A DNA stretch of 64,000 nt from a virus. Shown piece after piece: positions 1-64,000 of this stretch. The stretch covers positions 11,730-75,729 of IMG/VR virus record IMGVR_UViG_3300032236_001081; one strand, given 5' to 3'. The notes beneath the pieces are model-generated. The model had not been told where the DNA came from. It was given only the letters and a program-made list of their open reading frames with translations, and made no database searches. The translations under genes and the position numbers were made by a program. Position 1 is the first letter of the stretch, and every line of letters starts with the position of its first letter.

Positions 1-1
1 T

Positions 2-880
2 GGAGGAGAAGAGTTGGACCCGCCTCAATATGGAAAAGTATTATTATCAGTAAAGCCAAAGAATGGTTCTTTTTTATCTCAAGCAACTAAAGAAAGAATT
101 TTAAAACAACTTAAACAGTATAGTGTAGCCGGAGTTAAGCAAGAACTGATAGATTTGAAGTATCTTTATGTAGAGTTAAATACAAATGTTTACTATAACA
201 AATCAAAGGCTTCGGATGTCAATACATTAAAAACTAATATTCAAAATGCAATTACGAGCTATTCTAAATCTTCTGATTTGAATAGTTTTGGTGGAAGATT
301 TAAATATAGTAAATTTGGCTCTTTAGTTGATAATGTAAGTGATGCAATTACTTCAAACATTACTAAAGTAAAAATAAGAAGAAATATAACTCCAGCATAT
401 AATAAACTTGCTAATTATGAATTATGTTTCGGAAATCGCTTTCATCTTCAAAAAAATAATTTAAGTGATAACCGAGGATACAATATCAAGTCAACTGGAT
501 TTAATATTAATGGCGTAGCTTCAACAGTATATCTAAGCGATTCCCCAATAAATGGCACTACCGGAAATGTATTCTTTTTTACATTAGATACTGGAATTCC
601 GTTTATTGTGAGTAATAATGCGGGAATTGTTAATTATAAAACAGGAGAGATAAAATTAAATCCAGTAAATATTACTAGAAGCGTAGTTGGCTCTGAAATA
701 CAAGTTGAAGCAGTTCCTGAATCAAATGATGTCATTGCTTTAAGGGATATATATTTAGACCTTAATATTCAAAATACAGTCGTAACTATGATAGAAGATA
801 CTATATCTTCTGGTGAAAATCTTTCTGCTAGTTCTTATGCAGTAACTTCAAGCTATTCCAACGGTAATTATATTCGTTAA
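2..880 (+). CDS. gp6: Baseplate wedge subunit gp6, C-terminal part (5'-truncated by window)
   Basis: Frame is open from nt 2 (GGEELDPPQYGKVLLSVKP..., FGGRFKYSK), typical of the T4-like gp6 C-terminus; lies directly upstream of gp7/gp8. Confidence 0.9.
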   Translation, partial: GGEELDPPQYGKVLLSVKPKNGSFLSQATKERILKQLKQYSVAGVKQELIDLKYLYVELNTNVYYNKSKASDVNTLKTNIQNAITSYSKSSDLNSFGGRFKYSKFGSLVDNVSDAITSNITKVKIRRNITPAYNKLANYELCFGNRFHLQKNNLSDNRGYNIKSTGFNINGVASTVYLSDSPINGTTGNVFFFTLDTGIPFIVSNNAGIVNYKTGEIKLNPVNITRSVVGSEIQVEAVPESNDVIALRDIYLDLNIQNTVVTMIEDTISSGENLSASSYAVTSSYSNGNYIR

Positions 881-882
881 AA

Positions 883-3800
883 ATGTCAGAAATAAAAAGA
901 ATAAAAATTCAGAATCTTATAGAGTCTCAAATCCCAGAATTTTTAAACGAGGAATCTCCACTTTTTCAAGAATTTCTAAAACAGTATTATACTTCTCAGG
1001 AATATACTACAGGATTAAATGACCTTGCAATCAATTTAAATCAATATAAGGGAATTGAGAACTTCAACGCAGAGACATTTTATAATTCTTGTAAGTTAAG
1101 TTCAAATGTATTGTCTTTTGATAATGAAATTTCGGTCAATAGCACTTTTGGATTTCCTAGTTCATACGGACTCTTAAAGATAGATAATGAGATTATTACC
1201 TATACTGGAATTACTACAAACTCTTTTACTGGATGCGTTCGTGGATTTAGTGGTATTGATGCCAATTCAGACCATTCGGAATTAATATTCAAATCAACTT
1301 CGGTAGAAGAACATTCTTCTGGAAGTAAAGTATTTAATTTAAATTTACTATTTTTTAGTGAAATATTTAAAAAGTTTAAGTCTCAATATCTTTTAGGATT
1401 TGAAGACCGTAAGTTTTATTCACAGATAAGTTTACAAAATATATTAACCAGAGCAAAAGACTTCTACGCTTCAAAGGGAACTGATACTTCATATAAGTTG
1501 CTATTTAAAGTCTTATATGGTAAAGACATAAGTATCGTTGACCCTAAAAATTTTACAATAAAACCATCTAACAATCCAGCTCTAGTTACTAAAAATATTG
1601 TTGTTGAAAAAATTAGTGGAGTTGGTGACCCTATAGATTTAATTGGAAAAACTATATCTCAAGCTATTCCTGGAGGAAGGACTGCTAGTGCTGCAATTTA
1701 TAATGTAGAGTATAGAAAGACTGATAACAGAGACTTATATGAAATCTCATTAGATTCAGAAAGTTTTATCTATAATTTTATTCCTACAAAAAAAACTAAT
1801 GTAGTAGAGACTATTAATATTAACTCTACTTCTATTTCCGTAGATTCAACTGTTGATTTTCCAAGCTCTGGTACTGTTTATATAAAACCGGCCAATAGCT
1901 TTACTTCTATTCCAATTAATTACCAAAATAAAAGTGCAAATCAATTCCTAAATGTAAGTGGAATTAATATTGAAGTTCCTTTCAATAGTGATATTATTGA
2001 AGATAATTTTGCATACTCTACTTTAGATAATGGCAATATTCTTAAGTTTAGAATATTTAATATTATAGAGTCTGTTGATTATTCAAAGACTTCTAATTTG
2101 AGAGTCGGGGATAAAATTTATCTATCTTCTTTTGGTGAAAATTATCAGGATTTCCCTGAGTATAATAGTTGGATGTATAATCTTCCAACTTACCATAATA
2201 TATCAAATATTAATGGTAACATAATTACCACGGTAGATAATATTTTACTTTATAAGGGAGATACTATTGTATTATCAGACACTACAATTCCAAATAATCC
2301 TACATTAATAGTTCCAGTAGATAGTATTATTTCTAAAAATAAATTTACTGTCTTAGGAGTATTACCTAATATTAGGTATAATCGGATTCAAAAAGTTATC
2401 AATAAGAGTAGATTAAATCCTAATATTTCCTCCAGAATTCAAAATACTTATATTGACACCTCAACTGATAATATAGTTACATTATCTTCAGGACTTCCTG
2501 ATTACAAAGATATTGTATTAGATAATAGAGAAGTAGGATTAACAATCACAGGAGTTGGAACATATATATTCTCCACTACTGATACACACTACTTCTATAC
2601 TGGAGAGAAGATTCATTTTACTCCAAGTTTAGGGTTCAGTGGACTTTCTACTGGAACTTATTTTGTAAATAGATACTCTAACACTTCAATATCATTAGCT
2701 TACAGTTATAGTAATCTTTATGCTAATAATTACATAGGAATTCAAACTAGTATATCAAATATTGGAACCATCGTAAAATTAGGGTATGAGGGAAAAAATG
2801 ACTCAATCCTAGACCATCAAAAATTATTAAAAATATTCAATATCAATAATAAAAATAATGAGGATACAACTTTAAGTAAAAATACGATTGGCAAGTCTCT
2901 AGGATTACTTATTAATGGAGTTGAATTATATTCATCTGCTATATTTAATGAAGGGTATTATTATGGTCAGATTAATGATATTGCAATTTCAAATTCAGGG
3001 AAGGATTATGATGTCATAAATGCCCCCACAATTCAAATTAGTGACGAAGGGGGGGAAGGTGCTGGAGCACAAGTTTATGCCAATATGAGAGGCACAGTGA
3101 GGGCAATCCGGGTGATTTCTCCAGGAATTGGCTATCAAGTTAAACCTAAGATTTCTATAATTGGTGGAAATGGATATGGTGCAGTGCTTGAAAGTAATTT
3201 AGTACAGTCACCTATTATATCTTACTTCTTAGGTTCTGCAATATCATTAAATGTGATTACTTTTGCAGGCACTCATAAGTTTCAAGATACAGAACAAGTA
3301 ATTTATCAAAATAATTCAAATCCAGAATTAGTGGGATTAACTAACAACTCCACTTATTATGTTGGTGTTATAAATTCAACTCAAATTAAACTATACCGAA
3401 ATAGAGATGATTCTATCAATAAGACTAATGCAATTGTTATTGGAAATAATGACACTGGAATTTATTATTTAACGACTGTTGATATTAAAAATACTATAAC
3501 TGAAGTATATGTAAAAGATAGTGGAAAAAATTATTCAAGTAAAACTATTAAACTTTCATCTTCAGAATATATTGATGATACTACAGTTGGAATTAGCACT
3601 TTTGATAACTACATACTTGTTAAAAATCACAATTTAAGAGAGAAAGATATTGTTGTATATTCAACTACGAATACAGTAATTTCAGGATTATCTACAACTA
3701 ATCAGTATATTGTAAGTGTAATTGATACTAATAAGTTTAGATTAGCAGAAGCTGATTCTACAGATTTTTATTATAATTATTCAAACAATAGATTTGTAAA

Positions 3801-6800
3801 TCTGAATTCTATTGGTTCAGGAACACATACTTTTAAATATCCACCTATTCAAGTGGTGGTAGAAACTACCTCTGGGATATCTTCAACTACAATTTCTCCA
3901 GTATTTACCCCTATTGTACTAGGAGAATTTGAAAGCTTATTTATAGAAAATTATGGCACTAACTATGGTTCTTCTGATATTATAAACTTCAATAGAAGGC
4001 CAAATGTAAAAATTCAAACTCCATCTATAGACGCACTACTTAATCCAATTATACTTGAAGGAAAAATTGTTGGAGTTCAGATTTTATCTGGTGGAGCTGG
4101 ATATGGAAAAGATATTGATATTGTAATTGAGGGTTCTGGAAAATATGCGCTATTAATTCCTACCGTTGAAAATGGTAAAATTATAGATGTGACTGTAGTA
4201 AATTCTGGACTTGGGTATGTAAATAAAAAAACTAGCCTTCAAGTTGTAAAAAGAGGAAATTCTGCTAAATTTATAGCAAATCTAACAAAATGGACTTTAA
4301 ATCAATACAAAAAATATTCAAATAAAATAAATGAGCTTACAGGAGAAGGAATTCTTATACCAAGTAATAATGTTAAAAAAACTTTACAGTATATTAATTT
4401 TTATCCGCCAAAGAAATTAAGAGATGAAGTTGGAGATACTTCTGGAAATGCTTCTCCTATTTTAGGATGGGCTTATGATGGAAATCCGATATATGGACCC
4501 TATGTGAATTTACCTTCATCAACTTCTCCTTCAAAAGTTAGAAGTAGTTATCAATTATCTAATATAAATGTTAATACTATAAGTAGTATAAGGCCTGTCC
4601 AGTGGAATAACGGGGATTTCATAGAAGATTATAAGTATATTCCAAATTTTGGAGATTTAGATGAACATAATGGAATGTTCATCAAAACTAATGAATTTCC
4701 TAAAGGAATATATGCGTATTTTACAACATTAGATGGTTTAAATTCTCCAGCATATCCATATGCAATAGCTACGGAATTTAAAAATACGCCAATAATTAAA
4801 AATTTTAACGGATATGTTAATCAAGATTTAAATTTAGATTCTATTAATTTTATTAGAAATACTGGACCATATTATCTAAATTCCGAAAATTCCGGATATT
4901 TACCAATAAGTAAAATTGAGCCAAAATATAAGCAAGAATTTATAGTAAATAATATTATTAAGTCTGGAATAGATTCTATTGGTATAGTATCTCCAGGTGA
5001 TAATTTTATGGTTGGAGATAGGCTTCAATTTGAAAATATTCCAAATACTATTAGTCCAAGCTGCTCCGTATCAAATATTAATGGAGTTCCTTTAACTAAT
5101 ATAGCAGTAGGTATTTCTACTTTAAAAAATGTAACATTTAAAAATAAAAATAATATAATTACAGGTATTACGACAATACCTCATAATTTAGTATCAAATG
5201 ATGTTGTTGTGATATCTTCAATTTCTTCTAATCAATATTCATCTTTAGAAGGAAGTAAAACTATTTCAGTAAGTCAAAAAACAACCGGGATTACAGTAGG
5301 CATCTTATCATCAACAGATACTGGAGTATCTACTGCGATTTCCGTCAATGATGTTTCTGGATTTAATATTGATGATTATATTAAAATTGATTCTGAAGTA
5401 TTGAAAATTAGAGATATTAAAATCAATCAATCTCAACTACTTGTAGATAGAAGTAATGATGGAGGAATTCATACTGCTGGCGTATCTTTAGTTAATCTTC
5501 TTCCCACTAAATTTACATTTAATGAGCCTAAATTTAATGCCAATTTAAAAAGTAATTCTGTTGTATATTTTAATCCTTCAAATAGTATAGGGTTAGGAAC
5601 TACTGGAACTACTTATATTGATTATGGCAATACAACTTATTTTGCTCCAGCCCAATCAATCTATATTGAAAATCACAAATATTATACAGGTCAGCCCCTA
5701 ACATATAAGGTGGGAATTGGAGGAACTGGATTGGTCGTGTCAAATTCTCCAACTTCACCTCAATTTAAATTAATTGATGGTCAAATAGTATATGCAGTAA
5801 ATTATGGTGCTAACTTTGTAGGTCTATCTACATTAGGATTTACTACCAGTACTGGAATAGGTGTTAGTTATAATTCATTATACTTTAGAGATAATAGCAA
5901 TTCCCTAGGAAATTCTCATAACTTTACTACTCAATATGATTTAATCAGTGGAACAACTGAAAGATATACTATAACTGCTAATACAAAATCTCCACATTTA
6001 TTATCAACTAATGATATAATTGATTTTAAAGTGATAACCTCCGATGCAGTTGATGTTGAATTAAATTATAATTCAACTATTCGTAAAATAACTACTCCGC
6101 CTCTTACTTTTAATGCATCAACTGAAGTTAATGTTACAACATCTACAATTTATATTTCAGATGATTCGCTTCAAACTGGGGATAAAGTTGTATATACGAA
6201 TTCAACCAATCCTTCTATTGGTGGATTAGTTGATAATGAAAGATATTTTGTATTAAGAGAAAGCCCAAATGCAATCAAATTGACTCAATATTATGATGAC
6301 ATATCTAAAAATAATTATGTCAAGTTAACTAGCACTAGTACTGGCACCCATTCAATTGCAAAAGTAAATCCACTAATTTATTTAAATAAAGGAAATAAAT
6401 ACGAATTTATAGGAATTGGTACATATATTAAACTATACAAAGATTCAAATTACTTCTACGAATTGGAACCATATAGGTATACCTCATTTACCTTAGATAC
6501 CATTAATCAAGAGTACCCACAGGAGTTATATTATACTTTATCGCCTTTATCCGGGAGACCAGTATCTTTAGATACTGATGTAATATCTGGAGGTAGAATT
6601 GTACTACTTGAAAATTCATATGATGGTAGATATTCAGTAATTCCAACTTCTGATACTTCATTCAGATTGAACTTAAAAAATAAACCTCGTTATTTGGGAA
6701 CTATTAATTTTAATAAGGCAACATATTCTACAACTTCAAAAACTGCTAAAGGTCCCATAAAAACTATTAAAGTAAATCAAAAGGGGAAATTTTATAATAA

Positions 6801-9800
6801 AATACCTAAAATTACTTCAATACTCACAACCTCTGGAAGTGGTGAATTATTAACTACAGTTTCTAGTACGATAGGAAAAGTTGATACATTAGAAAGAGTT
6901 AAAGATGGATTTGATTATCCCACAGATGGCACACTATTGCCAAAATTATCTATACCTACTATTGCAATATTAAATAAAGTTTCTAATGTTAAATCCGTAG
7001 ATGTGCTTTATGGAGGAAAAAATTATAATACTCCACCAAACTTGAAAGCAATTGGAAATAATGTATTACAATTAACTACAGAACTTAAAGGAAATAGTGT
7101 ATCTAAGGTAAGTATTATAGTAAATGATAATTCTCTTGATACACCACTATCAATAGTGCCTGTAAATAATTCTAATGGATTTGATATTATTGGAATAACA
7201 ACTTCATCAACTAGAAATAGTATTGAACTAGACACTACATCTTATCCTTCATTATCTGGTGTGTTCCCATTTAGTGTGGGAGATGAAATTTTTATAGAAA
7301 ACTGCAGTATCACCTCAGAGGTTCAAAAGAATTATAATTCTAAAGATTATAATTATAGATTTTTTAAAGTAACCTCAGTAAATCAGAATACTTCAACTAT
7401 AGAATATGATATAACTGGATTATTTGGATTTGGTACTTACACTTTAGAAAAGGGCTATGGTACGGTAGTTAATCGTAAAGATATGGCTACTTTTAAGATG
7501 AATATAACTGATGATATTAATTATATTTCTGGTGAAAAACTAATTGGATTTAATACTACTGGAAATCAAACCTTTACTGGATATGTAATGGAAGATGGGT
7601 GGGATAGTAAAATAAAGCAGATAAGAATTAATAAGTCTGAAGGGGAATTGGATATTGGATACCGATTGAAAGGAGAATTATCAAATCTCAAGGGAGAAAT
7701 TACAAATGTAAATAATTTCAATCTAAAATCAAAATTAGGAGTATCTAGAGATAAAATAAATTATACTCAAGATGATATTGGAGATTTAAATAATTCATTA
7801 CAAAAAATATCGGATAATAATTATTATCAGAATTTTTCTTATGCTATAAGAGGTGAGGTTCCATATAGTGATTGGAAAGAACCTGTACATTCAGTAATTC
7901 ACCCTTCAGGATATAGAGAATTTTCAGATTTAGAAGTTATTAGTCAGGCAGGTAAACCTGTTGGAATGAAGACTACTACTAACAATGAAGTAACTTTAAT
8001 CGTAAAAATAGATAATGAAGTATCATTGCATACTCGTGATAATTTTGCAATTGCTTATGATGAAACCCAACTTAATCAGTCATATGCTGAAAGAATAAGT
8101 TTTGGTGCAATTGAGCCTTGGAATGTTGCTGGAGTTGGGTTAACTGCAATTAAAGGTATTGACTTATTGCCTTATATTTTAAATAATACAAATAAAGTAA
8201 TTGAAATTGATGATATTAGTGAGCAGTTTACTGGAACTAATGCTGAAATAAACATACAATCTAATATACCAGTAACTTTTAATCCACAATATCCATATAA
8301 CTTAGGAGTATCTACTGCGGGACTATCAGTTGGAGATATTGTTGGTTATTCTACTTATCATACATATCCAGAAAATACTGGTATTACTTCAATCGGAATT
8401 GAAAGTGTATTTACATTATATCCACATAAGTCATATTCAGGAATAGTGACTGAGAGTTTAAGTTTTTCTAGAAGATTAAATGGAAATATAGTATCTGGAA
8501 TTAGTTCATTTAAATTAACTAATAAAACTACTCCTCTTTTCAGTAGGACTTTTAATTCTAATGATAGTTCTATTGTAAATTTAACCACATACAGTTTTAA
8601 TATTAATAATCATAACTTACAAACTGGTCAAAAAATATTCTATTCTTATCAGGGTGGAACTCCTATTAGAATTGCTACTACTAATTTAGTTTTAGGTGGA
8701 ATATCTACAAATATACTACCTTCAACTTTATATGTCAATAAAATTAATGATAATAGTTTCCAAGTGGCTGGGCTATCTACATCTATAAGATTAGAATTGA
8801 CTAGTTTGGGAATAGGAACTCATAAATTTACTGTGGACAATCCAAATGTTAATGCTTTAATTTCTATTGATAATATCATACAGAAACCAATTTACAATAG
8901 ACCAATTACTTTAGGGTTAGTAAATAATGCTAATGTGGGAATAACTTCAATTTATGTGAATTCTGGAATAAGTTCTATTTCAACTATTGATATTCTTAAA
9001 ATTGATGAGGAACTTCTAAAAATAATTAATGTAGGTATAGGTTCAACTAATGTAATAAATGTTAAACGAGGGTTCCTAGGAACTCAGGAGAAGAACCATA
9101 CATCTGGGTCTAGTATTAATATCATTAGAGGTGACTATAATATTATTGAAGATACTATATTCTTTACATCTCCTCCACAAGGTCCTACTGGATTAGAAGG
9201 TCTAAAAGTATCGTCTTCTTTCTCGGGTAGAGTATTCAGTAGAAAATTTGACCCTACATATCCAGATGATAAAAATATTATTTTTGATGATATATCGGAC
9301 CAGTTTACAGGACTATCTACATTCATCTTAAAACAAAATCAAAATAGTATAACGCAAATTTATAATAATAGGAATTATGGAACTGATGCAAGTAATAACC
9401 CACTGATATTCATAAACAATATATTACAAGTTCCTGAAACTGATTTTACAATTCAAAATAATAGTGTAAATGAAATTAGTTATCTAACGGGAATTCCAAA
9501 TTCTGGTAAGATTTTAAATGTTGGTATCAATACAGCCTTCGGCTATGTGCCTCTTATAGGTGCTGCTGCAACCGTTTCGGTGTCTGGATTTGGCACTATC
9601 TCCAATGTGTATCTTACAGGGGCAGGGACTGGCTATAGAACTCCTCCATACATTAGCCTAGGCTCTACAGTTGGGCAAGGAGCTTCTATTATTGCTAATG
9701 TAGGTACATCCGGAACTATTACTGGGTTTACTATCGTAAATCCAGGAAGTGGTTATACTTCAACTGCAGTTCCTATTGTAAATATTGATACTCCTCTACC

Positions 9801-11361
9801 ATACTATAACTTAGATGTGGAATATGCCCCAGGAAATTCTGGATTAGGTACAGGAGCCAAAGTATCAATTTCAGTTGCAAGTGATACAACTATCGGTAGT
9901 TTCTTATTAAATGACCCAGGTTCCCTATACAAAGTAGGAGATATCTTAAAAGTAGTAGGATTGACTACAAATCCTACTGTAGGAAACTTATTTGATGAGT
10001 TTAGATTAACTGTAACTGAAACTGTTTCTGATATTTTTAGTGGATATTATCCTGGACAATTTATACAATTTAATGATATTTCAAATAAGTTTAATGGTTT
10101 TGAAAGATTATTTGACATAAAAACTCCTGTAAATGGGATTGATACTAGGATTACATTTAAAGTTCCTCCTGGTTCAGATTTAGTTATTGAAAATAATTTC
10201 TTTATTCTTATTAATGGCATCTTACAAGTGCCAACTGTAGCATACAGATATTTTGCTGGAAGAATACAATTTACAGAGCCTCCATCTTCTGGCTCTACTT
10301 GCACTATATTATTCTATAGAGGTTCTAGCTCTGATGTGGAGGAAGTTACTCCAGTCCAAACTATAAAAGATGGTGATATTTTACAATCTAGACAAAATGT
10401 AACTTCTACAGTAACTACCGAACAGCTAGAACGAGTTGTTAAAAGAATAGTACAATCAAATACTTTAGATACTTTTGTTTATACTGGATATGGTATTACG
10501 AATACTGCTAGACCTTTAAGTTGGACTAAACAAACTGCTGATAGAATTATTAATGGCTCTTTGATTTCCAAATCAAGAACAACTTTAAAATCTAATATTA
10601 CTCCGAACACATTCTTAATTAAATCTGTAGGTATCACTGATACTGCAATTTATGTAAATGATGCATTCCCATATTTCAGTGAATTGGATTCTGGTCCGAC
10701 TAAATTACCAGAATTCAAGAGAAATATTAATATTTTAGATTATACTTCTTTAGACTTAATAAAATATGAAAAACTAGTCTCAGTGAAAGTTAAAGGTGAT
10801 TATGGTACTATAGTTGGAATTAATACATTTATATCTTCTGTTGGAATACAAACAGGAAGATTAGAATTTAAATTAAAATCAAATACATATAACAATAATG
10901 ATTTAGGAATTGGATATAGTTCTTTAAATACTTTTGGAATTAATTCAAGTCAACTAGAAATTGGGGACTACTTTGTAATTTCTAATAGTAATGTAATATG
11001 CGGACACGCACTGACTGGAATAACTGATAGTTTAGGGGGAATGTCTAATTATCCAAATTCAAAAGTTGGAACTGCAAGAAGTTTTATTGATGGTGTTTAT
11101 AGAGTGGAGGGGGTAACTGCTGCAAATGCCGGAATTGTTACTGTTAGTTGTAATTTTGTTGCTGTAGATGGTGGACTATCTGTAAATATTGCAGGATTAT
11201 CTCAAACTACTTTCTATGGAAATTATAGTTGGGGTAAATTTTACGATTATGATAACCGACAATTGGGAACTCCTAAGCAATTTGATGTGAATACTAACGA
11301 TGGGCTAATTGGACTATCTACTTCATCTCAGGTTTCTAGAACAGTACCTCTATTACTTTGA
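883..11361 (+). CDS. gp7: Giant baseplate wedge initiator gp7-like virion protein (3492 aa, repetitive beta modules, YHYH-like segment)
   Basis: N-terminal IESQIPEF...FLKQYY and AKDFYASKGT...LFKVLYG motifs; VIHPSGY motif; SPILGWAYDGNPIYGPY...DLDEHNG; position between gp6 and gp8. Confidence 0.85.
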   Translation: MSEIKRIKIQNLIESQIPEFLNEESPLFQEFLKQYYTSQEYTTGLNDLAINLNQYKGIENFNAETFYNSCKLSSNVLSFDNEISVNSTFGFPSSYGLLKIDNEIITYTGITTNSFTGCVRGFSGIDANSDHSELIFKSTSVEEHSSGSKVFNLNLLFFSEIFKKFKSQYLLGFEDRKFYSQISLQNILTRAKDFYASKGTDTSYKLLFKVLYGKDISIVDPKNFTIKPSNNPALVTKNIVVEKISGVGDPIDLIGKTISQAIPGGRTASAAIYNVEYRKTDNRDLYEISLDSESFIYNFIPTKKTNVVETININSTSISVDSTVDFPSSGTVYIKPANSFTSIPINYQNKSANQFLNVSGINIEVPFNSDIIEDNFAYSTLDNGNILKFRIFNIIESVDYSKTSNLRVGDKIYLSSFGENYQDFPEYNSWMYNLPTYHNISNINGNIITTVDNILLYKGDTIVLSDTTIPNNPTLIVPVDSIISKNKFTVLGVLPNIRYNRIQKVINKSRLNPNISSRIQNTYIDTSTDNIVTLSSGLPDYKDIVLDNREVGLTITGVGTYIFSTTDTHYFYTGEKIHFTPSLGFSGLSTGTYFVNRYSNTSISLAYSYSNLYANNYIGIQTSISNIGTIVKLGYEGKNDSILDHQKLLKIFNINNKNNEDTTLSKNTIGKSLGLLINGVELYSSAIFNEGYYYGQINDIAISNSGKDYDVINAPTIQISDEGGEGAGAQVYANMRGTVRAIRVISPGIGYQVKPKISIIGGNGYGAVLESNLVQSPIISYFLGSAISLNVITFAGTHKFQDTEQVIYQNNSNPELVGLTNNSTYYVGVINSTQIKLYRNRDDSINKTNAIVIGNNDTGIYYLTTVDIKNTITEVYVKDSGKNYSSKTIKLSSSEYIDDTTVGISTFDNYILVKNHNLREKDIVVYSTTNTVISGLSTTNQYIVSVIDTNKFRLAEADSTDFYYNYSNNRFVNLNSIGSGTHTFKYPPIQVVVETTSGISSTTISPVFTPIVLGEFESLFIENYGTNYGSSDIINFNRRPNVKIQTPSIDALLNPIILEGKIVGVQILSGGAGYGKDIDIVIEGSGKYALLIPTVENGKIIDVTVVNSGLGYVNKKTSLQVVKRGNSAKFIANLTKWTLNQYKKYSNKINELTGEGILIPSNNVKKTLQYINFYPPKKLRDEVGDTSGNASPILGWAYDGNPIYGPYVNLPSSTSPSKVRSSYQLSNINVNTISSIRPVQWNNGDFIEDYKYIPNFGDLDEHNGMFIKTNEFPKGIYAYFTTLDGLNSPAYPYAIATEFKNTPIIKNFNGYVNQDLNLDSINFIRNTGPYYLNSENSGYLPISKIEPKYKQEFIVNNIIKSGIDSIGIVSPGDNFMVGDRLQFENIPNTISPSCSVSNINGVPLTNIAVGISTLKNVTFKNKNNIITGITTIPHNLVSNDVVVISSISSNQYSSLEGSKTISVSQKTTGITVGILSSTDTGVSTAISVNDVSGFNIDDYIKIDSEVLKIRDIKINQSQLLVDRSNDGGIHTAGVSLVNLLPTKFTFNEPKFNANLKSNSVVYFNPSNSIGLGTTGTTYIDYGNTTYFAPAQSIYIENHKYYTGQPLTYKVGIGGTGLVVSNSPTSPQFKLIDGQIVYAVNYGANFVGLSTLGFTTSTGIGVSYNSLYFRDNSNSLGNSHNFTTQYDLISGTTERYTITANTKSPHLLSTNDIIDFKVITSDAVDVELNYNSTIRKITTPPLTFNASTEVNVTTSTIYISDDSLQTGDKVVYTNSTNPSIGGLVDNERYFVLRESPNAIKLTQYYDDISKNNYVKLTSTSTGTHSIAKVNPLIYLNKGNKYEFIGIGTYIKLYKDSNYFYELEPYRYTSFTLDTINQEYPQELYYTLSPLSGRPVSLDTDVISGGRIVLLENSYDGRYSVIPTSDTSFRLNLKNKPRYLGTINFNKATYSTTSKTAKGPIKTIKVNQKGKFYNKIPKITSILTTSGSGELLTTVSSTIGKVDTLERVKDGFDYPTDGTLLPKLSIPTIAILNKVSNVKSVDVLYGGKNYNTPPNLKAIGNNVLQLTTELKGNSVSKVSIIVNDNSLDTPLSIVPVNNSNGFDIIGITTSSTRNSIELDTTSYPSLSGVFPFSVGDEIFIENCSITSEVQKNYNSKDYNYRFFKVTSVNQNTSTIEYDITGLFGFGTYTLEKGYGTVVNRKDMATFKMNITDDINYISGEKLIGFNTTGNQTFTGYVMEDGWDSKIKQIRINKSEGELDIGYRLKGELSNLKGEITNVNNFNLKSKLGVSRDKINYTQDDIGDLNNSLQKISDNNYYQNFSYAIRGEVPYSDWKEPVHSVIHPSGYREFSDLEVISQAGKPVGMKTTTNNEVTLIVKIDNEVSLHTRDNFAIAYDETQLNQSYAERISFGAIEPWNVAGVGLTAIKGIDLLPYILNNTNKVIEIDDISEQFTGTNAEINIQSNIPVTFNPQYPYNLGVSTAGLSVGDIVGYSTYHTYPENTGITSIGIESVFTLYPHKSYSGIVTESLSFSRRLNGNIVSGISSFKLTNKTTPLFSRTFNSNDSSIVNLTTYSFNINNHNLQTGQKIFYSYQGGTPIRIATTNLVLGGISTNILPSTLYVNKINDNSFQVAGLSTSIRLELTSLGIGTHKFTVDNPNVNALISIDNIIQKPIYNRPITLGLVNNANVGITSIYVNSGISSISTIDILKIDEELLKIINVGIGSTNVINVKRGFLGTQEKNHTSGSSINIIRGDYNIIEDTIFFTSPPQGPTGLEGLKVSSSFSGRVFSRKFDPTYPDDKNIIFDDISDQFTGLSTFILKQNQNSITQIYNNRNYGTDASNNPLIFINNILQVPETDFTIQNNSVNEISYLTGIPNSGKILNVGINTAFGYVPLIGAAATVSVSGFGTISNVYLTGAGTGYRTPPYISLGSTVGQGASIIANVGTSGTITGFTIVNPGSGYTSTAVPIVNIDTPLPYYNLDVEYAPGNSGLGTGAKVSISVASDTTIGSFLLNDPGSLYKVGDILKVVGLTTNPTVGNLFDEFRLTVTETVSDIFSGYYPGQFIQFNDISNKFNGFERLFDIKTPVNGIDTRITFKVPPGSDLVIENNFFILINGILQVPTVAYRYFAGRIQFTEPPSSGSTCTILFYRGSSSDVEEVTPVQTIKDGDILQSRQNVTSTVTTEQLERVVKRIVQSNTLDTFVYTGYGITNTARPLSWTKQTADRIINGSLISKSRTTLKSNITPNTFLIKSVGITDTAIYVNDAFPYFSELDSGPTKLPEFKRNINILDYTSLDLIKYEKLVSVKVKGDYGTIVGINTFISSVGIQTGRLEFKLKSNTYNNNDLGIGYSSLNTFGINSSQLEIGDYFVISNSNVICGHALTGITDSLGGMSNYPNSKVGTARSFIDGVYRVEGVTAANAGIVTVSCNFVAVDGGLSVNIAGLSQTTFYGNYSWGKFYDYDNRQLGTPKQFDVNTNDGLIGLSTSSQVSRTVPLLL

Positions 11362-11367
11362 TAAATA
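11361..11367 (+). promoter_or_regulatory. T4-type late promoter (ATAAATA)
   Basis: ATAAATA 20 nt before the gp8 ATG. Confidence 0.7.
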
Positions 11368-11387
11368 TATGAAAGTATTAAGTTAAA

Positions 11388-12938
11388 ATGCCTGCAATTA
11401 TATCAGACCAATTTAGAATAATGAATGCAGAAACTTTTGTTAAATCACTAGTTTCTATTGGTAGCACTGCAAATAAATATTATACTTTTATAGGTCAGCC
11501 AAATTCATTAAATCCAGAAGCAGGAGGAGATGTAACTTGGCAAGCATCTCCTCCGCCACCATTGGATAGTTTTGTATATGAAAATAATATAAAAGATACG
11601 ATAATAACTTTAAAAAAAATATTAACTTCAGATGTCTCTAGAGTTATTAGAAAGGAGCAGTGGACATCGGGAACTACTTATGAGATGTATAAAAATGATT
11701 ATAGTGCATATAATGTTTCACCTATAACAAATGAAACTACTTTATATAATGTAAATTATTATGTAATAAATGAAGATTTTAGAGTTTATATTTGTTTAAA
11801 CAATGGTGCTACTCCAGAAAATCCAAAAGGAAACCCATCATTAGAACAACCAACATTTGTAGGATTAGAAGCAAGCCCAGCTGGAACTAGTGGGGATGGA
11901 TATATTTGGAAATACTTATATACAATTAAACCTATTGAATTTGTAAAATTTGATAGTGTAAATTATATTCCTGTTCCCGAAAACTGGGGAAGTAGTGGGG
12001 AAAGTATTTCAATAAAGAATAATGCAACTGATGGAAAAATAGAAGTGGTGTCCATCAGAGATAGAGGAGTGGGATATACAAAATCTACCACTTATAATAA
12101 CATCCCTATATTAGGAGATGGCACTGGAGGAAAGGTTACAATTGTAACTAATTCTTTTGGAGAGGTTTCGGAGATTATCGTTACGAATGGGGGAATAGGA
12201 TATACTAGAGGTATTATTAAATTTGAACCAGGAGCCCCTGGAATTCCTTCAACTCTAAGTCTGGAAAATAGAAATAATTCCGCTCAATTTGATGTGATTA
12301 TACCACCCAAAGGAGGACACGGGTATGATGTGTATAGAGAACTTGGAGCATATAGAGTTTTAGTATATTCTCGTTACGAAACTGACCAAGATAACCCCGA
12401 TGCAATTGTTGGAAATGATTTTGCTACTGTTGGAATTATAAAAAATCCAACAGTTAATACCGATAATACTTATGCAAGTGGATTAAAATCTTTAAAATTA
12501 AAGACTACTTCAACTAATACAGACTATCCAGTAGATAATGTAATTACTCAAACTATAAGCACTGGGACTACTGCTATTGGATTTGTTGCATCTTGGGATA
12601 ATATTACTGGAGTATTGAAATATTATCAACCTGTAGGACTAGCTAAAAGTGAAGTTAGTTATGTTATAAATGATTTTAGTTCAACTGTTGGGGTAGGAGG
12701 AAGTACTCTTATTAATTGTAGTTCTACTCCTTCTCCATTATCAATTGATACTTCATTTAGTGGAATTTCTACCACCATAAATAATAAAATCTATCGTCTA
12801 GGAACTACTTTCAAATCAGGCATTTCTTCCTCAGAATATGTAAGAGGTTCCGGGGAACTACTTTACATAGATACCAGGCAAGCAATTCCAAGGTCTGTAA
12901 GTCAAAAAGAAGATATCAAAATAATACTGGAGTTCTGA
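11388..12938 (+). CDS. gp8: Baseplate wedge subunit gp8
   Basis: MPAIISDQFRI, YYVINEDFRVYICL, DGYIWKYLYTI, PPKGGHG, QKEDIKIILEF. Confidence 0.92.
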   Translation: MPAIISDQFRIMNAETFVKSLVSIGSTANKYYTFIGQPNSLNPEAGGDVTWQASPPPPLDSFVYENNIKDTIITLKKILTSDVSRVIRKEQWTSGTTYEMYKNDYSAYNVSPITNETTLYNVNYYVINEDFRVYICLNNGATPENPKGNPSLEQPTFVGLEASPAGTSGDGYIWKYLYTIKPIEFVKFDSVNYIPVPENWGSSGESISIKNNATDGKIEVVSIRDRGVGYTKSTTYNNIPILGDGTGGKVTIVTNSFGEVSEIIVTNGGIGYTRGIIKFEPGAPGIPSTLSLENRNNSAQFDVIIPPKGGHGYDVYRELGAYRVLVYSRYETDQDNPDAIVGNDFATVGIIKNPTVNTDNTYASGLKSLKLKTTSTNTDYPVDNVITQTISTGTTAIGFVASWDNITGVLKYYQPVGLAKSEVSYVINDFSSTVGVGGSTLINCSSTPSPLSIDTSFSGISTTINNKIYRLGTTFKSGISSSEYVRGSGELLYIDTRQAIPRSVSQKEDIKIILEF

Positions 12939-12944
12939 TAAAAA

Positions 12945-15900
12945 ATGGCTCAAAATACAAATCTCAACATTTTTCCATATTATGATGATTTTGACCCTTT
13001 AAAAAATTATTATAAAGTACTATTTAAACCAGGAGTTTCCATTCAAGCAAGGGAAATTACTACATTACAATCTATCTTACAAAATCAAATTGAAAGATTT
13101 GGTAATCATTTTTTTAAAGAAGGTTCTGTAGTTATACCTGGGCAAATTGCTTATGATTTTAATTATACTTGTGTTGAAATTAACGATTCTCATTTAGGTA
13201 TTCCAGTATCTGCATATATTGATAAGCTTGTAGGTAAATTGATTCAGGGGGAAACTAGTGGAATTAAAGCAAAAATAGATAATTATATTACTAATGTAGA
13301 TTCAGATAGATCAAATTATACCCTTTATATAAAGTACCAAAGTTCTGATACTACTAATTTCAAATTAAGTAAATTTAATGATACTGAAAATTTGATTGTC
13401 CTTGAGGATGTTGATTATTCATTATCTTCATTGCGAGCAAATTCTACTTTTGCAACTACAATTTCTTCAGAATCTACTTCCGTAGGAACTGCTGCGAAAA
13501 TAGCAAAAGGTATATATTTTATTAGGGGATATTTTGTAGAAGTTTCATCACAAACAGTCATTTTAGACCAATACACGAATACTCCATCATATAGAATTGG
13601 ACTATCAATTCAAGAAGATTTTGCTGTAGCATCTAATGAATATGATGACCTATTTGATAACGCTCAGGGATTTTCAAATTATACATCATCAGGTGCAGAT
13701 AGATTAGTTATTAATACTACTTTAATTAAAAAATCGTTAAATGACTTTAACGATGAGAATTTTATTGAATTATTGAGAGTAAGAAATGGTATTGTAGAGA
13801 AAATTACAAAAACTACAACTAATAACTTATTAACTGAGGAACTTGCAAGAAGAACTTATGATGAGTCTGGAGACTATTATGTGAAACCATTTAAAGTTGC
13901 ATTAAATGAATCATTAAATAATAAAATTGGAAATAATGGCATTTATAATCTCGGTCAACAAACTAAAAGTGGAGGAAGCCCTTCTGATGATTTAGCCTGT
14001 CTCAGTATAGATGTAGGTAAGGCATATGTTAGAGGATATGAAGTAGAACCTCCTACTGCTTCTCAAATTGATATTAATAAGCCTAGACAGACTGCCACTG
14101 CAGTTAATGAGTCTGTGCCATTCAGCATAGGTAAACAAATAATATTAAATAATGTATATGGAAGTATTCCTGTTGGAATCAATACAACTTCTATTGTAAA
14201 ATTATATAGTGATAGGACTTCAAGTGCTGGCTCTCCGTCTGGAACCGAAATTGGGGTAGCACGAGTATATGACTTTAAACTTAAAAATTCCGAGTATGTT
14301 GATAAATCTACAAAATTTGAATGTTCTTTATATGATATTCAAACCTATACTAATATTACTTTAAATTCAAATATTTCTTCTATAACTACTCCTGCTTTTA
14401 TTGAAGGCAAAAATGGTGGAGCTTCTGGATATCTAGTATCTAATGTAACAGACTCAAATGCAGTATCATTATATCAAGTTTCTGGAACTTTCCTAATAGG
14501 AGAGCAAATCAAAATTAATGGTATAGATGACACCAGAACTATTAGAACTGTTAGAGATTATAGTATTTCTGATATTCATCAATTATATCAAACTGGGTTT
14601 ACTGCTGATGTATTATTATCTAAGGTAGTAATACTAGGTTCTTCTAGTTCATTTTCAATTTCAGATGGGACTTCTGGAATAAGCACAGTAACTAGTTCAA
14701 ATCAAAATTTCTATTCGGGAATAAATGTAGGAGATATAGTATCATACACTATTGGAAATTCTAAATTATCCACATATAGTAAAGTATCTACTATTAGTTC
14801 AACACTGAAATCAATAACAATTGTTCCTACGGTAGATGTGCCTAATGTATGTTTAGGTAGTTTACCAACTACAGTATCTACTGTAAATGATTTTAAAAAA
14901 ATTACATTAGAATTATTGAATACACCTAATGCTTATTTGTATTCTGAATTACATAATAAAAATATTTCAAATTTAAACCTTAAAAGTTCTGATGTAATTA
15001 TCAAAAAATCATATAATATTGCTCCCAATAGTCTTACTTCGGGTTCATATAGTGTAACATTAGAGTCTAACCCCGATTTAACTTTAGAACCATTTGATGA
15101 AGAAGACTATACTTTAACTTTTTCAAATGGAGTTATAGTTTCATTAGATAATCAAAAATTAATACCCAACAATAAAACTATAACAATTCAAGGTATACCT
15201 TCTGGGAATGCGAATGCGGCTACACTTACGGTAACATTTAAAAAAGTTAATACAAAGACTCGTAAAAAAATATATAATCCTTGCTCCACATTAATTATTA
15301 ATAAAACTAGCTCAGGAGTATCTACTTCCACGAATGGACTAACTCTTAGTAATGTATACGGACTGAGAGTAGAAGATAAAGAAATATCATTAAATATTCC
15401 AGATGTTGAGTCGGTTTTAGCGATATATGAATCTTCAACTACTAATGAACCAGAACTACCATCAATTACTTTGACTGATTTAAATTCTAGTATCTTAAAT
15501 TCTAGTATTGGTGAAAAAATTATTGGGACTACAAGTAATGCAGTTGCTACATTAGTTTCAATTACTAGTAATAAAGTTAATTTAGTATATTTAAATGAAA
15601 ATAAATTTGTTGCTAATGAAGAGGTTACATTTCAAGTATCTAATATAAAGGCAACTGTGTTTTCAGTTGCATTAGGAGACAAAAATATTAGAAATTCTTA
15701 TGTTTTTGATAATGGATATAGAAAAGAATTTTTAGATTTCTCAAGAATTATACGAAATTCTAACGCTGAAAGTCCAACCCGAAAACTTAAAATAGTCTAC
15801 AATAATTATACTATTAAATCTGATGATGATGGTGATTTTGTTGGAGTGAATTCATATGATAAAGATAGATATTCATTTAATATACCAGTATTTGATGCAA

Positions 15901-18900
15901 TAAGGTCTACCGATATTATTGATTTAAGACCAAGAGTTTCCGCATACTCAGGAAGTAAGTCTCCATTTGAATTCAATTCAAGAGTATTTTCTTCAGAGAA
16001 TGGGTCATCTCCCTATATCTTTGCTAAAGATAAAACAATAAACTTATCATATTCATATTATTTACCAAGAATTGATAAATTATTTTTAACTAAAGATGGT
16101 GATTTTATTATCAATAGCGGAGTTCCTTCAATAACTCCAAAATTACCCAATACTTTAGATTCAGCACTAGAGGTTGCCACAATTTATTTACCTGCATATC
16201 TGTATAATGTAAATGATTGTAATATTATACTATCTCCACATAAGAGATATACTATGAAAGATATTTCTAATATAGATGATAGAGTATCAAATGTAGAGTA
16301 TTATACTTCATTATCTTTGTTAGAGACTGATACAAAAAATTTAACTATTAGAGATTCTCAAACTAATTTAAATAAATTTAAGTGTGGATTTTTTGTAGAT
16401 AATTTTAAGAGCTTAGATGGTGGAGATTCTAAGAATATTAATTTTAAAGCAAGTATTGATTTAGAGAATGAGACATTAAGACCACAGCATTATACTACTT
16501 CTCTTGATTTATTACTCGGGTCTGAGTTAGTAAGTGGTACTGGTATAGTATATAACCCAGAGGCAGACCCTAGATATGTTAAAGATTTAGGTTCCCCAAA
16601 TATTAAAAAGGTAGGTGATATAGTTTGTTTAAACTATAAAGATGTGGAATATGTTGCAAACAGATTCTCGTCTAGAGTTGAAAATGTAAATCCATTTAAT
16701 GTTATCAATTGGTTCGGCTCTGTGGTATTACATCCATCTAGTGATAGTTGGTTTGAATCTAAACTCATCGGAAGTAATACAGTAAATGTGGAAGGTAATT
16801 ATAATTCAACTATATCCCGATTAGGTGCAGACAGTAACACTGGACTTGCTCCGGCACAGTGGAACTCTTGGAATCAATCAACTACCACACTAGATGGTGG
16901 AGGTGGAAGAAGATTAGTATCAGATATAACAACTGTTAATAGAGCTGGAACTCAAGTTCAAGTAAAGGAGCAGTTCGTTGCAAATACTTCTACTAGTATA
17001 AATTCTCAGAGTATTATTCTTGGAATGAGGTCTAGAAATATTGAAGTTGTTGCAAAAAGATTAAAGCCAAATACTAGATTCTATGGATTTTTTGATGGCA
17101 AAGATATGAATTCATACTTTATTCCAAAACTTTTGGAAATAAAGATGGTAAGTGGGACTTTCCAAGCAGGAGAAACTGTAACTGGAATATTGGGTGCTAA
17201 AAATATTTCATTCAGGCTTGCTTCTCAAAATCACAAATATGGTCCATATAATGCACCTACGGAAACTTATAAAACAAATTTATATCAAGCTACATCTGGA
17301 CTATCTAGTGTTTATTCATCTACATCTACATTATTGAATGTAGATACATTTAGTTTACAATTGAAATCTACTTCACAATTTTATGGTTGTGTTTCTATTG
17401 GTATGCAACTAGTTGGAGGAACAAGTGGAGCTATAGCTACCATTTCAGATTTAAGATTAATTTCAGATTCTAGTGGTACTTTAATTGCATCTCTCTTTAT
17501 TCCTGATTCTAATCTACCCTCTACTCCAACTTTCTCTACTGGAAGTAAGACATTAACGCTAACTAGTAGCTCATCAAATTCTCAAATTGCTGGAATTTCT
17601 GATAGTTCTGCAGATGCAGTATTTACTTCAAGTGGAACTTTAAATAACACTCAAGAAACGACTCTTAGAATTAGAAATGCAACAACCACAACAAATAACA
17701 TTTTTGATTCTAATACTACAACTACGCAGAGATGGGTAGACCCTCTAGCACAATCGTTTGAAGTAGCAGATACTAATGGGGTATTCATTACAAAATGTGA
17801 TATATTCTTCCGTTCAAAAGATACTAATAATATTCCAGTTACCTTGCAGATTAGAACTATGCAAAATGGAACTCCTACTCAACAGATTTTGCCATTTGCT
17901 GAAACTGTTATGGAGGCAAAAGATGTAAATATCTCGGAAGATGGAACAGTTCCTACTACTTTTGTATTCCCTTCTCCAATATATTTAGAACAAACAGGTA
18001 GTGGATATGCATTAGCATTAGTCTCAGCATCTGATTCTTATACTGTTTGGATTTCCAGAATGGGAGAGACTGATGTTTCTACTATTAACAAGCCAGATTC
18101 TGAAAAAATTATAATCTCTCAACAGCCAAGCCTTGGGTCCCTATTTAAGTCTCAGAATGGTTCTACTTGGGAACCAAGTCAATTAGAAGACTTAAAATTT
18201 GTATTATATAGAGCTGACTTTAATACTTCAGGTACTGTAAGATTTTATAATCCAGAGTTAAATATTGGAAATCATCAAATAGTATCACTGTCTTCTAATC
18301 CAATTTCTGCATATTCTCAATCTGCTATTGTAGGGTTAGGTAATAGTTTAACTTCAACTGATATTTCAAAGCTAAAAGTTGGTGTAGGAATTACTCAATT
18401 AAATAATCCTTACTTCTCAGGTAGATTAGTTTCTATATTAGGGGCTATCGGAATAGGAAGTACATTATCCATAAATAATTCTGGGAATGGTTTTACTACC
18501 TCTACAACTTATTCAAATGTAGACATAGTAAATATCACAGGAAATGGAAGTGGAGCAAAGGCAACTCTGGTCACTAATGCTTCCGGTATTGTAAGTTCAG
18601 TTACAGTAAATTCAGGTGGTTTTGGATATGCTATCGGAGATACATTAACTATAGACTATAATGACACTAATAATTTTGGTAAGAATTTAGTTCTCAGTAT
18701 ACCTAATAATGTAGGAATTATCTCTGCATTTAACTCAATTAGAATTGATAATATTCAAGGAACTGTTGATAATAATACTAATGTATCCGTAGATTATATT
18801 ATTTCCAATGGAATTACAATTACAAATGCATATGTAAGTTCATATTCTCCAATCAATAATGGAACCTATCTAAAAGTATCACATTCAAATCACGGAATGT

Positions 18901-20222
18901 ATTCGGAAAATTCTATTGTTTCTTTAAGTGGAATAGAATCTGATGTCCCTCCAGCTATTCTTTCTACTGAATATTCTTCATCATCAAATGCAGATATTAA
19001 ATTATCTAATGTAAGTAGTTTTACTACTTTTGAAAATATTTCAGTTGGGCCAGGAAATCCTGGTTATATTTTGATGGGTGATGAAATTATTAAATATACT
19101 AGCGTTGATACTAATACCAATACTCTTGGGGGAATACTTAGAGCCATAGATTCTACTAAATTAAATTTACATAAACAAAATGATTTGGTATTTAAATATG
19201 AATTTAATGGAATATCATTAAGAAGAATTAATAAAACTCATACTATACAAGCTCCTATTGAAATTGATAGTTATCATATTCATCTTGATATGGCTTCAGG
19301 TGGAGTTAATAGGACATTAGATAATAATATTACAGGTCCTAAACTATTCTTCAATTCTACAAAATCAGGCGGGTCTTATCTCTATACAATTCCACAAACT
19401 GATTCATTAGTTGGACCAAAGGCAACTCAAAATATTGCTTTCAATGTAGCAAAACCAAATGTTCAGACATTACTGCCAAATTCCACTAATATTGAAAGTA
19501 GAATTAGAACCTTCTCTGGGACTAGTGTAAGTGGAAATGAAGTTCCATATATTGATAATGGATATGAAAATATTTCCTTAAATTCTAACAACTATCTTTC
19601 TAGCACTAGAATCATTTGCTCTAAAGTAAATGAAGAAGCTAGACTTGTAGATTTCCCAGGTAAAAAGTCTCTTACATTGGAAATGGTGTTATCAACTAAG
19701 GATTCTAAAGTATCACCGATGATTGACTTAGACCGAGTTAATTTGATTACAGTAATGAATCGTATTGATAATCCAGTATCTGATTTTACACTTGACGCAA
19801 GAGTAAATGGAATTGACACAGACCCGAATTCTGCAATTTATATTTCTAAGCAAGTAACTCTTGCAAAATCTGCAGATAGTCTAAAGGTTCTATTAGATGC
19901 ATATAGGCACTCTAGTAATGAAATTAAAGTTATGTATAGATTATTCAGAAATGATAGCCCAAATGAAGAACAAAATTATGAGTTATTCCCAGGATATACC
20001 AACTTAGATGAGAATGGTAATGTTATAAATTATTCCAAAAATACTGGAAATGCTGATACTTTTGTATCGCCTTCAGTTAATTCTAATGATTTTAGAGGTT
20101 ATGAATATACTGCTTCTAATTTACCAGTGTTTAATGGATTCCAAATTAAAATTATAATGACTGGAACCAATCAATCATTTGTCCCCGAAATTAAAAATCT
20201 GAGGGCAATAGCAACACTATGA
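12945..20222 (+). CDS. VrlC-like large virion structural protein (DUF4815-type, 2425 aa)
   Basis: NLNIFPYYDDFD...VLFKPG..QARE.TTLQSILQNQIE; GKAYVRGYE; KCGFFVDNF; DPLAQSF; ends PEIKNLRAIA; conserved cyanophage position after gp8. Confidence 0.85.
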   Translation: MAQNTNLNIFPYYDDFDPLKNYYKVLFKPGVSIQAREITTLQSILQNQIERFGNHFFKEGSVVIPGQIAYDFNYTCVEINDSHLGIPVSAYIDKLVGKLIQGETSGIKAKIDNYITNVDSDRSNYTLYIKYQSSDTTNFKLSKFNDTENLIVLEDVDYSLSSLRANSTFATTISSESTSVGTAAKIAKGIYFIRGYFVEVSSQTVILDQYTNTPSYRIGLSIQEDFAVASNEYDDLFDNAQGFSNYTSSGADRLVINTTLIKKSLNDFNDENFIELLRVRNGIVEKITKTTTNNLLTEELARRTYDESGDYYVKPFKVALNESLNNKIGNNGIYNLGQQTKSGGSPSDDLACLSIDVGKAYVRGYEVEPPTASQIDINKPRQTATAVNESVPFSIGKQIILNNVYGSIPVGINTTSIVKLYSDRTSSAGSPSGTEIGVARVYDFKLKNSEYVDKSTKFECSLYDIQTYTNITLNSNISSITTPAFIEGKNGGASGYLVSNVTDSNAVSLYQVSGTFLIGEQIKINGIDDTRTIRTVRDYSISDIHQLYQTGFTADVLLSKVVILGSSSSFSISDGTSGISTVTSSNQNFYSGINVGDIVSYTIGNSKLSTYSKVSTISSTLKSITIVPTVDVPNVCLGSLPTTVSTVNDFKKITLELLNTPNAYLYSELHNKNISNLNLKSSDVIIKKSYNIAPNSLTSGSYSVTLESNPDLTLEPFDEEDYTLTFSNGVIVSLDNQKLIPNNKTITIQGIPSGNANAATLTVTFKKVNTKTRKKIYNPCSTLIINKTSSGVSTSTNGLTLSNVYGLRVEDKEISLNIPDVESVLAIYESSTTNEPELPSITLTDLNSSILNSSIGEKIIGTTSNAVATLVSITSNKVNLVYLNENKFVANEEVTFQVSNIKATVFSVALGDKNIRNSYVFDNGYRKEFLDFSRIIRNSNAESPTRKLKIVYNNYTIKSDDDGDFVGVNSYDKDRYSFNIPVFDAIRSTDIIDLRPRVSAYSGSKSPFEFNSRVFSSENGSSPYIFAKDKTINLSYSYYLPRIDKLFLTKDGDFIINSGVPSITPKLPNTLDSALEVATIYLPAYLYNVNDCNIILSPHKRYTMKDISNIDDRVSNVEYYTSLSLLETDTKNLTIRDSQTNLNKFKCGFFVDNFKSLDGGDSKNINFKASIDLENETLRPQHYTTSLDLLLGSELVSGTGIVYNPEADPRYVKDLGSPNIKKVGDIVCLNYKDVEYVANRFSSRVENVNPFNVINWFGSVVLHPSSDSWFESKLIGSNTVNVEGNYNSTISRLGADSNTGLAPAQWNSWNQSTTTLDGGGGRRLVSDITTVNRAGTQVQVKEQFVANTSTSINSQSIILGMRSRNIEVVAKRLKPNTRFYGFFDGKDMNSYFIPKLLEIKMVSGTFQAGETVTGILGAKNISFRLASQNHKYGPYNAPTETYKTNLYQATSGLSSVYSSTSTLLNVDTFSLQLKSTSQFYGCVSIGMQLVGGTSGAIATISDLRLISDSSGTLIASLFIPDSNLPSTPTFSTGSKTLTLTSSSSNSQIAGISDSSADAVFTSSGTLNNTQETTLRIRNATTTTNNIFDSNTTTTQRWVDPLAQSFEVADTNGVFITKCDIFFRSKDTNNIPVTLQIRTMQNGTPTQQILPFAETVMEAKDVNISEDGTVPTTFVFPSPIYLEQTGSGYALALVSASDSYTVWISRMGETDVSTINKPDSEKIIISQQPSLGSLFKSQNGSTWEPSQLEDLKFVLYRADFNTSGTVRFYNPELNIGNHQIVSLSSNPISAYSQSAIVGLGNSLTSTDISKLKVGVGITQLNNPYFSGRLVSILGAIGIGSTLSINNSGNGFTTSTTYSNVDIVNITGNGSGAKATLVTNASGIVSSVTVNSGGFGYAIGDTLTIDYNDTNNFGKNLVLSIPNNVGIISAFNSIRIDNIQGTVDNNTNVSVDYIISNGITITNAYVSSYSPINNGTYLKVSHSNHGMYSENSIVSLSGIESDVPPAILSTEYSSSSNADIKLSNVSSFTTFENISVGPGNPGYILMGDEIIKYTSVDTNTNTLGGILRAIDSTKLNLHKQNDLVFKYEFNGISLRRINKTHTIQAPIEIDSYHIHLDMASGGVNRTLDNNITGPKLFFNSTKSGGSYLYTIPQTDSLVGPKATQNIAFNVAKPNVQTLLPNSTNIESRIRTFSGTSVSGNEVPYIDNGYENISLNSNNYLSSTRIICSKVNEEARLVDFPGKKSLTLEMVLSTKDSKVSPMIDLDRVNLITVMNRIDNPVSDFTLDARVNGIDTDPNSAIYISKQVTLAKSADSLKVLLDAYRHSSNEIKVMYRLFRNDSPNEEQNYELFPGYTNLDENGNVINYSKNTGNADTFVSPSVNSNDFRGYEYTASNLPVFNGFQIKIIMTGTNQSFVPEIKNLRAIATL

Positions 20223-20410
20223 TACCAGTAAAGGGGCATAGTGAACTTTACCGAGATGAAAATAGCAATGCAATTTTAAATTGCAGTGATATAGAATATA
20301 ATGAATATCTAAAAGTTAAGAATATTATTATAAATCAAAAAACTGAAATTGATACTATCAAAAAAGATATTGAAGAAATTAAATTACTTTTATATTCTTT
20401 AGCCAATTAA
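20219..20410 (+). CDS. Small conserved hypothetical protein (C-terminal coiled coil)
   Basis: MIPVKGHSELYRDENSNAILN; ATGA overlap with the upstream gene. Confidence 0.75.
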   Translation: MIPVKGHSELYRDENSNAILNCSDIEYNEYLKVKNIIINQKTEIDTIKKDIEEIKLLLYSLAN

Positions 20411-20416
20411 CATACT

Positions 20417-20424
20417 TATAAATA
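20417..20424 (+). promoter_or_regulatory. T4-type late promoter TATAAATA
   Basis: Exact consensus in the intergenic gap. Confidence 0.8.
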
Positions 20425-20455
20425 TAAAAAAAGGGATTTTTAAATCGGTAATCCT

Positions 20456-21022
20456 ATGCTTACATACGTATCCAATATAACAATTCCGGCAGGAACTGAT
20501 TATAGTTCTACATTTGTTTATATAGACCCAATTAGTAAGTCTCCTGTTAATTTTACAGGATATTATGCTAGGGCTATGTTGAAAAAAAATCCATACTCCT
20601 TAACGTTTACAGCAGAATTTGAAGTAACAATTAATAATACTGAGATTACTTTATTTTTACCTTCAACTATTACATCTGGACTTAGAAACGGAAGATATTC
20701 ATATGATATTGTAGTAAATGATGGTATTACTATAAGCAGAATTTTTGAAGGAAGTGCAATTGTGAGTGGTTCAGTGACTACTAACCCAACTCCACCTCCG
20801 ATAATTCCAAGCATTGATATTACAGATATGAAAGATAAGTATGTATTAATGTATGATGATACTATTAAAAAACTTAAATTTGTCAATCCAGATGAAGTCT
20901 TGAATGCAGCCGCAGAAACTGAAACTACTCAGCCAGGTTTAGTTGGTTTTGCAACAGCATTTTTAAATGAATTAGATGTCGATTTAGATAATAGAATTGA
21001 TATGGATGCTGGGCAATTTTAA
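20456..21022 (+). CDS. Putative virion structural protein (beta-sandwich N-domain, Pro linker, C-terminal module)
   Basis: YVSNITIPAGTDYS...GRYSYDIVV...RIFEGSAIV; follows a late promoter. Confidence 0.7.
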   Translation: MLTYVSNITIPAGTDYSSTFVYIDPISKSPVNFTGYYARAMLKKNPYSLTFTAEFEVTINNTEITLFLPSTITSGLRNGRYSYDIVVNDGITISRIFEGSAIVSGSVTTNPTPPPIIPSIDITDMKDKYVLMYDDTIKKLKFVNPDEVLNAAAETETTQPGLVGFATAFLNELDVDLDNRIDMDAGQF

Positions 21023-21024
21023 AA

Positions 21025-21032
21025 TATAAATA
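21025..21032 (+). promoter_or_regulatory. T4-type late promoter TATAAATA
   Basis: Exact consensus upstream of the 21117 ORF. Confidence 0.8.
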
Positions 21033-21116
21033 ATAGTGTTTGAATAGACGATGATAATAATTTATTGTGTATTTGATTTTTTGTAATTTACTAGTACTTT
21101 ACACTTTTTAACAAAT

Positions 21117-22595
21117 ATGGCATCCCCAACAATTCAATTTAAGAGAGGTCTAGTTCAGAATCTTCCTGCCCTTCGTGCAGGAGAACCTGGATTTGCGACC
21201 GACAGATCAGATTTTTATGTAGGTCTTAATAGCACCACCGAAGGAAATAAGTTTTTTGGTTCAAGTAGATATTGGATTAGAGAAGACGGAACTAATTCAC
21301 TTAAGTTAAACCTTGTAGATAAAAGTGGCAATAATGGAGTAAGATTAGCGGCTCCTGATACCCTTTCCGGTATTACCACCTATACTCTTCCTGCAACTCC
21401 AACTGCTGGATATTTCCTGAAGACAGATGCAAACGGTGTACTTTCGTGGACTAGCGTAACTGCAGGTGCAACTTTTGAAAATGCAGTTCTGACTGGTGTT
21501 ACCACCATCACAAATGCTGTTATCCAAAGTGGTTCAATTAATGGCACAACTGTTGGTTTAACTACAGCAGCTGCCGCTCAGTTCACTACACTTGGTGCAG
21601 ATTCACTGAATGTTAGCGGTATTGCTACCGTTGGTTCACTCAGCATCGGTTCAACTCAAGTTGTAAGCAGTGCTTTCCAACTTAAGAATATTGCATCATT
21701 AGACGCAACAACAACAGCAACTATTGAAGCTGCTATTGCAAATGCTCCTAATACTTTCACTGATCTTTCAGTTACTGGTATTTCAACATTTACTGGCATA
21801 GTAAATGCAGGAAATATCAATGCTACTGGCATTGTTACCGCAAGCAGCTTCGTTGGAAATGGTGCTAGTGTAACTAATCTTACATATAGCAATATCACAG
21901 GAGTTTCTACTGCTGTTCGTAATGAAGTTTCTGCTACCAGTTCAGACCTAGGCTCTTTAGTCTATACTGCTGCTACTGGAGTATTTGCATATACTGGAGT
22001 TACTACTAGTCAGATTAGAGACCAGTTCTCTGCTGGTACTGGTGTTTCTTACTCTAGTGGTGAATTCAGCATCGGTCAAGATGTTGCAACTACTTCTGAC
22101 GTAACTTTCAATTCAGTTTCAACTGGAGAAGTTAAGGCAAATGATGGTGCTTCAGCTATTACTATTACTGATGTTACTGGTGCAGTTGGAGTTTCTAGTG
22201 ACCTTACCATTTCTGGTAATCTTTATGTAAATGGAACCACAACTCAGGTAAATACAACTTCATTAACAGTTGAAGATACCCTGGTTGAACTGGGTATGGT
22301 TGATGGCAATGCGCCTGCGTCCGACTTAAATAAGGACCTTGGATTACTTCTTAACTACTTCTCTGGTAGTGCTAAGAAGGCTGCAGTCTATTGGGATGAC
22401 AGTGTATCTAGAATTGCTATTGCATCGGAAGTTTCCGAAGCAGCAAGCGTTCTAACTGCTGCTGCATATGCTGCACTTGAAGTCGGTTCACTTTATATCA
22501 ACAATGCTTGTACTGGAGGAGTGCAAGAGGTTATTGGTTGTACTGCTGGTCAATTGACCCTTTCCAACATTGTAGTTGACGGTGGTTCTTTCTGA
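21117..22595 (+). CDS. Putative tail fibre / fibre-like virion protein
   Basis: MASPTIQFKRG...LRAGEPGF head; YFLKTDANGVLSW; GNLYVNGTTTQVNTTSLTVED; Ala/Thr/Gly-rich; late promoter upstream and terminator downstream. Confidence 0.7.
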   Translation: MASPTIQFKRGLVQNLPALRAGEPGFATDRSDFYVGLNSTTEGNKFFGSSRYWIREDGTNSLKLNLVDKSGNNGVRLAAPDTLSGITTYTLPATPTAGYFLKTDANGVLSWTSVTAGATFENAVLTGVTTITNAVIQSGSINGTTVGLTTAAAAQFTTLGADSLNVSGIATVGSLSIGSTQVVSSAFQLKNIASLDATTTATIEAAIANAPNTFTDLSVTGISTFTGIVNAGNINATGIVTASSFVGNGASVTNLTYSNITGVSTAVRNEVSATSSDLGSLVYTAATGVFAYTGVTTSQIRDQFSAGTGVSYSSGEFSIGQDVATTSDVTFNSVSTGEVKANDGASAITITDVTGAVGVSSDLTISGNLYVNGTTTQVNTTSLTVEDTLVELGMVDGNAPASDLNKDLGLLLNYFSGSAKKAAVYWDDSVSRIAIASEVSEAASVLTAAAYAALEVGSLYINNACTGGVQEVIGCTAGQLTLSNIVVDGGSF

Positions 22596-22616
22596 TAAGA
22601 CCTCCACATTAACTTA

Positions 22617-22623
22617 ATAAATA
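22617..22623 (+). promoter_or_regulatory. Late promoter ATAAATA abutting a terminator hairpin
   Basis: ATAAATA immediately 5' of the GGGGAGA stem. Confidence 0.6.
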
Positions 22624-22648
22624 GGGGAGAGTAATCTCCCCTTTTTTT
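22624..22648 (+). terminator. Rho-independent terminator
   Basis: GGGGAGA-GTAA-TCTCCCC followed by T7. Confidence 0.9.
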
Positions 22649-22861
22649 ATGACAGAACAAGAACTTAAGAATTTAATTGGAATTTATCAACAAAAAACTA
22701 CAGATTTGATGTCGCAATGTGTGGCACTAGAAGCTCAACTTATGAATTCAAATCAAGTCATTGAATTACTTACCAATAGAGTAAATGAATTAAAAGAGGA
22801 AAATAAAATATTAAGTGCTCCAAAAACAAGAAAGACTAAAGTTAAAGAAGATTTTACTTAA
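22649..22861 (+). CDS. Small coiled-coil hypothetical protein
   Basis: 70-aa heptad-rich ORF in the usual position before gp13. Confidence 0.7.
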   Translation: MTEQELKNLIGIYQQKTTDLMSQCVALEAQLMNSNQVIELLTNRVNELKEENKILSAPKTRKTKVKEDFT

Positions 22862-22864
22862 TAA

Positions 22865-22872
22865 TATAAATA
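22865..22872 (+). promoter_or_regulatory. T4-type late promoter TATAAATA
   Basis: Exact consensus upstream of gp13. Confidence 0.8.
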
Positions 22873-22899
22873 CTAACAGGATTTCAATTAGCGACAATA

Positions 22900-23715
22900 A
22901 TGTCTAAACCAAGTTCAAGAGAAGAGTTAATTGAATACTGTCTAAGACAGTTAGGATATCCGGTCTTAGAAATTAATGTGGAGGATGATCAGTTAGATGA
23001 TAGATTGGATGATGCCTTACAATATTTCCAAGAAAGACATTTTGATGGAATTGAAAGATGTTTTTTAAAACATAAACTATTGTCTGGAGAAAGAGCAATA
23101 ATTACAAAGAGCCCAAAGTATACTACAGGAAGAGCAGATGAGGGGATAACCACTGCATTAATTGAAGAGGCGCAAAATTTTATTCCACTTCCAGATACTG
23201 TTATTGGGGTTAATAGTGTGTTCAAATCTGATTCAAATACTATTACCAGTGGAATGTTTAATGTTAAATATCAAATATTTTTAAATGACTTATATAATTA
23301 TGGGGCATTAGACCTATTAAATTATGCTATGACTAAAACATATCTAGAAGATATTAGTCGTATTATTACTCCAGATGTGCAGTTAAGATTTAATAAGAAG
23401 CAGCATAGATTATATTTAGATATTGATTGGCAAATGGTAGATATTAATTCATATATCATTTTAGATTGCTACCGAATTGTAGACCCAGAGCAATTTACAT
23501 CAATATATAATGATTACTGGATTAAAAGATACTTAACAGCTACTATTAAAAAGCAGTGGGGACAAAATTTAATCAAATTTAATGGAGTTCAACTCCCCGG
23601 TGGAATTTCATTTAATGGAAGACAAATCTTTGATGATGCAGTAAGAGAAATTGAAGAAATTGAGAAGCAATTAAGGGATGAATATGAATTGCCACCACTA
23701 GGACTAATTGGATAA
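22900..23715 (+). CDS. gp13: Neck protein gp13
   Basis: SREELIEYCLRQLGYPVLEINV; KKQWGQNLIKFNGVQLPGG. Confidence 0.93.
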   Translation: MSKPSSREELIEYCLRQLGYPVLEINVEDDQLDDRLDDALQYFQERHFDGIERCFLKHKLLSGERAIITKSPKYTTGRADEGITTALIEEAQNFIPLPDTVIGVNSVFKSDSNTITSGMFNVKYQIFLNDLYNYGALDLLNYAMTKTYLEDISRIITPDVQLRFNKKQHRLYLDIDWQMVDINSYIILDCYRIVDPEQFTSIYNDYWIKRYLTATIKKQWGQNLIKFNGVQLPGGISFNGRQIFDDAVREIEEIEKQLRDEYELPPLGLIG

Positions 23716-23724
23716 GGATATAAT

Positions 23725-25086
23725 ATGACACTTAATTCTTATTTTTTAAATGGTTCTAATTCAGAACAAAAGTTAGTTCAAGATTTAATAAATGAACAGA
23801 TAAGAATGTATGGGCAAGATGTATATTATATGCCCAGAAAATTTATAAAAGAAAATAAAGTAGTAAGAGAGGTAATTTTATCAAAATTTGATGAAAGTTT
23901 TATAATTGAAGCTTATATTTCAACTGTAGATGGATTTGGAGGACAGGGGGATATTTTAAGTAAATTTGGCGTTAGAAGCACAGATGAGATAACTTTTATT
24001 ATATCAAAGGAAAGATATCAAAGTCTTATAACTCCATTTATATTGGATGACCCTAGGGTAAAAGTAGTAGAGAGACCCCAAGAAGGAGATTTAATTTTTT
24101 TACCTTTAGATAATGCTTTGTTTGAAATTAAGTATGTAGAAGGAAAGAGACCATTCTATCAACTTAATGACCTTTACATCTATGAACTTAGATGTGAACT
24201 TTATGAATATGAGGATGAAATTATTAGCACTGGAGTAGATGCAGTTGATAAAAATATTCAAGATTTTAAATATGTAACTACAATAACTATGGTAGATAAT
24301 TCCGCATCTAGCGCAGTTTTGGGAATTGGATTGACTCAAAATAAATCAGTACAATATGTGGATATTATTAATGGTGGATATGGATATAAATCAACCCCTT
24401 CTGTTAAATTTACTAAAGCTCCTTCAGGAGGAGTAACTGCAACCGCTGTTGCAATATTACAAAATCAAGGAAATAATTCTACTGTAGACAGTATCTTAAT
24501 CACAAATCCAGGAGCAGGATATACTATTCCTCCTAATGTAAGTATAGTCTCATCATCTGGTTCAGGTTTTATAGGAACTTCAATAATTTCTAGTGGAGTA
24601 TTAGGTCCTATCAGAATAATTAATGGTGGATATAATTATCCTACACCACCAAATATATCAATTTCTACATCACCTACAGGTCAAAATGCACAAGCTATTC
24701 CAGTATTAAATACTTTAGGAATAGTAACTTCAATTAGATTTGTAAATGCGGGAGCTGGATATACTCAAACTCCAACAATACAAATAGATAGCCCAGTTGG
24801 AATTTATACTGGAAATTATCTTTATGATGAAATAGTAAAAGGTGTATCTACAGGAACTAGTGCATATGTTAAGGATTGGAATTATGATACTAGAATATTA
24901 AAAGTATCCACAATCAACGGAGATTATGAATTAGGTGAGATAGTAGTTGGAGCTGGAGCAAGCTACAGAATATTCTCTATGAATAATGATGATTTAAATA
25001 ATCCATATGCAGATAATGATACTATACAAGAACAAGCAGATATGATATTAGATTTTGATGAAAAAAATCCCTTTGGAGATTTTTAA
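23725..25086 (+). CDS. gp14: Neck protein gp14 with inserted G-x-GY..P repeats
   Basis: EQKLVQDLINEQIRMYGQDVYYMPR; RPQEGDLIFLP; ends DFDEKNPFGDF. Confidence 0.92.
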   Translation: MTLNSYFLNGSNSEQKLVQDLINEQIRMYGQDVYYMPRKFIKENKVVREVILSKFDESFIIEAYISTVDGFGGQGDILSKFGVRSTDEITFIISKERYQSLITPFILDDPRVKVVERPQEGDLIFLPLDNALFEIKYVEGKRPFYQLNDLYIYELRCELYEYEDEIISTGVDAVDKNIQDFKYVTTITMVDNSASSAVLGIGLTQNKSVQYVDIINGGYGYKSTPSVKFTKAPSGGVTATAVAILQNQGNNSTVDSILITNPGAGYTIPPNVSIVSSSGSGFIGTSIISSGVLGPIRIINGGYNYPTPPNISISTSPTGQNAQAIPVLNTLGIVTSIRFVNAGAGYTQTPTIQIDSPVGIYTGNYLYDEIVKGVSTGTSAYVKDWNYDTRILKVSTINGDYELGEIVVGAGASYRIFSMNNDDLNNPYADNDTIQEQADMILDFDEKNPFGDF

Positions 25087-25091
25087 TCTAA

Positions 25092-25098
25092 ATAAATA
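25092..25098 (+). promoter_or_regulatory. Late promoter ATAAATA
   Basis: Upstream of gp15. Confidence 0.7.
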
Positions 25099-25115
25099 TA
25101 GAACTCTAATTAAAA

Positions 25116-26168
25116 ATGTTTGAAAACTCTTCATATCATCAAATTATCCGAAAGACGATAATCTCTTTCGGAACACTTTTTAATAACATTTATATTCATC
25201 ACAGAGATGAAAATGCAGAAGATGTTAGTGTAATTAAAGTTCCCATTAGATATGGTCCTATTCAAAAATTTCTGGCAAGATTGGAAGAAAAGCCAGATTT
25301 AAGAAAAAGGCAGGCAATAACCTTACCTAGAATGTCTTACGAAATCGGAAAATTATCGTATGATAGTTCTCGTAAAACTTCAAAAATGCAAACATTTAAT
25401 GCAGTTACAACTGGAAAAACTCCAGCTAAATTGTATATGCCTGTTCCCTATAATTTGCCAATTGAATTATCTATCATTACAAAGTTTAATGATGATATGT
25501 TTGAGATTATAGAACAGATACTACCTTATTTTACTCCGGAATTAAATGTCACTATAGATTTAATTAAAGAGATTGGTGAAAAGAGAGATATTCCAATTGT
25601 ATTAAATGATGTCTCTGCGCTTCAAGATGATTATGAGGGGAATTATCAAACTCGTAGAAATTTAATATGCACTCTGAGTTTTACTGCTAAAATATATCTA
25701 TTTGGCCCAATCCCATCTGACAATAATGGAAATATAATCAAGAAAGTTCAAGTAGATTATCACACTGGAACAAATGTTAAAAACTCATCTAGGCAGTTAA
25801 GATATATTGCTACTCCTAGGGCAATTAGAGATTATAATAACGACCAGACTACTACATTGGCACAAGACATAGATGAAACTAAATTATCATTTAATGTTTC
25901 TGATGCTACTTCATTAATTCCTAATACTTATATTTCAATAGGTAATGAAGAAATGCTGATTAAGGATATCTCAGGTAATACTCTTGTGGTAGTCAGAGGA
26001 GCTGATGGAACCCTCCTTAGCACTCACGAAGAAGGTTCTGCGGTTAATGTTATAACTACAGCAGATGATGAGTTGATACCACCTACAGATGATTATGAAT
26101 TTAATGAAGAAACTTTTGATTTTGGTGATGGAAAAATTTATAGTCCTAGAAAGGGTATGGATGTATGA
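25116..26168 (+). CDS. gp15: Tail sheath stabiliser/terminator gp15 with C-terminal extension
   Basis: YHQIIRKTIISFGTLFNNI; VPIRYGPIQKFLARL; TLPRMSYE; PVPYNL; QILPYF. Confidence 0.92.
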   Translation: MFENSSYHQIIRKTIISFGTLFNNIYIHHRDENAEDVSVIKVPIRYGPIQKFLARLEEKPDLRKRQAITLPRMSYEIGKLSYDSSRKTSKMQTFNAVTTGKTPAKLYMPVPYNLPIELSIITKFNDDMFEIIEQILPYFTPELNVTIDLIKEIGEKRDIPIVLNDVSALQDDYEGNYQTRRNLICTLSFTAKIYLFGPIPSDNNGNIIKKVQVDYHTGTNVKNSSRQLRYIATPRAIRDYNNDQTTTLAQDIDETKLSFNVSDATSLIPNTYISIGNEEMLIKDISGNTLVVVRGADGTLLSTHEEGSAVNVITTADDELIPPTDDYEFNEETFDFGDGKIYSPRKGMDV

Positions 26169-26587
26169 ATAATAATTTTGATAAAATAGACGAAGTTTTA
26201 GATATCAATGCGAAAGAATTATCTAAAGAGATAATTAAAAAGGAAAAAGTAGAATTAACAAAACCAATAGAAGGAACTATTGATAATGATGAAAAGTATA
26301 CTCGTGATAATTTATATGAGTTAATGGAAATGGGGCAACACGCTGCATATGAAATGTTTGAGATAGCAAAGGAAACTCAAAAAGCAAGAGATTTTGAAGT
26401 TGTCGGTCAACTATTAAAAACAGTTGGAGATATTTCTGATAAATTACTAGATAATCAACAAAAAATGAAGAAGTTGAAGGAAGATGAGAGTAAAACAAAT
26501 ATTACTAACAATACTACAAATGCACTATTTGTCGGTTCTACTGCAGACCTTCAAAAATTCTTAAAAAATAGTATGAAAGATAAATAG
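26165..26587 (+). CDS. gp16: Terminase small subunit gp16
   Basis: YTRDNLYELME...FEVVGQLLK; NALFVGSTADLQKFLK. Confidence 0.9.
   Translation: MNNNFDKIDEVLDINAKELSKEIIKKEKVELTKPIEGTIDNDEKYTRDNLYELMEMGQHAAYEMFEIAKETQKARDFEVVGQLLKTVGDISDKLLDNQQKMKKLKEDESKTNITNNTTNALFVGSTADLQKFLKNSMKDK
26580..26586 (+). promoter_or_regulatory. Late promoter ATAAATA
   Basis: Overlaps the gp16 stop, 12 nt upstream of the 26599 ATG. Confidence 0.6.
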
Positions 26588-26598
26588 TCAAAAATGCA

Positions 26599-27156
26599 AT
26601 GAAAAGTTTTACTGAATTTATTTTAGAAGCTACTTCAATATGCAACCAATCCGGTGAGGGAAAATATTGTCCCTCTCACGGAAAGGAGAATTGCTCCAAA
26701 TTAAAATCATATAAAACAGTTGAACAGATTGCTAAAAAGCATCGTCTTGATATTTCTTTTGTAAAAAATCAACTTGAGATGGGAATTCCAATTGAGCACG
26801 AACATACTAAAGATAAAATGTTAGCAACGGAGATTGCACTTCAACATCTTGGTGAAATCCCAGATTACTATACCCGTTTGAAAAAAATGGAAGCATCAGC
26901 TAAAAAAGAACACAAAAAATTTAAAGATGTAAAAGAAGATTATACTGTAATACAATCTCGTGGTTCAACTTATACGGTTTTATTAAATTGGAGAGGTCAA
27001 CATCTTTCAGTTCAGATATTTTTCCCTAAATCATCAAGACCCACTAAAGATGAAGTCGTATTTGAGATAAGAAAAATATATCCAAATGCAATGGTCTTTT
27101 CATATGCACCATCAATTAAAGACCCAACTAAACCATTATTATTTACAGGTATATGA
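26599..27156 (+). CDS. Hypothetical protein with DUF5661-like module; candidate capsid-internal protein
   Basis: QLEMGIPIEHEHT...EIALQHLGEIPDYYTRLKKME; N-terminus MKSFTEFILEA resembles the T4 internal-protein capsid targeting sequence. Confidence 0.65.
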   Translation: MKSFTEFILEATSICNQSGEGKYCPSHGKENCSKLKSYKTVEQIAKKHRLDISFVKNQLEMGIPIEHEHTKDKMLATEIALQHLGEIPDYYTRLKKMEASAKKEHKKFKDVKEDYTVIQSRGSTYTVLLNWRGQHLSVQIFFPKSSRPTKDEVVFEIRKIYPNAMVFSYAPSIKDPTKPLLFTGI

Positions 27157-28811
27157 GCCCTTCTGAACAGTATCTAGGTAATCCCCATCTAAAGAAAGCA
27201 AATACGAGATTAGAATTCACCTCTGAACAAATTGCTGAGTATATAAAGTGCAATAAAGACCCTATATATTTTTGTAAAAATTATGTGAAGATTGTAAGTG
27301 TTGATGATGGGGTAGTTCCTTTTAAAATGAGAAAGTTTCAAGAGAAACTAGTTCAAAGATTTCATAAAAACAGATTTAATATCTGTAAAATGCCTAGACA
27401 GTGTGGCAAAACAACTACTGTTACTTCATATATCTTACATTATATACTATTCAACGATAATGTAAATATAGCTATTCTTGCAAACAAAGCGCAAACTGCT
27501 AAAGAAATTTTAGGTAAGCTTCAACTTGCTTATGAAAATCTCCCTAAATGGATGCAGCACGGGGTTAAGATATGGAATAAAGCGTCATTAGAACTAGATA
27601 ATGGTTCAAAAATAATTGCAGCCTCTACATCTGCTTCTGCTGTTCGTGGTGGTGCATACAATATTCTAGTATTAGATGAATTTGCGTTTATTCAAAATAA
27701 TATCGCAGAAGACTTTTTTAGTTCGGTATATCCTACGATTACTTCAGGTAAGAATACAAAAGTTATAATCATTTCTACCCCCAAAGGTATGAATATGTTT
27801 TATAAGATGTGGATAAATGCGGAACGAGGTAAAAATGAATATGTTCCTACAGAGGTGCATTGGTCTGAAGTCCCAGGAAGAGATGCTAAATGGAAAGAGC
27901 AGACTATTGCAAACACATCAAAGGAACAGTTTGAACAAGAATTTGAATGTAACTTCTTAGGTTCTATTGATACTTTAATTACTGCAGCAAAACTTAAAAC
28001 CTTAATATTTGATGAACCTATTACTAAAAATGCAGGATTGGATATATATGAAACTCCTAAAGAAGACCATAATTATTTAATGACTATTGATGTATCTAGA
28101 GGAACTGAAAATGATTATCACGCATTTATAATATTTGATATAACTAGTATTCCATATAAAATAGTGGGAAAATATAGAAATAATGAAATTAAACCTTTTG
28201 TATATTCAACTGTTATTGAAAAAGTTGCAAAGTCTTATAATAACGCATATTGTTTGATTGAGGTGAATGATATTGGGGAGCAAGTAGCAAAAGAGCTTCA
28301 TATGGATTTAGAGTATGATAATGTTCTGATGTGCTCTATGAGAGGTCGTGCAGGTCAAGTTGTTGGACAAGGATTCTCTGGACGAAAATCCCAATTTGGA
28401 ATAAAGATGTCTAAGCTGGTAAAAAGAGTAGGATGCTCTAATCTCAAAACTATCATAGAAGATGATAAACTGTTGATAGGAGATTATGATATTATAAGTG
28501 AGCTTACCACATTTATTAGCAAAAATAATTCATTTGAAGCAGATGACGGATATAATGATGACCTTGCGATGTGTTTGGTAATTTTTTCTTGGTTAATAGT
28601 TCAGCCATATTTTAAGGAGATAACGAATAATGATGTTCGTAAAAGAATATACGAAGAGCAGAAAGACCAGATTGAACAAGATATGACACCGTTCGGATTT
28701 ATAGTAGATGGACTAAATGAAGAAGAAAAAATTTTTATGGATGATGACGGAGATACTTGGATTACTGCTGATGCCAGGGAAGATACTTCATATATGTGGA
28801 ACTATTTGTAA
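27153..28811 (+). CDS. gp17: Terminase large subunit gp17
   Basis: YLGNPHLK; Walker A PRQCGKTT; Walker B LVLDEFAF; ISTPKG; DDLAMCL. Confidence 0.97.
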   Translation: MSPSEQYLGNPHLKKANTRLEFTSEQIAEYIKCNKDPIYFCKNYVKIVSVDDGVVPFKMRKFQEKLVQRFHKNRFNICKMPRQCGKTTTVTSYILHYILFNDNVNIAILANKAQTAKEILGKLQLAYENLPKWMQHGVKIWNKASLELDNGSKIIAASTSASAVRGGAYNILVLDEFAFIQNNIAEDFFSSVYPTITSGKNTKVIIISTPKGMNMFYKMWINAERGKNEYVPTEVHWSEVPGRDAKWKEQTIANTSKEQFEQEFECNFLGSIDTLITAAKLKTLIFDEPITKNAGLDIYETPKEDHNYLMTIDVSRGTENDYHAFIIFDITSIPYKIVGKYRNNEIKPFVYSTVIEKVAKSYNNAYCLIEVNDIGEQVAKELHMDLEYDNVLMCSMRGRAGQVVGQGFSGRKSQFGIKMSKLVKRVGCSNLKTIIEDDKLLIGDYDIISELTTFISKNNSFEADDGYNDDLAMCLVIFSWLIVQPYFKEITNNDVRKRIYEEQKDQIEQDMTPFGFIVDGLNEEEKIFMDDDGDTWITADAREDTSYMWNYL

Positions 28812-28828
28812 AGGAAAGTTTATTTTTT

Positions 28829-28850
28829 TATAAATACCAATAGATAAATA
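28829..28850 (+). promoter_or_regulatory. Tandem late promoters (TATAAATA 28829-28836; ATAAATA 28844-28850)
   Basis: Two consensus boxes upstream of gp18; SD-like GAGG before the ATG. Confidence 0.75.
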
Positions 28851-28872
28851 GACTTCTTCAAGAGGTAATCAA

Positions 28873-30996
28873 ATGGCAGTAAATTTAGTATCCCCTGGAG
28901 TTAATATAAGAGAAGTTGACTTAACTGTAGGGGGAACAATAGCAGGGAATGCCCAAGTTGCGGCATTATGTGGTCCATTCCAAAAAGGTCCAGTAAATAC
29001 TCCTGTTAGTGTTAGAACTGAGCAAGAGTTATTGAATATTTTTGGAAATCCAGTTTTGACTAATAATCAAAATGAATATTGGTTATCTGCCACTAATTAT
29101 CTTAGCTATGGTGGAGAATTAGTAGTTGTAAGATGTGACAGTTCTTCAGCTGGAACATTAATTAACTCTAATGCCGCAGTTGGTGGAGGGTCTACTAATA
29201 TACAAATTAACTCTGCAGTTGATTATAATTTAAACTCAGGTAGTTATTCTGGTTGGTATTATGCTTCAAGAAACCCAGGCTCTTGGGCAAATGGACTTAA
29301 AGTTTGCACTATTGACGCATATGCAGACCAAATTATAAGTGGCATCAATACCACTTCAGTAAATGTTGGATATGGAGTCACTGTAGGAATTAATACAACA
29401 TATGCTGGAATTGGAACTGTTGTTACTGAAACTGGGTTCTTAAAAGGTATCGTTACAGGAGTTGGTAAGTCTTCAATTGATGTAAAAATAGTTTCAAAGT
29501 ATAATAATACTACTAATGAGTATGTTACTGTTGATTACTCTGAAAATACTATCACATCTATAAAATCTGGTAATATAGTTATTAAAAATAACTCCGGTGC
29601 TGGAGTATTAACTACTTCTTCATATACTACTTCCGATTGGTATAATAATCAAATTTTAGAGCTAGATAACTCTAAAATTTATTGGAAATCTATTGCTCCA
29701 AAACCAAAAACTTCAGAATATGGTCGTGCAAGAAATTCTACTAATGATGAAATCCATATCGTAGTAGTTGATGATTCTGGAGCAATTACTGGAACTTCTG
29801 GAAATATTGTAGAAAAGTTTCCAAATTTATCTAAAGCAATTGATGGTAAGTTATCTCCTGCTCAACAAATCTACTATAAAAACTATATTGCAGAAAATTC
29901 TGCTTATCTTTTTGTAGGAGAGGGTGAACAAGGAGTTGCCACTGGATTTGATACACTATCTTCTAATGCGGAAGGAGATACTGGAAATTGGGGAACTCTA
30001 ACTCAAGGAACTACATTCTCGGCTGTTGGAAATAAATCATATTCTATGACAGGTGGAACTGATTATACAGCTGCAGTAGGAAACTATGGAGTAACTTTAA
30101 ATGATATTGTTACTGGATATAGAGTATTCTCAAATCCTGCAGAATATAGAATTGATTTCTTACTTGCAGGACCTTCCGGTGGAATTACTTCAATAGAGTG
30201 TCAATCTAAAGCAAATGAATTAATCAACATAGCAACTACAAGGAAAGATTGTATCGCAGTTATATCTGCACCAAAAGAAGCTGTATTGAATACTTCAGAT
30301 AGTAATGTTCAAACAGCAAATATTATAAATTTCTTTGCTGGAGTTACTCCAAGTAATTATGCTGTATTTGATAGCGGTCATAAGTATACTTATGATAGAT
30401 TTAATAGTCAATTCTTATACCTTCCTTGCAATCCTGATGTTGCAGGAGTAATGGCTAGAACTTCAATCGTTCAGTATCCTTGGTATTCTCCCGCAGGAGC
30501 AAACCGAGGTGTAATTAATAATGCAATTAAACTTGCATATAATCCATCTCAGAGTCAAAGAGATTTACTTTACTCTAATGCAATAAACCCAATTATTGCT
30601 TCTCCAGGTCAGGGAATTATCTTATTTGGGGATAAAACCGCGTCTAATGTTGTATCTGCATTTGATAGAATTAATGTTCGTAGACTATTCCTTACTATTG
30701 AAAATCAAATTGGAAGAGTAGCAAGAGCCCAATTATTTGAATTCAATGATGTGATTACAAGAAATAATTTTGTAAATATCGTTGAGCCATATCTCCGTGA
30801 TATTAAAGCAAAAAGAGGTATTACTGATTTTCAAATTGTTTGTGATGAAAGTAATAATACTCCAGATGTTATTGATTCAAATCAATTTAAAGCGGATATT
30901 TATATCAAACCCGCTAGGTCTATTAACTACATCAATCTTACATTTGTTGCTACAAGAACCGGAGTATCATTCTCTGAGATTGTAGGTACGGTTTAA
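28873..30996 (+). CDS. gp18: Tail sheath protein gp18
   Basis: LVSPGVNIREVDLT; WYSPAGANRG; FDRINVRRLF; YIKPARSINYINLTFVA. Confidence 0.97.
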   Translation: MAVNLVSPGVNIREVDLTVGGTIAGNAQVAALCGPFQKGPVNTPVSVRTEQELLNIFGNPVLTNNQNEYWLSATNYLSYGGELVVVRCDSSSAGTLINSNAAVGGGSTNIQINSAVDYNLNSGSYSGWYYASRNPGSWANGLKVCTIDAYADQIISGINTTSVNVGYGVTVGINTTYAGIGTVVTETGFLKGIVTGVGKSSIDVKIVSKYNNTTNEYVTVDYSENTITSIKSGNIVIKNNSGAGVLTTSSYTTSDWYNNQILELDNSKIYWKSIAPKPKTSEYGRARNSTNDEIHIVVVDDSGAITGTSGNIVEKFPNLSKAIDGKLSPAQQIYYKNYIAENSAYLFVGEGEQGVATGFDTLSSNAEGDTGNWGTLTQGTTFSAVGNKSYSMTGGTDYTAAVGNYGVTLNDIVTGYRVFSNPAEYRIDFLLAGPSGGITSIECQSKANELINIATTRKDCIAVISAPKEAVLNTSDSNVQTANIINFFAGVTPSNYAVFDSGHKYTYDRFNSQFLYLPCNPDVAGVMARTSIVQYPWYSPAGANRGVINNAIKLAYNPSQSQRDLLYSNAINPIIASPGQGIILFGDKTASNVVSAFDRINVRRLFLTIENQIGRVARAQLFEFNDVITRNNFVNIVEPYLRDIKAKRGITDFQIVCDESNNTPDVIDSNQFKADIYIKPARSINYINLTFVATRTGVSFSEIVGTV

Positions 30997-31030
30997 TCTA
31001 ATCTAATTTAATTCAAAAGGAGGATTCAAA

Positions 31031-31654
31031 ATGGCTCAAATAGGTGGATACAATTCAAGAACTATTACTGACTTTAAATCTAGATTAGTGGGAGGCGGGT
31101 CAAGAGCTAACCTTTTTGAAGTAGAATTATATTTTCCTGCGGGATTGAATATAGTTACTAACGAAGTATTTAGATTTATGGTTAAAGGTGCAGAACTCCC
31201 AGGGTCAACTGTAAGTGCTATTAGCATTCCATTTAGAGGAAGACAGCTAAAAGTTTCTGGAGATAGAACTTTTGCTCCTTGGACGATTACAGTCATCAAT
31301 GATACTAATTTTACACTAAGAAATTCATTTGAAAAGTGGATGAATTTTATGAACCGTAATGATGACAATGCAGGGGTTATCACTCCCACTCAATATCAAA
31401 CAAATATGTTAGTTCACCAATTAGGTAGAGGATTGCAAAATGCCAATACTCTTCCTGGAACTGGAGACCAAATTCCTATTCATAAGAGTTATAAATTTTA
31501 TGGAGCATTTCCTACAGATATTACTCCTATCGCATTATCTTATGATTCCGTTGATACAGTTGAAGAATTCTCAGTGACATTTGAGTATCAGTGGTGGGAT
31601 ACTTATGAAGCAGGGTCGGATGCAAGTATGCTTGGTACTGGCGAGACTGCATAA
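31031..31654 (+). CDS. gp19: Tail tube protein gp19
   Basis: GGSRANLFEV; FRGRQLKVSGDRTFAPWTITVIND; EEFSVTFEYQWW. Confidence 0.96.
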   Translation: MAQIGGYNSRTITDFKSRLVGGGSRANLFEVELYFPAGLNIVTNEVFRFMVKGAELPGSTVSAISIPFRGRQLKVSGDRTFAPWTITVINDTNFTLRNSFEKWMNFMNRNDDNAGVITPTQYQTNMLVHQLGRGLQNANTLPGTGDQIPIHKSYKFYGAFPTDITPIALSYDSVDTVEEFSVTFEYQWWDTYEAGSDASMLGTGETA

Positions 31655-31657
31655 ATA
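31651..31657 (+). promoter_or_regulatory. Late promoter ATAAATA
   Basis: Overlaps the gp19 stop, upstream of gp20. Confidence 0.7.
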
Positions 31658-31685
31658 ATGCTATAGTTGAATTTTATTATAACTA

Positions 31686-33368
31686 ATGGCTAAAATATTT
31701 GGTTTTAAAATTGAAGGAACTGGGGAAGATAAATCTAAACAGATTCTTTCTCCAGTTCCTCGTAATGATGAAGATAAATCAGATTATTATGTCCAAAGTG
31801 GATTTTACGGTCAGTATGTAGATATAGAAGGCGTTTATAAAAACGAAGCAGACTTGGTGAGAAGATACAGAGAGATGTCTCTACACCCAGAATGTGATAG
31901 TGCGATTGAAGATGTAATTAACGAAGCAATTGTATCAGATTTAAATGATAGTCCAATAGAGATTGAACTATCAAATTTACCAGCATCTGATAAATTAAAA
32001 GAAATTATCCGAAAAGAGTTCAAATACCTCAAAGAGGCTATGGACTTTGACAAAAAAGCACACGAAATTTTTAGAAATTGGTATGTGGATGGAAGGGTTT
32101 TTTATCATAAAGTAATTGATATAAAAAGACCTTCTGATGGAATCAAAGAAATTAGATATATTGACGCTCTTAAAATTAAATTAGTTCGCAAACTTAAAAA
32201 ACCAGGACAACAAAATACATTAAGTAAGCAAGTAAGCACTCTTCTTAAACAAAATGCAGACCAAAATTATGTTTCTCCTGAAATAGAAGAATATTATTTG
32301 TATGACCCAAATATAGGTAAGGGGTCAACTCAATCTAATCTACAAACTAGTTTTACTCAATCTCAAGCGATTAAATTATCTTCTGATTCTGTTGTATATG
32401 TTACCTCAGGATTAGTAGACAGAAATCGTCAAACTGTATTGTCTTATTTGCATAAAGCAATTAAAGCACTCAATCAACTAAGAATGATTGAAGATAGTAT
32501 TGTTATTTACAGACTATCTAGAAGTTCAGAAAAAAGAATCTTTTATATTGATGTTGGTAATCTTCCAAAGATTAAGGCAGAACAATATATGAGAGATGTG
32601 ATGAATCGTTATCGGAATAAACTAGTATACAACGCAGATACTGGTGAAATCCGTGATGATAGAAAATATATGGCTATGCTTGAAGACTACTGGTTACCTC
32701 GTAAAGATGGAGGTAGAGGAACAGAAGTTACTACTCTTCCAGCAGGACAAAACTTAGGAGAACTAGCTGATATTGAGTATTTCCAAAGAAAACTTTTTAA
32801 AGCTTTGGGAGTACCATCAACTCGTCTGGATGCAGGCGGTGGATTCAATCTGGGCCGTTCTTCTGAAATTCTTAGAGATGAACTTAAGTTCACTAGATTT
32901 GTAGGCAGATTAAGAAAAAGGTTTGCTCAAATCTTTATAGATTTACTGAAAACTCAACTTATTCTTAAAAATATCGTTACTCCTGAAGATTGGGAAATTC
33001 TTTCGGACCACATTCAATTTGATTTCTTATATGATAATCACTTTGCTGATTTAAAGAAGAATGAAATAATGAATGACAAACTAGGAGTGGTTGCAGCAAT
33101 GGAACCGTACCTTGGTCGTTATTTCTCAGCAGAATATGTAAGGAAAAATATCTTAGGGCAATCTGATAGTGAAATTCTGGATATTGATAAGCAAATTAAA
33201 AAAGAAATTGAAAAAGGAATCATTGCAAATCCTAAGGCAATGATGATGCCACCTACAGCAGGACAACCTCCCGCAGAAGGGCAGCCTCCTGCAATGGGTG
33301 CTCCAATGCAAGAGCCAGAAGTTGGCAATGGAGGAATGGGTGCAGGTAAAGATATAGGTCAAATTTAA
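31686..33368 (+). CDS. gp20: Portal protein gp20
   Basis: FRNWYVDGR; YLHKAIKALNQLRMIED; RIFYIDVGNLPK; EDYWLPRK.GGRGTEVTTLP. Confidence 0.97.
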   Translation: MAKIFGFKIEGTGEDKSKQILSPVPRNDEDKSDYYVQSGFYGQYVDIEGVYKNEADLVRRYREMSLHPECDSAIEDVINEAIVSDLNDSPIEIELSNLPASDKLKEIIRKEFKYLKEAMDFDKKAHEIFRNWYVDGRVFYHKVIDIKRPSDGIKEIRYIDALKIKLVRKLKKPGQQNTLSKQVSTLLKQNADQNYVSPEIEEYYLYDPNIGKGSTQSNLQTSFTQSQAIKLSSDSVVYVTSGLVDRNRQTVLSYLHKAIKALNQLRMIEDSIVIYRLSRSSEKRIFYIDVGNLPKIKAEQYMRDVMNRYRNKLVYNADTGEIRDDRKYMAMLEDYWLPRKDGGRGTEVTTLPAGQNLGELADIEYFQRKLFKALGVPSTRLDAGGGFNLGRSSEILRDELKFTRFVGRLRKRFAQIFIDLLKTQLILKNIVTPEDWEILSDHIQFDFLYDNHFADLKKNEIMNDKLGVVAAMEPYLGRYFSAEYVRKNILGQSDSEILDIDKQIKKEIEKGIIANPKAMMMPPTAGQPPAEGQPPAMGAPMQEPEVGNGGMGAGKDIGQI

Positions 33369-33397
33369 TAAATAGAACTGACATCTAATTACAACAA

Positions 33398-33619
33398 ATG
33401 GAAGACTTAGTGAATTTAATTGCAACTAATCAATCTGCTTCTGATATTTCAGATAAGATTAAAGAAATTCTTTATACCAAATCAGCAGAAAAAATCAATG
33501 AGGTAACTCCTTATGTTTCTGCTTCTATGTTTGGTCAGGAAGTAGATGAAGAGGATTACGAAGAAGAAGATGAGTATGAAGATGAAGAAGATGATGAAGA
33601 TGAAGATGAGGAGTATTGA
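33398..33619 (+). CDS. Small acidic prohead-core-like protein (gp67/gp68 position)
   Basis: Late box ATAAATA at 33368-33374; Asp/Glu-rich tail; sits between gp20 and gp21. Confidence 0.7.
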   Translation: MEDLVNLIATNQSASDISDKIKEILYTKSAEKINEVTPYVSASMFGQEVDEEDYEEEDEYEDEEDDEDEDEEY

Positions 33620-33633
33620 TATTTGTCCTTATT

Positions 33634-33641
33634 TATAAATA
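33634..33641 (+). promoter_or_regulatory. T4-type late promoter TATAAATA
   Basis: Exact consensus. Confidence 0.8.
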
Positions 33642-33662
33642 ACTAATAATTAGTATATTATA

Positions 33663-34220
33663 ATGTCTTTTAAAATTGTTCAAAAAATACCCACTATTTC
33701 TATTGCATCTTCTGGTGGGATTTCAACTTCCGTTCCAATTGCAATGAAAACTGGATACCTTCTGATTACCCCAGAAGATAATGCTTATGTTGAAATCAGT
33801 CCAAATCCACAAGTAGATAATGTATCAAGTCTTTGGGTTCCTGGTGGAAACTCTGTAGTTATCAAACAGGAATGGGGGTCTAGGTCTTTTATTGGAATCC
33901 AAACAGGTTCATCTACAACAATTATCTTTGAGTCTGGAACTGCTGCAGGATTTGAAGTTGGGGATGTAGTTTCAATTAGTGGAGTATCTCCAGTTGGAGT
34001 AAATACTAGTTTCACTACAGTAAATAGTATTGAAACTAGCACATCTTATGATAGTTATTATAATACAAGAATGACTGTGAATTGGAATACTTCTGGAATT
34101 GCCACAGTTACTAGCCCAGTCGGTGAAGTTCGTAAAGTTACAAAAGTTTCTGCATATAATGCAGGAAGTGGTGCGAATAAAATTCACATTACAGAAATCC
34201 AAGCAAACGCATACGCATAA
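33663..34220 (+). CDS. Hypothetical late (probable virion) protein
   Basis: Ser/Thr/Gly-rich beta-type sequence; late promoter; lies in the head gene cluster. Confidence 0.65.
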   Translation: MSFKIVQKIPTISIASSGGISTSVPIAMKTGYLLITPEDNAYVEISPNPQVDNVSSLWVPGGNSVVIKQEWGSRSFIGIQTGSSTTIIFESGTAAGFEVGDVVSISGVSPVGVNTSFTTVNSIETSTSYDSYYNTRMTVNWNTSGIATVTSPVGEVRKVTKVSAYNAGSGANKIHITEIQANAYA

Positions 34221-34224
34221 ACTA

Positions 34225-34878
34225 ATGAAACTAATCACCGAAGAAATAGACCAGGTAGAAGTTATCGTTGAAGAAATCAACGGTAAAAAATCTCTTTATA
34301 TTGAAGGAATTTTCCTTCAAGGTGATATGTGTAATCGCAACAAACGATTATACGAAATGGATACTTTAAGAGAAGGAGTAAAAACCTATACTGAAAGATA
34401 TCTCAGTAAAGGTAGGGCAGTTGGTGAATTGGGACACCCTCAAGGACCTGCTATCAATTTAGATAGAGTTTCTCATAATATTATATCACTAAAAGAATCT
34501 GGAAAAAACTTTATAGGTAAGGCTAAGATTTTAACATCTTTACCTATGGGTAAAATTGCTGCCGGTCTTTATGGAGAAGGAGTAAAGCTTGGGGTATCTT
34601 CTCGTGGTGTTGGTTCATTAGTTCCAACATCAAAGGGATATAGCGTAGTTGGAAGAGATTTTATGCTTTCAACTGCTGCAGATATCGTTCACGACCCATC
34701 TGCACCTGATGCATTTGTAAATGGCATTATGGAAGGTGTTAGTTGGTTGTATGATAGCAAGCAACAGATTTGGATTTCTGAAAATATTAAAAAGAGAATT
34801 GAAAGTGATTCATTCACTAAACAATTAACTGAAGAAAGAAAACTTCAGCATTTTGAAAATTATTTAAAATTACTTTGA
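34225..34878 (+). CDS. gp21: Prohead protease gp21
   Basis: Start reassigned to MKLITEE (ATG 34225); GELGHP; VSSRGVGSL; DIVHDPSAPDAFVNGIME. Confidence 0.95.
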   Translation: MKLITEEIDQVEVIVEEINGKKSLYIEGIFLQGDMCNRNKRLYEMDTLREGVKTYTERYLSKGRAVGELGHPQGPAINLDRVSHNIISLKESGKNFIGKAKILTSLPMGKIAAGLYGEGVKLGVSSRGVGSLVPTSKGYSVVGRDFMLSTAADIVHDPSAPDAFVNGIMEGVSWLYDSKQQIWISENIKKRIESDSFTKQLTEERKLQHFENYLKLL

Positions 34879-34901
34879 ATAATATCATAAAATATAAAAA
34901 T

Positions 34902-34909
34902 TATAAATA
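34902..34909 (+). promoter_or_regulatory. T4-type late promoter TATAAATA
   Basis: Exact consensus upstream of gp22-gp23. Confidence 0.85.
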
Positions 34910-34944
34910 AACATAGAATATACAAGGTTATTCGGAGAGTTCAA

Positions 34945-36174
34945 ATGTCTCGTGGTAAGAATTTACAAGAAATGGAAATAGGCACTAAACAATCTAACAC
35001 TGCGGTAAATGCAGGTGCAAAGTCGGGAGACTCAATGCCTAAGTTGACCACAGGTATTCCCGATGGTCAATCTGGTAGCTGGGAGGACCTAGGTGGTCCA
35101 ACTCCAGAAAATTATACAAACGACCCCGAAGGTCCAGCAAAACTTAAGGATGCTGCTGCAGTTTTACAACAGGTAAGAAATGTAGTTAATGCTAAAGCAA
35201 AAGCTGCAGACCCTATGCCTACTATGAAAAAGCCAGTAGATGAAGAATCCGAATACGATGATGAAGATGAAATCGTAGAGGCTAAAGAAGAAGATGATGA
35301 AGATATGGAGGATGAAGCTCCTAAATCTAAATCAAAGAAAAAAGGAATGATGAAAGGTAAAAAAGAAGAAGACAAAGAAGATGATGAAGAAAGCTGTGGG
35401 GACGACGAAGAAGTAAAAGAAGAAATTCAAATGATTGAAGACCAGATTGAAGAAGATGTAGCCGCTCTTCTTTCTGGTGAGGACCTTTCTGAAGAGTTTA
35501 AGTTCAAGGCAAGAACTGTTTTTGAAGCAGCTCTTAATGCCAGAACTGAACAAATTGAAGAGGCAATCATTCGTCAGTATGAAGAACAGCTTTCTGAAGA
35601 AGTTCAGGAAATTGTTGAAGCACTCACTGACCGTGTAGATGCTTATCTTGAGTATGTTGCCGATGAGTGGATTAAAGAAAATGCACTCGCAATAGAGACT
35701 GGACTCAAGGCTGAAATGACCGAATCATTCCTAAATGGAATGAAGGAACTTTTTGAAGATCATTATGTAACAATCCCTGAAGATAGATATGATGTACTTG
35801 AGAGTATGGTAGAAAAACTAGATGATATGGAGACAAAACTCAACGAGCAAATTGAAAGAAATGTTGCTCTAAACCAAAGATTAGCAGAGTCAGCAACTGA
35901 TGTAATTTTTGCAGAAGTAGCTGAAGGACTTGCAATTTCTCAAAAAGATAAGCTTGCCTCTCTTGCTGAAAATGTTGAGTTTGATGGTGAAGGAGAATAT
36001 CGTGAGAAACTAGTCACTCTAAGGGAATCTTATTTCCCTGCATATGCTAGTGCTCCAACCAGAAACAGACAAGATTATCTTGTTGAAGAGACTACTGATT
36101 CTGTTCCATATTCTGCTCCAACTGGAGTTATGGAAGCTTATGTCAATGCCTTCGCAAAAGTTTCTAAAAAGTGA
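34945..36174 (+). CDS. gp22: Prohead core scaffolding protein gp22
   Basis: WEDLGGPTPEN; LSEEFKFKARTVFEAA; VDAYLEYVADEW; LVTLRESYF. Confidence 0.95.
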   Translation: MSRGKNLQEMEIGTKQSNTAVNAGAKSGDSMPKLTTGIPDGQSGSWEDLGGPTPENYTNDPEGPAKLKDAAAVLQQVRNVVNAKAKAADPMPTMKKPVDEESEYDDEDEIVEAKEEDDEDMEDEAPKSKSKKKGMMKGKKEEDKEDDEESCGDDEEVKEEIQMIEDQIEEDVAALLSGEDLSEEFKFKARTVFEAALNARTEQIEEAIIRQYEEQLSEEVQEIVEALTDRVDAYLEYVADEWIKENALAIETGLKAEMTESFLNGMKELFEDHYVTIPEDRYDVLESMVEKLDDMETKLNEQIERNVALNQRLAESATDVIFAEVAEGLAISQKDKLASLAENVEFDGEGEYREKLVTLRESYFPAYASAPTRNRQDYLVEETTDSVPYSAPTGVMEAYVNAFAKVSKK

Positions 36175-36229
36175 TTTTTAGATAATATCAAATCAAACAA
36201 CAAACTATTTTTTAAAAGAGGTAAATCAA

Positions 36230-37624
36230 ATGCAAATGTTCAATGCAGAACAATTGCAAGAAAAGTGGGCACCGCTCCTTGATTTCAATGGAGTAGAATC
36301 TATTGGAGATTCACACCGTAGAGCTGTGACTGCTATCTTGCTAGAGAACCAAGAAAGAGCACTCAGAGAAGAAAGAGAGTTTCTTTCAGAATCACCCACT
36401 ACTAATACTCAAGGAGCACCTGGTGCTGCTGGTTTCAGTTATGGTGCTGATGCAACTGGACCCGTAGCTGGTTTTGACCCTGTTCTTATCAGTCTCATTC
36501 GTCGTTCAATGCCTAACTTGGTCGCATATGACCTAGCTGGCGTTCAACCAATGAATGGTCCTGTAAGCTTGATCTTCGCAATGAGATCGCGCTATAAGAA
36601 CCAGTCTGGTGCTGAAACATTCTACAATGAAGTAGATACAGCATTCACTGGACAAAATTCTAGCTTTGATAATACTGACGGTTGGGTTGATGGTGCGGTT
36701 GGACTTGGTACTACTGCACAGTCAGGCGGAAACCCCGGTCTTCTGAACCCTGATGGTAGTGGTGCTTACAATGTAGGACAAGCTATGAGCACTGCTGAGG
36801 CAGAAAGTCTCGGTAGCACCTATGACAATAACAACCAGTTCAATGAAATGTCTCTCAGCATTGAGAGAGTGTCCGTTACTGCGAAGTCACGCGCCCTGAA
36901 GGCTGAGTACAGCTTAGAGCTTGCACAAGACCTCAAGGCTATTCACGGTCTGAATGCAGAAGCTGAATTAGCTAACATTCTCTCAACTGAAATCCTTGCT
37001 GAAATCAACAGAGAAGTTATCCGTACTATCTACGGAATTGCTAAGCCTGGTGCTCAGAACAATGTTGCAACTAGAGGCATTTTTGACCTTGATGTTGACA
37101 GCAACGGTCGTTGGTCAGTTGAGAAGTTCAAAGGTCTTATCTTCCAAATCGAGCGTGATGCTAACCTCATCGCACAAACCACTCGTAGAGGAAAGGGTAA
37201 TATCATTATGTGCTCTGCAGACATCGCTTCTGCTCTTGCACACGCTGGTATTCTTGATTATACCCCAGCACTTAATGCAAACTTGACTGTTGATGACACC
37301 GGAAATACTTTCGCAGGCGTTCTTCAAGGTAAGTTCAAAGTTTATATTGACCCATATGCTGCTAACAACTCTGGTACTCAGTACTATGTTGCAGGATACA
37401 AGGGTTCTTCCCCTTATGATGCTGGTCTATTCTATTGCCCTTATGTTCCTCTCCAAATGGTTCGTGCCGTTGGTGAGAGAAGCTTCCAGCCAAAAATCGG
37501 ATTTAAGACCCGTTATGGTATGGTTGCTAACCCATTTGCAGGCGGTCTTGACCAGGATATGGGAGTTATTAAGAGAAACAGCAATAACTACTACCGTAGA
37601 GTTACCGTAAAGAACTTAATGTGA
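36230..37624 (+). CDS. gp23: Major capsid protein gp23
   Basis: LQEKWAPLL; FDPVLISLIRRSMP; KSRALKAEYSLELAQDLKAIHG; FYCPYVPL; FQPKIGFKTRYG. Confidence 0.99.
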   Translation: MQMFNAEQLQEKWAPLLDFNGVESIGDSHRRAVTAILLENQERALREEREFLSESPTTNTQGAPGAAGFSYGADATGPVAGFDPVLISLIRRSMPNLVAYDLAGVQPMNGPVSLIFAMRSRYKNQSGAETFYNEVDTAFTGQNSSFDNTDGWVDGAVGLGTTAQSGGNPGLLNPDGSGAYNVGQAMSTAEAESLGSTYDNNNQFNEMSLSIERVSVTAKSRALKAEYSLELAQDLKAIHGLNAEAELANILSTEILAEINREVIRTIYGIAKPGAQNNVATRGIFDLDVDSNGRWSVEKFKGLIFQIERDANLIAQTTRRGKGNIIMCSADIASALAHAGILDYTPALNANLTVDDTGNTFAGVLQGKFKVYIDPYAANNSGTQYYVAGYKGSSPYDAGLFYCPYVPLQMVRAVGERSFQPKIGFKTRYGMVANPFAGGLDQDMGVIKRNSNNYYRRVTVKNLM

Positions 37625-37645
37625 GTTCAGTTTACATTTAACTTC

Positions 37646-37673
37646 AGGACCTCCCAAAAGGGGGTCCTTTTTT
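37646..37673 (+). terminator. Rho-independent terminator after gp23
   Basis: AGGACCTCC-loop-GGGGGTCCT followed by a T-tract. Confidence 0.9.
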
Positions 37674-37710
37674 ATTGGAATAAATAGGTATGATTGAATA
37701 AATTGATAAA

Positions 37711-38253
37711 ATGTCGGGAAATCCTTGGCCTAATCAGATTACAAATAGAAACTTTCTATCTCCAATAGGATTTAAATTTTCTTTGGTAAAGAAGCCAAAA
37801 ATAGATTTTTTTTGTAATGCTGCAAATCTACCAGGTCTAAATCTAGGAGTTGCAATCCAATCTAATCCACTTAAACCAATTCCTATTCCAGGAGATACCT
37901 TATCTTATGAGGATTTAACTCTTCGTTTTATGGTAGACGAAGATATGGTGAATTACCTAGAAGTTTATAATTGGTTGGTTCAATTCGGATTTCCAGATAA
38001 CTTCGGACAATACCAGCAACTATTGAATGAAGATGAAAATAGTAAAGGAAAACAAAATGCAATTTCCGGTATGTCGGATGGAACTCTTTTTGTTTATAAC
38101 AATACTTTCAATCCAAATTTAAAAGTTGTTTTTAAAGACTTATTCCCAGTTTCTCTAAGTGGTATTTCATTTGATAGCACTTCAAATGATGTGAATTATG
38201 TGACAGCACAGGTCACTTTCAAGTATACTATATTTGATATTATTAAACTATAA
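37711..38253 (+). CDS. gp3: Tail completion protein gp3
   Basis: NRNFLSPIGFKF; FMVDEDMVNY; FKDLFPVSLS; late box at 37680-37686. Confidence 0.9.
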   Translation: MSGNPWPNQITNRNFLSPIGFKFSLVKKPKIDFFCNAANLPGLNLGVAIQSNPLKPIPIPGDTLSYEDLTLRFMVDEDMVNYLEVYNWLVQFGFPDNFGQYQQLLNEDENSKGKQNAISGMSDGTLFVYNNTFNPNLKVVFKDLFPVSLSGISFDSTSNDVNYVTAQVTFKYTIFDIIKL

Positions 38254-38256
38254 TTT

Positions 38257-38685
38257 ATGAACATTAATGAAATTGAAAGTCTCTGGGAAGAAGATAGTAA
38301 AATAGACCCAGATAATCTACATCTTGAAAGTATTAAAATTCCTTCTCTACACTCTAAGTATCATCAAATTCACAATAATATATCATTACTTAAAAAGATA
38401 GAAGAAAATAAATTAGCAGTTATTGAGAAAGAAAAATGGTTATATTATTCAGGGAAAGCAAGTCCAGAAGTCTATAAAGAAACCCCATTTGACCACAGAG
38501 TGATGAAACAGGACTTAGATAAGTATCTACGGTCAGATGAAGATATTGTCAAAGTTATCACTAAAATTCAATATTTCCAACTAATGTTGGACTATCTTGA
38601 AAGTATTCTCAAGACTTTACATAATAGAACTTTTGTAATTAAAAATGCAATTGATTGGTCTAAATTTTCTGCAGGATATGATTAA
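38257..38685 (+). CDS. uvsY: Recombination mediator UvsY
   Basis: WEEDSKID...ESIKIPSLHSKY; YYSGKA; RTFVIKNAIDW. Confidence 0.92.
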   Translation: MNINEIESLWEEDSKIDPDNLHLESIKIPSLHSKYHQIHNNISLLKKIEENKLAVIEKEKWLYYSGKASPEVYKETPFDHRVMKQDLDKYLRSDEDIVKVITKIQYFQLMLDYLESILKTLHNRTFVIKNAIDWSKFSAGYD

Positions 38686-38687
38686 TT

Positions 38688-40160
38688 ATGTCAGATATTA
38701 TTATTTCAAAAAAGAATGAGGTATACCTCAAACTCAAATGTGAGCCACATATTCTTTATGAATTGGCACCATATTTTACATTTGAAGTTGAGAATGCCAA
38801 ATTTATGCCTCAGACTAGAAGAAGGAACTGGGATGGAGTTATTCATCTACTTAGCACTCATACTGGAGAACTTTATGTTGGTCTTCTTGATAAGTTAATT
38901 GAGAAGATAAAGTCTCACGAATATACCTATGAATTTGAAGATAGTAAATTCTATGGCCTTCCTTTTGAAGAAAATGAAATGATTTCTTTTGAAGGAGTTA
39001 AATCCTATATGAGGTCAATTCTTTCTTCAAAGTATGAAGCAAGAGATTATCAGATTGATGCAGTAACTGATGCACTTAAATATAATCGTAAACTTCTTCT
39101 TTCTCCTACGAGTAGTGGTAAATCAATGATGATTTACACACTTATCCGCTATTACACTCAAAAGGGGCTTAAGACGCTTCTAATTACGCCTACAACTTCC
39201 CTTGTAGAACAAATGTATAAAGACTTCCACGATTATGGTTGGGACTGTGAGGAGTTCATACACCGGGTGTATTCAGGCCGTGCTAAGCAAACAGATAAGC
39301 AAATTATGATATCTACTTATCAAAGCATTTATGATTTAGATAAAAAATATTTTAATGAGTTTGATGTTGTGATTGTTGATGAAGCCCACACTGCAAAATC
39401 AAAGTCAATTACGGGTATTATGAATAAAATGCATAATACAAAATATCGTTTTGGATTTACTGGAACTTTAGATGGAAGCACTACTCATAAATGGTGTCTA
39501 GAAGGAATGTTTGGTCCTACTTATAAAGTAACTCAAACTAAAGAGTTAATGGATAAGGGAAATATTGCTCAACTTCAAATTCAAGTTCTTGTTCTTCAAC
39601 ATAAAGGACAAAAGTTTGAAACTTATGAAGATGAAATTCAGTATTTGATTACTCACGAGAAAAGAAATAACTTCATCAAAAATCTTACTTTAGATTTAAA
39701 AGGTAATACTTTAATTCTTTATAGTCGGGTAGAAACTCACGGAGCAATCTTATATGACCTAATAAATAGTTCAGTGCCCGATGAACGAAAAGTATTTTTT
39801 GTTTTTGGTGGAGTTGACACTGAAGAGAGAGAGAAAATAAGGGAAATTACCGAAACTGAAACTGATGCAGTTATTGTTGCTTCTTATGGTGTTTTTAGCA
39901 CTGGTATCTCCATAAAAAATCTTCATAATCTTATTTTTGCAAGCCCTTCCAAATCAAGAATAAGAAATCTTCAAAGTATTGGTAGAATACTTAGAAAGTC
40001 AAATACTAAAAATAAAGCAGTTCTTTATGATATTGCCGATGATTGCACTTATAATTCAAAAAAGAATTATACACTAAACCACCTTATTGAAAGAATAAAA
40101 ATTTATTCTGAAGAACAATTTAATTATCAATTACACAAAATTAACTTTAAAGAAAAATGA
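38688..40160 (+). CDS. uvsW: SF2 helicase UvsW
   Basis: RDYQ; SPTSSGKS; DEAH; FGFTGTL; QSIGRILR. Confidence 0.95.
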   Translation: MSDIIISKKNEVYLKLKCEPHILYELAPYFTFEVENAKFMPQTRRRNWDGVIHLLSTHTGELYVGLLDKLIEKIKSHEYTYEFEDSKFYGLPFEENEMISFEGVKSYMRSILSSKYEARDYQIDAVTDALKYNRKLLLSPTSSGKSMMIYTLIRYYTQKGLKTLLITPTTSLVEQMYKDFHDYGWDCEEFIHRVYSGRAKQTDKQIMISTYQSIYDLDKKYFNEFDVVIVDEAHTAKSKSITGIMNKMHNTKYRFGFTGTLDGSTTHKWCLEGMFGPTYKVTQTKELMDKGNIAQLQIQVLVLQHKGQKFETYEDEIQYLITHEKRNNFIKNLTLDLKGNTLILYSRVETHGAILYDLINSSVPDERKVFFVFGGVDTEEREKIREITETETDAVIVASYGVFSTGISIKNLHNLIFASPSKSRIRNLQSIGRILRKSNTKNKAVLYDIADDCTYNSKKNYTLNHLIERIKIYSEEQFNYQLHKINFKEK

Positions 40161-40582
40161 ATGAAGAAGAATTCTATGCAACAATCAAATTAGTCTCTGG
40201 GGAAGAAATATTTGCAAAAGTATGTCCTTTTGATGAAGAAGATAAAACAATTTTAGTTTTAGATAATCCGATTACAATAGAAACAATATATGTTCCTAGG
40301 TTTGAAGGTTCTATTGCAAAAGTGCATCCTTGGATTAAATTAAGTGACGATACTATGTTTATTATCAATTTAGATAAAGTTATTACTATGACAGAAGTGT
40401 TTGAAAGTTCTCTTATTAAGATGCATAAAAAATACAGCAGAGAACGGTTTAAGAGTTCTAATAAATCTGAAATTACTCCTAATATGGGATATGTTTCATC
40501 TATTACTGATGCCCGTCGGGACCTAGAAAAAATCTATAACCTAGAGAGTTCTAAAAGTAATTTAGATAATATAAAGGAATAG
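40157..40582 (+). CDS. Conserved hypothetical (Sm-like fold candidate)
   Basis: FYATIKLVSGEEIFAKV; MGYVSSITDARRDLEKIY; conserved position between uvsW and gp55. Confidence 0.75.
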   Translation: MNEEEFYATIKLVSGEEIFAKVCPFDEEDKTILVLDNPITIETIYVPRFEGSIAKVHPWIKLSDDTMFIINLDKVITMTEVFESSLIKMHKKYSRERFKSSNKSEITPNMGYVSSITDARRDLEKIYNLESSKSNLDNIKE

Positions 40583-40606
40583 AGTTATTTTCAACTCACA
40601 GAAGTT

Positions 40607-40635
40607 ATTATACTTACTTTAGAGTATGCCGTCAA
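40607..40635 (-). promoter_or_regulatory. Antisense sigma70-type promoter TTGACG-N17-TATAAT
   Basis: + strand shows ATTATA (40607-40612), a 17-nt spacer, then CGTCAA (40630-40635). Confidence 0.7.
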
Positions 40636-40639
40636 TAGG

Positions 40640-40647
40640 TATAAATA
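40640..40647 (+). promoter_or_regulatory. Late promoter TATAAATA upstream of gp55
   Basis: Exact consensus. Confidence 0.55.
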
Positions 40648-40661
40648 CTCATCTTTTAAAA

Positions 40662-40691
40662 TTGACTTATGTGGTAAGGTCTTGTTAAGAT
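40662..40691 (+). promoter_or_regulatory. Early sigma70-like promoter for gp55-gp47-gp46
   Basis: TTGACT-N18-TAAGAT with extended TGn. Confidence 0.6.
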
Positions 40692-40714
40692 ATTCACAAA
40701 TAAAAGTATGTAAA

Positions 40715-41182
40715 ATGATTAAAAAACAAAAAAATATTCATTATGTAAACAATAAAGAATTTCACGAAGCACTTATTGTTTATAAGAACAAATGTAATAT
40801 AGCAAAAGAGAAAGGAGAGCCGAAACCACAAATTTCAACTTATCTCGGGGATTGCTTTCTAAAAATTGCTACTCACTTATCATATCGTCCTAATTTTGTG
40901 AATTATATGTTCCGTGATGATATGATAAGTGATGGAGTTGAGAATTGTCTGCAGTATATTCATAACTTTGATGTAGAAAGGACAAATCCATTTGCTTATT
41001 TTACTCAAATCGTATACTACGCATTTCTACGCCGTATAGGTAAAGAGAAAAAACAAGTAGAGATTAAAGAGAAAATTCTAGAAAGAACTTCATTTGATGA
41101 AGTCTTTACTGCCGACGAACATTTTAGTAGTTCAGATTACAACTCAATTAAAGAGGGTCTTTATTCTAAACATCGTTATTGA
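40715..41182 (+). CDS. gp55: Late-transcription sigma factor gp55
   Basis: HYVNNKEF; CFLKIATHLSYRPNFVNYMFRDDMISDGVENCLQY; NPFAYFTQI; start reassigned to ATG 40715. Confidence 0.96.
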   Translation: MIKKQKNIHYVNNKEFHEALIVYKNKCNIAKEKGEPKPQISTYLGDCFLKIATHLSYRPNFVNYMFRDDMISDGVENCLQYIHNFDVERTNPFAYFTQIVYYAFLRRIGKEKKQVEIKEKILERTSFDEVFTADEHFSSSDYNSIKEGLYSKHRY

Positions 41183-41184
41183 TT

Positions 41185-42234
41185 ATGAAAATTGCTTTAA
41201 TTACGGACACTCATTTCAATTTTAAAAAATCAAATCAGATTTATCACGACTATTTTGAAAGATTTTATACAGATATCTTCTTTCCTACTCTAGAAGACCG
41301 TAGAATTGATACTGCTATTCATTTGGGGGACGCATTTGATAATCGCAAAGGAGTGGATTACTGGGCATTAGACTGGGCACAGAGGGTGTTTTATGACAGA
41401 CTTAATGATTTAAATATTAATCTTATTCAAATTTGTGGAAATCACGATAGCTTTTATAAGAATTCAAATAAAATTAATGCAATTGATACTCTTTTAAGAA
41501 GTTATAAAAATATAAATTCATTCTCATCACCTGGTGAAATTAAAATAGGAAATTTGCAGTGTTTAATTGTTCCTTGGATATGTGCTGAAAATGAAGAAGA
41601 AACCTTTACTTTGATGGAAAAGACCAAAGCGAAAGTTTTATTTGGTCATTTGGAACTTCAAGGGTTCACTTTATTTCCAGGAAAAGTGAATACTCACGGA
41701 TTAACAACCGAAAGGTTTGAAAAGTTTGACAGAGTATACACTGGCCATTATCACGCTCGTAGTAATAATGGCAAAATCTTTTATCTTGGAAATCCATATC
41801 AAATGTTCTGGAGTGATGTAGACGATATGAGAGGATTTCATATCTTTGATACTGAAACTTATGAACTAGAGTTCATTCCAAATCCCTATAATCTATATGA
41901 AAGATTTTACTACGAAAATACTGATTGGAAGACTTTTGATTATTCAATTTTTGAAAACAAAAATGTAAAAATAATTGTTAAAGAAAGAACCAGTCAAAGT
42001 GATTATGACAAGTTTATATCTAAAATTCTTGAAACTAATATCGTTGATTTGAATATAGTTGAATTAATTGACCTTAATGATACTAATGTTAATTTTGATG
42101 ATATTGAACCAGAAGACACATTCGCAGTTTTATCTAAATATGTAGAAGAAGCAGATTTTTCTTTAGATAAAGATATGATAAAAAATATTCTCCATAACAC
42201 TTATAAAGAGGCATTAGAACTGGAGGCAGTGTAA
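41185..42234 (+). CDS. gp47: Recombination endonuclease subunit gp47 (Mre11/SbcD-like)
   Basis: ITDTHF; HLGDAFD; GNHD; FGHLE; GHYH phosphoesterase motifs. Confidence 0.95.
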   Translation: MKIALITDTHFNFKKSNQIYHDYFERFYTDIFFPTLEDRRIDTAIHLGDAFDNRKGVDYWALDWAQRVFYDRLNDLNINLIQICGNHDSFYKNSNKINAIDTLLRSYKNINSFSSPGEIKIGNLQCLIVPWICAENEEETFTLMEKTKAKVLFGHLELQGFTLFPGKVNTHGLTTERFEKFDRVYTGHYHARSNNGKIFYLGNPYQMFWSDVDDMRGFHIFDTETYELEFIPNPYNLYERFYYENTDWKTFDYSIFENKNVKIIVKERTSQSDYDKFISKILETNIVDLNIVELIDLNDTNVNFDDIEPEDTFAVLSKYVEEADFSLDKDMIKNILHNTYKEALELEAV

Positions 42235-42518
42235 TGTATATAATCGCTATTGCTGACTGTGTGGATGAAGGTGCATATGGAGTAGTAGACGAATGTGGTG
42301 AGAAGGCATTATGTTTTTTTGAGTCTGAAGATGATGCAATTAGATATGCAGGACTTTTAGAAGCAGATGACTTCCCTGAAATGCAAGTAGTGGAAGTTGA
42401 AGATGAGATAGCAATTGAAACTTGTGAAAATTATAATTATCACTATGTGATAGTGAACCCTAATGAATTTGTAATCCCCCCAAAACAAAATGTTGAATAT
42501 TCAGAGAATAAAATATAA
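42234..42518 (+). CDS. Small acidic conserved hypothetical protein
   Basis: EGAY...FESEDDAIRYAGLLEADD...VIPP; conserved position between gp47 and gp46. Confidence 0.75.
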   Translation: MYIIAIADCVDEGAYGVVDECGEKALCFFESEDDAIRYAGLLEADDFPEMQVVEVEDEIAIETCENYNYHYVIVNPNEFVIPPKQNVEYSENKI

Positions 42519-44205
42519 AAATATATTATCGGCAGGAAATCAATTTACAGAAGTTAATTTTACCGATACTAAAACTACTTTAATCGTAGGAGCAAATGGA
42601 AATGGTAAAAGTCTGATTATCACTGCTCTTATTTTTGCTCTATATGGTAGGTCCAATCGTGGGACCACTAAAAGTCAATTAGTCAATAGCACAAATAAAA
42701 AAGATTGTGTCGTTGAATTGGAGTTCTCAATAAAGTCAAAACAATATAAAGTGATAAGAGGGATATCTCCAAATATATTTGAAATATGGGTAGATGGAGT
42801 AGTGCAGAACCAACTTGCATCTGTAAAAGACCAACAAAAATATTTGGAGCAGTCTGTGCTCAGGATGAGTTATAAGACCTTCATTCAAGTTGTTGTGCTT
42901 GGGAGTAATAACTTTGTTCCATTTATGCAACTATCTTCCTCTGACCGTAGAGACCTTGTAGAAGAACTATTGGATATTAAAATATTCTCATCTATGAATT
43001 CAATTCTAAAAGATAAGATTAAAAATTTAGAAAGAAAAAGGCAAGAAATTAATTACAATAAATCTGCTGTAATTGATAAAATTGAAATGCAAAAGAATTT
43101 TATCAAAACTCTTAAAGAAGAAGGGGAAGTGATTATTGCAAAAAAGCAAAATAAGATTACTGAAATACAAAATGAAAGTGAGAGTATTAATAGCGGAATT
43201 TCAACTACATTAAAAGATATAGAAGTTAAGCAAAAAGAATTGGAAAGTATTTCTTTTTCTTCTAAAAAACTTAAACAACTCATAGGTATTAAAGGTAAAT
43301 TACAGCAGAAGTCTTCTATTCTTGAAGATGATAAAATATTCTTTCAAAATAACGATGTATGCCCAACTTGTAAGCAGGACTTACAGATTGAATTCAAAGA
43401 TGAAATGATAGTAAAACTAAAAGATGAACTATCCGGAATTTCCAGAGGGTTCGTTGAATTAGAACAAGTCATAGAAGAAGAGGAAACTAAAGAAAATGAA
43501 TTTACTAAACTGTCTAGGAATATAACATCTTTAAATAATGAAATTTCTAACCAACAATCTCAAATACTTCGTAATGGCAAACAGATAAAAGAACTTGAAA
43601 TTGAAATTGAAGAAACTTCAAACAAATTAAAAAATCAAAGTCAAGAAGCAAAAGTTCTTCGTGCATTGATGAAAGATGAAGATGCTTTAGATAGAGATAG
43701 TTCAAAGTGTAATGAAACAATACACTACTTTGAATTTGCACATCTTCTTATGAAAGATGGAGGAATTAAGACAAAAATTATGCAGAAATATCTTCCTCTT
43801 CTTAATTTGCAAATTAATAAGTATTTGCAAATGATGGACTTTTATATTAATTTTACTCTTGATGAGGAGTTTAATGAAAATGTAAAAACTCCAATTCACG
43901 AAGATTTTTCTTATGGTTCTTTTAGTGAAGGAGAGAAGCAAAAGATTAATCTTGCAATTCTTTTTGCTTGGAGAGATATTGCAAAGATGAAAAACTCAAT
44001 CAACTGTAATTTAATGATACTTGATGAAACTTTTGATAGTTCTTTAGATACCGAAGGTTCAGGAAATCTTTTAAAAATCTTGAACTATGTAATTAAAGAC
44101 ACCAACATATTTGTAATTTCTCATAGAATAGATGAGTTGATTGATAAATTTGATAGAGTGTTGGAAGTCAAAAAGATTAACGGGTTCTCTAAAGTTCTAA
44201 GTTGA
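42490..44205 (+). CDS. gp46: Recombination ATPase gp46 (Rad50/SbcC-like)
   Basis: GANGNGKS; zinc hook CPTC; FSEGEK signature; LDETFD; ISH. Confidence 0.96.
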   Translation: MLNIQRIKYKNILSAGNQFTEVNFTDTKTTLIVGANGNGKSLIITALIFALYGRSNRGTTKSQLVNSTNKKDCVVELEFSIKSKQYKVIRGISPNIFEIWVDGVVQNQLASVKDQQKYLEQSVLRMSYKTFIQVVVLGSNNFVPFMQLSSSDRRDLVEELLDIKIFSSMNSILKDKIKNLERKRQEINYNKSAVIDKIEMQKNFIKTLKEEGEVIIAKKQNKITEIQNESESINSGISTTLKDIEVKQKELESISFSSKKLKQLIGIKGKLQQKSSILEDDKIFFQNNDVCPTCKQDLQIEFKDEMIVKLKDELSGISRGFVELEQVIEEEETKENEFTKLSRNITSLNNEISNQQSQILRNGKQIKELEIEIEETSNKLKNQSQEAKVLRALMKDEDALDRDSSKCNETIHYFEFAHLLMKDGGIKTKIMQKYLPLLNLQINKYLQMMDFYINFTLDEEFNENVKTPIHEDFSYGSFSEGEKQKINLAILFAWRDIAKMKNSINCNLMILDETFDSSLDTEGSGNLLKILNYVIKDTNIFVISHRIDELIDKFDRVLEVKKINGFSKVLS

Positions 44206-44230
44206 CTTCTTTCCAATTGATTGCTAAACT
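44202..44230 (+). promoter_or_regulatory. Early sigma70-like promoter for the clamp/loader operon
   Basis: TTGACT-N17-TAAACT with extended TGn. Confidence 0.65.
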
Positions 44231-44252
44231 AACTCCGATGATTGACATTATT

Positions 44253-44552
44253 ATGGAAGAAAATACAAATGCTAATGGTTTCTGGAAATACAACGAAGAT
44301 AAAATCCTGAAACAACTTGAAGAATATATTGCTGGCACTTATAGACAGCATTATGTTGATAGGACTGGTGGTGGAACAGAACAAACCATTGATAAGATTA
44401 AACATAATCGTCGTGAAGGATTTTGTGCTGGTAATATTACCAAGTATACTGACCGATATGATACTAAAGGAACTCCTCGTGCTGACTTGTTTAAAGTTCT
44501 GCACTATACTATTCTTTTAATTAATCATCTCAATCTTGTTGAAAATAAGTGA
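44253..44552 (+). CDS. DUF3310-like hypothetical protein
   Basis: WKYNEDKILKQLEEYIAGTYRQHY; FCAGNITKYTDRY..KG..RADLFKVLHY; start set at ATG 44253. Confidence 0.75.
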   Translation: MEENTNANGFWKYNEDKILKQLEEYIAGTYRQHYVDRTGGGTEQTIDKIKHNRREGFCAGNITKYTDRYDTKGTPRADLFKVLHYTILLINHLNLVENK

Positions 44553-44569
44553 AAATTAACCCTCAAATT

Positions 44570-45238
44570 ATGAAACTATCTGATAATACGATTAACATTC
44601 TAAAGAACTTTGCTACCATTAATCCCAGTATTCTTATTCGGAAAGGCAATACAATTAGAACTATTGCACTTTCAGGAAACATTGCAGCAAGTGCTGTTGT
44701 TACTGAGGAATTTGATACTGAATTTGGAATTTATGATTTAAACCAGTTTTTGAATGGATTAAAACTGTATGATAATCCTGAACTAGACTTCTCTTCCGAT
44801 GGATTTGTTTATATCCGACAAGGTAAGCACAGAATTAAATATAGATTGACGGAATCTATGTTGATTACCGCTCCAGAAAACCGTGATATGAAACTTCCTT
44901 CTCAGGATGTATGCTTTCAAATTGATGAAGCGCAGTTTGATAAATTAGTAAAAGCAAGTTCGGTATTTGGACTTCCCGATTTGTCAGTTATTGGGGAAGA
45001 TGGTGAGATTAAACTTGAAGTCCATCAGAAGGAGAATGTAACTACTAATGTAGTGTCTATTGATGTGGGTAAAACTGATAAGGAATTCTGCTTGAATTAT
45101 AAGATTGAAAACTTGAAAATTATTCAAGGTTCCTATAATGTAGTTATTTCTGAGCAATTGGTATCTCAGTTTATTAATCAAAATTTTGATTTGACTTATT
45201 TTGTCGGATTGGAAAGCGACAGTTCATTTGACTCCTAA
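44570..45238 (+). CDS. gp45: Sliding clamp gp45
   Basis: MKLSDNTINILKNFATINPSI; FGIYDLNQFL; KIENLKII. Confidence 0.95.
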   Translation: MKLSDNTINILKNFATINPSILIRKGNTIRTIALSGNIAASAVVTEEFDTEFGIYDLNQFLNGLKLYDNPELDFSSDGFVYIRQGKHRIKYRLTESMLITAPENRDMKLPSQDVCFQIDEAQFDKLVKASSVFGLPDLSVIGEDGEIKLEVHQKENVTTNVVSIDVGKTDKEFCLNYKIENLKIIQGSYNVVISEQLVSQFINQNFDLTYFVGLESDSSFDS

Positions 45239-45254
45239 TTTATAAATTTTTATT

Positions 45255-46199
45255 ATGCGTGAAGAATTCTTATTTGTTGAAAAATACGCTCCGAAAAGCG
45301 TTAGTGAATGTATTTTACCTAAAGGATTAAGAGATTTCTTCGTTGAGGTTGGGAATTCTAAACAGGTTCCTAACCTTATTCTTTCTGGTCCTTCGGGTAT
45401 CGGTAAGACCTCAACCATTAAAGCACTTGCAAATGAGTTGAAAATGGACTTTATGATGATAAATGGGTCGGAAGAAGGACGGTATATTGATACTATTCGC
45501 AATAAAGTACAGACATATGCATCTACAGTGTCTCTATCTAATAGTAGCGGTAAAAAAATTCTATTAATAGATGAGGCAGATAATCTAACACACGATGCAC
45601 AAAAGGCTCTTTTGGGGGTTATAGAGAAGTTGCAAAATAATTGCACTTTTATTTTTACCTGCAACTATAAAAATAAAATCTTACCTGCTCTACATTCTCG
45701 TTGTTCCTTGTTGGATTTTACAATTCCATCAAAAGAAAAGCCAAAACTTGCAAAAGCATTCTTTGAAAGAATTATCAATATTCTTGAAACTGAAGGAATT
45801 GACTATGATAAAAAAGTTTTGGTAGAACTGGTTCAAAAATATTTTCCAGATTTTCGTAGAACTTTACACGAACTGCAGAGATTTAGTGCTTCTGGGAACT
45901 TAGATATTGGGGCAATCACATCAACCTCAAATGCAAATATTAAAGAATTAGTTTCTCTTATGAAAGAGAATAACTTTGGTGGAGTCCGTAAGTGGGTAGT
46001 TGAAAATCTAGATAACGAGGTAAATAAAATTCTTCGTCAGATTTATGATGAACTCTATAATGAACTTGTTCCATCTACGATACCATTTGCAATTCTTGTA
46101 ATTGCAAAATATCAATATCAGTCTGCTTTCTGTATGGACCAAGAAATCAATCTTATGGCTTGTCTAATTGAAATTGTGAGAGAGTGTGAATTTCAATGA
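45255..46199 (+). CDS. gp44: Clamp loader large subunit gp44
   Basis: VEKYAP; GPSGIGKTS; DEAD; ALHSRC; FPDFRR. Confidence 0.96.
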   Translation: MREEFLFVEKYAPKSVSECILPKGLRDFFVEVGNSKQVPNLILSGPSGIGKTSTIKALANELKMDFMMINGSEEGRYIDTIRNKVQTYASTVSLSNSSGKKILLIDEADNLTHDAQKALLGVIEKLQNNCTFIFTCNYKNKILPALHSRCSLLDFTIPSKEKPKLAKAFFERIINILETEGIDYDKKVLVELVQKYFPDFRRTLHELQRFSASGNLDIGAITSTSNANIKELVSLMKENNFGGVRKWVVENLDNEVNKILRQIYDELYNELVPSTIPFAILVIAKYQYQSAFCMDQEINLMACLIEIVRECEFQ

Positions 46200-46585
46200 C
46201 ACATAATGTATGGGATATGGTGAACTCTGTCAGCGACACTAAGAAAAATTTATTGGAAGAGGATGTAGAAAATATAAAAACCTATGAACCTTATTTGGTA
46301 AACAAATCGTTGTCATATCACAACGATGCATTGATGTATGCAAATGAAATGAATAGAAACTTTTTTATTGATAAGGATATGCAATATAACTTTTATATAA
46401 ATATTCTAAGAAAAAGGAAGAGATTCTCCTCCTGGATTAAAAAAGAAAAAGTAGATGATTTGGAATGTATCAAATCTTATTATAATTATAGTAACGAAAA
46501 AGCTCTCCAAGCATTAAAAATTCTTTCTGAAGTCCAAATTAACTTTATAAAGAAACAACTTGATACAGGTGGTATAACTAAATGA
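46196..46585 (+). CDS. gp62: Clamp loader small subunit gp62
   Basis: YEPYLVNKSLS; ANEMN; RKRKRFSSW; YYNYSNEKA. Confidence 0.93.
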   Translation: MTHNVWDMVNSVSDTKKNLLEEDVENIKTYEPYLVNKSLSYHNDALMYANEMNRNFFIDKDMQYNFYINILRKRKRFSSWIKKEKVDDLECIKSYYNYSNEKALQALKILSEVQINFIKKQLDTGGITK

Positions 46586-47022
46586 ATAACTCTAATGAAC
46601 CCCAGGTGAACTGGACTCCCAATATGATGGTAGAAGTTTTACTGAATGAACCTGATGACTTTCTTAAGGTTCGTGAAACTTTAACTCGTATTGGAGTAGC
46701 TTCACGAAAAGAAAAGAAACTATATCAGTCAGTTCATATTCTTCATAAACAAGGTAAGTATTATCTTACCCACTTTAAAGAGCTATTTGCTCTTGATGGT
46801 AAGTATGCAAATATTACCGTTAATGATATGCAAAGACGCAATCGTATAGCACAACTAGTTGCTGATTGGGGCCTGGTATCAATTGTAAATGCAGACTCAG
46901 TTTCAGATATTGCTCCACTAAACCAAATTAAAGTTCTTTCTTTTAAAGATAAGGCGGATTGGATGCTTGAAAGTAAGTATTCTATTGGTAAAAAAGTAAA
47001 ACCCGAAACCGAAGATAAATAG
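46582..47022 (+). CDS. regA: Translational repressor RegA
   Basis: PDDFLKVRETLTRIGVAS...LYQSVHILHKQGKYY.THFKELFALDG. Confidence 0.97.
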   Translation: MNNSNEPQVNWTPNMMVEVLLNEPDDFLKVRETLTRIGVASRKEKKLYQSVHILHKQGKYYLTHFKELFALDGKYANITVNDMQRRNRIAQLVADWGLVSIVNADSVSDIAPLNQIKVLSFKDKADWMLESKYSIGKKVKPETEDK

Positions 47023-47043
47023 ACACTAATCCGAATATAGAAT

Positions 47044-47070
47044 GGGGGGGTTATACTACTCCCTTTTTTT
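47044..47070 (+). terminator. Rho-independent terminator after regA
   Basis: G-run/ACTCCC stem followed by T7. Confidence 0.75.
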
Positions 47071-47089
47071 ATGGTTTTATGTTATATAC

Positions 47090-47118
47090 TAATGATGTTG
47101 CCTTCGGGGACATTATTA
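47090..47118 (+). promoter_or_regulatory. UUCG-tetraloop hairpin in the hsp20 5' leader
   Basis: TAATGATGT..CC-TTCG-GG..ACATTATTA; strong SD AGGAGGT at 47134-47140. Confidence 0.6.
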
Positions 47119-47145
47119 ACTTACAGACGCTTTAGGAGGTCTATT

Positions 47146-47589
47146 ATGTTTGGAACAGAATCATTTACGCTTACAGTGCCACAAACTGCAAAGTATTTGT
47201 TGGATATACAAAAGAATAGTATTGGAATGGATGAGTGGTTTAAGAGATTTGATAGTGCTTTTGAGACGCACACTAACTATCCGCCATACAATTTAGTTAA
47301 AGATAGTAGTGTAGATTTTAGATTAGAAATTGCCCTTGCTGGATACAAAAGAGAAGATATTGAAGTTACTACTGAGTGGAATAAACTTTTTGTAGAAGCA
47401 AAGAAAGTGGGAGACTCTACTGATGAATATCTACACAAAGGACTTGCAAAAAGAGCATTTATACGAACTTGGACTTTATCAGATGATGTAGTTGTTGGTG
47501 ATATTTCTTTTGAAGATGGATTACTCACAATCAAACTAAATAGAGTCATTCCAGAGCATCAAAAGAAAAAAGTTTATGAAATTCTATAA
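47146..47589 (+). CDS. hsp20: Small heat-shock protein Hsp20
   Basis: NYPPYNLV; LEIALAGY; YLHKGLAKRAF; FEDGLLTIKL; start ATG 47146 after the SD. Confidence 0.95.
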   Translation: MFGTESFTLTVPQTAKYLLDIQKNSIGMDEWFKRFDSAFETHTNYPPYNLVKDSSVDFRLEIALAGYKREDIEVTTEWNKLFVEAKKVGDSTDEYLHKGLAKRAFIRTWTLSDDVVVGDISFEDGLLTIKLNRVIPEHQKKKVYEIL

Positions 47590-47594
47590 TACGA

Positions 47595-47681
47595 ATAAAT
47601 AATTAGGGGCTACTCCCAATTATTGTCGTCGCAAAAAGAGACTAATTCTGACTAAGGCCAGAATTGACAGTCTCTTTTTTT
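47595..47681 (+). ncRNA. Candidate structured small RNA / compound terminator-promoter element
   Basis: Late box ATAAATA (47595-47601), hairpin 47598-47624, linker, then an 18-bp bulged hairpin 47633-47679 ending in a T-tract. Confidence 0.4.
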
Positions 47682-47691
47682 ATGCTATAAT
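47664..47691 (+). promoter_or_regulatory. Early sigma70 promoter for the DNA polymerase operon
   Basis: TTGACA-N16-TATAAT with extended TGn (both hexamers perfect). Confidence 0.8.
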
Positions 47692-47713
47692 ACTATGAAA
47701 TTATGAGATAACT

Positions 47714-48040
47714 ATGGAAGGAATTGTGTTGACGGATGGGAGAGTTTTGGTATCTGAAATAGTCGCAGTGGAAATTGACCCAGATGCAGTGGGTGTTGTA
47801 GACTGCAAATTAATCAATCCTTGTATAATAATTAAAGATAAACTAGTTAAACTTTTAGGTGGGTATACAGAACAGACTGAGTTTTTAATAAATTCGGATA
47901 AAATATTTACGATGTTTGCTCCTAATACTGAATTAAAAATAGAATATATTAAACTTACTGGATATGTAGAACCTGTTGTTCCAGTTGAAGTTGAATCGGA
48001 CGAAGAAATTGAAGAAATTTACGAAGGAGAGGGCGTTTGA
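47714..48040 (+). CDS. Hypothetical protein upstream of gp43
   Basis: 108-aa ORF (DCKLINP, SDKIFT motifs), acidic tail, stop overlaps the gp43 start. Confidence 0.7.
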   Translation: MEGIVLTDGRVLVSEIVAVEIDPDAVGVVDCKLINPCIIIKDKLVKLLGGYTEQTEFLINSDKIFTMFAPNTELKIEYIKLTGYVEPVVPVEVESDEEIEEIYEGEGV

Positions 48041-50529
48041 GATTTTACACAAATGCTTATCAAAAATACGATAAGATTTTAGTAAGAGGATATGAAAATG
48101 GAAAAAAATTCAAAGAAGAGGTAAACTTTTATCCAACATTATACGTTTCAAGTAAAAAACAAAGTAGTTACAAAACCCTTGATAATCTTTGGGTTGAACC
48201 TATTCAGCCTGGGTCTATTTCTGATTGTAGAGAATTTTATAGAAAATACTCTCAAGTTCAAGGATTTAAAATTTATGGAATGGATAATTATACATTTCAA
48301 TATATCTCAGATAATTATTCTGAACAAATTGAGTATGATTTAACAAAAATAAAATTATTTTCTCTTGATATTGAAGTTTGTTCCGAACAGGGATTTCCTA
48401 ATGTGTTTGATTGTGCTGAAGAAATGCTCTTGATTTCTATACAAGATTATAACACTAAGCATATTACAACTTTTGGAGTTAGGCCATATGATAATAAAAG
48501 AGATGATGTAACTTATATTGAATGTAGCGATGAAATAGAATTATTTGATAAGTTCCTAGCATTTTGGGAGGAAGAAAATCCTGACCTCATTACTGGATGG
48601 AACCTAGAATTATATGATATTCCCTATCTTGTAGGTAGAATGTCAAGAATTCTTGGAGACAAAGAAACTGGTAGACTATCTCCGTGGGGGATAGTAAAAA
48701 CAAAAGAGATTGAAATCTCAGGAAGAGTTCAACTTCAGTGTGAAATTGCCGGTATTTCTATTATTGATTACCTTAATCTTTATAAAAAATTTACTTATGT
48801 AAATAGAGAAAGTTATGCTTTGAACCATATTGCAGAAGTAGAACTCGGTATGGAAAAGTTAGACCACTCTGAGTTTGATACTTTCAAAGACTTTTACACT
48901 AAAGATTGGGATAAGTTTGTTCGCTATAATATAATTGACGTTGAGCTTGTTGACCGATTGGAACAAAAGCTGAAGTTGATTGAGCTTTGTATTATGATGG
49001 CATATAACGCAAAGACAAACTATACCGATGTATTCTATCAAGTGCGAATGTGGGATGCCATTACTTACAATTATTTAAGAGAGAGGAATATCGCAGTTCC
49101 TCCAAAAGAAATTACAAGTAAAACGGAGAAGTTTCCAGGTGCTTATGTAAAAGAGCCCAAGCCTGGAATGTATGATTGGGTTGTAAGTTTTGACTTAGCA
49201 TCACTATATCCTTCTTTATTGATGATGTATAATATCAGTCCAGAGACTTATATAGAAAAACGGCATCCTAATATTACTATTCAGGGAGTTCTAGACCAAA
49301 CTGTAGATACGCAATCGTATTCTGATTATACAGTATGTCCAAATGGAGCAATGTATCGTAAAGACATTCGTGGATTTTTCCCCGAACTGACTGAGAAGAT
49401 GTTTAATGAGAGGAAACTTTATAAGAAAAAGATGCTTGAGGCAGAACAAGAATATGAAAATAACCCGTCAATAGAACTTCGTAATACAATTTCAAAATAT
49501 CATAATCTTCAACAAAACTTAAAAATTTGTTTGAATAGTCTGTATGGTGCTTTGGGAAATCAATATTTTAGGTATTATAAACTAGAGAATGCAAAGGCAA
49601 TTACTTTTTCAGGACAAACTACCATTAAATGGATTGAGAGTAGGTTGAATGCATATTTAAATAAAATTGTAGGGACTAAAAATCAAGATTTTATTATTGC
49701 ACTTGATACTGATAGCAATTACTTAAATTTTGGACCTTTAGTAGATAAAGTTTTTAAAAATAAAAATCCTACAAAGGAAAAGGTTGTGGATTTTCTAGAT
49801 AAAATCTGCGGAACCACATTTCAAGATTTTATTAATGAGTGCTTCCAGGAACTTTCTGATTATACCAATGCATATAATAATGCTCTTTATATGAAAAGAG
49901 AAGCGATTTGTGACAGAGCAATCTGGACTAAAAAGAAAAGGTATATTCTAAATGTTTGGGATAATGAAGGGGTTCGTTATGAAACACCAAAGGTAAAAAT
50001 CAAAGGACTTGAGGCAATTAAGTCTTCCACTCCTGCAGTTTGTAGAAAGATGATTAAAGATGCAGTTCCTATTATGATGAACCAGACTGAAACTGATATG
50101 ATACAGTATATCCAAGAATGTAAAGAAAAATTTATGAATTTTTCAATTGAGCAAATCTCATTCCCTCGTTCTGTAAATAATCTGGAAACCTACAGTTCAA
50201 ATGCCACTATTTACACAAAAGGAACTCCTATGCACGTTAGAGGAACTTTACTTTATAATTATCATATAAAAAAGAATAAACTTGACAATAAATATCCAAT
50301 CATTAATAATGGGGAAAAGATTAAATACTGTGCCCTTAAAGTTCCAAATCCTATTCATCAAGATGTAATCTGCTTCATTCAAAACTTTCCAAAAGAGCTT
50401 GAATTGGAAAAATATGTAGATTATACTACTCAGTTTAATAAATCTTTCTTAGAACCTTTGAAGATTATCTTAGATGCAATTGGGTGGAAAACAGAAAAAA
50501 CTGTAAACTTATCAAGCTTTTATGTATAA
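48037..50529 (+). CDS. gp43: Family B DNA polymerase gp43
   Basis: Exo DIE, GWN.E.YD, YNIIDV; pol SFDLASLYPS, KICLNSLYG, DTDS, KKRY; TTG start overlapping the upstream TGA, AAGGAG SD. Confidence 0.98.
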   Translation: MRFYTNAYQKYDKILVRGYENGKKFKEEVNFYPTLYVSSKKQSSYKTLDNLWVEPIQPGSISDCREFYRKYSQVQGFKIYGMDNYTFQYISDNYSEQIEYDLTKIKLFSLDIEVCSEQGFPNVFDCAEEMLLISIQDYNTKHITTFGVRPYDNKRDDVTYIECSDEIELFDKFLAFWEEENPDLITGWNLELYDIPYLVGRMSRILGDKETGRLSPWGIVKTKEIEISGRVQLQCEIAGISIIDYLNLYKKFTYVNRESYALNHIAEVELGMEKLDHSEFDTFKDFYTKDWDKFVRYNIIDVELVDRLEQKLKLIELCIMMAYNAKTNYTDVFYQVRMWDAITYNYLRERNIAVPPKEITSKTEKFPGAYVKEPKPGMYDWVVSFDLASLYPSLLMMYNISPETYIEKRHPNITIQGVLDQTVDTQSYSDYTVCPNGAMYRKDIRGFFPELTEKMFNERKLYKKKMLEAEQEYENNPSIELRNTISKYHNLQQNLKICLNSLYGALGNQYFRYYKLENAKAITFSGQTTIKWIESRLNAYLNKIVGTKNQDFIIALDTDSNYLNFGPLVDKVFKNKNPTKEKVVDFLDKICGTTFQDFINECFQELSDYTNAYNNALYMKREAICDRAIWTKKKRYILNVWDNEGVRYETPKVKIKGLEAIKSSTPAVCRKMIKDAVPIMMNQTETDMIQYIQECKEKFMNFSIEQISFPRSVNNLETYSSNATIYTKGTPMHVRGTLLYNYHIKKNKLDNKYPIINNGEKIKYCALKVPNPIHQDVICFIQNFPKELELEKYVDYTTQFNKSFLEPLKIILDAIGWKTEKTVNLSSFYV

Positions 50530-50535
50530 ATTTAT

Positions 50536-50658
50536 ATGAACTTACCTATTAATGAAAAAGACTTAAAATTTATTTTAGAAAAAGTTAAGCACAATACAGA
50601 ACTTTATAATAAATTATGGTCTTTTTGGTTTAAAATGCAAACAACAAAGGATAACTAA
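50536..50658 (+). CDS. 40-aa hypothetical protein (not in ORF track)
   Basis: MNLPINEKDLKFILEKVKHNTELYNKLWSFWFKMQTTKDN; fills the gp43-uvsX gap. Confidence 0.6.
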   Translation: MNLPINEKDLKFILEKVKHNTELYNKLWSFWFKMQTTKDN

Positions 50659-50660
50659 CT

Positions 50661-51665
50661 ATGGATTTTTTAAAAGATATTGTAAAAGAAATCGGCGGAG
50701 AATACACACAACTTGCATCAGATATTGATGAGACTGAAACTTATGTGGACACGGGTTCGTACATATTTAATGCTCTTGTATCTGGGAGTATCTTTGGTGG
50801 CGTATCTGGTAATAAAATCACTGCAATCGCAGGTGAAACTTCTACAGGAAAAACTTTCTTTAGTCTGGCAGTGGTCAAAAATTTTCTTGATAATAATCCT
50901 ACTGGATACTGTCTGTATTTTGATACTGAAGCTGCAATCACCAGATCTTTATTAGAGGGGAGAGGCATTGACACAACAAGATTGGTTGTTGTCAATGTGG
51001 TCACAGTTGAAGAGTTTCGTGGTAAGGCACTGAAGGCAGTTGACCTTTATTTGAAAAAACCCGAAGGGGAACGCAGTCCTTGTATGTTTGTTCTGGATTC
51101 TCTTGGTATGCTTTCAACCAGTAAGGAGATTAATGATGCTCTGAATGATAAGGAAGTTAGGGATATGACTAAATCCCAACTAATTAAGGGTGCATTTCGT
51201 ATGCTTACCCTGAAACTTGGTCAGGCAAATATTCCAATGATAGTGACTAATCACACTTATGATGTTATCGGTGCTTATGTTCCAACAAAAGAAATGGGAG
51301 GCGGTAGTGGTCTTAAGTATGCAGCATCTTCTATCATCTATCTTTCTAAAAAGAAAGAAAAAGATGGAACTGATGTAATTGGAAATATTATTAAGTGTAA
51401 AACTGCTAAATCACGTTTAAGTAAGGAGAACCAAGATGTTGAAGTTCGTCTTTATTATGATGAACGAGGTCTTGATAGATATTATGGTTTGCTTGAACTT
51501 GGGGAGCTAGGTGGAATGTGGAAGAATGTGGCAGGACGTTATGAAATAGACGGTAAGAAAATTTATGGAAAACAAATTCTTGCAGAACCAGAAAAATACT
51601 TTACAGAAGAAGTAATGCAAAAACTTGATGTAATTGCCAAGGGTGAGTTTAGTTATGGGGTATGA
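50661..51665 (+). CDS. uvsX: RecA-like recombinase UvsX
   Basis: DTGSYIFNALVSG; AGETSTGKT; YFDTE; LDSLGML; MGGGSGLKYAAS. Confidence 0.97.
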   Translation: MDFLKDIVKEIGGEYTQLASDIDETETYVDTGSYIFNALVSGSIFGGVSGNKITAIAGETSTGKTFFSLAVVKNFLDNNPTGYCLYFDTEAAITRSLLEGRGIDTTRLVVVNVVTVEEFRGKALKAVDLYLKKPEGERSPCMFVLDSLGMLSTSKEINDALNDKEVRDMTKSQLIKGAFRMLTLKLGQANIPMIVTNHTYDVIGAYVPTKEMGGGSGLKYAASSIIYLSKKKEKDGTDVIGNIIKCKTAKSRLSKENQDVEVRLYYDERGLDRYYGLLELGELGGMWKNVAGRYEIDGKKIYGKQILAEPEKYFTEEVMQKLDVIAKGEFSYGV

Positions 51666-52213
51666 AGAATATTCGTATCATAAAAACTGGAGTTGATGTA
51701 TCCAAGATACTAGAACAACTCAAACAATATCCAGAGGATTGGGGGTCTCAGAAGAATATTAAAGATAAGAATATAGAACAACTTGACCCCTCACAATATA
51801 CTGTTACTGTTGATGTTCTTCAATTGATAATAGGTGGAATAGAAAAGGAAGGGCAGTATGTTGGTGATACTGAAATCTGTATTCAAACTCCAGCATATCA
51901 GAAACACACAGAGATTCTTACTTACTTGGAAAAGTATTTTAAGAAACTCCGTCGTTGTGGATTTCTAGCACTTCCTGTTGGGCAAATAGTTGGAACTCAT
52001 ATTGATGAAGGAACCTACTACCTTACAAAAGATAGATATCACCTTTCCATTCAGGGAGTGTATGAGTATACTGTTGGAGATGAAACTATTGTTGTGAAAC
52101 CTGGAATTCTTTTTTGGTTTAACAATAAACTTCCACACAGTGCAGTGAATATTGGAGAGGACGTTAGAATTACTTTCGTATTTGATGTCCCTCACCACAA
52201 ACGTAATCTTTAA
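51662..52213 (+). CDS. Aspartyl/asparaginyl beta-hydroxylase-like 2OG-Fe(II) oxygenase
   Basis: HID iron triad start; RYHLSI; WFNNKLPHSAVN...RITFVFD. Confidence 0.8.
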   Translation: MKNIRIIKTGVDVSKILEQLKQYPEDWGSQKNIKDKNIEQLDPSQYTVTVDVLQLIIGGIEKEGQYVGDTEICIQTPAYQKHTEILTYLEKYFKKLRRCGFLALPVGQIVGTHIDEGTYYLTKDRYHLSIQGVYEYTVGDETIVVKPGILFWFNNKLPHSAVNIGEDVRITFVFDVPHHKRNL

Positions 52214-52224
52214 TTTATTAAGTA

Positions 52225-53598
52225 ATGGAAAAAATTGAAACAACTATTCTTAGAAATTTGTTATTTAATAATAAATTTTGTAGAAAAGTATTACCCTTTA
52301 TTGACCCTAATTATTTTGATAATCGGCACGAACGAGTAGTATTTGAAGAAATTAGTAAGTTTATTGTAGCTTATGAAGACCTTGCAACTAAAGAAGTAGT
52401 CTTAATTGAAGCAGAAAAAAGAACTGATATTACAGAAGACACATATAAGACTATTTGCGATTATGTTTCAACTCTTGATGATAGTCACGTAGATTTAGAG
52501 TGGTTGATGGATACTACTGAAAAATGGTGCAGAGATAGAGCAATCTATCTTGCCTTAATGGAAAGTATTAAGATTGCAGATGGTGGAGACGATAAGAAAG
52601 GTAGAGATGCAATTCCCGGTATTCTTCAGGAAGCATTATCAATATCATTTGATGACCATATTGGTCACGATTATATTGATGATTATGAAAGGCGTTATGA
52701 ATATTATACCCGAAGTGAAGAAAGACTTCCTTTTGACCTTGAGTATTTCAATAAAATTACTGGTGGTGGACTATGTAAAAAAACACTGTCGCTTATTCTA
52801 GCCGGTCCTAATGTAGGTAAATCACTTGCAATGTGTTCTTTTGCTTCAGCATTCTTAGCTCAAGGTAAGAATGTGCTTTACATCACTCTTGAAATGTCAG
52901 AAGAAAAAATTGCACAACGTATTGACGCAAATCTATTGAATGTGAATATTTCAGAGATTGATAAGCTTTCCAAGAGTTCTTTTGAAAGTAAAGTTGTAAA
53001 AATGGCAAAGAAAACTCACGGTAAACTAATTATCAAAGAATATGCCCCTTCTTCTGCACACGTAGGTCACTTCAAAGCACTTCTTAATGAACTATCTTTG
53101 AAGAAGCATTTCCATCCTGATATTATTTTTATTGACTATATGAACATTTGTGCTTCTAGTAGGTATAAAAATAATGCTGGAGTTAATTCATACACCTATG
53201 TGAAAAGCATCTCTGAGGAACTCAGAGCACTTGCTGTGGAGTATAAAGTCCCTGTGTTTAGTTCTACGCAGATGACCCGTAGTGGAGCAACTACAAGCGA
53301 CCCAGATATGACTGATACATCAGAGAGTTTCGGAACAGTTGCAACTGTAGATTTGATTGTTGCGATGATTAAAACTGAAGAACTTGATAAACTCGGACAA
53401 ATTATGTTTAAGCAAATTAAAAACCGAGATAATGATGTATCTAAGTATAAAAGATTTGTAGTAGGTTTAGATAGAAATAAGATGCGACTATATGATGTAG
53501 AACAAAATGCACAGATGGAAGCACTTGACGAAGTATTAGAACCCGAGTATTCTTTTAAAGACGACAAAACAACAAAATTCAAAGACATTAAATTCTGA
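52225..53598 (+). CDS. gp41: Replicative helicase gp41 (DnaB-like)
   Basis: TEKWCRDRA; AGPNVGKS; ITLEMSEE; IDYMNI; DTSESFG. Confidence 0.96.
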   Translation: MEKIETTILRNLLFNNKFCRKVLPFIDPNYFDNRHERVVFEEISKFIVAYEDLATKEVVLIEAEKRTDITEDTYKTICDYVSTLDDSHVDLEWLMDTTEKWCRDRAIYLALMESIKIADGGDDKKGRDAIPGILQEALSISFDDHIGHDYIDDYERRYEYYTRSEERLPFDLEYFNKITGGGLCKKTLSLILAGPNVGKSLAMCSFASAFLAQGKNVLYITLEMSEEKIAQRIDANLLNVNISEIDKLSKSSFESKVVKMAKKTHGKLIIKEYAPSSAHVGHFKALLNELSLKKHFHPDIIFIDYMNICASSRYKNNAGVNSYTYVKSISEELRALAVEYKVPVFSSTQMTRSGATTSDPDMTDTSESFGTVATVDLIVAMIKTEELDKLGQIMFKQIKNRDNDVSKYKRFVVGLDRNKMRLYDVEQNAQMEALDEVLEPEYSFKDDKTTKFKDIKF

Positions 53599-53599
53599 T

Positions 53600-54010
53600 A
53601 TGACAAAACGTATTGATTTCATTAAATACCAAGAATTTGTAGATGCAGTAACCTCTGATGCATCTAAGGATTTTCTTGCTCTTTCTGACCGTATGGTTGA
53701 GTTAGATGAAAAAGGAGCAAATATTGAACGACTTCTAACTTCAGGAGTTGGTATCAACGCAGAAGGTGGAGAATTTCTTGAAATTGTTAAAAAAATGATT
53801 TTCCAAGGAAAGCCCTGGGATAAAGAAACCCGAACTCATCTTATTAAAGAATTGGGAGATACAATGTGGTATGTGGCACAAGCCTGCATTGCTCTTGAAG
53901 TTTCATTTGATGAAGTCATTCAAACTAATATTGACAAGTTGTATAAAAGATATCCTGGAGGAAATTTTGATGCATATTACTCCGAGAATAGAGAAGACGG
54001 AGATATTTGA
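53600..54010 (+). CDS. mazG: MazG-like nucleotide pyrophosphohydrolase
   Basis: GINAEGGEFLEIVKKMIFQGKP; ELGDTMWY; KLYKRYP. Confidence 0.93.
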   Translation: MTKRIDFIKYQEFVDAVTSDASKDFLALSDRMVELDEKGANIERLLTSGVGINAEGGEFLEIVKKMIFQGKPWDKETRTHLIKELGDTMWYVAQACIALEVSFDEVIQTNIDKLYKRYPGGNFDAYYSENREDGDI

Positions 54011-54030
54011 TATAATATAATACACATTTA

Positions 54031-54067
54031 GTCCCAATAATTTCTAAATATAAGAAATCATTGGGAT
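54031..54067 (+). promoter_or_regulatory. RBS-sequestering hairpin containing a late promoter
   Basis: GTCCCAAT-A-ATTTCT / loop / AGAAAT-C-ATTGGGAT; CTAAATA at 54044-54050; GGGA 7 nt before ATG 54074. Confidence 0.65.
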
Positions 54068-54073
54068 TTTAAT

Positions 54074-55096
54074 ATGCCTGTGGATTCTAAAATAGATATT
54101 ACAAAAATCCAATATGTAGTAAATTCTATTGCATCCAGTAATAGTATTGTAGTTAGAAAAAATTATACAGTACAAGTTATCCCTAAAAATTTAGCAGAGG
54201 GGAGGCCGTTATATGAAAAGATATATTCAGAGCTTCTTAGATTATATCCTAATATAAAATTAAAAAAAGAAATTGATGGAGACATAGGTAAAATTAGAGT
54301 AACTGAGAATGGATATGGGTATGTAAAAATACAATTAGAAAAGTCAACCAATAAGATTAGCAGTGTATTAAAACCAGGTGAGGCATATGAATTATATTTC
54401 CATTCTGTGATATTAGATCAACTTAGTAGAATCAAGGAGATAAAAAAAGAATTGGATGGAGTCCCTCCTAACATATTTGATATGTATAATAATGTAACCT
54501 TAAATCTATACGGAGGTGGTAAACAAATATCTATAGGACCTATATTATCTGCAGATAAAGTGGGACAAACTGGTAAAAAACCTGATATCGCAATAAAAAC
54601 TAAACCTGGTAAAACTATAACGATATCGTTAAAACAAGGAAATTTTTCATTTTGGAGTAGTGCAGATACATATGAAAATATTCCTATCCAAATTTTGAAT
54701 AAGACTTTAAAAGCAGGGAAAGTTGCATTAAAAACGCCTCCTGGACAACCTTCCACTTTTGTTGGAAATGTTGGAGGAATAAGAGTTCCCGCCAACATAT
54801 CTGAAGTTAAAAAATACTGCTTTGGCGGGTCTACTGGGGTTGATTATATCATAATCAATGCTAAATTAACTGGAGTAAGTAAAAATAATATTATTAGTAT
54901 GAATGGAATTAATATATTTAAAAATAATAACACTAAAGATATATTGAGAATGCTTCCCGATGTTTACTTAGTAATAAAGTCAGACCCAAGAAGAAATGCG
55001 AAGTCTATGCTACCATATAAAGGATTTACTGTTAATTTTGTGAATAAAGCTCACGCATTTGACCCTAGAAATAAATATGTAGATGGTGTTAGATAA
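54074..55096 (+). CDS. Putative PD-(D/E)xK-superfamily endonuclease
   Basis: Lys-rich protein; GEAYE helix, then KPDIAI...ISLKQ (PD...SxK variant). Confidence 0.5.
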   Translation: MPVDSKIDITKIQYVVNSIASSNSIVVRKNYTVQVIPKNLAEGRPLYEKIYSELLRLYPNIKLKKEIDGDIGKIRVTENGYGYVKIQLEKSTNKISSVLKPGEAYELYFHSVILDQLSRIKEIKKELDGVPPNIFDMYNNVTLNLYGGGKQISIGPILSADKVGQTGKKPDIAIKTKPGKTITISLKQGNFSFWSSADTYENIPIQILNKTLKAGKVALKTPPGQPSTFVGNVGGIRVPANISEVKKYCFGGSTGVDYIIINAKLTGVSKNNIISMNGINIFKNNNTKDILRMLPDVYLVIKSDPRRNAKSMLPYKGFTVNFVNKAHAFDPRNKYVDGVR

Positions 55097-55101
55097 AATT
55101 C

Positions 55102-55108
55102 ATAAATA
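55102..55108 (+). promoter_or_regulatory. Late promoter ATAAATA
   Basis: Upstream of the cytidyltransferase-like gene. Confidence 0.7.
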
Positions 55109-55125
55109 CTTAAAAACTCAATAAT

Positions 55126-56325
55126 ATGAAGTCGTTTCGCCAATTTATATCCGAAGCATTAGAAACAATTGCATCATCCCAAGCAAAACAAATGGGACTG
55201 CGAGGAGATGGGCACGGAGATTGGTATGATAATCAAGGGAAATTAGTAGCAAAAACTGTAGGGGGTAAACTTCAGGTATTTAAAGGAAGAGATAGTAAAG
55301 GTGCTGAAGATACAGCTACTAAAAAAGATACTGAAGCTCAACCCCAAGCAGCACCTGCAACTCAACAACCTCCGGACCAACAGCAACCACAGACACAAGA
55401 GCAAGGTAAAGGTATAGTAGTAGTTCTTGGTAAATTCAACCCTCCAGGAAAGGCACACGAACAACTTTTAAAGTTTGGATTCAATCAAGGAAAAACTAGT
55501 GGGGCAGAATATCGTATTTACCCAAGTCGTATTGAAGATAAAGAAACTAATCCTCTCAATCCGACACTCAAGATAAAGTATATGAAGGCAATGTACCCCG
55601 AGTATGCAGATTATATTATAGACAATAGTGACATATCCACTTTATTTGATGTTCTTACAAGTTTATCAAATGATGGATTTACTGATGTAAAAATAATTGT
55701 AGGCTCAGATAGAGTTGGGGAGTTTCAAAGTTTAGCTCATAGAGGAGAAGGAGAAACCTATCAATTTAATACAATTGAAGTTATTCCTGCGGGAGTGAAG
55801 GACCCAGATAGTGATGTTGGAGGTGCTGGGTCTTCCGCACAATTAAGAGCAGCAGTAGCAGAAGGGAACTTTGAATCATTCTCTGCAAATCTTCCTACCC
55901 GTATGAAGAGAGCGGATAAGGAACAACTTTTTAATTCAGTTGCAGATGCTATGCAACTTGGAGAGAGATATGAATTATGGAGAATTGCCCCTGAACTTGA
56001 TATGGAAGGGTTGAGGATGAACTATAAAATAAATAACTTATATCCTATTGGTAGTATTATAGAAAATTTAAACACAGGACTTCAGGGAAGAGTTCTTCGT
56101 CGTGGGACCAACTATCTTATTTGTGTAACAAATGAAGGAGTGATGTTTAAATCTTGGTTGCAAAATATAAAAGAAGCGGTTTATGAAGTCGGAACCTCTA
56201 AATACCTTAAAAAATTACAAAGTATAACTCCAGGTCAACCTGTAGTTTCTTATACTGGAATTGAAATTAAAGAAACTATGCCTAAGAAAAAACTAAATAT
56301 GAATAGTAAAGGTTCTACAAAATAA
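55126..56325 (+). CDS. Cytidyltransferase-like (HxGH nucleotidyltransferase family) protein
   Basis: VVVLGKFNPPGKAH (family pattern FGRFNPP..GH); NPL...KIKYM; IIVGSDRV; SSAQLRAA; C-terminal RRGTNYLICV domain. Confidence 0.8.
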   Translation: MKSFRQFISEALETIASSQAKQMGLRGDGHGDWYDNQGKLVAKTVGGKLQVFKGRDSKGAEDTATKKDTEAQPQAAPATQQPPDQQQPQTQEQGKGIVVVLGKFNPPGKAHEQLLKFGFNQGKTSGAEYRIYPSRIEDKETNPLNPTLKIKYMKAMYPEYADYIIDNSDISTLFDVLTSLSNDGFTDVKIIVGSDRVGEFQSLAHRGEGETYQFNTIEVIPAGVKDPDSDVGGAGSSAQLRAAVAEGNFESFSANLPTRMKRADKEQLFNSVADAMQLGERYELWRIAPELDMEGLRMNYKINNLYPIGSIIENLNTGLQGRVLRRGTNYLICVTNEGVMFKSWLQNIKEAVYEVGTSKYLKKLQSITPGQPVVSYTGIEIKETMPKKKLNMNSKGSTK

Positions 56326-56327
56326 AG

Positions 56328-57710
56328 ATGGCAAACTGGAGAGAAGAATTACTTTTTGAAAAAGGTCCTTTTGATAAGCCACCTTCAGTGTTAAAAAGAG
56401 AGCGAGATGCTTCTGCAAAAAAAGATGCAAGAGAAGCAAAAGCAGAAGAAGCTGCTGAAAGGTCTGCAGATTATCGTAAATATCAAAAAGATACATTAGA
56501 ATATAAAAAAGGAAGATTGAAATGGCAACAGGAAAGGTCTCTCAAAAAAGATAAAGAAAGAAGAGAAAACGAACAGAAGGCTAGAATAACTGGCCCGCTT
56601 AAAGATATCAAAACTCAAACAATATCGGGCAAGGACCCCGACTCTACTGCTGGCGCAAAGCTAGTAGGAAACGCTGCGTCTCTTGTAGGTGGAGTTGCTA
56701 AAGCTGGTGCTGCTGCAATTGTACACAATATAAAAAAAAGAAAAGAAGCAAAAAGAAACGCTCAAATTGAAGCAGGAACTAAAAAAGCACAAGAAAAAGC
56801 TGCAGAAATGGAGACTTCTCGGAAACAGCCAAGATTACCACCAGCGGGTAGAACTTTGGGCCAAAGAGCACGAGCAAATAAAAGCATTAGACAAACAGAA
56901 ATAGCAAATAGAATGCCAAAGAAACAATATGATTTTAAGCAATCTGAATACGATAAGTCTACTAATGAAGAATACTCTTGTTGGAGAGAGGAGTTTCTTT
57001 GCGAATTAGGAGATATAAGAAGAAAGATGAAAAAAGATAAAGATGATAAAATTGTAAATGTAATGACAGGAACAAATAAGATTACATTATTCCCAACTAT
57101 CATTGAAGAAGTTGATAATGAAGGCGGAATGGCTCGTAATGAGCTTTCTACGATGGAAAGAGCAGTCAAATCACTTCGCAAAAAAATAAAATCAAATAAT
57201 CAACAACTGCCTGCGTGGGTTCAATCTAAAATCACAAAAGCAGCAGACCATATTGATACTGTTGCGGATTATATGATGGGTGAAACTGAAACAGTTAAAG
57301 AAGCATATGATGATGAGAATGAAACTTTCCGTCAGCATTCTCGTGAGAGATTTACTGCTGGTGCTGCTGATGATGATAGAGCACAAAGAACTTCTAGAAT
57401 TCTTCAAAGAATGAAAGAAATGAATAAAGATGCTAAACCAAAGAAGAAAAAAAAAATTAAAATAGCAGAAGAAGGACCTGTTCTATCTGTAGGTAGAGGT
57501 GAAAAACTTTCAGTTGAAAGGGGTGGTGGATTGACTGCAAAAGGAAGAGCAAAATACAATCGTGCCACTGGCTCACACCTTCAAGCACCTGTAACTGGTA
57601 AAGTAAAACCAGGAAGTAAAGCAGCACAACGCCGTAAGAATTTTTGCTCTCGTAGTAGAAGTTGGCACGGAGAAAGAGGATTAGCTGCAAGACGAAGATG
57701 GAAGTGCTAA
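56328..57710 (+). CDS. Modular, highly charged late protein (candidate capsid-internal polyprotein)
   Basis: CTAAATA at 56293; repeated WREE(L/F)L.E; module EGGMARNEL...LPAWVQSKITKA; module GGLTAKGRAKYNRATGSHLQAPVTG...RRKNFCSRS...RRRWKC. Confidence 0.65.
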   Translation: MANWREELLFEKGPFDKPPSVLKRERDASAKKDAREAKAEEAAERSADYRKYQKDTLEYKKGRLKWQQERSLKKDKERRENEQKARITGPLKDIKTQTISGKDPDSTAGAKLVGNAASLVGGVAKAGAAAIVHNIKKRKEAKRNAQIEAGTKKAQEKAAEMETSRKQPRLPPAGRTLGQRARANKSIRQTEIANRMPKKQYDFKQSEYDKSTNEEYSCWREEFLCELGDIRRKMKKDKDDKIVNVMTGTNKITLFPTIIEEVDNEGGMARNELSTMERAVKSLRKKIKSNNQQLPAWVQSKITKAADHIDTVADYMMGETETVKEAYDDENETFRQHSRERFTAGAADDDRAQRTSRILQRMKEMNKDAKPKKKKKIKIAEEGPVLSVGRGEKLSVERGGGLTAKGRAKYNRATGSHLQAPVTGKVKPGSKAAQRRKNFCSRSRSWHGERGLAARRRWKC

Positions 57711-57712
57711 TT

Positions 57713-57720
57713 TATAAATA
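57713..57720 (+). promoter_or_regulatory. T4-type late promoter TATAAATA
   Basis: Exact consensus. Confidence 0.8.
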
Positions 57721-57743
57721 CTTATAGTTTATACAAGGTTATT

Positions 57744-57923
57744 ATGTCAGCATTAATCGCATGGGCATTTGCTAATCAAGCACTTATTGCAACTGTATTG
57801 TTTGCAATTTCAGAAGCACTTGGAGCAAATCCAAAAATCAAAGCAAACGGTCTTCTTTCACTACTTCTTTTACAAGTGCAAGGACAACTAAAATCAAAGG
57901 GTGCTAAAGATTTAACACCCTGA
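57744..57923 (+). CDS. 59-aa hydrophobic membrane protein (holin-like candidate; not in ORF track)
   Basis: MSALIAWAFANQALIATVLFAISEALGANPKIKANGLLSLLLLQVQGQLKSKGAKDLTP; own late promoter and terminator. Confidence 0.7.
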   Translation: MSALIAWAFANQALIATVLFAISEALGANPKIKANGLLSLLLLQVQGQLKSKGAKDLTP

Positions 57924-57945
57924 GGTTTTAACTTTAAATTCTAAA

Positions 57946-57975
57946 GGGGACCAAAACTGCGGTCTCCATTTTTTT
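57946..57975 (+). terminator. Rho-independent terminator
   Basis: GGGGACC-N8-GGTCTCC-A-T7. Confidence 0.8.
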
Positions 57976-57982
57976 ATAAATA
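57975..57982 (+). promoter_or_regulatory. T4-type late promoter TATAAATA
   Basis: Exact consensus, overlapping the terminator T-tract. Confidence 0.8.
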
Positions 57983-58010
57983 TTCTTATAAAACATACGG
58001 GGAAAATAAA

Positions 58011-58874
58011 ATGGCTCTTTGGGGAAATTCAGATAGTAGTTACTCACCAGGGACAGTTACTGTAAGGTATAGTGATGGTAGAATCACCGGAGCTGGAACT
58101 TCATTTACTGCAGTTGGAATTACTACTGGAGCAGTAATTACTATTGGAGCCGGTGGAACCTTTGGAGAAGGTGTAATTAAGTCAGTCACTAATAATACTG
58201 AACTTTATATTGCAACTTCTAGATACCTTTCTGGTGCTACTATTGCAGGTGTTTCATACGCCATCTCGCAAAAACCAAAATATACTATGTTTGACTCCAA
58301 CTATGCTGGAATCACCACCACCTCATCTGGACAATCTACCAAAGTTTATGGCGTAGATGAATTTGAAGCACAGACACAAGCCGGAACTTCTGGAACTAAA
58401 TATAAATTAGCTCATTCAGGATGGGTGGGCATTCATACTTATATGGATGCTGATGGTAATTTACGAGTTAAGAGTGAAGTTCTTGTTGCGATGTCTGGTA
58501 TTACTTCAAATACCGCAGCAACTTATTCTACCCCAGGTGATGCTGCTGATGACACTGTGTTCCCTGATAGATTGATTACAATTAGTTCACAGCCTACCTC
58601 AGTTGGAATTGCTACAACTGGCACAGGAACCTTCAGAGTAACTGCAGCAGCAGTTCCTACATCGGCACTTACTTATCAGTGGCAAGTTTCTACTAATGGT
58701 GGAACTTCTTACAGTAATGCATCTGGTGGAATATATTCTGGAGGAACAACTGCTACATTAACTCTTACCTCCCCTCCACTTAGTGCAAATAACAACCTAT
58801 ATAAAGTTGTTATCGCATCTTCTGGAGGAGCAACCGCAACTTCATCATCTGCAAAACTTACTGTAACCGCTTGA
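58011..58874 (+). CDS. Virion protein with C-terminal Ig-like domain
   Basis: MALWG start; HSGWVG...RVKSEVLVAMS; Ig-like ITISSQPT...LTYQWQ...TATLTL...YKVVI. Confidence 0.75.
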   Translation: MALWGNSDSSYSPGTVTVRYSDGRITGAGTSFTAVGITTGAVITIGAGGTFGEGVIKSVTNNTELYIATSRYLSGATIAGVSYAISQKPKYTMFDSNYAGITTTSSGQSTKVYGVDEFEAQTQAGTSGTKYKLAHSGWVGIHTYMDADGNLRVKSEVLVAMSGITSNTAATYSTPGDAADDTVFPDRLITISSQPTSVGIATTGTGTFRVTAAAVPTSALTYQWQVSTNGGTSYSNASGGIYSGGTTATLTLTSPPLSANNNLYKVVIASSGGATATSSSAKLTVTA

Positions 58875-58881
58875 TATTAAT

Positions 58882-59253
58882 ATGAGATTTGATGAATTGA
58901 ATGATGAAAACTATATTATATTTGCCATAAAGCATTATGAAAATCCACAAGCAGTCACTGAAGATGACTTCTATGATGATTTAAAAAGATTTAAGTGGAT
59001 TAAGCGTTTGCTTAAAAAATATAAATTAAATGGCGAATTGAATACTCATTTACTCATCAATCATTTTTTAATCTTATATAATATATTTGGTGATGCAACA
59101 ACCCCTTTGTTATTTTATATGATAGATTGTGAATATTGGTCTATTATAAAAACAATTATTGGATATCTTGGAAGGTTTCCCGAATATCCAAAATCTGAAC
59201 TTCACGATATTCAAATAGATTTAAACTGCTTTAATTATTTAAATAAAATCTAA
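58882..59253 (+). CDS. Conserved T4-like hypothetical protein
   Basis: FDELNDENYIIFAIKHYENP...FYDDLKRFKWIKRLL...LLINHFLILYNIF. Confidence 0.8.
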   Translation: MRFDELNDENYIIFAIKHYENPQAVTEDDFYDDLKRFKWIKRLLKKYKLNGELNTHLLINHFLILYNIFGDATTPLLFYMIDCEYWSIIKTIIGYLGRFPEYPKSELHDIQIDLNCFNYLNKI

Positions 59254-59501
59254 TGAACGACCGTACCTTCAATCATATTAGAAACTTAATTAAATCTTAT
59301 ATAATTGAAGATGGAGCAGGTATGGGAGTTGCGCCAACAAATAATATTTCGTCTGGGGCAATATCAGGAGCATCTGGAAAGGAAGGAGATATGCCCCCTG
59401 TTTATCTTGATTTTAGAAAAAACAAATACAAAAAATTACCAGACCCTTATAAAGCTTTATTCCGGAGAGGAAAAAATGTTCAACCAAAACGAAAAAGTTG
59501 A
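59253..59501 (+). CDS. Small hypothetical protein
   Basis: PTNNISSGAISG motif; TAATG coupling with the upstream gene. Confidence 0.6.
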   Translation: MNDRTFNHIRNLIKSYIIEDGAGMGVAPTNNISSGAISGASGKEGDMPPVYLDFRKNKYKKLPDPYKALFRRGKNVQPKRKS

Positions 59502-59913
59502 CACTAGAGTTGCGATTCTTGAAGAAAAATTTTCGGTGTATGAACAGATGCTTAATAAGATTGAAGATGCGATTAGAGCAATAAGTGAAACAAGTCAAGG
59601 CATTTCAAAAATGCTTGCAATTCACGAAGAAAGAATTGAAGTCTCAAATAAGGCTGATAATTCTATTTTAGTTAAGTTGAGAGAAGTTGAAGAAAAAAAT
59701 AATACAGAACACGGCAAAGTTATAAAAAAAATAGAAGGACTTGAAACTAAGATAGAAGACCTATCTAAAGCTAGATGGATGGCTGTAGGAGTTATAGGAT
59801 TTTTAGCATTAGTAGCAACCGCAGTAAGTACTCTTGCTTCGGGTATGTTAATTCCCCACTCTCCAATGCCTCCAGATACCAATCCCCCAGCACATGTTAA
59901 AGACGCAAAATAA
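59476..59913 (+). CDS. Coiled-coil protein with C-terminal transmembrane helix
   Basis: Start reassigned to ATG 59476 (GGAGAGG SD); KMLAIHEERI; RWMAVGVIGFLALVATAV TM segment. Confidence 0.7.
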   Translation: MFNQNEKVDTRVAILEEKFSVYEQMLNKIEDAIRAISETSQGISKMLAIHEERIEVSNKADNSILVKLREVEEKNNTEHGKVIKKIEGLETKIEDLSKARWMAVGVIGFLALVATAVSTLASGMLIPHSPMPPDTNPPAHVKDAK

Positions 59914-59967
59914 TTGACTTAACAGCGACCTTACAGTAGGGTAATAGTCGATGAATCTTACCTTATA

Positions 59968-60972
59968 ATGTCTTTTATTGATACTAAGTATATTGGATTA
60001 ATTTCATCTAGACTGGATAAGTTTTCCCAAAAGAATTCTAAAAATTACGAATTTCGTTGCTGGTATTGTGGAGACAGTAAGAAATCTCAATCAAAGAAAC
60101 GAGGAAACTTATATCAAATCGGAACTTCTTATAATTATAAATGTTTCAATTGTGGGAAGTCAGTAAGTTTTTCAACCTTCCTAAAAGATTTAGACCCATC
60201 TTTACACGACCAGTATATTCTAGAGAAGTATAAAGAAACTGGTCCACGACTCAAAAGAATAGAAGTAAAGCCTAAACTTCAAGTTCCAAAACTTAGAACT
60301 ATTAAAAAATATTTTGACCTACCTTTGGTTTCACAACTAAATAAAGAACACTTTGCAAGACAGTATTTAGAAGACCGAAAAATACCTAAACACTATTTGG
60401 ATGAATTATATTTTTGTGAAAAGTTCAAACACTGGACCAACACACAAAAACCAACATTCAAATTTACTAATCACGATGAGCCTAGAATCATCATCCCTTT
60501 AGTTTCAGATGGTAATATCTTCGGGTTCCAAGGAAGAAGTCTTTCAAAAAATGCAAACATTAAATATATTACAATAATATTGGACGATACCCTACCTAAG
60601 GTATATGGAGTAGATACTATAAATTGGGATAATGCCGTCTATATCGTTGAAGGGCCATTTGATAAGATGTTTCTTTCAAATTCTATTGCTATGGTTGGAG
60701 CAGATATAAACCTAACTTCATTTTCAAGTGATGCTAATTTCATTTATGTTTATGATAATGAAAGAAGAAACGAACATATTGTTAGTAGAATAGAAAAGGT
60801 TATAGATTTAGGACATTCTGTTGTAATTTGGCCCAATGACTTGAAAGAAAAGGACATTAATGATTTAATTTTATCTGGTATGAGTTCTTTTGATATTCAA
60901 AAGATTATTAAAGATAATACATTTAAAGGACTACAAGCAAAAGTAAAACTTACCGAATGGAAACGAGTATGA
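59968..60972 (+). CDS. gp61: DNA primase gp61
   Basis: Zinc finger CWYCGDS...CFNC; RIIIP; GFQGR; TOPRIM VEGPFD; YDNE; KDIND. Confidence 0.96.
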   Translation: MSFIDTKYIGLISSRLDKFSQKNSKNYEFRCWYCGDSKKSQSKKRGNLYQIGTSYNYKCFNCGKSVSFSTFLKDLDPSLHDQYILEKYKETGPRLKRIEVKPKLQVPKLRTIKKYFDLPLVSQLNKEHFARQYLEDRKIPKHYLDELYFCEKFKHWTNTQKPTFKFTNHDEPRIIIPLVSDGNIFGFQGRSLSKNANIKYITIILDDTLPKVYGVDTINWDNAVYIVEGPFDKMFLSNSIAMVGADINLTSFSSDANFIYVYDNERRNEHIVSRIEKVIDLGHSVVIWPNDLKEKDINDLILSGMSSFDIQKIIKDNTFKGLQAKVKLTEWKRV

Positions 60973-63266
60973 GTAACGGGACTAACGTAATCAAAAGAAA
61001 TGGCAGTCAGGAGCCTCTGGATTTAAATAAGCTTCACTTAATGGTTGAGGAGGCTTGTAAAGACCTTTCAGGGGTTTCTGCATCTCAGGTTGAGATGACT
61101 TCTGGAATTCAATTTTATAATGGAATTTCAACAGGAGAAGTTCAAGAAATTTTGATTAAATCTGCCTCGGATTTGATTGATTTGGAAAATCCAAATTATC
61201 AATTTGTAGCAGCAAGACTTCTTTTATTTTCTATTCGTAAATCATTGTATGGGAAGATTAAAGACCATCCTACATTCTTTGAGCATATTACTAAATGTGT
61301 AGATGCAAGTGTTTATGATAAGGAAATCTTATCATATTATACGGAAGAAGAACTAAATCGTCTTGGTGATTATATCAAACATAAACGGGATTATCTCTTC
61401 ACCTATGCCGGTCTTCGTCAAGTTGTTGATAAATATCTTGTTCAAGATAGAAGCACCGGACAAGTATATGAAACTCCACAGTTCATGTATATGATGATTG
61501 CTGCAACAAAGTTCTCACGATACCCAAAAGAAACTAGACTTTCATATGTGAAGAGGTACTATGACGCAACATCAAAACACAAAATCAACATCCCAACACC
61601 AATTATGGGAGGAGTTAGGACTCCTTTACGACAATATGCAAGTTGTGTTCTTGTTGATTCTGATGATACCCTCGATAGCATCGGTCACTCTGATTTGGCT
61701 ATTTACAAGTATGTTGCTCAAAGGGCTGGCATCGGTATCAATGCGGGCAGAATCCGTGGTATCAATTCTAAAATCAGAGGTGGAGAAGTACAACATACCG
61801 GGGTTATTCCCTTCCTCAAAAAATTTGAATCAACTGTACGAAGTTGCACTCAAAACGGTATCAGAGGTGGTTCAGCAACTGTTCACTTTCCAATCTGGCA
61901 CCAAGAAATAGAAGACATTATTGTTCTGAAAAATAATAAGGGAACTGAAGATAATCGTGTTCGTAAGTTAGACTATTCTATTCAAATCAGCAAAATCTTC
62001 TATGAACGATTTATCCGCAACGAAGAAATCACACTCTTCTCTCCCCACGATGTTCCTGGTCTTTATGATGCTTTTGGCACTGATGGATTTGACAACCTTT
62101 ATGTGGGTTATGAACGAAATGAATCTATTCCAAGAAAAACTATCGGTGCTCAAGAACTCTTTTTGGACCTTCTAAAAGAAAGAGCAGAAACTGGTCGTAT
62201 TTATATTATGAATATTGACCACTGCAATTCTCATAGTTCTTTCGTTGATAAGGTTTCAATGTCAAACCTTTGTCAGGAAATCACACTTCCAACTAAACCC
62301 ATTCAGCATATTGATGACCCAGACGGAGAAATTGCTCTTTGTATTCTTTCCGCAATCAATATCGGTAAAGTTAAAGACGATTCAGAATTTGAAGAACTTT
62401 GTGATTTGGCTGTTCGTGGATTGGAAGAATTGATTGATTATCAACAATATCCAGTGGTTGCTGCCGAAAAATCAACAAAGGCTCGTAGGTCTCTTGGTAT
62501 TGGATTTATTGGTCTGGCACATTACCTTGCTAAACTTGGTTTCAATTATGATTCTCAAGAAGCATGGGATGCAGTTCATGGACTTTCAGAATCTTTCCAA
62601 TATTTCTTACTCAAATCTTCTAATCAGATTGCCAAAGAAAAAGGTGCTTGTGAATATTTCAATCGCACAAAGTATTCTCAAGGAATTCTTCCAATTGATA
62701 CATACAAAAAGGATGTTGATGAACTGTTAAATCCAACTCTTCAACACGATTGGGAAACACTTAGAGAAGATATAAAACTGTATGGTCTTAGACACTCCAC
62801 ATTATCAGCACAGATGCCCTCCGAGAGCAGTTCAGTCGTCTCTAACGCAACTAATGGAATTGAACCACCTAGAGGTTATTTGTCCGTCAAACAGTCTAAA
62901 AAAGGTCCTCTCAAGCAAATTGTTCCACAGTTTCAAAGTCTTAAAAACAATTATACGCTTCTTTGGGATATGCCTAGCAATCGTGGTTATATTAATATTG
63001 TTGCAGTTATGCAAAAGTTCTTTGATCAAGCGATTTCTGGAAACTGGTCTTATAATCCGGAGAATTATCCCGATAATGAAGTTCCTGTTAGCGTAATGGC
63101 ACAAGATATGCTCACTTGCTTTAAGTATGGGCACAAAACAGCATATTATCAAAACACTTATGATGGTAAGTCCGATGAAATCAGAGAAGAGAAATCTAAT
63201 CTTGACAATTTGATTCAGGACATACTAAGCTCGGATGAAGCAAATTGTGATAGTTGCAGTATTTGA
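60969..63266 (+). CDS. nrdA: Class Ia ribonucleotide reductase alpha subunit
   Basis: ATP-cone VIKRNG; PTPIM; ASCVL; SNLCQEI; MPSESSS; C-terminal CDSC. Confidence 0.98.
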   Translation: MSNGTNVIKRNGSQEPLDLNKLHLMVEEACKDLSGVSASQVEMTSGIQFYNGISTGEVQEILIKSASDLIDLENPNYQFVAARLLLFSIRKSLYGKIKDHPTFFEHITKCVDASVYDKEILSYYTEEELNRLGDYIKHKRDYLFTYAGLRQVVDKYLVQDRSTGQVYETPQFMYMMIAATKFSRYPKETRLSYVKRYYDATSKHKINIPTPIMGGVRTPLRQYASCVLVDSDDTLDSIGHSDLAIYKYVAQRAGIGINAGRIRGINSKIRGGEVQHTGVIPFLKKFESTVRSCTQNGIRGGSATVHFPIWHQEIEDIIVLKNNKGTEDNRVRKLDYSIQISKIFYERFIRNEEITLFSPHDVPGLYDAFGTDGFDNLYVGYERNESIPRKTIGAQELFLDLLKERAETGRIYIMNIDHCNSHSSFVDKVSMSNLCQEITLPTKPIQHIDDPDGEIALCILSAINIGKVKDDSEFEELCDLAVRGLEELIDYQQYPVVAAEKSTKARRSLGIGFIGLAHYLAKLGFNYDSQEAWDAVHGLSESFQYFLLKSSNQIAKEKGACEYFNRTKYSQGILPIDTYKKDVDELLNPTLQHDWETLREDIKLYGLRHSTLSAQMPSESSSVVSNATNGIEPPRGYLSVKQSKKGPLKQIVPQFQSLKNNYTLLWDMPSNRGYINIVAVMQKFFDQAISGNWSYNPENYPDNEVPVSVMAQDMLTCFKYGHKTAYYQNTYDGKSDEIREEKSNLDNLIQDILSSDEANCDSCSI

Positions 63267-63268
63267 TT

Positions 63269-64000
63269 ATGGAAGAAACTAAAACAATACAAGGTATGAC
63301 TGTTCTTAATACCCAAGAAGTAGATTTTAAAAAACAACCAATGTTTTTTGGAGCACCACAAGGAATTCAAAGATACGATTCATATAAGTATCCTGTCTTT
63401 GATAAACTTACCCAGCAGCAACTTGGTTTCTTCTGGAGACCAGAAGAAATCTCTCTTCAAAAAGATCGTTCTGACTATTTGACACTGCGACCTGAACAAA
63501 GACATATGTATACTTCAAACCTGAAGTATCAAATTATGCTTGATAGTGTTCAAGGTCGTGCTCCTGGTATGGCATTTATTCCATATTGCTCTCTTCCTGA
63601 ACTGGAAGCTTGTATGACAGTCTGGGGGTTTATGGAGATGATTCACTCTAGATCTTATACTTACATTATTAAAAATATCTATTCTGATCCATCAGAAGTC
63701 TTTGATACTATTTTAAATAATGATAAGATTCTAGAAAGAGCATCTTCTGTTACTGGAACTTATGACGATTTCATTAATTCTGCTCAACAATATGGGTCTT
63801 CTATAGAAGAAAGATTAGAACTTAAAAGAAAACTTTATCGTGCGGTCGCAAATGTCAACATTCTCGAAGGTATCAGATTTTATGTCTCATTCGCTTGCTC
63901 GTTTGCGTTTGGTGAACTCAAACTTATGGAAGGATCCGCTAAGATTATCTCTCTCATCGCAAGAGACGAAAATCAGCACCTTGTCATTACTCAAAACATC
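63269..64000 (+). CDS. nrdB: Class Ia ribonucleotide reductase beta subunit (3'-truncated by window; not in ORF track)
   Basis: Manual translation: QPMFFG, FFWRPEE, LDSVQGR, EMIHSRSY, LEGIRFYVSF, RDENQH. Confidence 0.97.
   Translation, partial: MEETKTIQGMTVLNTQEVDFKKQPMFFGAPQGIQRYDSYKYPVFDKLTQQQLGFFWRPEEISLQKDRSDYLTLRPEQRHMYTSNLKYQIMLDSVQGRAPGMAFIPYCSLPELEACMTVWGFMEMIHSRSYTYIIKNIYSDPSEVFDTILNNDKILERASSVTGTYDDFINSAQQYGSSIEERLELKRKLYRAVANVNILEGIRFYVSFACSFAFGELKLMEGSAKIISLIARDENQHLVITQNI

Follow-up and report, generated by a model that had tools for sequence, protein, structure and literature searches.

Do the short palindromes missing from this stretch of phage DNA record an escape from host restriction enzymes, or are they sites that a nuclease of the phage itself turns against host DNA? 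The question was raised by a first-pass annotation of the window (the whole 64-kb stretch analyzed here, part of a 75.7-kb contig, G000), which proposed that GATC, CATG and TCGA had been purged through synonymous codon choice. The depletion is real and larger than first reported: there is near-total loss of five 4-letter palindromes, mostly via silent codon changes. The probable explanation, in our judgment, is classical, fast-evolving avoidance of the sites cut by host type II restriction enzymes. The contig represents about 40% of the genome of a T4-like cyanomyovirus, freshwater and uncultured, whose gene order is of the Kyanoviridae type. Its T4-like core genes follow the cyanomyovirus order (gp23 ... 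hsp20-gp43-uvsX-gp41-mazG ... cytidyltransferase ... primase-nrdA), matching that of DSL-LC02 and P-TIM68, and its gp43 is only 58-60% identical to those of cultured members.

Size and distribution of the depletion

The window contains exactly 14 GATC, 5 CATG and 5 TCGA, against 199, 128 and 77 expected from a maximal-order Markov model (observed/expected ratios [O/E] of 0.07, 0.04 and 0.06). The by-eye counts of about 12, 5 and 5 were thus close, as was the assumed expectation of about 180 each, the zero-order value being 190 per tetramer. All three of the tetramers originally named are confirmed, but the set numbers five: ACGT had been missed (15 observed, 69 expected), and GTAC, which had been listed as present, is depleted 3.3-fold (50 observed, 167 expected). 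The other tetramers listed as present, CCGG, GGCC, AGCT and CTAG, are only mildly low, as is TGCA (O/E 0.7-0.9). Together GATC, CATG, TCGA, ACGT and GTAC have the five lowest ratios among all 136 tetramer classes (Markov O/E 0.04-0.30). All five are 4-bp palindromes and classical type IIP sites. Indeed, palindromes alone are affected; the non-palindromic classes are spared.

The depletion spans positions 1 to 64000 and affects both strands and every codon phase, by both the Markov model and codon shuffling. For the latter, codons were shuffled 300 times within each of the 77 ORFs of the 75.7-kb contig in such a way that neither the proteins nor the codon usage changed. The resulting ratios, 0.07 for TCGA, 0.09 for GATC, 0.16 for ACGT, 0.20 for CATG and 0.33 for GTAC, are all far below 1 (z-scores of -10 to -19), and none of the 300 shuffles came near the observed counts, so that the earlier claim stands on this point as well. 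Every codon example offered in its support proved to be in frame and correctly placed. Before a C, Asp is encoded by GAC 104 times and by GAT 10 times, whereas GAT makes up 87% of Asp codons elsewhere; before a G, His is CAC 47 times and CAT 8 times. Only 1 of 71 Gly codons preceding TCN is GGA, the choice for 49% of Gly codons overall. Codons of the form NNT account for 3 of 58 before CGA and for 96 of 142 before CGT.

Over the whole contig, about 790 sites are expected for the five tetramers together and 133 are left, including 12 TCGA and 21 ACGT. A CATG-free run covers positions 1 to 57759 of the window and starts 1,525 bp upstream of it, for a total of 59,285 bp in which about 105 CATG sites are expected. 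The most thoroughly purged stretch is that of the giant virion/fiber-like ORFs (positions 1 to 20222, plus strand), comprising the 3' end of a 625-aa ORF followed by ORFs of 3492, 516 and 2425 aa; over 21.2 kb, the observed/expected counts there are 1/59 for GATC, 0/36 for CATG, 0/18 for TCGA, 0/13 for ACGT and 25/67 for GTAC. The replication module (positions 48037 to 54010, plus strand), which encodes the gp43 DNA polymerase, UvsX, a cupin/2OG-like protein, the gp41 helicase and MazG, is an island of ACGT, with 11 sites where 11.7 are expected, versus 4 in the other 58 kb of the window. The remaining words are as scarce in the module as elsewhere (GATC 1/19, CATG 0/13, TCGA 0/7, GTAC 1/15). 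Relatives recovered in three other studies cover the region, and the depletion is therefore not an artefact of one assembly.

Probable loss of sites since divergence from a sibling phage

A sibling contig, G007, is collinear with G000 at 90.2% identity over 66 kb. Avoidance of CATG, GATC and GTAC is common to the two, whereas that of TCGA and ACGT is private to the G000 lineage. In aligned columns, TCGA sites number 2 shared, 2 found only in G000 and 85 found only in G007; the corresponding figures are 15, 4 and 35 for ACGT, 6, 3 and 28 for GATC, and 230, 109 and 91 for the control word TGCA. We infer that the direction of change was loss in the G000 lineage. At the lost TCGA sites, synonymous codon changes outnumber non-synonymous ones by 71 to 16 (about 82% synonymous), compared with 3352 to 2548 in the background and roughly 1:1 for control words.

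A non-selective cause (overall CpG scarcity, codon-usage or dinucleotide bias, biased mutation or repair, or an artefact of assembly) might be entertained on the grounds that CpG is under-represented overall (O/E 0.50) and that the losses of TCGA and ACGT are mostly CpG transitions (to TTGA 19, TCAA 16 and ATGT 15). We regard such a cause as next to impossible, and the Markov, codon-shuffle, aligned-site and CpG comparisons with G007 refute it. The two null models absorb composition, dinucleotide and codon biases, and among the 136 classes it is the palindromes alone that are affected; moreover, GATC, CATG and GTAC contain no CpG. TCGA depletion does not come from general CpG scarcity, because the Markov model conditions on TCG, CGA and CG and because G000 and G007 have equal CpG totals (866 and 879) yet 5 and 88 TCGA sites, respectively, with other NCGN words going up as TCGA falls. 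The objection anticipated in the first-pass annotation, that CpG scarcity might fully explain the loss of this word, fails accordingly.

The sites that remain are unevenly placed. Of the 50 leftover GATC, CATG and TCGA sites, 26 lie within the 12.8% of the contig that has no homologue in the sibling (P = 3e-11), and O/E is 0.25-0.38 in such segments versus 0.05-0.08 in the shared backbone. One of these segments, positions 61659 to 64000 (2.3 kb; the 3' part of nrdA and the next ORF), has no nucleotide homologue in the sibling and shows relaxed avoidance, with a cluster of 5 GATC, 2 CATG and 2 TCGA. Avoidance also extends to longer words. In five clade members pooled (345 kb), GAGCTC, GTGCAC and ACCGGT are each absent, where 24-33, 19-30 and 10-14 occurrences, respectively, are expected.

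These patterns suggest that the phage DNA has been shaped by selection to lose the sites recognized by type II restriction enzymes in its hosts, with host restriction enzymes the likely selective agent. Every site removed would improve the odds of an incoming, unmethylated genome surviving uncut, so mutations that destroy sites at low cost would sweep, and most of these would be synonymous third-position changes. Such restriction-site avoidance and its quantitative logic are established (review PMC12707154, section 63, with reference to Rusinov et al. 2018, PMC6286503, and to Pleska and Guet 2017, PMC5746541). The avoided set would then be layered by age: the clade-wide absence of the three hexamers, then the avoidance of CATG, GATC and GTAC held in common with the 90%-identical sibling, and, as the newest layer, TCGA and ACGT, purged only in the G000 lineage after the split. 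DNA newly acquired by recombination would retain its sites, its clean-up still under way. The G000/G007 pair shows the purge in action and offers a natural measure of how fast restriction-modification (RM) pressure rewrites a genome.

Probable host restriction and rival agents

The first-pass annotation had offered two readings, escape from three host 4-cutter RM systems and avoidance of the sites of a phage nuclease. The former is the best supported, with the amendment that five tetramers and at least three hexamers are involved. Certain observations sit poorly with it. The 6-kb replication module keeps ACGT at its normal density but is fully purged of TCGA; uniform selection with point mutation does not explain that density, and 9 of the 11 sites are common to G007. 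Five concurrent 4-cutter systems are also many for one host, and the set may add up the systems carried across a host population. In most cyanobacteria GATC is methylated by an orphan Dam-like enzyme, as known from the HIP/Dmt literature, which makes the agent acting on GATC uncertain. The connection drawn to HIP1 itself turned out to be irrelevant, the count of GCGATCGC being 0. Finally, methyltransferases (MTases) or nucleases in the unseen 60% or so of the genome could alter the picture. The absence of a visible Dam methylase, noted earlier for the window, extends to the whole 75.7-kb contig, about 40% of the genome, where none of the DNA MTase families PF02086, PF01555 and PF00145 was found; the nearest complete relative, G006, has a D12-class MTase and an N6_N4 MTase, both outside the syntenic part.

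The phage-nuclease reading can be attached to one gene, the only candidate phage nuclease in the contig: a 340-aa ORF (positions 54074 to 55096, plus strand) with a putative C-terminal PD-(D/E)xK domain by structure and motif comparison. Under this reading the ORF would encode an orphan type IIP-like endonuclease of the MspI/HinP1I (N^CGN) type, used to shred host DNA, and the phage would need no methylase to survive, its own DNA having lost TCGA and/or ACGT. The C-terminal domain (residues ~100-325) resembles HhaI, MspI and HinP1I, with Z of 6.6, 6.5 and 6.4 over 144-161 residues for the whole-protein model, and these were the only chains with Z of at least 5 (from 5.2) among 48,161 in a domain-only search, although scores of 5-6.6 fall in the range that for this tool may mean only a common arrangement. 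The three monomeric type IIP enzymes (MspI/HinP1I/HhaI; PDB 1sa3, 1ynm, 6uke) match it best in structure, across almost the entire domain, and the D...S-x-K of the ORF stands where they have D...(N/Q)-x-K. E106, K169, D171 and S185-L-K187 are invariant (E106, D171 and S185-L-K187 across 23 and 14 sequences), consistent with a D-Xn-(N/Q/S)-x-K catalytic motif, and in a protein-language search (Atlas) the nearest named clusters carry R-HINP1I, Endonuc-MspI and RE_HaeIII (scores 0.89-0.90). MspI (CCGG) and HinP1I (GCGC) cut NCGN palindromes, a series that TCGA and ACGT complete. The gene is present in G000, where TCGA and ACGT are purged, and absent from G007, where both are retained, and the contig has no MTase of the three families named above.

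Even so, we consider this reading very unlikely. The ORF has no match in Pfam, PHROGs, NCBIfam, PADLOC or PDB sequences and no Pfam match at E ≤ 0.01 to Endonuc-MspI (PF09208) or R-HINP1I (PF11463). Unlike MspI, HinP1I and HhaI, it has no sequence-family membership and no adjacent methylase (its neighbors encode MazG and a cytidyltransferase, and there is none elsewhere in the contig), and it carries an extra N-terminal, nucleotidyltransferase/RsfS-like domain. The gene occupies the same position in G001, G003 and G004, and so is apparently ancestral and was lost in G007; those three contigs avoid other sets of sites. Both words persist in contigs whose homologues of the gene are 70-74% identical (observed/expected TCGA 27/32 and ACGT 22/24 in L082; 25/43 and 37/40 in L087), and TCGA is avoided where the gene is lacking (3/30 in L250, 7/32 in L232). 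If the phage enzyme were active without restraint, it would cut the 12 TCGA and 21 ACGT left in the contig, where ACGT is at full density beside the gene. Nor does self-immunity account for CATG, GATC and GTAC, equally purged in G007, which lacks this gene. It is very improbable that this putative methylase-less enzyme is active against host DNA and that the lineage-specific loss of TCGA and/or ACGT makes the phage immune to it, with self told from non-self by sequence avoidance and not by DNA modification.

Methylation-dependent restriction would leave the same signature as classical avoidance. Host orphan adenine or cytosine methylases would mark progeny DNA, DpnI-like or type IV enzymes of the next host would cut it, and the loss of sites would remove the marks. 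All five words hold a methylatable A and C, and GATC methylation by orphan enzymes is widespread in cyanobacteria (PMC4390886). Sequence alone offers nothing to tell this possibility from avoidance of classical RM, and we hold it to be unlikely. To our knowledge, there is little documentation of methyl-dependent enzymes specific for CATG, TCGA, ACGT or GTAC.

Known systems, relatives and hosts

Restriction-site avoidance is textbook biology and not a new phenomenon; the site shedding in G000 is very strong but conceptually ordinary, though among the most extreme multi-site cases. Avoidance of short palindromes in virulent phages was reportedly described by Sharp in 1986 and by Rocha and colleagues in 2001. 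Staphylococcus phage K reportedly lacks GATC throughout its roughly 127 kb, and cyanophages of Anabaena/Nostoc counter-select the AvaI/II/III sites of their host. Both resemble G000 in the near-complete loss of a host 4- or 6-cutter site from a large genome, the latter being a cyanophage precedent, but the sites lost there number one to three and correspond to known host enzymes, whereas G000 has five unmatched ones in an uncultured freshwater lineage. The RM systems of chloroviruses, CviAI (GATC), CviAII (CATG), CviBIII (TCGA) and CviQI (GTAC), cover four of the five words and, as virus-side degradation of host DNA, are a model for the self-immunity considered above. Chloroviruses, however, methylate their own DNA and keep the sites, whereas G000 removes them and has no methylase in the available 40% or so of its genome. 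In the known avoidance by virulent dsDNA phages (PMC6286503; reviewed in PMC12707154), 4-6 bp palindromic type II sites fall below Markov expectation with proteins unchanged, as here. The present case differs from the usual one in that five 4-cutter sites are affected at once, 3- to 25-fold, along with hexamers, and in that a sibling shows two sites purged within about 10% nucleotide divergence. Helicobacter pylori-type hosts, with many 4-cutter RM systems (PMC3936762, PMC2588503), show that GATC, CATG, TCGA, ACGT and GTAC systems can occur together in one bacterial species, varying by strain; this host is unrelated and proves only that a five-site repertoire exists.

The first-pass annotation proposed that escape from host RM would fingerprint the host. 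Given that the avoided set differs between 90%-identical siblings, it would mark the RM repertoire of a host strain or population, not of a species. The photosynthesis gene psbA, a pointer to a cyanobacterial host, occurs in the relatives G001, G002 and G005, and a psbA-based search gave no discrimination and identified no host. Related freshwater T4-like cyanophages differ in their combinations of avoided palindromes; used as barcodes with host methylomes, such combinations could help to assign uncultured phages to host strains and to chart which RM systems freshwater cyanobacterial populations carry. Of the 56 related viral contigs measuring 14 kb or more, 41 strongly avoid one or more 4-bp palindromes, in varying combinations: AGCT and CATG in 26 contigs each, GATC in 18, TCGA in 11, GTAC in 6, CCGG in 4, TGCA in 3, CTAG in 2 and ACGT in 1. 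The maximum of five avoided palindromes per contig is reached only in G000 and in G001/G002.

Depletion of five palindromic tetramers

The depletion is real, highly significant and wider than first reported. By exact count, the window holds 14 GATC, 5 CATG and 5 TCGA sites, where a zero-order model expects 190 of each and a maximal-order Markov model expects 199, 128 and 77, respectively. The first-pass annotation was right that all three words are purged, but its set was incomplete, having missed ACGT (15 observed versus 69 expected) and GTAC (50 versus 167). Indeed, among the 136 tetramer classes (reverse complements merged), exactly these five palindromes have the lowest observed/expected ratios (O/E), and the first non-palindrome after them stands at 0.74. 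Against a null model in which synonymous codons were shuffled inside each of 77 ORFs, with proteins and per-gene codon usage kept, O/E was 0.07 for TCGA, 0.09 for GATC, 0.16 for ACGT, 0.20 for CATG and 0.33 for GTAC (z from -10 to -19). Every codon example cited in the first-pass annotation was found in frame and correctly placed, and the rule holds genome-wide. Asp preceding C is encoded by GAC 104 times and by GAT 10 times, whereas GAT makes up 87% of Asp codons elsewhere; His preceding G is CAC in 47 cases and CAT in 8. GGA, half of all Gly codons, precedes TCN in 1 of 71 instances. NNT codons stand upstream of CGA in 3 of 58 cases versus 96 of 142 upstream of CGT, where NNA occurs only 7 times in 142. 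The depletion is seen in each of the three codon phases. Among 5-mers over the whole contig, the most depleted are GAWTC (121 versus 192 expected) and CAWTG (105 versus 175; O/E ~0.6 for both), with GASTC at 0.71; a weak GANTC-type avoidance is possible.

The window (32.5% GC) spans bases 11730-75729 of a linear contig, G000, of 75,729 bp, estimated by CheckV to be ~40% complete, in which nearly every ORF is on the plus strand. Small early-type genes are followed by giant virion ORFs and a baseplate/tail/head module with gp23, and then by hsp20, the gp43 DNA polymerase, UvsX, a cupin/2OG-like gene, the gp41 helicase, MazG, a 340-aa unknown, a cytidyltransferase, primase and NrdA. DSL-LC02 and P-TIM68, both Kyanoviridae, share this gene order. 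The G000 gp43 is at most 58-60% identical to that of any cultured phage, the best matches all being cyanomyoviruses; judged by its genes, the lineage is a divergent one in that group. Metagenomic contigs that three other studies obtained from lakes, freshwater and rivers cover 20 kb of it at 85-99% identity, which makes the lineage a freshwater one. The relatives G001, G002 and G005 carry psbA. In G001 this gene (L121:12721-14491, equivalent to G001:C1:32721-34491, minus strand) lies in two pieces ~870 bp apart, the frame stopping right after ...FNFMLV, and the G002 copy is likewise split. The arrangement resembles an intron or an insertion, as known from some cyanophage psbA genes.

Sites missing relative to a sibling contig

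The close sibling G007 (73.4 kb) is collinear with G000 and 90.2% identical across 66 kb. In aligned columns, CpG totals are equal (866 in G000 and 879 in G007), whereas TCGA numbers 5 versus 88 and ACGT 19 versus 50; TCGG, CCGA, TCGT and ACGC are commoner in G000. The caveat that general CpG scarcity might explain the TCGA result is thereby disposed of, for ACGT as well. Site counts from gap-free columns, given as shared, G000-only and G007-only, were 2, 2 and 85 for TCGA, 15, 4 and 35 for ACGT, and 6, 3 and 28 for GATC, versus 230, 109 and 91 for the control word TGCA. The lost TCGA sites mainly became TTGA, TCAA or TAGA by single-base changes. Synonymous changes at these sites outnumber non-synonymous ones 71 to 16, compared with 3352:2548 for all substitutions and ~1:1 for control words. 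G007 itself shows strong depletion (observed/expected) of CATG (5/165), GATC (37/250) and GTAC (74/200), whereas TCGA (94/131) and ACGT (62/96) escape it; AGCT and AGCC/GGCT are rarer in it than in G000. Since TCGA is near normal in the farther relatives G006 and L213 (gp43 ~77% identical), the simplest reading is that TCGA and ACGT would have been purged in the G000 lineage after its split from G007, a polarity that we infer.

The sites that remain in G000 are clustered. The backbone common to G007 retains 9 GATC of 198 expected, 11 CATG of 132 and 4 TCGA of 80, and the part without a G007 nucleotide homologue retains 11 of 44, 7 of 29 and 8 of 21. This part, 12.8% of the contig, consists of the left-hand variable region, 1 kb with the 340-aa ORF and the final 2.3 kb, and it holds 26 of the 50 leftover GATC, CATG and TCGA sites (P = 3e-11). 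Such clustering is as expected if imported DNA arrives carrying sites and is then cleaned up. Flanking bases of kept and purged sites are not clearly different, and a longer or degenerate recognition motif as the reason for the leftovers was rejected. One stretch of 59,285 bp is free of CATG. The two giant virion-module ORFs (window 883-11361 and 12945-20222, plus strand; 3492 and 2425 aa) form with their neighbours 21 kb with one GATC and zero CATG, TCGA or ACGT.

One region does not fit this picture. The 6-kb replication module (window 48037-54010) has a normal density of ACGT (11 versus 11.7 expected), a word nearly absent elsewhere. The module is nevertheless purged of TCGA, GATC, CATG and GTAC, and G007 has most of its ACGT sites too. 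Recent import of the module from a G007-like phage was rejected: identity to G007 there is 0.91-0.92, which does not exceed that of regions nearby, and the complete TCGA purge inside the module also contradicts it.

Avoided palindromes across the clade

Strong avoidance of one or more 4-bp palindromes is found in 41 of 56 related viral contigs (14 kb or longer), and the combinations are many. AGCT and CATG are each avoided in 26 contigs, GATC in 18, TCGA in 11 and GTAC in 6; rarer are CCGG (4), TGCA (3), CTAG (2) and ACGT, avoided in G000 only. Five avoided words per contig are found only in G000 and G001/G002. The psbA-bearing G001, whose gp43 is 64% identical to that of G000, has observed/expected counts of 5/288 for GATC, 8/68 for CCGG, 18/146 for TCGA and 32/246 for CATG, with normal ACGT. 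Hexamers are affected as well: in 345 kb pooled from five clade members (G000, G001, G003, G004 and G007), GAGCTC (24-33 expected), GTGCAC (19-30) and ACCGGT (10-14) do not occur, and there is a single copy each of TGCGCA and GCTAGC. In G000 by itself GTGCAC is found 0 times versus 9.6 expected. Segments of cultured cyanomyoviruses show far less, with GTAC at 16/89 in DSL-LC02, AGCT at 18/55 in P-TIM68 and no strong palindrome depletion found in the S-CRM01 segment. The complete 284-kb G006 encodes a D12-class and an N6_N4 methyltransferase in a genome part without counterpart in G000, and its GATC and CATG depletion is only weak. G006 (L293-L307) also avoids degenerate RGCY (GGCC 0.34, AGCC/GGCT 0.38, AGCT 0.40), a tendency present more weakly in G007 (L289-L292); the known specificity of chlorovirus CviJI is RGCY.

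Host restriction as the probable agent, and a candidate phage nuclease

The depletion in G000 fits classical restriction-site avoidance of the kind set out in section 63 of PMC12707154 (citing Rusinov et al. 2018 and Pleska & Guet 2017). The words are type IIP-like palindromes, and the effect acts on particular sites, is largely silent and shows layers that differ in age. The avoided sets differ between close relatives, as strain-variable restriction-modification repertoires would predict. These features support escape from host restriction, one of two readings offered in the first-pass annotation, and we infer that host restriction enzymes are the selective agent. Methyl-dependent enzymes would leave the same sequence signature, but this variant is quite unlikely. 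The five-word set matched no methylome, and no CATG, TCGA, GTAC or ACGT motif is among those given in the Lake Biwa metaepigenome paper. A host search with the G001 psbA against 185,579 genomes was uninformative, giving matches of 76-81% identity to many unrelated filamentous cyanobacteria; none of the 20-kb flanks of these matches shared more than one of the five depletions. A literature search on restriction-site avoidance in cyanophages found nothing specific. G000 is a new, extreme case of a known phenomenon. Its main value lies in the G000/G007 pair, which documents rapid lineage-specific purging, and in the clade-wide sets of avoided words, which could later be matched to host repertoires.

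The other reading, that the phage avoids sites of its own nuclease, is weak, though testable, and has a candidate in the 340-aa ORF (window 54074-55096, plus strand) between mazG and the cytidyltransferase gene. Pfam, PHROGs, NCBIfam and PADLOC offer no family match for the ORF. Its 49 homologues are all unnamed (P0002-P0005 are 88-96% identical), the Atlas clusters closest to the ORF are viral without exception, and 50,697 cultured phage records yielded a single weak match. Structure models are confident, with pLDDT of 88.9 for the full-length protein and 85.9 for its C-terminal domain. The N-terminal domain is small and nucleotidyltransferase/RsfS-like, and Foldseek against the PDB returned nucleotidyltransferase matches on that domain only; a profile search of PDB sequences found no match. 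The C-terminal domain best matches the monomeric 4-cutters HhaI, MspI and HinP1I, the sole chains with Z of at least 5 among 48,161 in a domain-only search, at Z of only 5.2-6.6, a range that, by the tool's own warning, may reflect no more than a common arrangement. E106, D171 and S185-x-K187 are invariant among homologues, and the nearest annotated clusters in an independent language-model search carry R-HINP1I and Endonuc-MspI (scores 0.89-0.90).

MspI cuts at CCGG and HinP1I at GCGC, so that TCGA and ACGT complete the NCGN palindrome series; the gene, moreover, is missing from G007, the sibling that retains both words, with mazG and the cytidyltransferase gene almost adjacent. The whole case for self-avoidance rests on this coincidence. 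However, G001, G003 and G004 carry the gene in the same place with different avoided sets, contigs with 70-74% identical copies retain both words, and TCGA can be missing from contigs that do not have the gene. G000 still has 12 TCGA and 21 ACGT sites, and CATG, GATC and GTAC are purged whether the gene is present or absent. Over 51 contigs or loci covering the slot, some overlapping, the association of the gene with TCGA avoidance was weak, confounded by relatedness and had counter-examples on both sides. That the candidate nuclease drove the purge is accordingly very improbable. This slot, flanked by mazG and the cytidyltransferase gene, seems to be a site where DNA-modification or nuclease genes come and go. 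The P-TIM68 and DSL-LC02 proteins in this position were rejected as relatives of the ORF for want of significant similarity, the DSL-LC02 protein showing motif-level resemblance only (0.9% probability). In P-TIM68, a cultured Prochlorococcus phage, the slot holds an annotated DNA modification methylase (L310:22324-23100).

What the first reader, a model, noticed from the sequence alone, without database searches (positions are those of the whole stretch)
55102..56325. Nucleotidyltransferase-like enzyme with a T4 internal-protein capsid-targeting N-terminus: possibly packaged and injected
Seen: late promoter, N-terminus MKSFRQFISE|A, a Gln/Pro linker, then an HxGH-family domain whose signature is degenerate (PPGKAH). 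Knowledge: T4 IPII/IPIII start MKTYQEFIAE, a capsid targeting sequence removed by gp21 after (I/L)-x-E, and these proteins are ejected with the DNA. Inference: this 'cytidyltransferase' may not be an ordinary metabolic gene. It could be a head-packaged effector acting at the start of infection, for example in NAD/nucleotide-signal metabolism, anti-defence or protein nucleotidylation. The altered motif suggests changed specificity or a binding-only role.
Basis: partly seen in the sequence, partly recalled or inferred. Interest (0 to 1): 0.72.

Follow-up and report, generated by a model that had tools for sequence, protein, structure and literature searches.

The report
Capsid-tagged nucleotidyltransferase of a cyanophage
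A core enzyme-like gene of an uncultured T4-like ocean cyanophage starts with the same ten-residue tag that phage T4 uses to load proteins into its head, which explains why relatives turn up in purified virus particles; in this lineage the enzyme's active-site signature has decayed, and its substrate is unknown.

Summary
Window 55126-56325 (+) encodes a 399-aa protein that starts MKSFRQFISE|A. A Gln/Pro-rich disordered linker follows, then an HxGH-type nucleotidyltransferase fold whose signature reads GKAH, then a small C-terminal domain.

It belongs to a known family: T4-GC190 / PHROG 395 "cytidyltransferase", a cyanomyovirus core gene. Relatives were already detected by mass spectrometry in S-SM1, S-SCSM1 and S-CREM2 virions, so "packaged" is not new for the family.

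My added evidence concerns the tag:
- All 120 closest homologues keep M1, K2, F4, F7 and E10; position 8 is I, rarely L or V. Positions 5, 6 and 9 vary. The fixed positions are those T4 needs for targeting and gp21 cleavage.
- The same decapeptide heads unrelated cyanophage proteins: a SAM lyase, a kinase, a GNAT and small basic proteins.
- An unbiased scan of S-CREM2 found four such ORFs, and all four are in its published virion proteome.
- The window encodes a gp21-type protease and a second tagged ORF (26599).

The window's lineage has lost many family-conserved active-site residues, and it is the only copy in a complete relative. PPAT and NMNAT folds tie, so the substrate is open.

This scan reached the same reading on four other genomes. 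Processing, ejection and activity are untested.

The parts
55102..55109 (+). Late-promoter-like box CATAAATA, 24 nt upstream of the ATG
   Evidence: It fits the NATAAATA consensus cited in PMC2984593. ATAAATA shows a 30:4 strand bias in the window.
55126..56325 (+). 399-aa ORF, member of T4-GC190 / PHROG 395 'cytidyltransferase'
   Evidence: phrog_395 scores 4e-70 over aa 90-374. 557 phage records hold a homologue.
55126..55155 (+). aa 1-10, MKSFRQFISE: CTS-like decapeptide, with a predicted gp21 cut after E10 (I-S-E|A)
   Evidence: M1, K2, F4, F7, E10 invariant and position 8 I (3 L, 1 V) in 120 homologues. Same pattern as T4 ipII and ipIII. Shared with unrelated virion proteins.
55156..55290 (+). 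aa 11-55: small N-domain (a helix plus three short strands; GL..DGHG.WYD motif), basic (pI 9.7)
   Evidence: Model pLDDT 70-81. The same domain follows the tag on the S-CREM2 gp14 kinase, on gp12 (869 aa) and on the stand-alone S-CRM01 g128 (alignment A2). phrog_3561 matches aa 2-92.
55291..55410 (+). aa 56-95: Gln/Pro/Thr/Glu-rich disordered linker
   Evidence: pLDDT below 50 for 54-92. Length and sequence vary among homologues.
55411..55965 (+). aa 96-280: HxGH-superfamily nucleotidyltransferase fold. Motif 1 is GKFNPPGKAH (55429-55458). Motif 2 is GSSAQLR (55828-55848).
55966..56325 (+). aa 281-399: linker, a small beta-rich C-terminal domain (strands 311-343; RRGTNYLICVT..MFKSW) and a basic tail
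   Evidence: Low confidence, pLDDT 50-65. The domain is conserved across the whole family. It sits on a separate ORF in P-HM2.
34099..34878 (+). gp21-type prohead core protease, the enzyme expected to remove the tag
   Evidence: Pfam Peptidase_S77, 8e-30. It lies between the portal gene (gp20) and the scaffold gene (gp22).
26580..27156 (+). Second tagged gene: GATAAATA box at 26580, then a 185-aa ORF (26599-27156) starting MKSFTEFILE|A, between the terminase subunits. It carries a DUF5661 domain.
   Evidence: Its C-terminal part resembles the tagged S-SCSM1 ORF30, which sits at the same genome position.

Best explanation
The gene encodes a head-packaged protein. It is made late. Its first ten residues act as a T4-type capsid targeting sequence that docks it on the scaffolding core of the prohead. 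The phage's gp21-type protease then cuts after Glu10 (I-S-E|A). The roughly 43-kDa mature protein stays in the DNA-filled head and most likely leaves with the DNA at the next infection.

The cargo is a nucleotidyltransferase-fold domain of the cyanophage core family T4-GC190, with a small N-domain and a small C-terminal domain. In the canonical family (TxGH or HxGH) it is probably an adenylyl- or cytidylyl-transferase acting at the very start of infection.

In the window's lineage the active-site signature and several conserved basic residues are replaced. Here the protein either uses a different substrate or chemistry, or only binds a nucleotide.

Shown: the motif, its conservation, its sharing among unrelated proteins, its enrichment in a virion proteome, the protease gene, the fold and the residue losses.

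Inferred: targeting, cleavage, ejection and any activity.
For: 1. Conservation. All 120 closest metagenomic homologues (56-95% identity) start MK[ST]FxxFIxEA (one has F at position 3, two have V at 11). M1, K2, F4, F7 and E10 are fixed; position 8 is I in 116, L or V in 4; positions 5, 6 and 9 vary (A1). A review of the T4 work states that residues 4 and 7 carry targeting and residues 8 and 10 carry processing (PMC9026906).

2. T4 control. The same DNA pattern hits only ipII, ipIII and gp61.1 in T4. ipII and ipIII read MKTYQEFIAE|A.

3. Modularity.
- The pattern gives 14 hits in seven cyanophage genomes and 0 for the reversed control. 13 of the 14 sit on annotated CDS starts.
- The carriers are unrelated: S-CREM2 SAM lyase (PF23780), kinase-like gp14 and gp13; S-CRM01 GNAT-like g185 and g129; P-SSM2 basic gp115 and gp211; S-SCSM1 ORF30.
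- In S-CRM01 the gene is split, and both halves carry a tag: g128 holds the N-domain, g127 the catalytic and C-terminal domains.

4. Proteomics.
- An unbiased six-frame scan of S-CREM2 gives four tagged ORFs (6, 13, 14, 154). All four are in the published virion proteome of 52 out of 221 annotated features. The hypergeometric P is about 0.003, by my arithmetic.
- Tagged homologues were detected in S-SM1 virions (PMC3037559; N-terminus MKKFSAFLNE).
- S-SCSM1 ORF91 was detected as well (PMC9602691).

5. A Peptidase_S77 protease is encoded in the window.

6. Late-promoter-like boxes precede both tagged ORFs in the window.

Against: - No data exist for this protein itself. There is no virion mass spectrometry, no mapped N-terminus and no assay.
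- The authors of the virion proteomes themselves could not exclude carry-over of abundant late proteins.
- S-CREM2 ORF154 had only 3 peptides.
- S-SCSM1 ORF30 carries the tag but is not annotated as a virion protein.
- P-HM2 has a 183-aa catalytic-only form with no tag. Two other genomes in the Sullivan table have equally short genes. Packaging is therefore not universal in the family.
- Residues 11-55 are also conserved, so conservation of the N-terminus alone does not isolate the decapeptide.
- Many distant family members carry a similar short N-terminal peptide directly before strand 1. That peptide could in principle belong to the enzyme.
- Ejection is known for T4 internal proteins, not for cyanophages.
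Confidence: 0.7

Rival explanations
1. Ordinary cytoplasmic auxiliary metabolic enzyme (NMNAT-like, NAD salvage) that works during infection. On this view the N-terminal peptide is simply part of an N-terminal helix, and virion detections are carry-over of an abundant late protein.
For: - Cultured homologues are annotated NMNAT.
- NadD and NMNAT lead the Foldseek list.
- The authors of the proteomes raise the contamination caveat.
- P-HM2 has an untagged 183-aa form.
Against: - The same decapeptide heads unrelated proteins.
- All four unbiased hits in S-CREM2 are in the virion proteome.
- The split S-CRM01 genes each carry their own tag.
- The variable and fixed positions match T4 CTS genetics.
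- The fold does not favour NMNAT over PPAT.
- This lineage has lost family-conserved residues.
Confidence: 0.12
2. Packaged, but catalytically dead in this lineage. On this view it is a pseudoenzyme kept for nucleotide binding (for example sequestering a signalling nucleotide) or for a structural role inside the head.
For: Compared with 126 family representatives, the window lineage replaces these conserved residues:
- T108 (95% T) by G/S/A;
- G110 (96%) by A/N;
- K140-K141;
- Y207-N208 (97-99%);
- S221;
- R225 by K;
- K239 (94%);
- R273 (94%).

Some members have D instead of the otherwise invariant His111: 5 of the 120 closest homologues and 3 of the 24 in alignment A1. It is the only family copy in a 100%-complete 284-kb relative.
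Against: - The rest of the domain stays under strong constraint in the lineage: G102, F104, N105, P106-P107, Y132-P-S-R135, G193, R196, D226-P-D228, S236-S237 and R241 are invariant.
- The window protein itself keeps His111.
- Coordinated replacement of several residues fits a change of substrate as well as a loss of function.
Confidence: 0.25
3. A prohead core or assembly factor that is degraded by gp21 during maturation, like T4 gp22 or gp68. It would not be delivered to the host.
For: - The tag and protease logic is the same as for T4 core proteins.
- A conserved (L/I/V)-x-E lies in the disordered linker at 278-280, and further IxE sites lie at 311, 348 and 381.
Against: - Homologues are found in mature virions with peptides from the body of the protein.
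- An enzyme fold under purifying selection is not expected of a sacrificial scaffold.
Confidence: 0.08

Closest known systems
Phage T4 internal proteins IPII and IPIII (and IPI), with the capsid targeting sequence
   Same: - A ten-residue N-terminal tag with an aromatic residue at positions 4 and 7, I at 8, E at 10 and A at 11. T4 reads MKTYQEFIAE|A and the window reads MKSFRQFISE|A.
- The phage encodes a gp21-family (S77) protease.
- A late-promoter-type box lies upstream.
- Several unrelated proteins of one phage share the tag.
   Different: - The cargo is a 389-aa multidomain enzyme-fold protein, not a small basic protein.
- The tag is followed by a conserved 45-aa N-domain that also travels with other cargos.
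- Targeting, cleavage and ejection are not demonstrated for any cyanophage protein.
T4-GC190 / PHROG 395 'cytidyltransferase' (NMNAT-annotated) of T4-like cyanophages: S-SM1, S-SCSM1 ORF91, S-CREM2 ORF154, P-SSM2 gp194
   Same: - Homologous over the full length, 35-50% identity.
- Same tag, N-domain, linker, catalytic domain and C-terminal domain.
- Cyanophage core gene, detected in virions.
   Different: - Cultured members have the canonical TxGH or HxGH signature: PPTVGH, PPTIGH, PPHAGH, PPHKGH.
- They also keep the KK, YN, R and K residues that the window lineage has replaced.
- No cultured phage is more than 50% identical.
NadD / NMNAT / NadM and PPAT (CoaD), the HxGH nucleotidyltransferase superfamily
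   Different: - Sequence identity is 8-18%.
- No hit to any PDB chain by sequence or by profile.
- Pfam PF01467 is below its cut-off.
- The first H/T and the Gly of the signature are missing.
- PPAT and NMNAT tie, so the acceptor substrate cannot be read from the fold.
T4 Alt, a head-packaged, gp21-processed ADP-ribosyltransferase injected with the DNA (own knowledge; its processing is mentioned in PMC9026906)
   Same: An enzyme carried in the head of a T4-type phage and trimmed by the prohead protease. It is the precedent for delivering catalytic activity with the genome.
   Different: The fold and chemistry are unrelated. I did not compare Alt's leader with this tag here.

Membership tests
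T4-type CTS-bearing head (internal) proteins | N-terminal decapeptide with targeting residues at positions 4 and 7 (aromatic) | tested here: met
   F4 and F7 are invariant in 120 homologues. T4 has Y4 and F7. The roles of these positions are given in PMC9026906.
T4-type CTS-bearing head (internal) proteins | gp21 processing site (I/L)-x-E at positions 8-10 | tested here: met
   I8-S9-E10|A11. E10 is invariant and A11 nearly so (two of 120 have V); position 8 is I, rarely L or V. This is a sequence feature only.
T4-type CTS-bearing head (internal) proteins | The same phage encodes a gp21-family prohead protease | tested here: met
   Peptidase_S77, 8e-30, at 34099-34878.
T4-type CTS-bearing head (internal) proteins | Protein present in purified virions | not testable with these tools
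   Published only for homologues: S-SM1, S-SCSM1 and S-CREM2. There are no data for this uncultured phage.
T4-type CTS-bearing head (internal) proteins | Tag removed in the mature virion, and protein ejected into the host | not testable with these tools
   I found no peptide-level data. This needs N-terminal mapping and infection assays.
T4-GC190 / PHROG 395 cyanophage 'cytidyltransferase' | Significant profile match over the catalytic and C-terminal domains | tested here: met
   phrog_395 scores 4e-70 over aa 90-374. tblastn gives 1e-85 to 7e-97 to cultured members.
T4-GC190 / PHROG 395 cyanophage 'cytidyltransferase' | Family-conserved residues (GRFNPPTxGH, KKNPL, YNG, SAGxRDPD, GMSASKMR) | tested here: not met
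   The window has GKFNPPGKAH, ETNPL, GEG, PAGVKDPD and AGSSAQLR. The whole lineage deviates. It is homologous, but a divergent subgroup.
HxGH nucleotidyltransferase superfamily (Pfam CTP_transf_like, PF01467) | Rossmann-like nucleotidyltransferase fold | tested here: met
HxGH nucleotidyltransferase superfamily (Pfam CTP_transf_like, PF01467) | (H/T)xGH signature after strand 1 | tested here: not met
   The window reads G-K-A-H. Only the last His is kept, and some lineage members have D there.
HxGH nucleotidyltransferase superfamily (Pfam CTP_transf_like, PF01467) | Pfam gathering score | tested here: not met
   13.7 bits against a cut-off of 21 for the isolated domain. There is no hit for the whole protein.
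NMNAT / NadD (NAD biosynthesis adenylyltransferases) | Structural match that stands above other superfamily branches | tested here: inconclusive
NMNAT / NadD (NAD biosynthesis adenylyltransferases) | ATP + NMN/NaMN adenylyltransferase activity | not testable with these tools
   I found no assay for any T4-GC190 member. The annotations are by similarity.

The most novel reading that the evidence does not exclude
T4-like cyanophages use a portable leader, made of the T4-type decapeptide and often a 45-aa N-domain, to load a changing set of enzymes into the head and inject them with the DNA. The set includes a SAM lyase, a kinase, a GNAT and this nucleotidyltransferase. In the window's uncultured lineage the nucleotidyltransferase has been retooled: its active-site signature and five basic residues are replaced. 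It would then act as a new activity or as a nucleotide-binding decoy at the first moments of infection, for example against nucleotide-signalling or NAD-depleting defences.
Probability: 0.2. Interest if true: 0.8.

Novelty: new member of a known kind. Interest (0 to 1): 0.55.

Why it matters
Three published cyanophage virion proteomes reported "non-structural" enzymes in particles, and the authors could not say whether these were cargo or contamination. A T4-type targeting tag on exactly those proteins gives a mechanism and a sequence rule for predicting virion-delivered proteins in uncultured marine myoviruses.

That makes an old question testable: what do abundant ocean phages inject besides DNA?

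The decayed active site in this lineage, in a single-copy core gene, marks a natural experiment on what the packaged enzyme is for.

Tried and rejected
- Pfam on the whole protein gave no hit. The isolated domain is below the cut-off.
- Sequence and profile searches of the PDB found nothing related.
- I tested whether the flanking ORFs (54074-55096 and 56328-57710) are homologues of the S-SCSM1 'virion protein' neighbours ORF90 and ORF92. BLASTP found no significant similarity, so I make no synteny claim.
- I looked for a second, canonical copy that would excuse the degenerate one. There is one copy only in the window contig and in four related contigs, one of them 100% complete.
- Literature searches linking cyanophages with a capsid targeting sequence or with T4 internal proteins found nothing relevant. 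Only open-access papers and preprints were searchable, so an earlier report cannot be excluded.
- The S-PM2 genome paper was not held.
- No peptide-level mass spectrometry tables were examined.

Full report
**What is there**

Window 55126-56325 (+) is a 399-aa ORF starting MKSFRQFISEALETIASS. The window is the structural and replication region of an uncultured T4-like cyanomyovirus.
- Genes gp15, gp16, gp17, gp18, gp19, gp20, gp22 and gp23 lie at 25-37.6 kb.
- A DnaB-type helicase and MazG lie just upstream of the ORF.
- The contig is 75.7 kb with 33% G+C.
- CATAAATA at 55102-55109 lies 24 nt before the ATG.
- The review PMC2984593 gives NATAAATA as the cyanomyovirus late-promoter motif.
- In the window, ATAAATA is strongly strand-biased (30 on +, 4 on -) and sits 19-56 nt upstream of many structural genes.

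**Family**

The protein has no Pfam hit as a whole. It matches PHROG 395 "cytidyltransferase" at 4e-70 over residues 90-374.

tblastn finds homologues in 557 phage records. They are mostly Synechococcus and Prochlorococcus myoviruses, with a best identity of 50%, and are annotated cytidyltransferase or NMNAT. In jumbo coliphages and in Klebsiella and Pseudomonas phages only the catalytic domain (about residues 97-277) is matched.

This is T4-GC190 of Sullivan et al. 2010, a core gene of 16 cyanomyoviruses (PMC3037559).

**Already published**

Virion association of this family is in the literature.
- A "putative citidylyltransferase (T4-GC190)" was detected in S-SM1 particles.
- The S-SCSM1 NMNAT, ORF91, was detected in virions (PMC9602691).
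- S-CREM2 ORF154 was detected too (PMC10665884).

The last two papers state that such proteins are frequently detected. They also state that carry-over of abundant proteins could not be excluded. I found no paper that connects this with a T4-type capsid targeting sequence, within the limits of the searchable library.

**The N-terminal tag**

Conservation:
- All 120 closest metagenomic homologues (56-95% identity) begin MK[ST]FxxFIxEA, apart from one with F at position 3 and two with V at 11.
- M1, K2, F4, F7 and E10 are fixed; position 8 is I in 116 and L or V in 4. Positions 5, 6 and 9 vary.
- A review of L. W. Black's work reports that in the T4 IPIII tag, residues 4 and 7 carry targeting and residues 8 and 10 carry processing.

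Positive control in T4:
- I ran the degenerate DNA pattern for M-K-x-(F/Y)-x-x-F-(I/L/V/M/F)-x-E on the T4 genome.
- It hits only ipII, ipIII and the small ORF 61.1.
- ipII and ipIII both read MKTYQEFIAE followed by Ala.
- The window protein has the same Ala at position 11.

**The tag is a module**

- The equivalent pattern gives 14 hits in seven cyanophage genomes and none for the reversed control. 13 of the 14 lie on annotated CDS starts.
- Besides the nucleotidyltransferases, the carriers are:
  - S-CREM2 gp6, a SAM lyase (PF23780, 2e-19);
  - S-CREM2 gp14, kinase-like, with a GTG start;
  - S-CREM2 gp13;
  - S-CRM01 g129 and the GNAT-like g185;
  - P-SSM2 gp115 (86 aa, basic) and gp211 (573 aa, very basic);
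  - S-SCSM1 ORF30.
- In S-CRM01 the gene is split. g128 carries the N-domain behind ..SFIKEAA. g127 carries the catalytic and C-terminal domains behind MKLFNQFFKEA.
- S-CREM2 ORF154 likewise has the tag directly in front of the catalytic domain.
- The window itself has a second tagged ORF, 26599-27156, starting MKSFTEFILE|A. It lies between the terminase subunits and has its own GATAAATA box.

**Enrichment in a virion proteome**

A six-frame scan of the whole S-CREM2 genome used the regex ^M[KR]x[FLYWIM]xx[FYWLM][ILVMF]xE. It covered any start codon with at least 40 aa remaining in the ORF.
- It returns exactly four ORFs: 6, 13, 14 and 154.
- All four are among the 52 proteins of the published virion proteome, out of 221 annotated features.
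- By my arithmetic the hypergeometric probability is about 0.003.
- gp12 (869 aa), also in that proteome, has the motif a few residues in from its annotated start.
- The S-SM1 homologue detected in 2010 starts MKKFSAFLNE.
- The S-SCSM1 homologue starts MKSFLQFLKE.

**The protease**

ORF 34099-34878 is a Peptidase_S77 (T4 gp21 family) protein, 8e-30. It lies between the portal and scaffold genes.

**An extended leader**

Residues 11-55 form a helix plus three short strands (pLDDT 70-81). The same domain follows the tag on:
- the nucleotidyltransferases of P-SSM2 and S-SCSM1;
- the S-CREM2 gp14 kinase;
- S-CREM2 gp12;
- the stand-alone S-CRM01 g128 (alignment A2).

PHROG 3561, a family of proteins of about 934 aa, also matches residues 2-92. 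The portable unit may therefore be longer than ten residues.

**The cargo**

The AlphaFold2 model has mean pLDDT 67, with 80-94 in residues 96-280.
- Foldseek's best matches are NadD, NMNAT and NadM, at E 3e-6 to 3e-4, followed by PPAT.
- The fold is therefore that of the HxGH nucleotidyltransferase superfamily.
- The acceptor substrate cannot be inferred, and the NMNAT annotation of relatives is not established.
- The C-terminal region contains a small beta-rich domain at low confidence. It is conserved throughout the family and sits on a separate ORF in P-HM2.

**A decayed signature in this lineage**

Cultured relatives carry the canonical motif: PPTVGH, PPTIGH, PPHAGH or PPHKGH. Among the 120 close homologues the motif reads PP[SAG][KRN][NSGAT][HD].

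Against 126 family representatives, the lineage has replaced these conserved residues:
- T108 (95% T);
- G110 (96%);
- K140-K141 (83-86%);
- Y207-N208 (97-99%);
- S221 (96%);
- R225 (98%, now K);
- G-M-S-A-S-K-M-R, now x-G-S-S-A-x-L-R, with K239 lost;
- G255;
- R273.

Many other positions remain invariant within the lineage. Only one family copy exists in the window contig and in four related contigs, one of them a 100%-complete 284-kb genome. This fits either a change of substrate or chemistry, or a binding-only protein. I cannot decide between them.

**Caveats**

- Nothing here shows cleavage, ejection or activity.
- P-HM2 has an untagged 183-aa catalytic-only form. Two other genomes in the Sullivan table have genes of the same short length.
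- S-SCSM1 ORF30 is tagged but is not annotated as a virion protein.
- S-CREM2 ORF154 was seen with only three peptides.
- Many distant family members have a similar short peptide directly before strand 1. I read this as the same tag, but it could be argued to belong to the enzyme.

**Earlier notes of this scan**

The same reading, a capsid-tagged nucleotidyltransferase of a T4-like cyanophage, was reached before on four other genomes. I treated these as leads and re-derived the evidence above independently.

**Verdict**

The packaging interpretation is well supported indirectly. The functional speculation remains open.

The gene family and its presence in virions are known. What is added is the targeting mechanism, the portable leader, the enrichment test and the lineage-specific decay of the active site.

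Noticed in passing
window 26599-27156 (+): A second ORF with the same tag (MKSFTEFILE|A), between the small and large terminase genes. It has a DUF5661 domain (7e-17), and its mature part is basic (pI 9.4). Its C-terminal part resembles the tagged S-SCSM1 ORF30, which sits at the same genome position.
   Followed up: partly
T4 NC_000866 18966-19130 (-), locus L037: The T4 hypothetical ORF 61.1 (54 aa) starts MKTFKEFIKE, a near-perfect CTS. It is the only hit of the pattern in T4 besides ipII and ipIII.
   Followed up: no
S-CREM2 OR473000 3837-13331, locus L020: A cluster of tagged, virion-detected proteins: gp6 SAM lyase, gp12 (869 aa, annotated Cas9-like but with no Pfam hit), gp13 and the gp14 kinase-like protein. 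gp12 and gp14 also carry the 45-aa N-domain of the window protein.
   Followed up: partly
P-SSM2 NC_006883 169737-171458 (L019) and 100269-100529 (L018): gp211 (573 aa, extremely basic, low complexity) and gp115 (86 aa, basic) start with the tag. They look like analogues of the T4 internal proteins.
   Followed up: no
S-CRM01 NC_015569 139045-139440, locus L017: The GNAT-like 'acetyltransferase' g185 (131 aa) starts MKTFDEFLTE. It is a candidate packaged acetyltransferase. All its Pfam GNAT matches are below the gathering cut-offs.
   Followed up: partly
window 56328-57710 (+): The downstream 460-aa, highly charged protein has a C-terminal DUF6321 domain (2e-14). A similar C-terminal module ends S-SCSM1 ORF29 (annotated virion protein) and S-SCSM2R ORF176, so it may be a head protein too. 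BLASTP to S-SCSM1 ORF92 was not significant.
   Followed up: partly
window 55957-55965 (aa 278-280): A conserved (L/I/V)-x-E lies in the disordered linker between the catalytic and C-terminal domains, and E280 is invariant in the lineage. It could be a second gp21 site that frees the C-terminal domain.
   Followed up: no
window, whole: ATAAATA occurs 30 times on the + strand and 4 times on the - strand, mostly 19-56 nt upstream of ORF starts. This fits NATAAATA late promoters throughout the structural module.
   Followed up: partly
IMG/VR contig of L048 (G002:C1:78504-79349, -): The family match in this 171-kb relative contains two in-frame TAA stops and the open frame is 352 aa. It may be a broken or split copy.
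   Followed up: no
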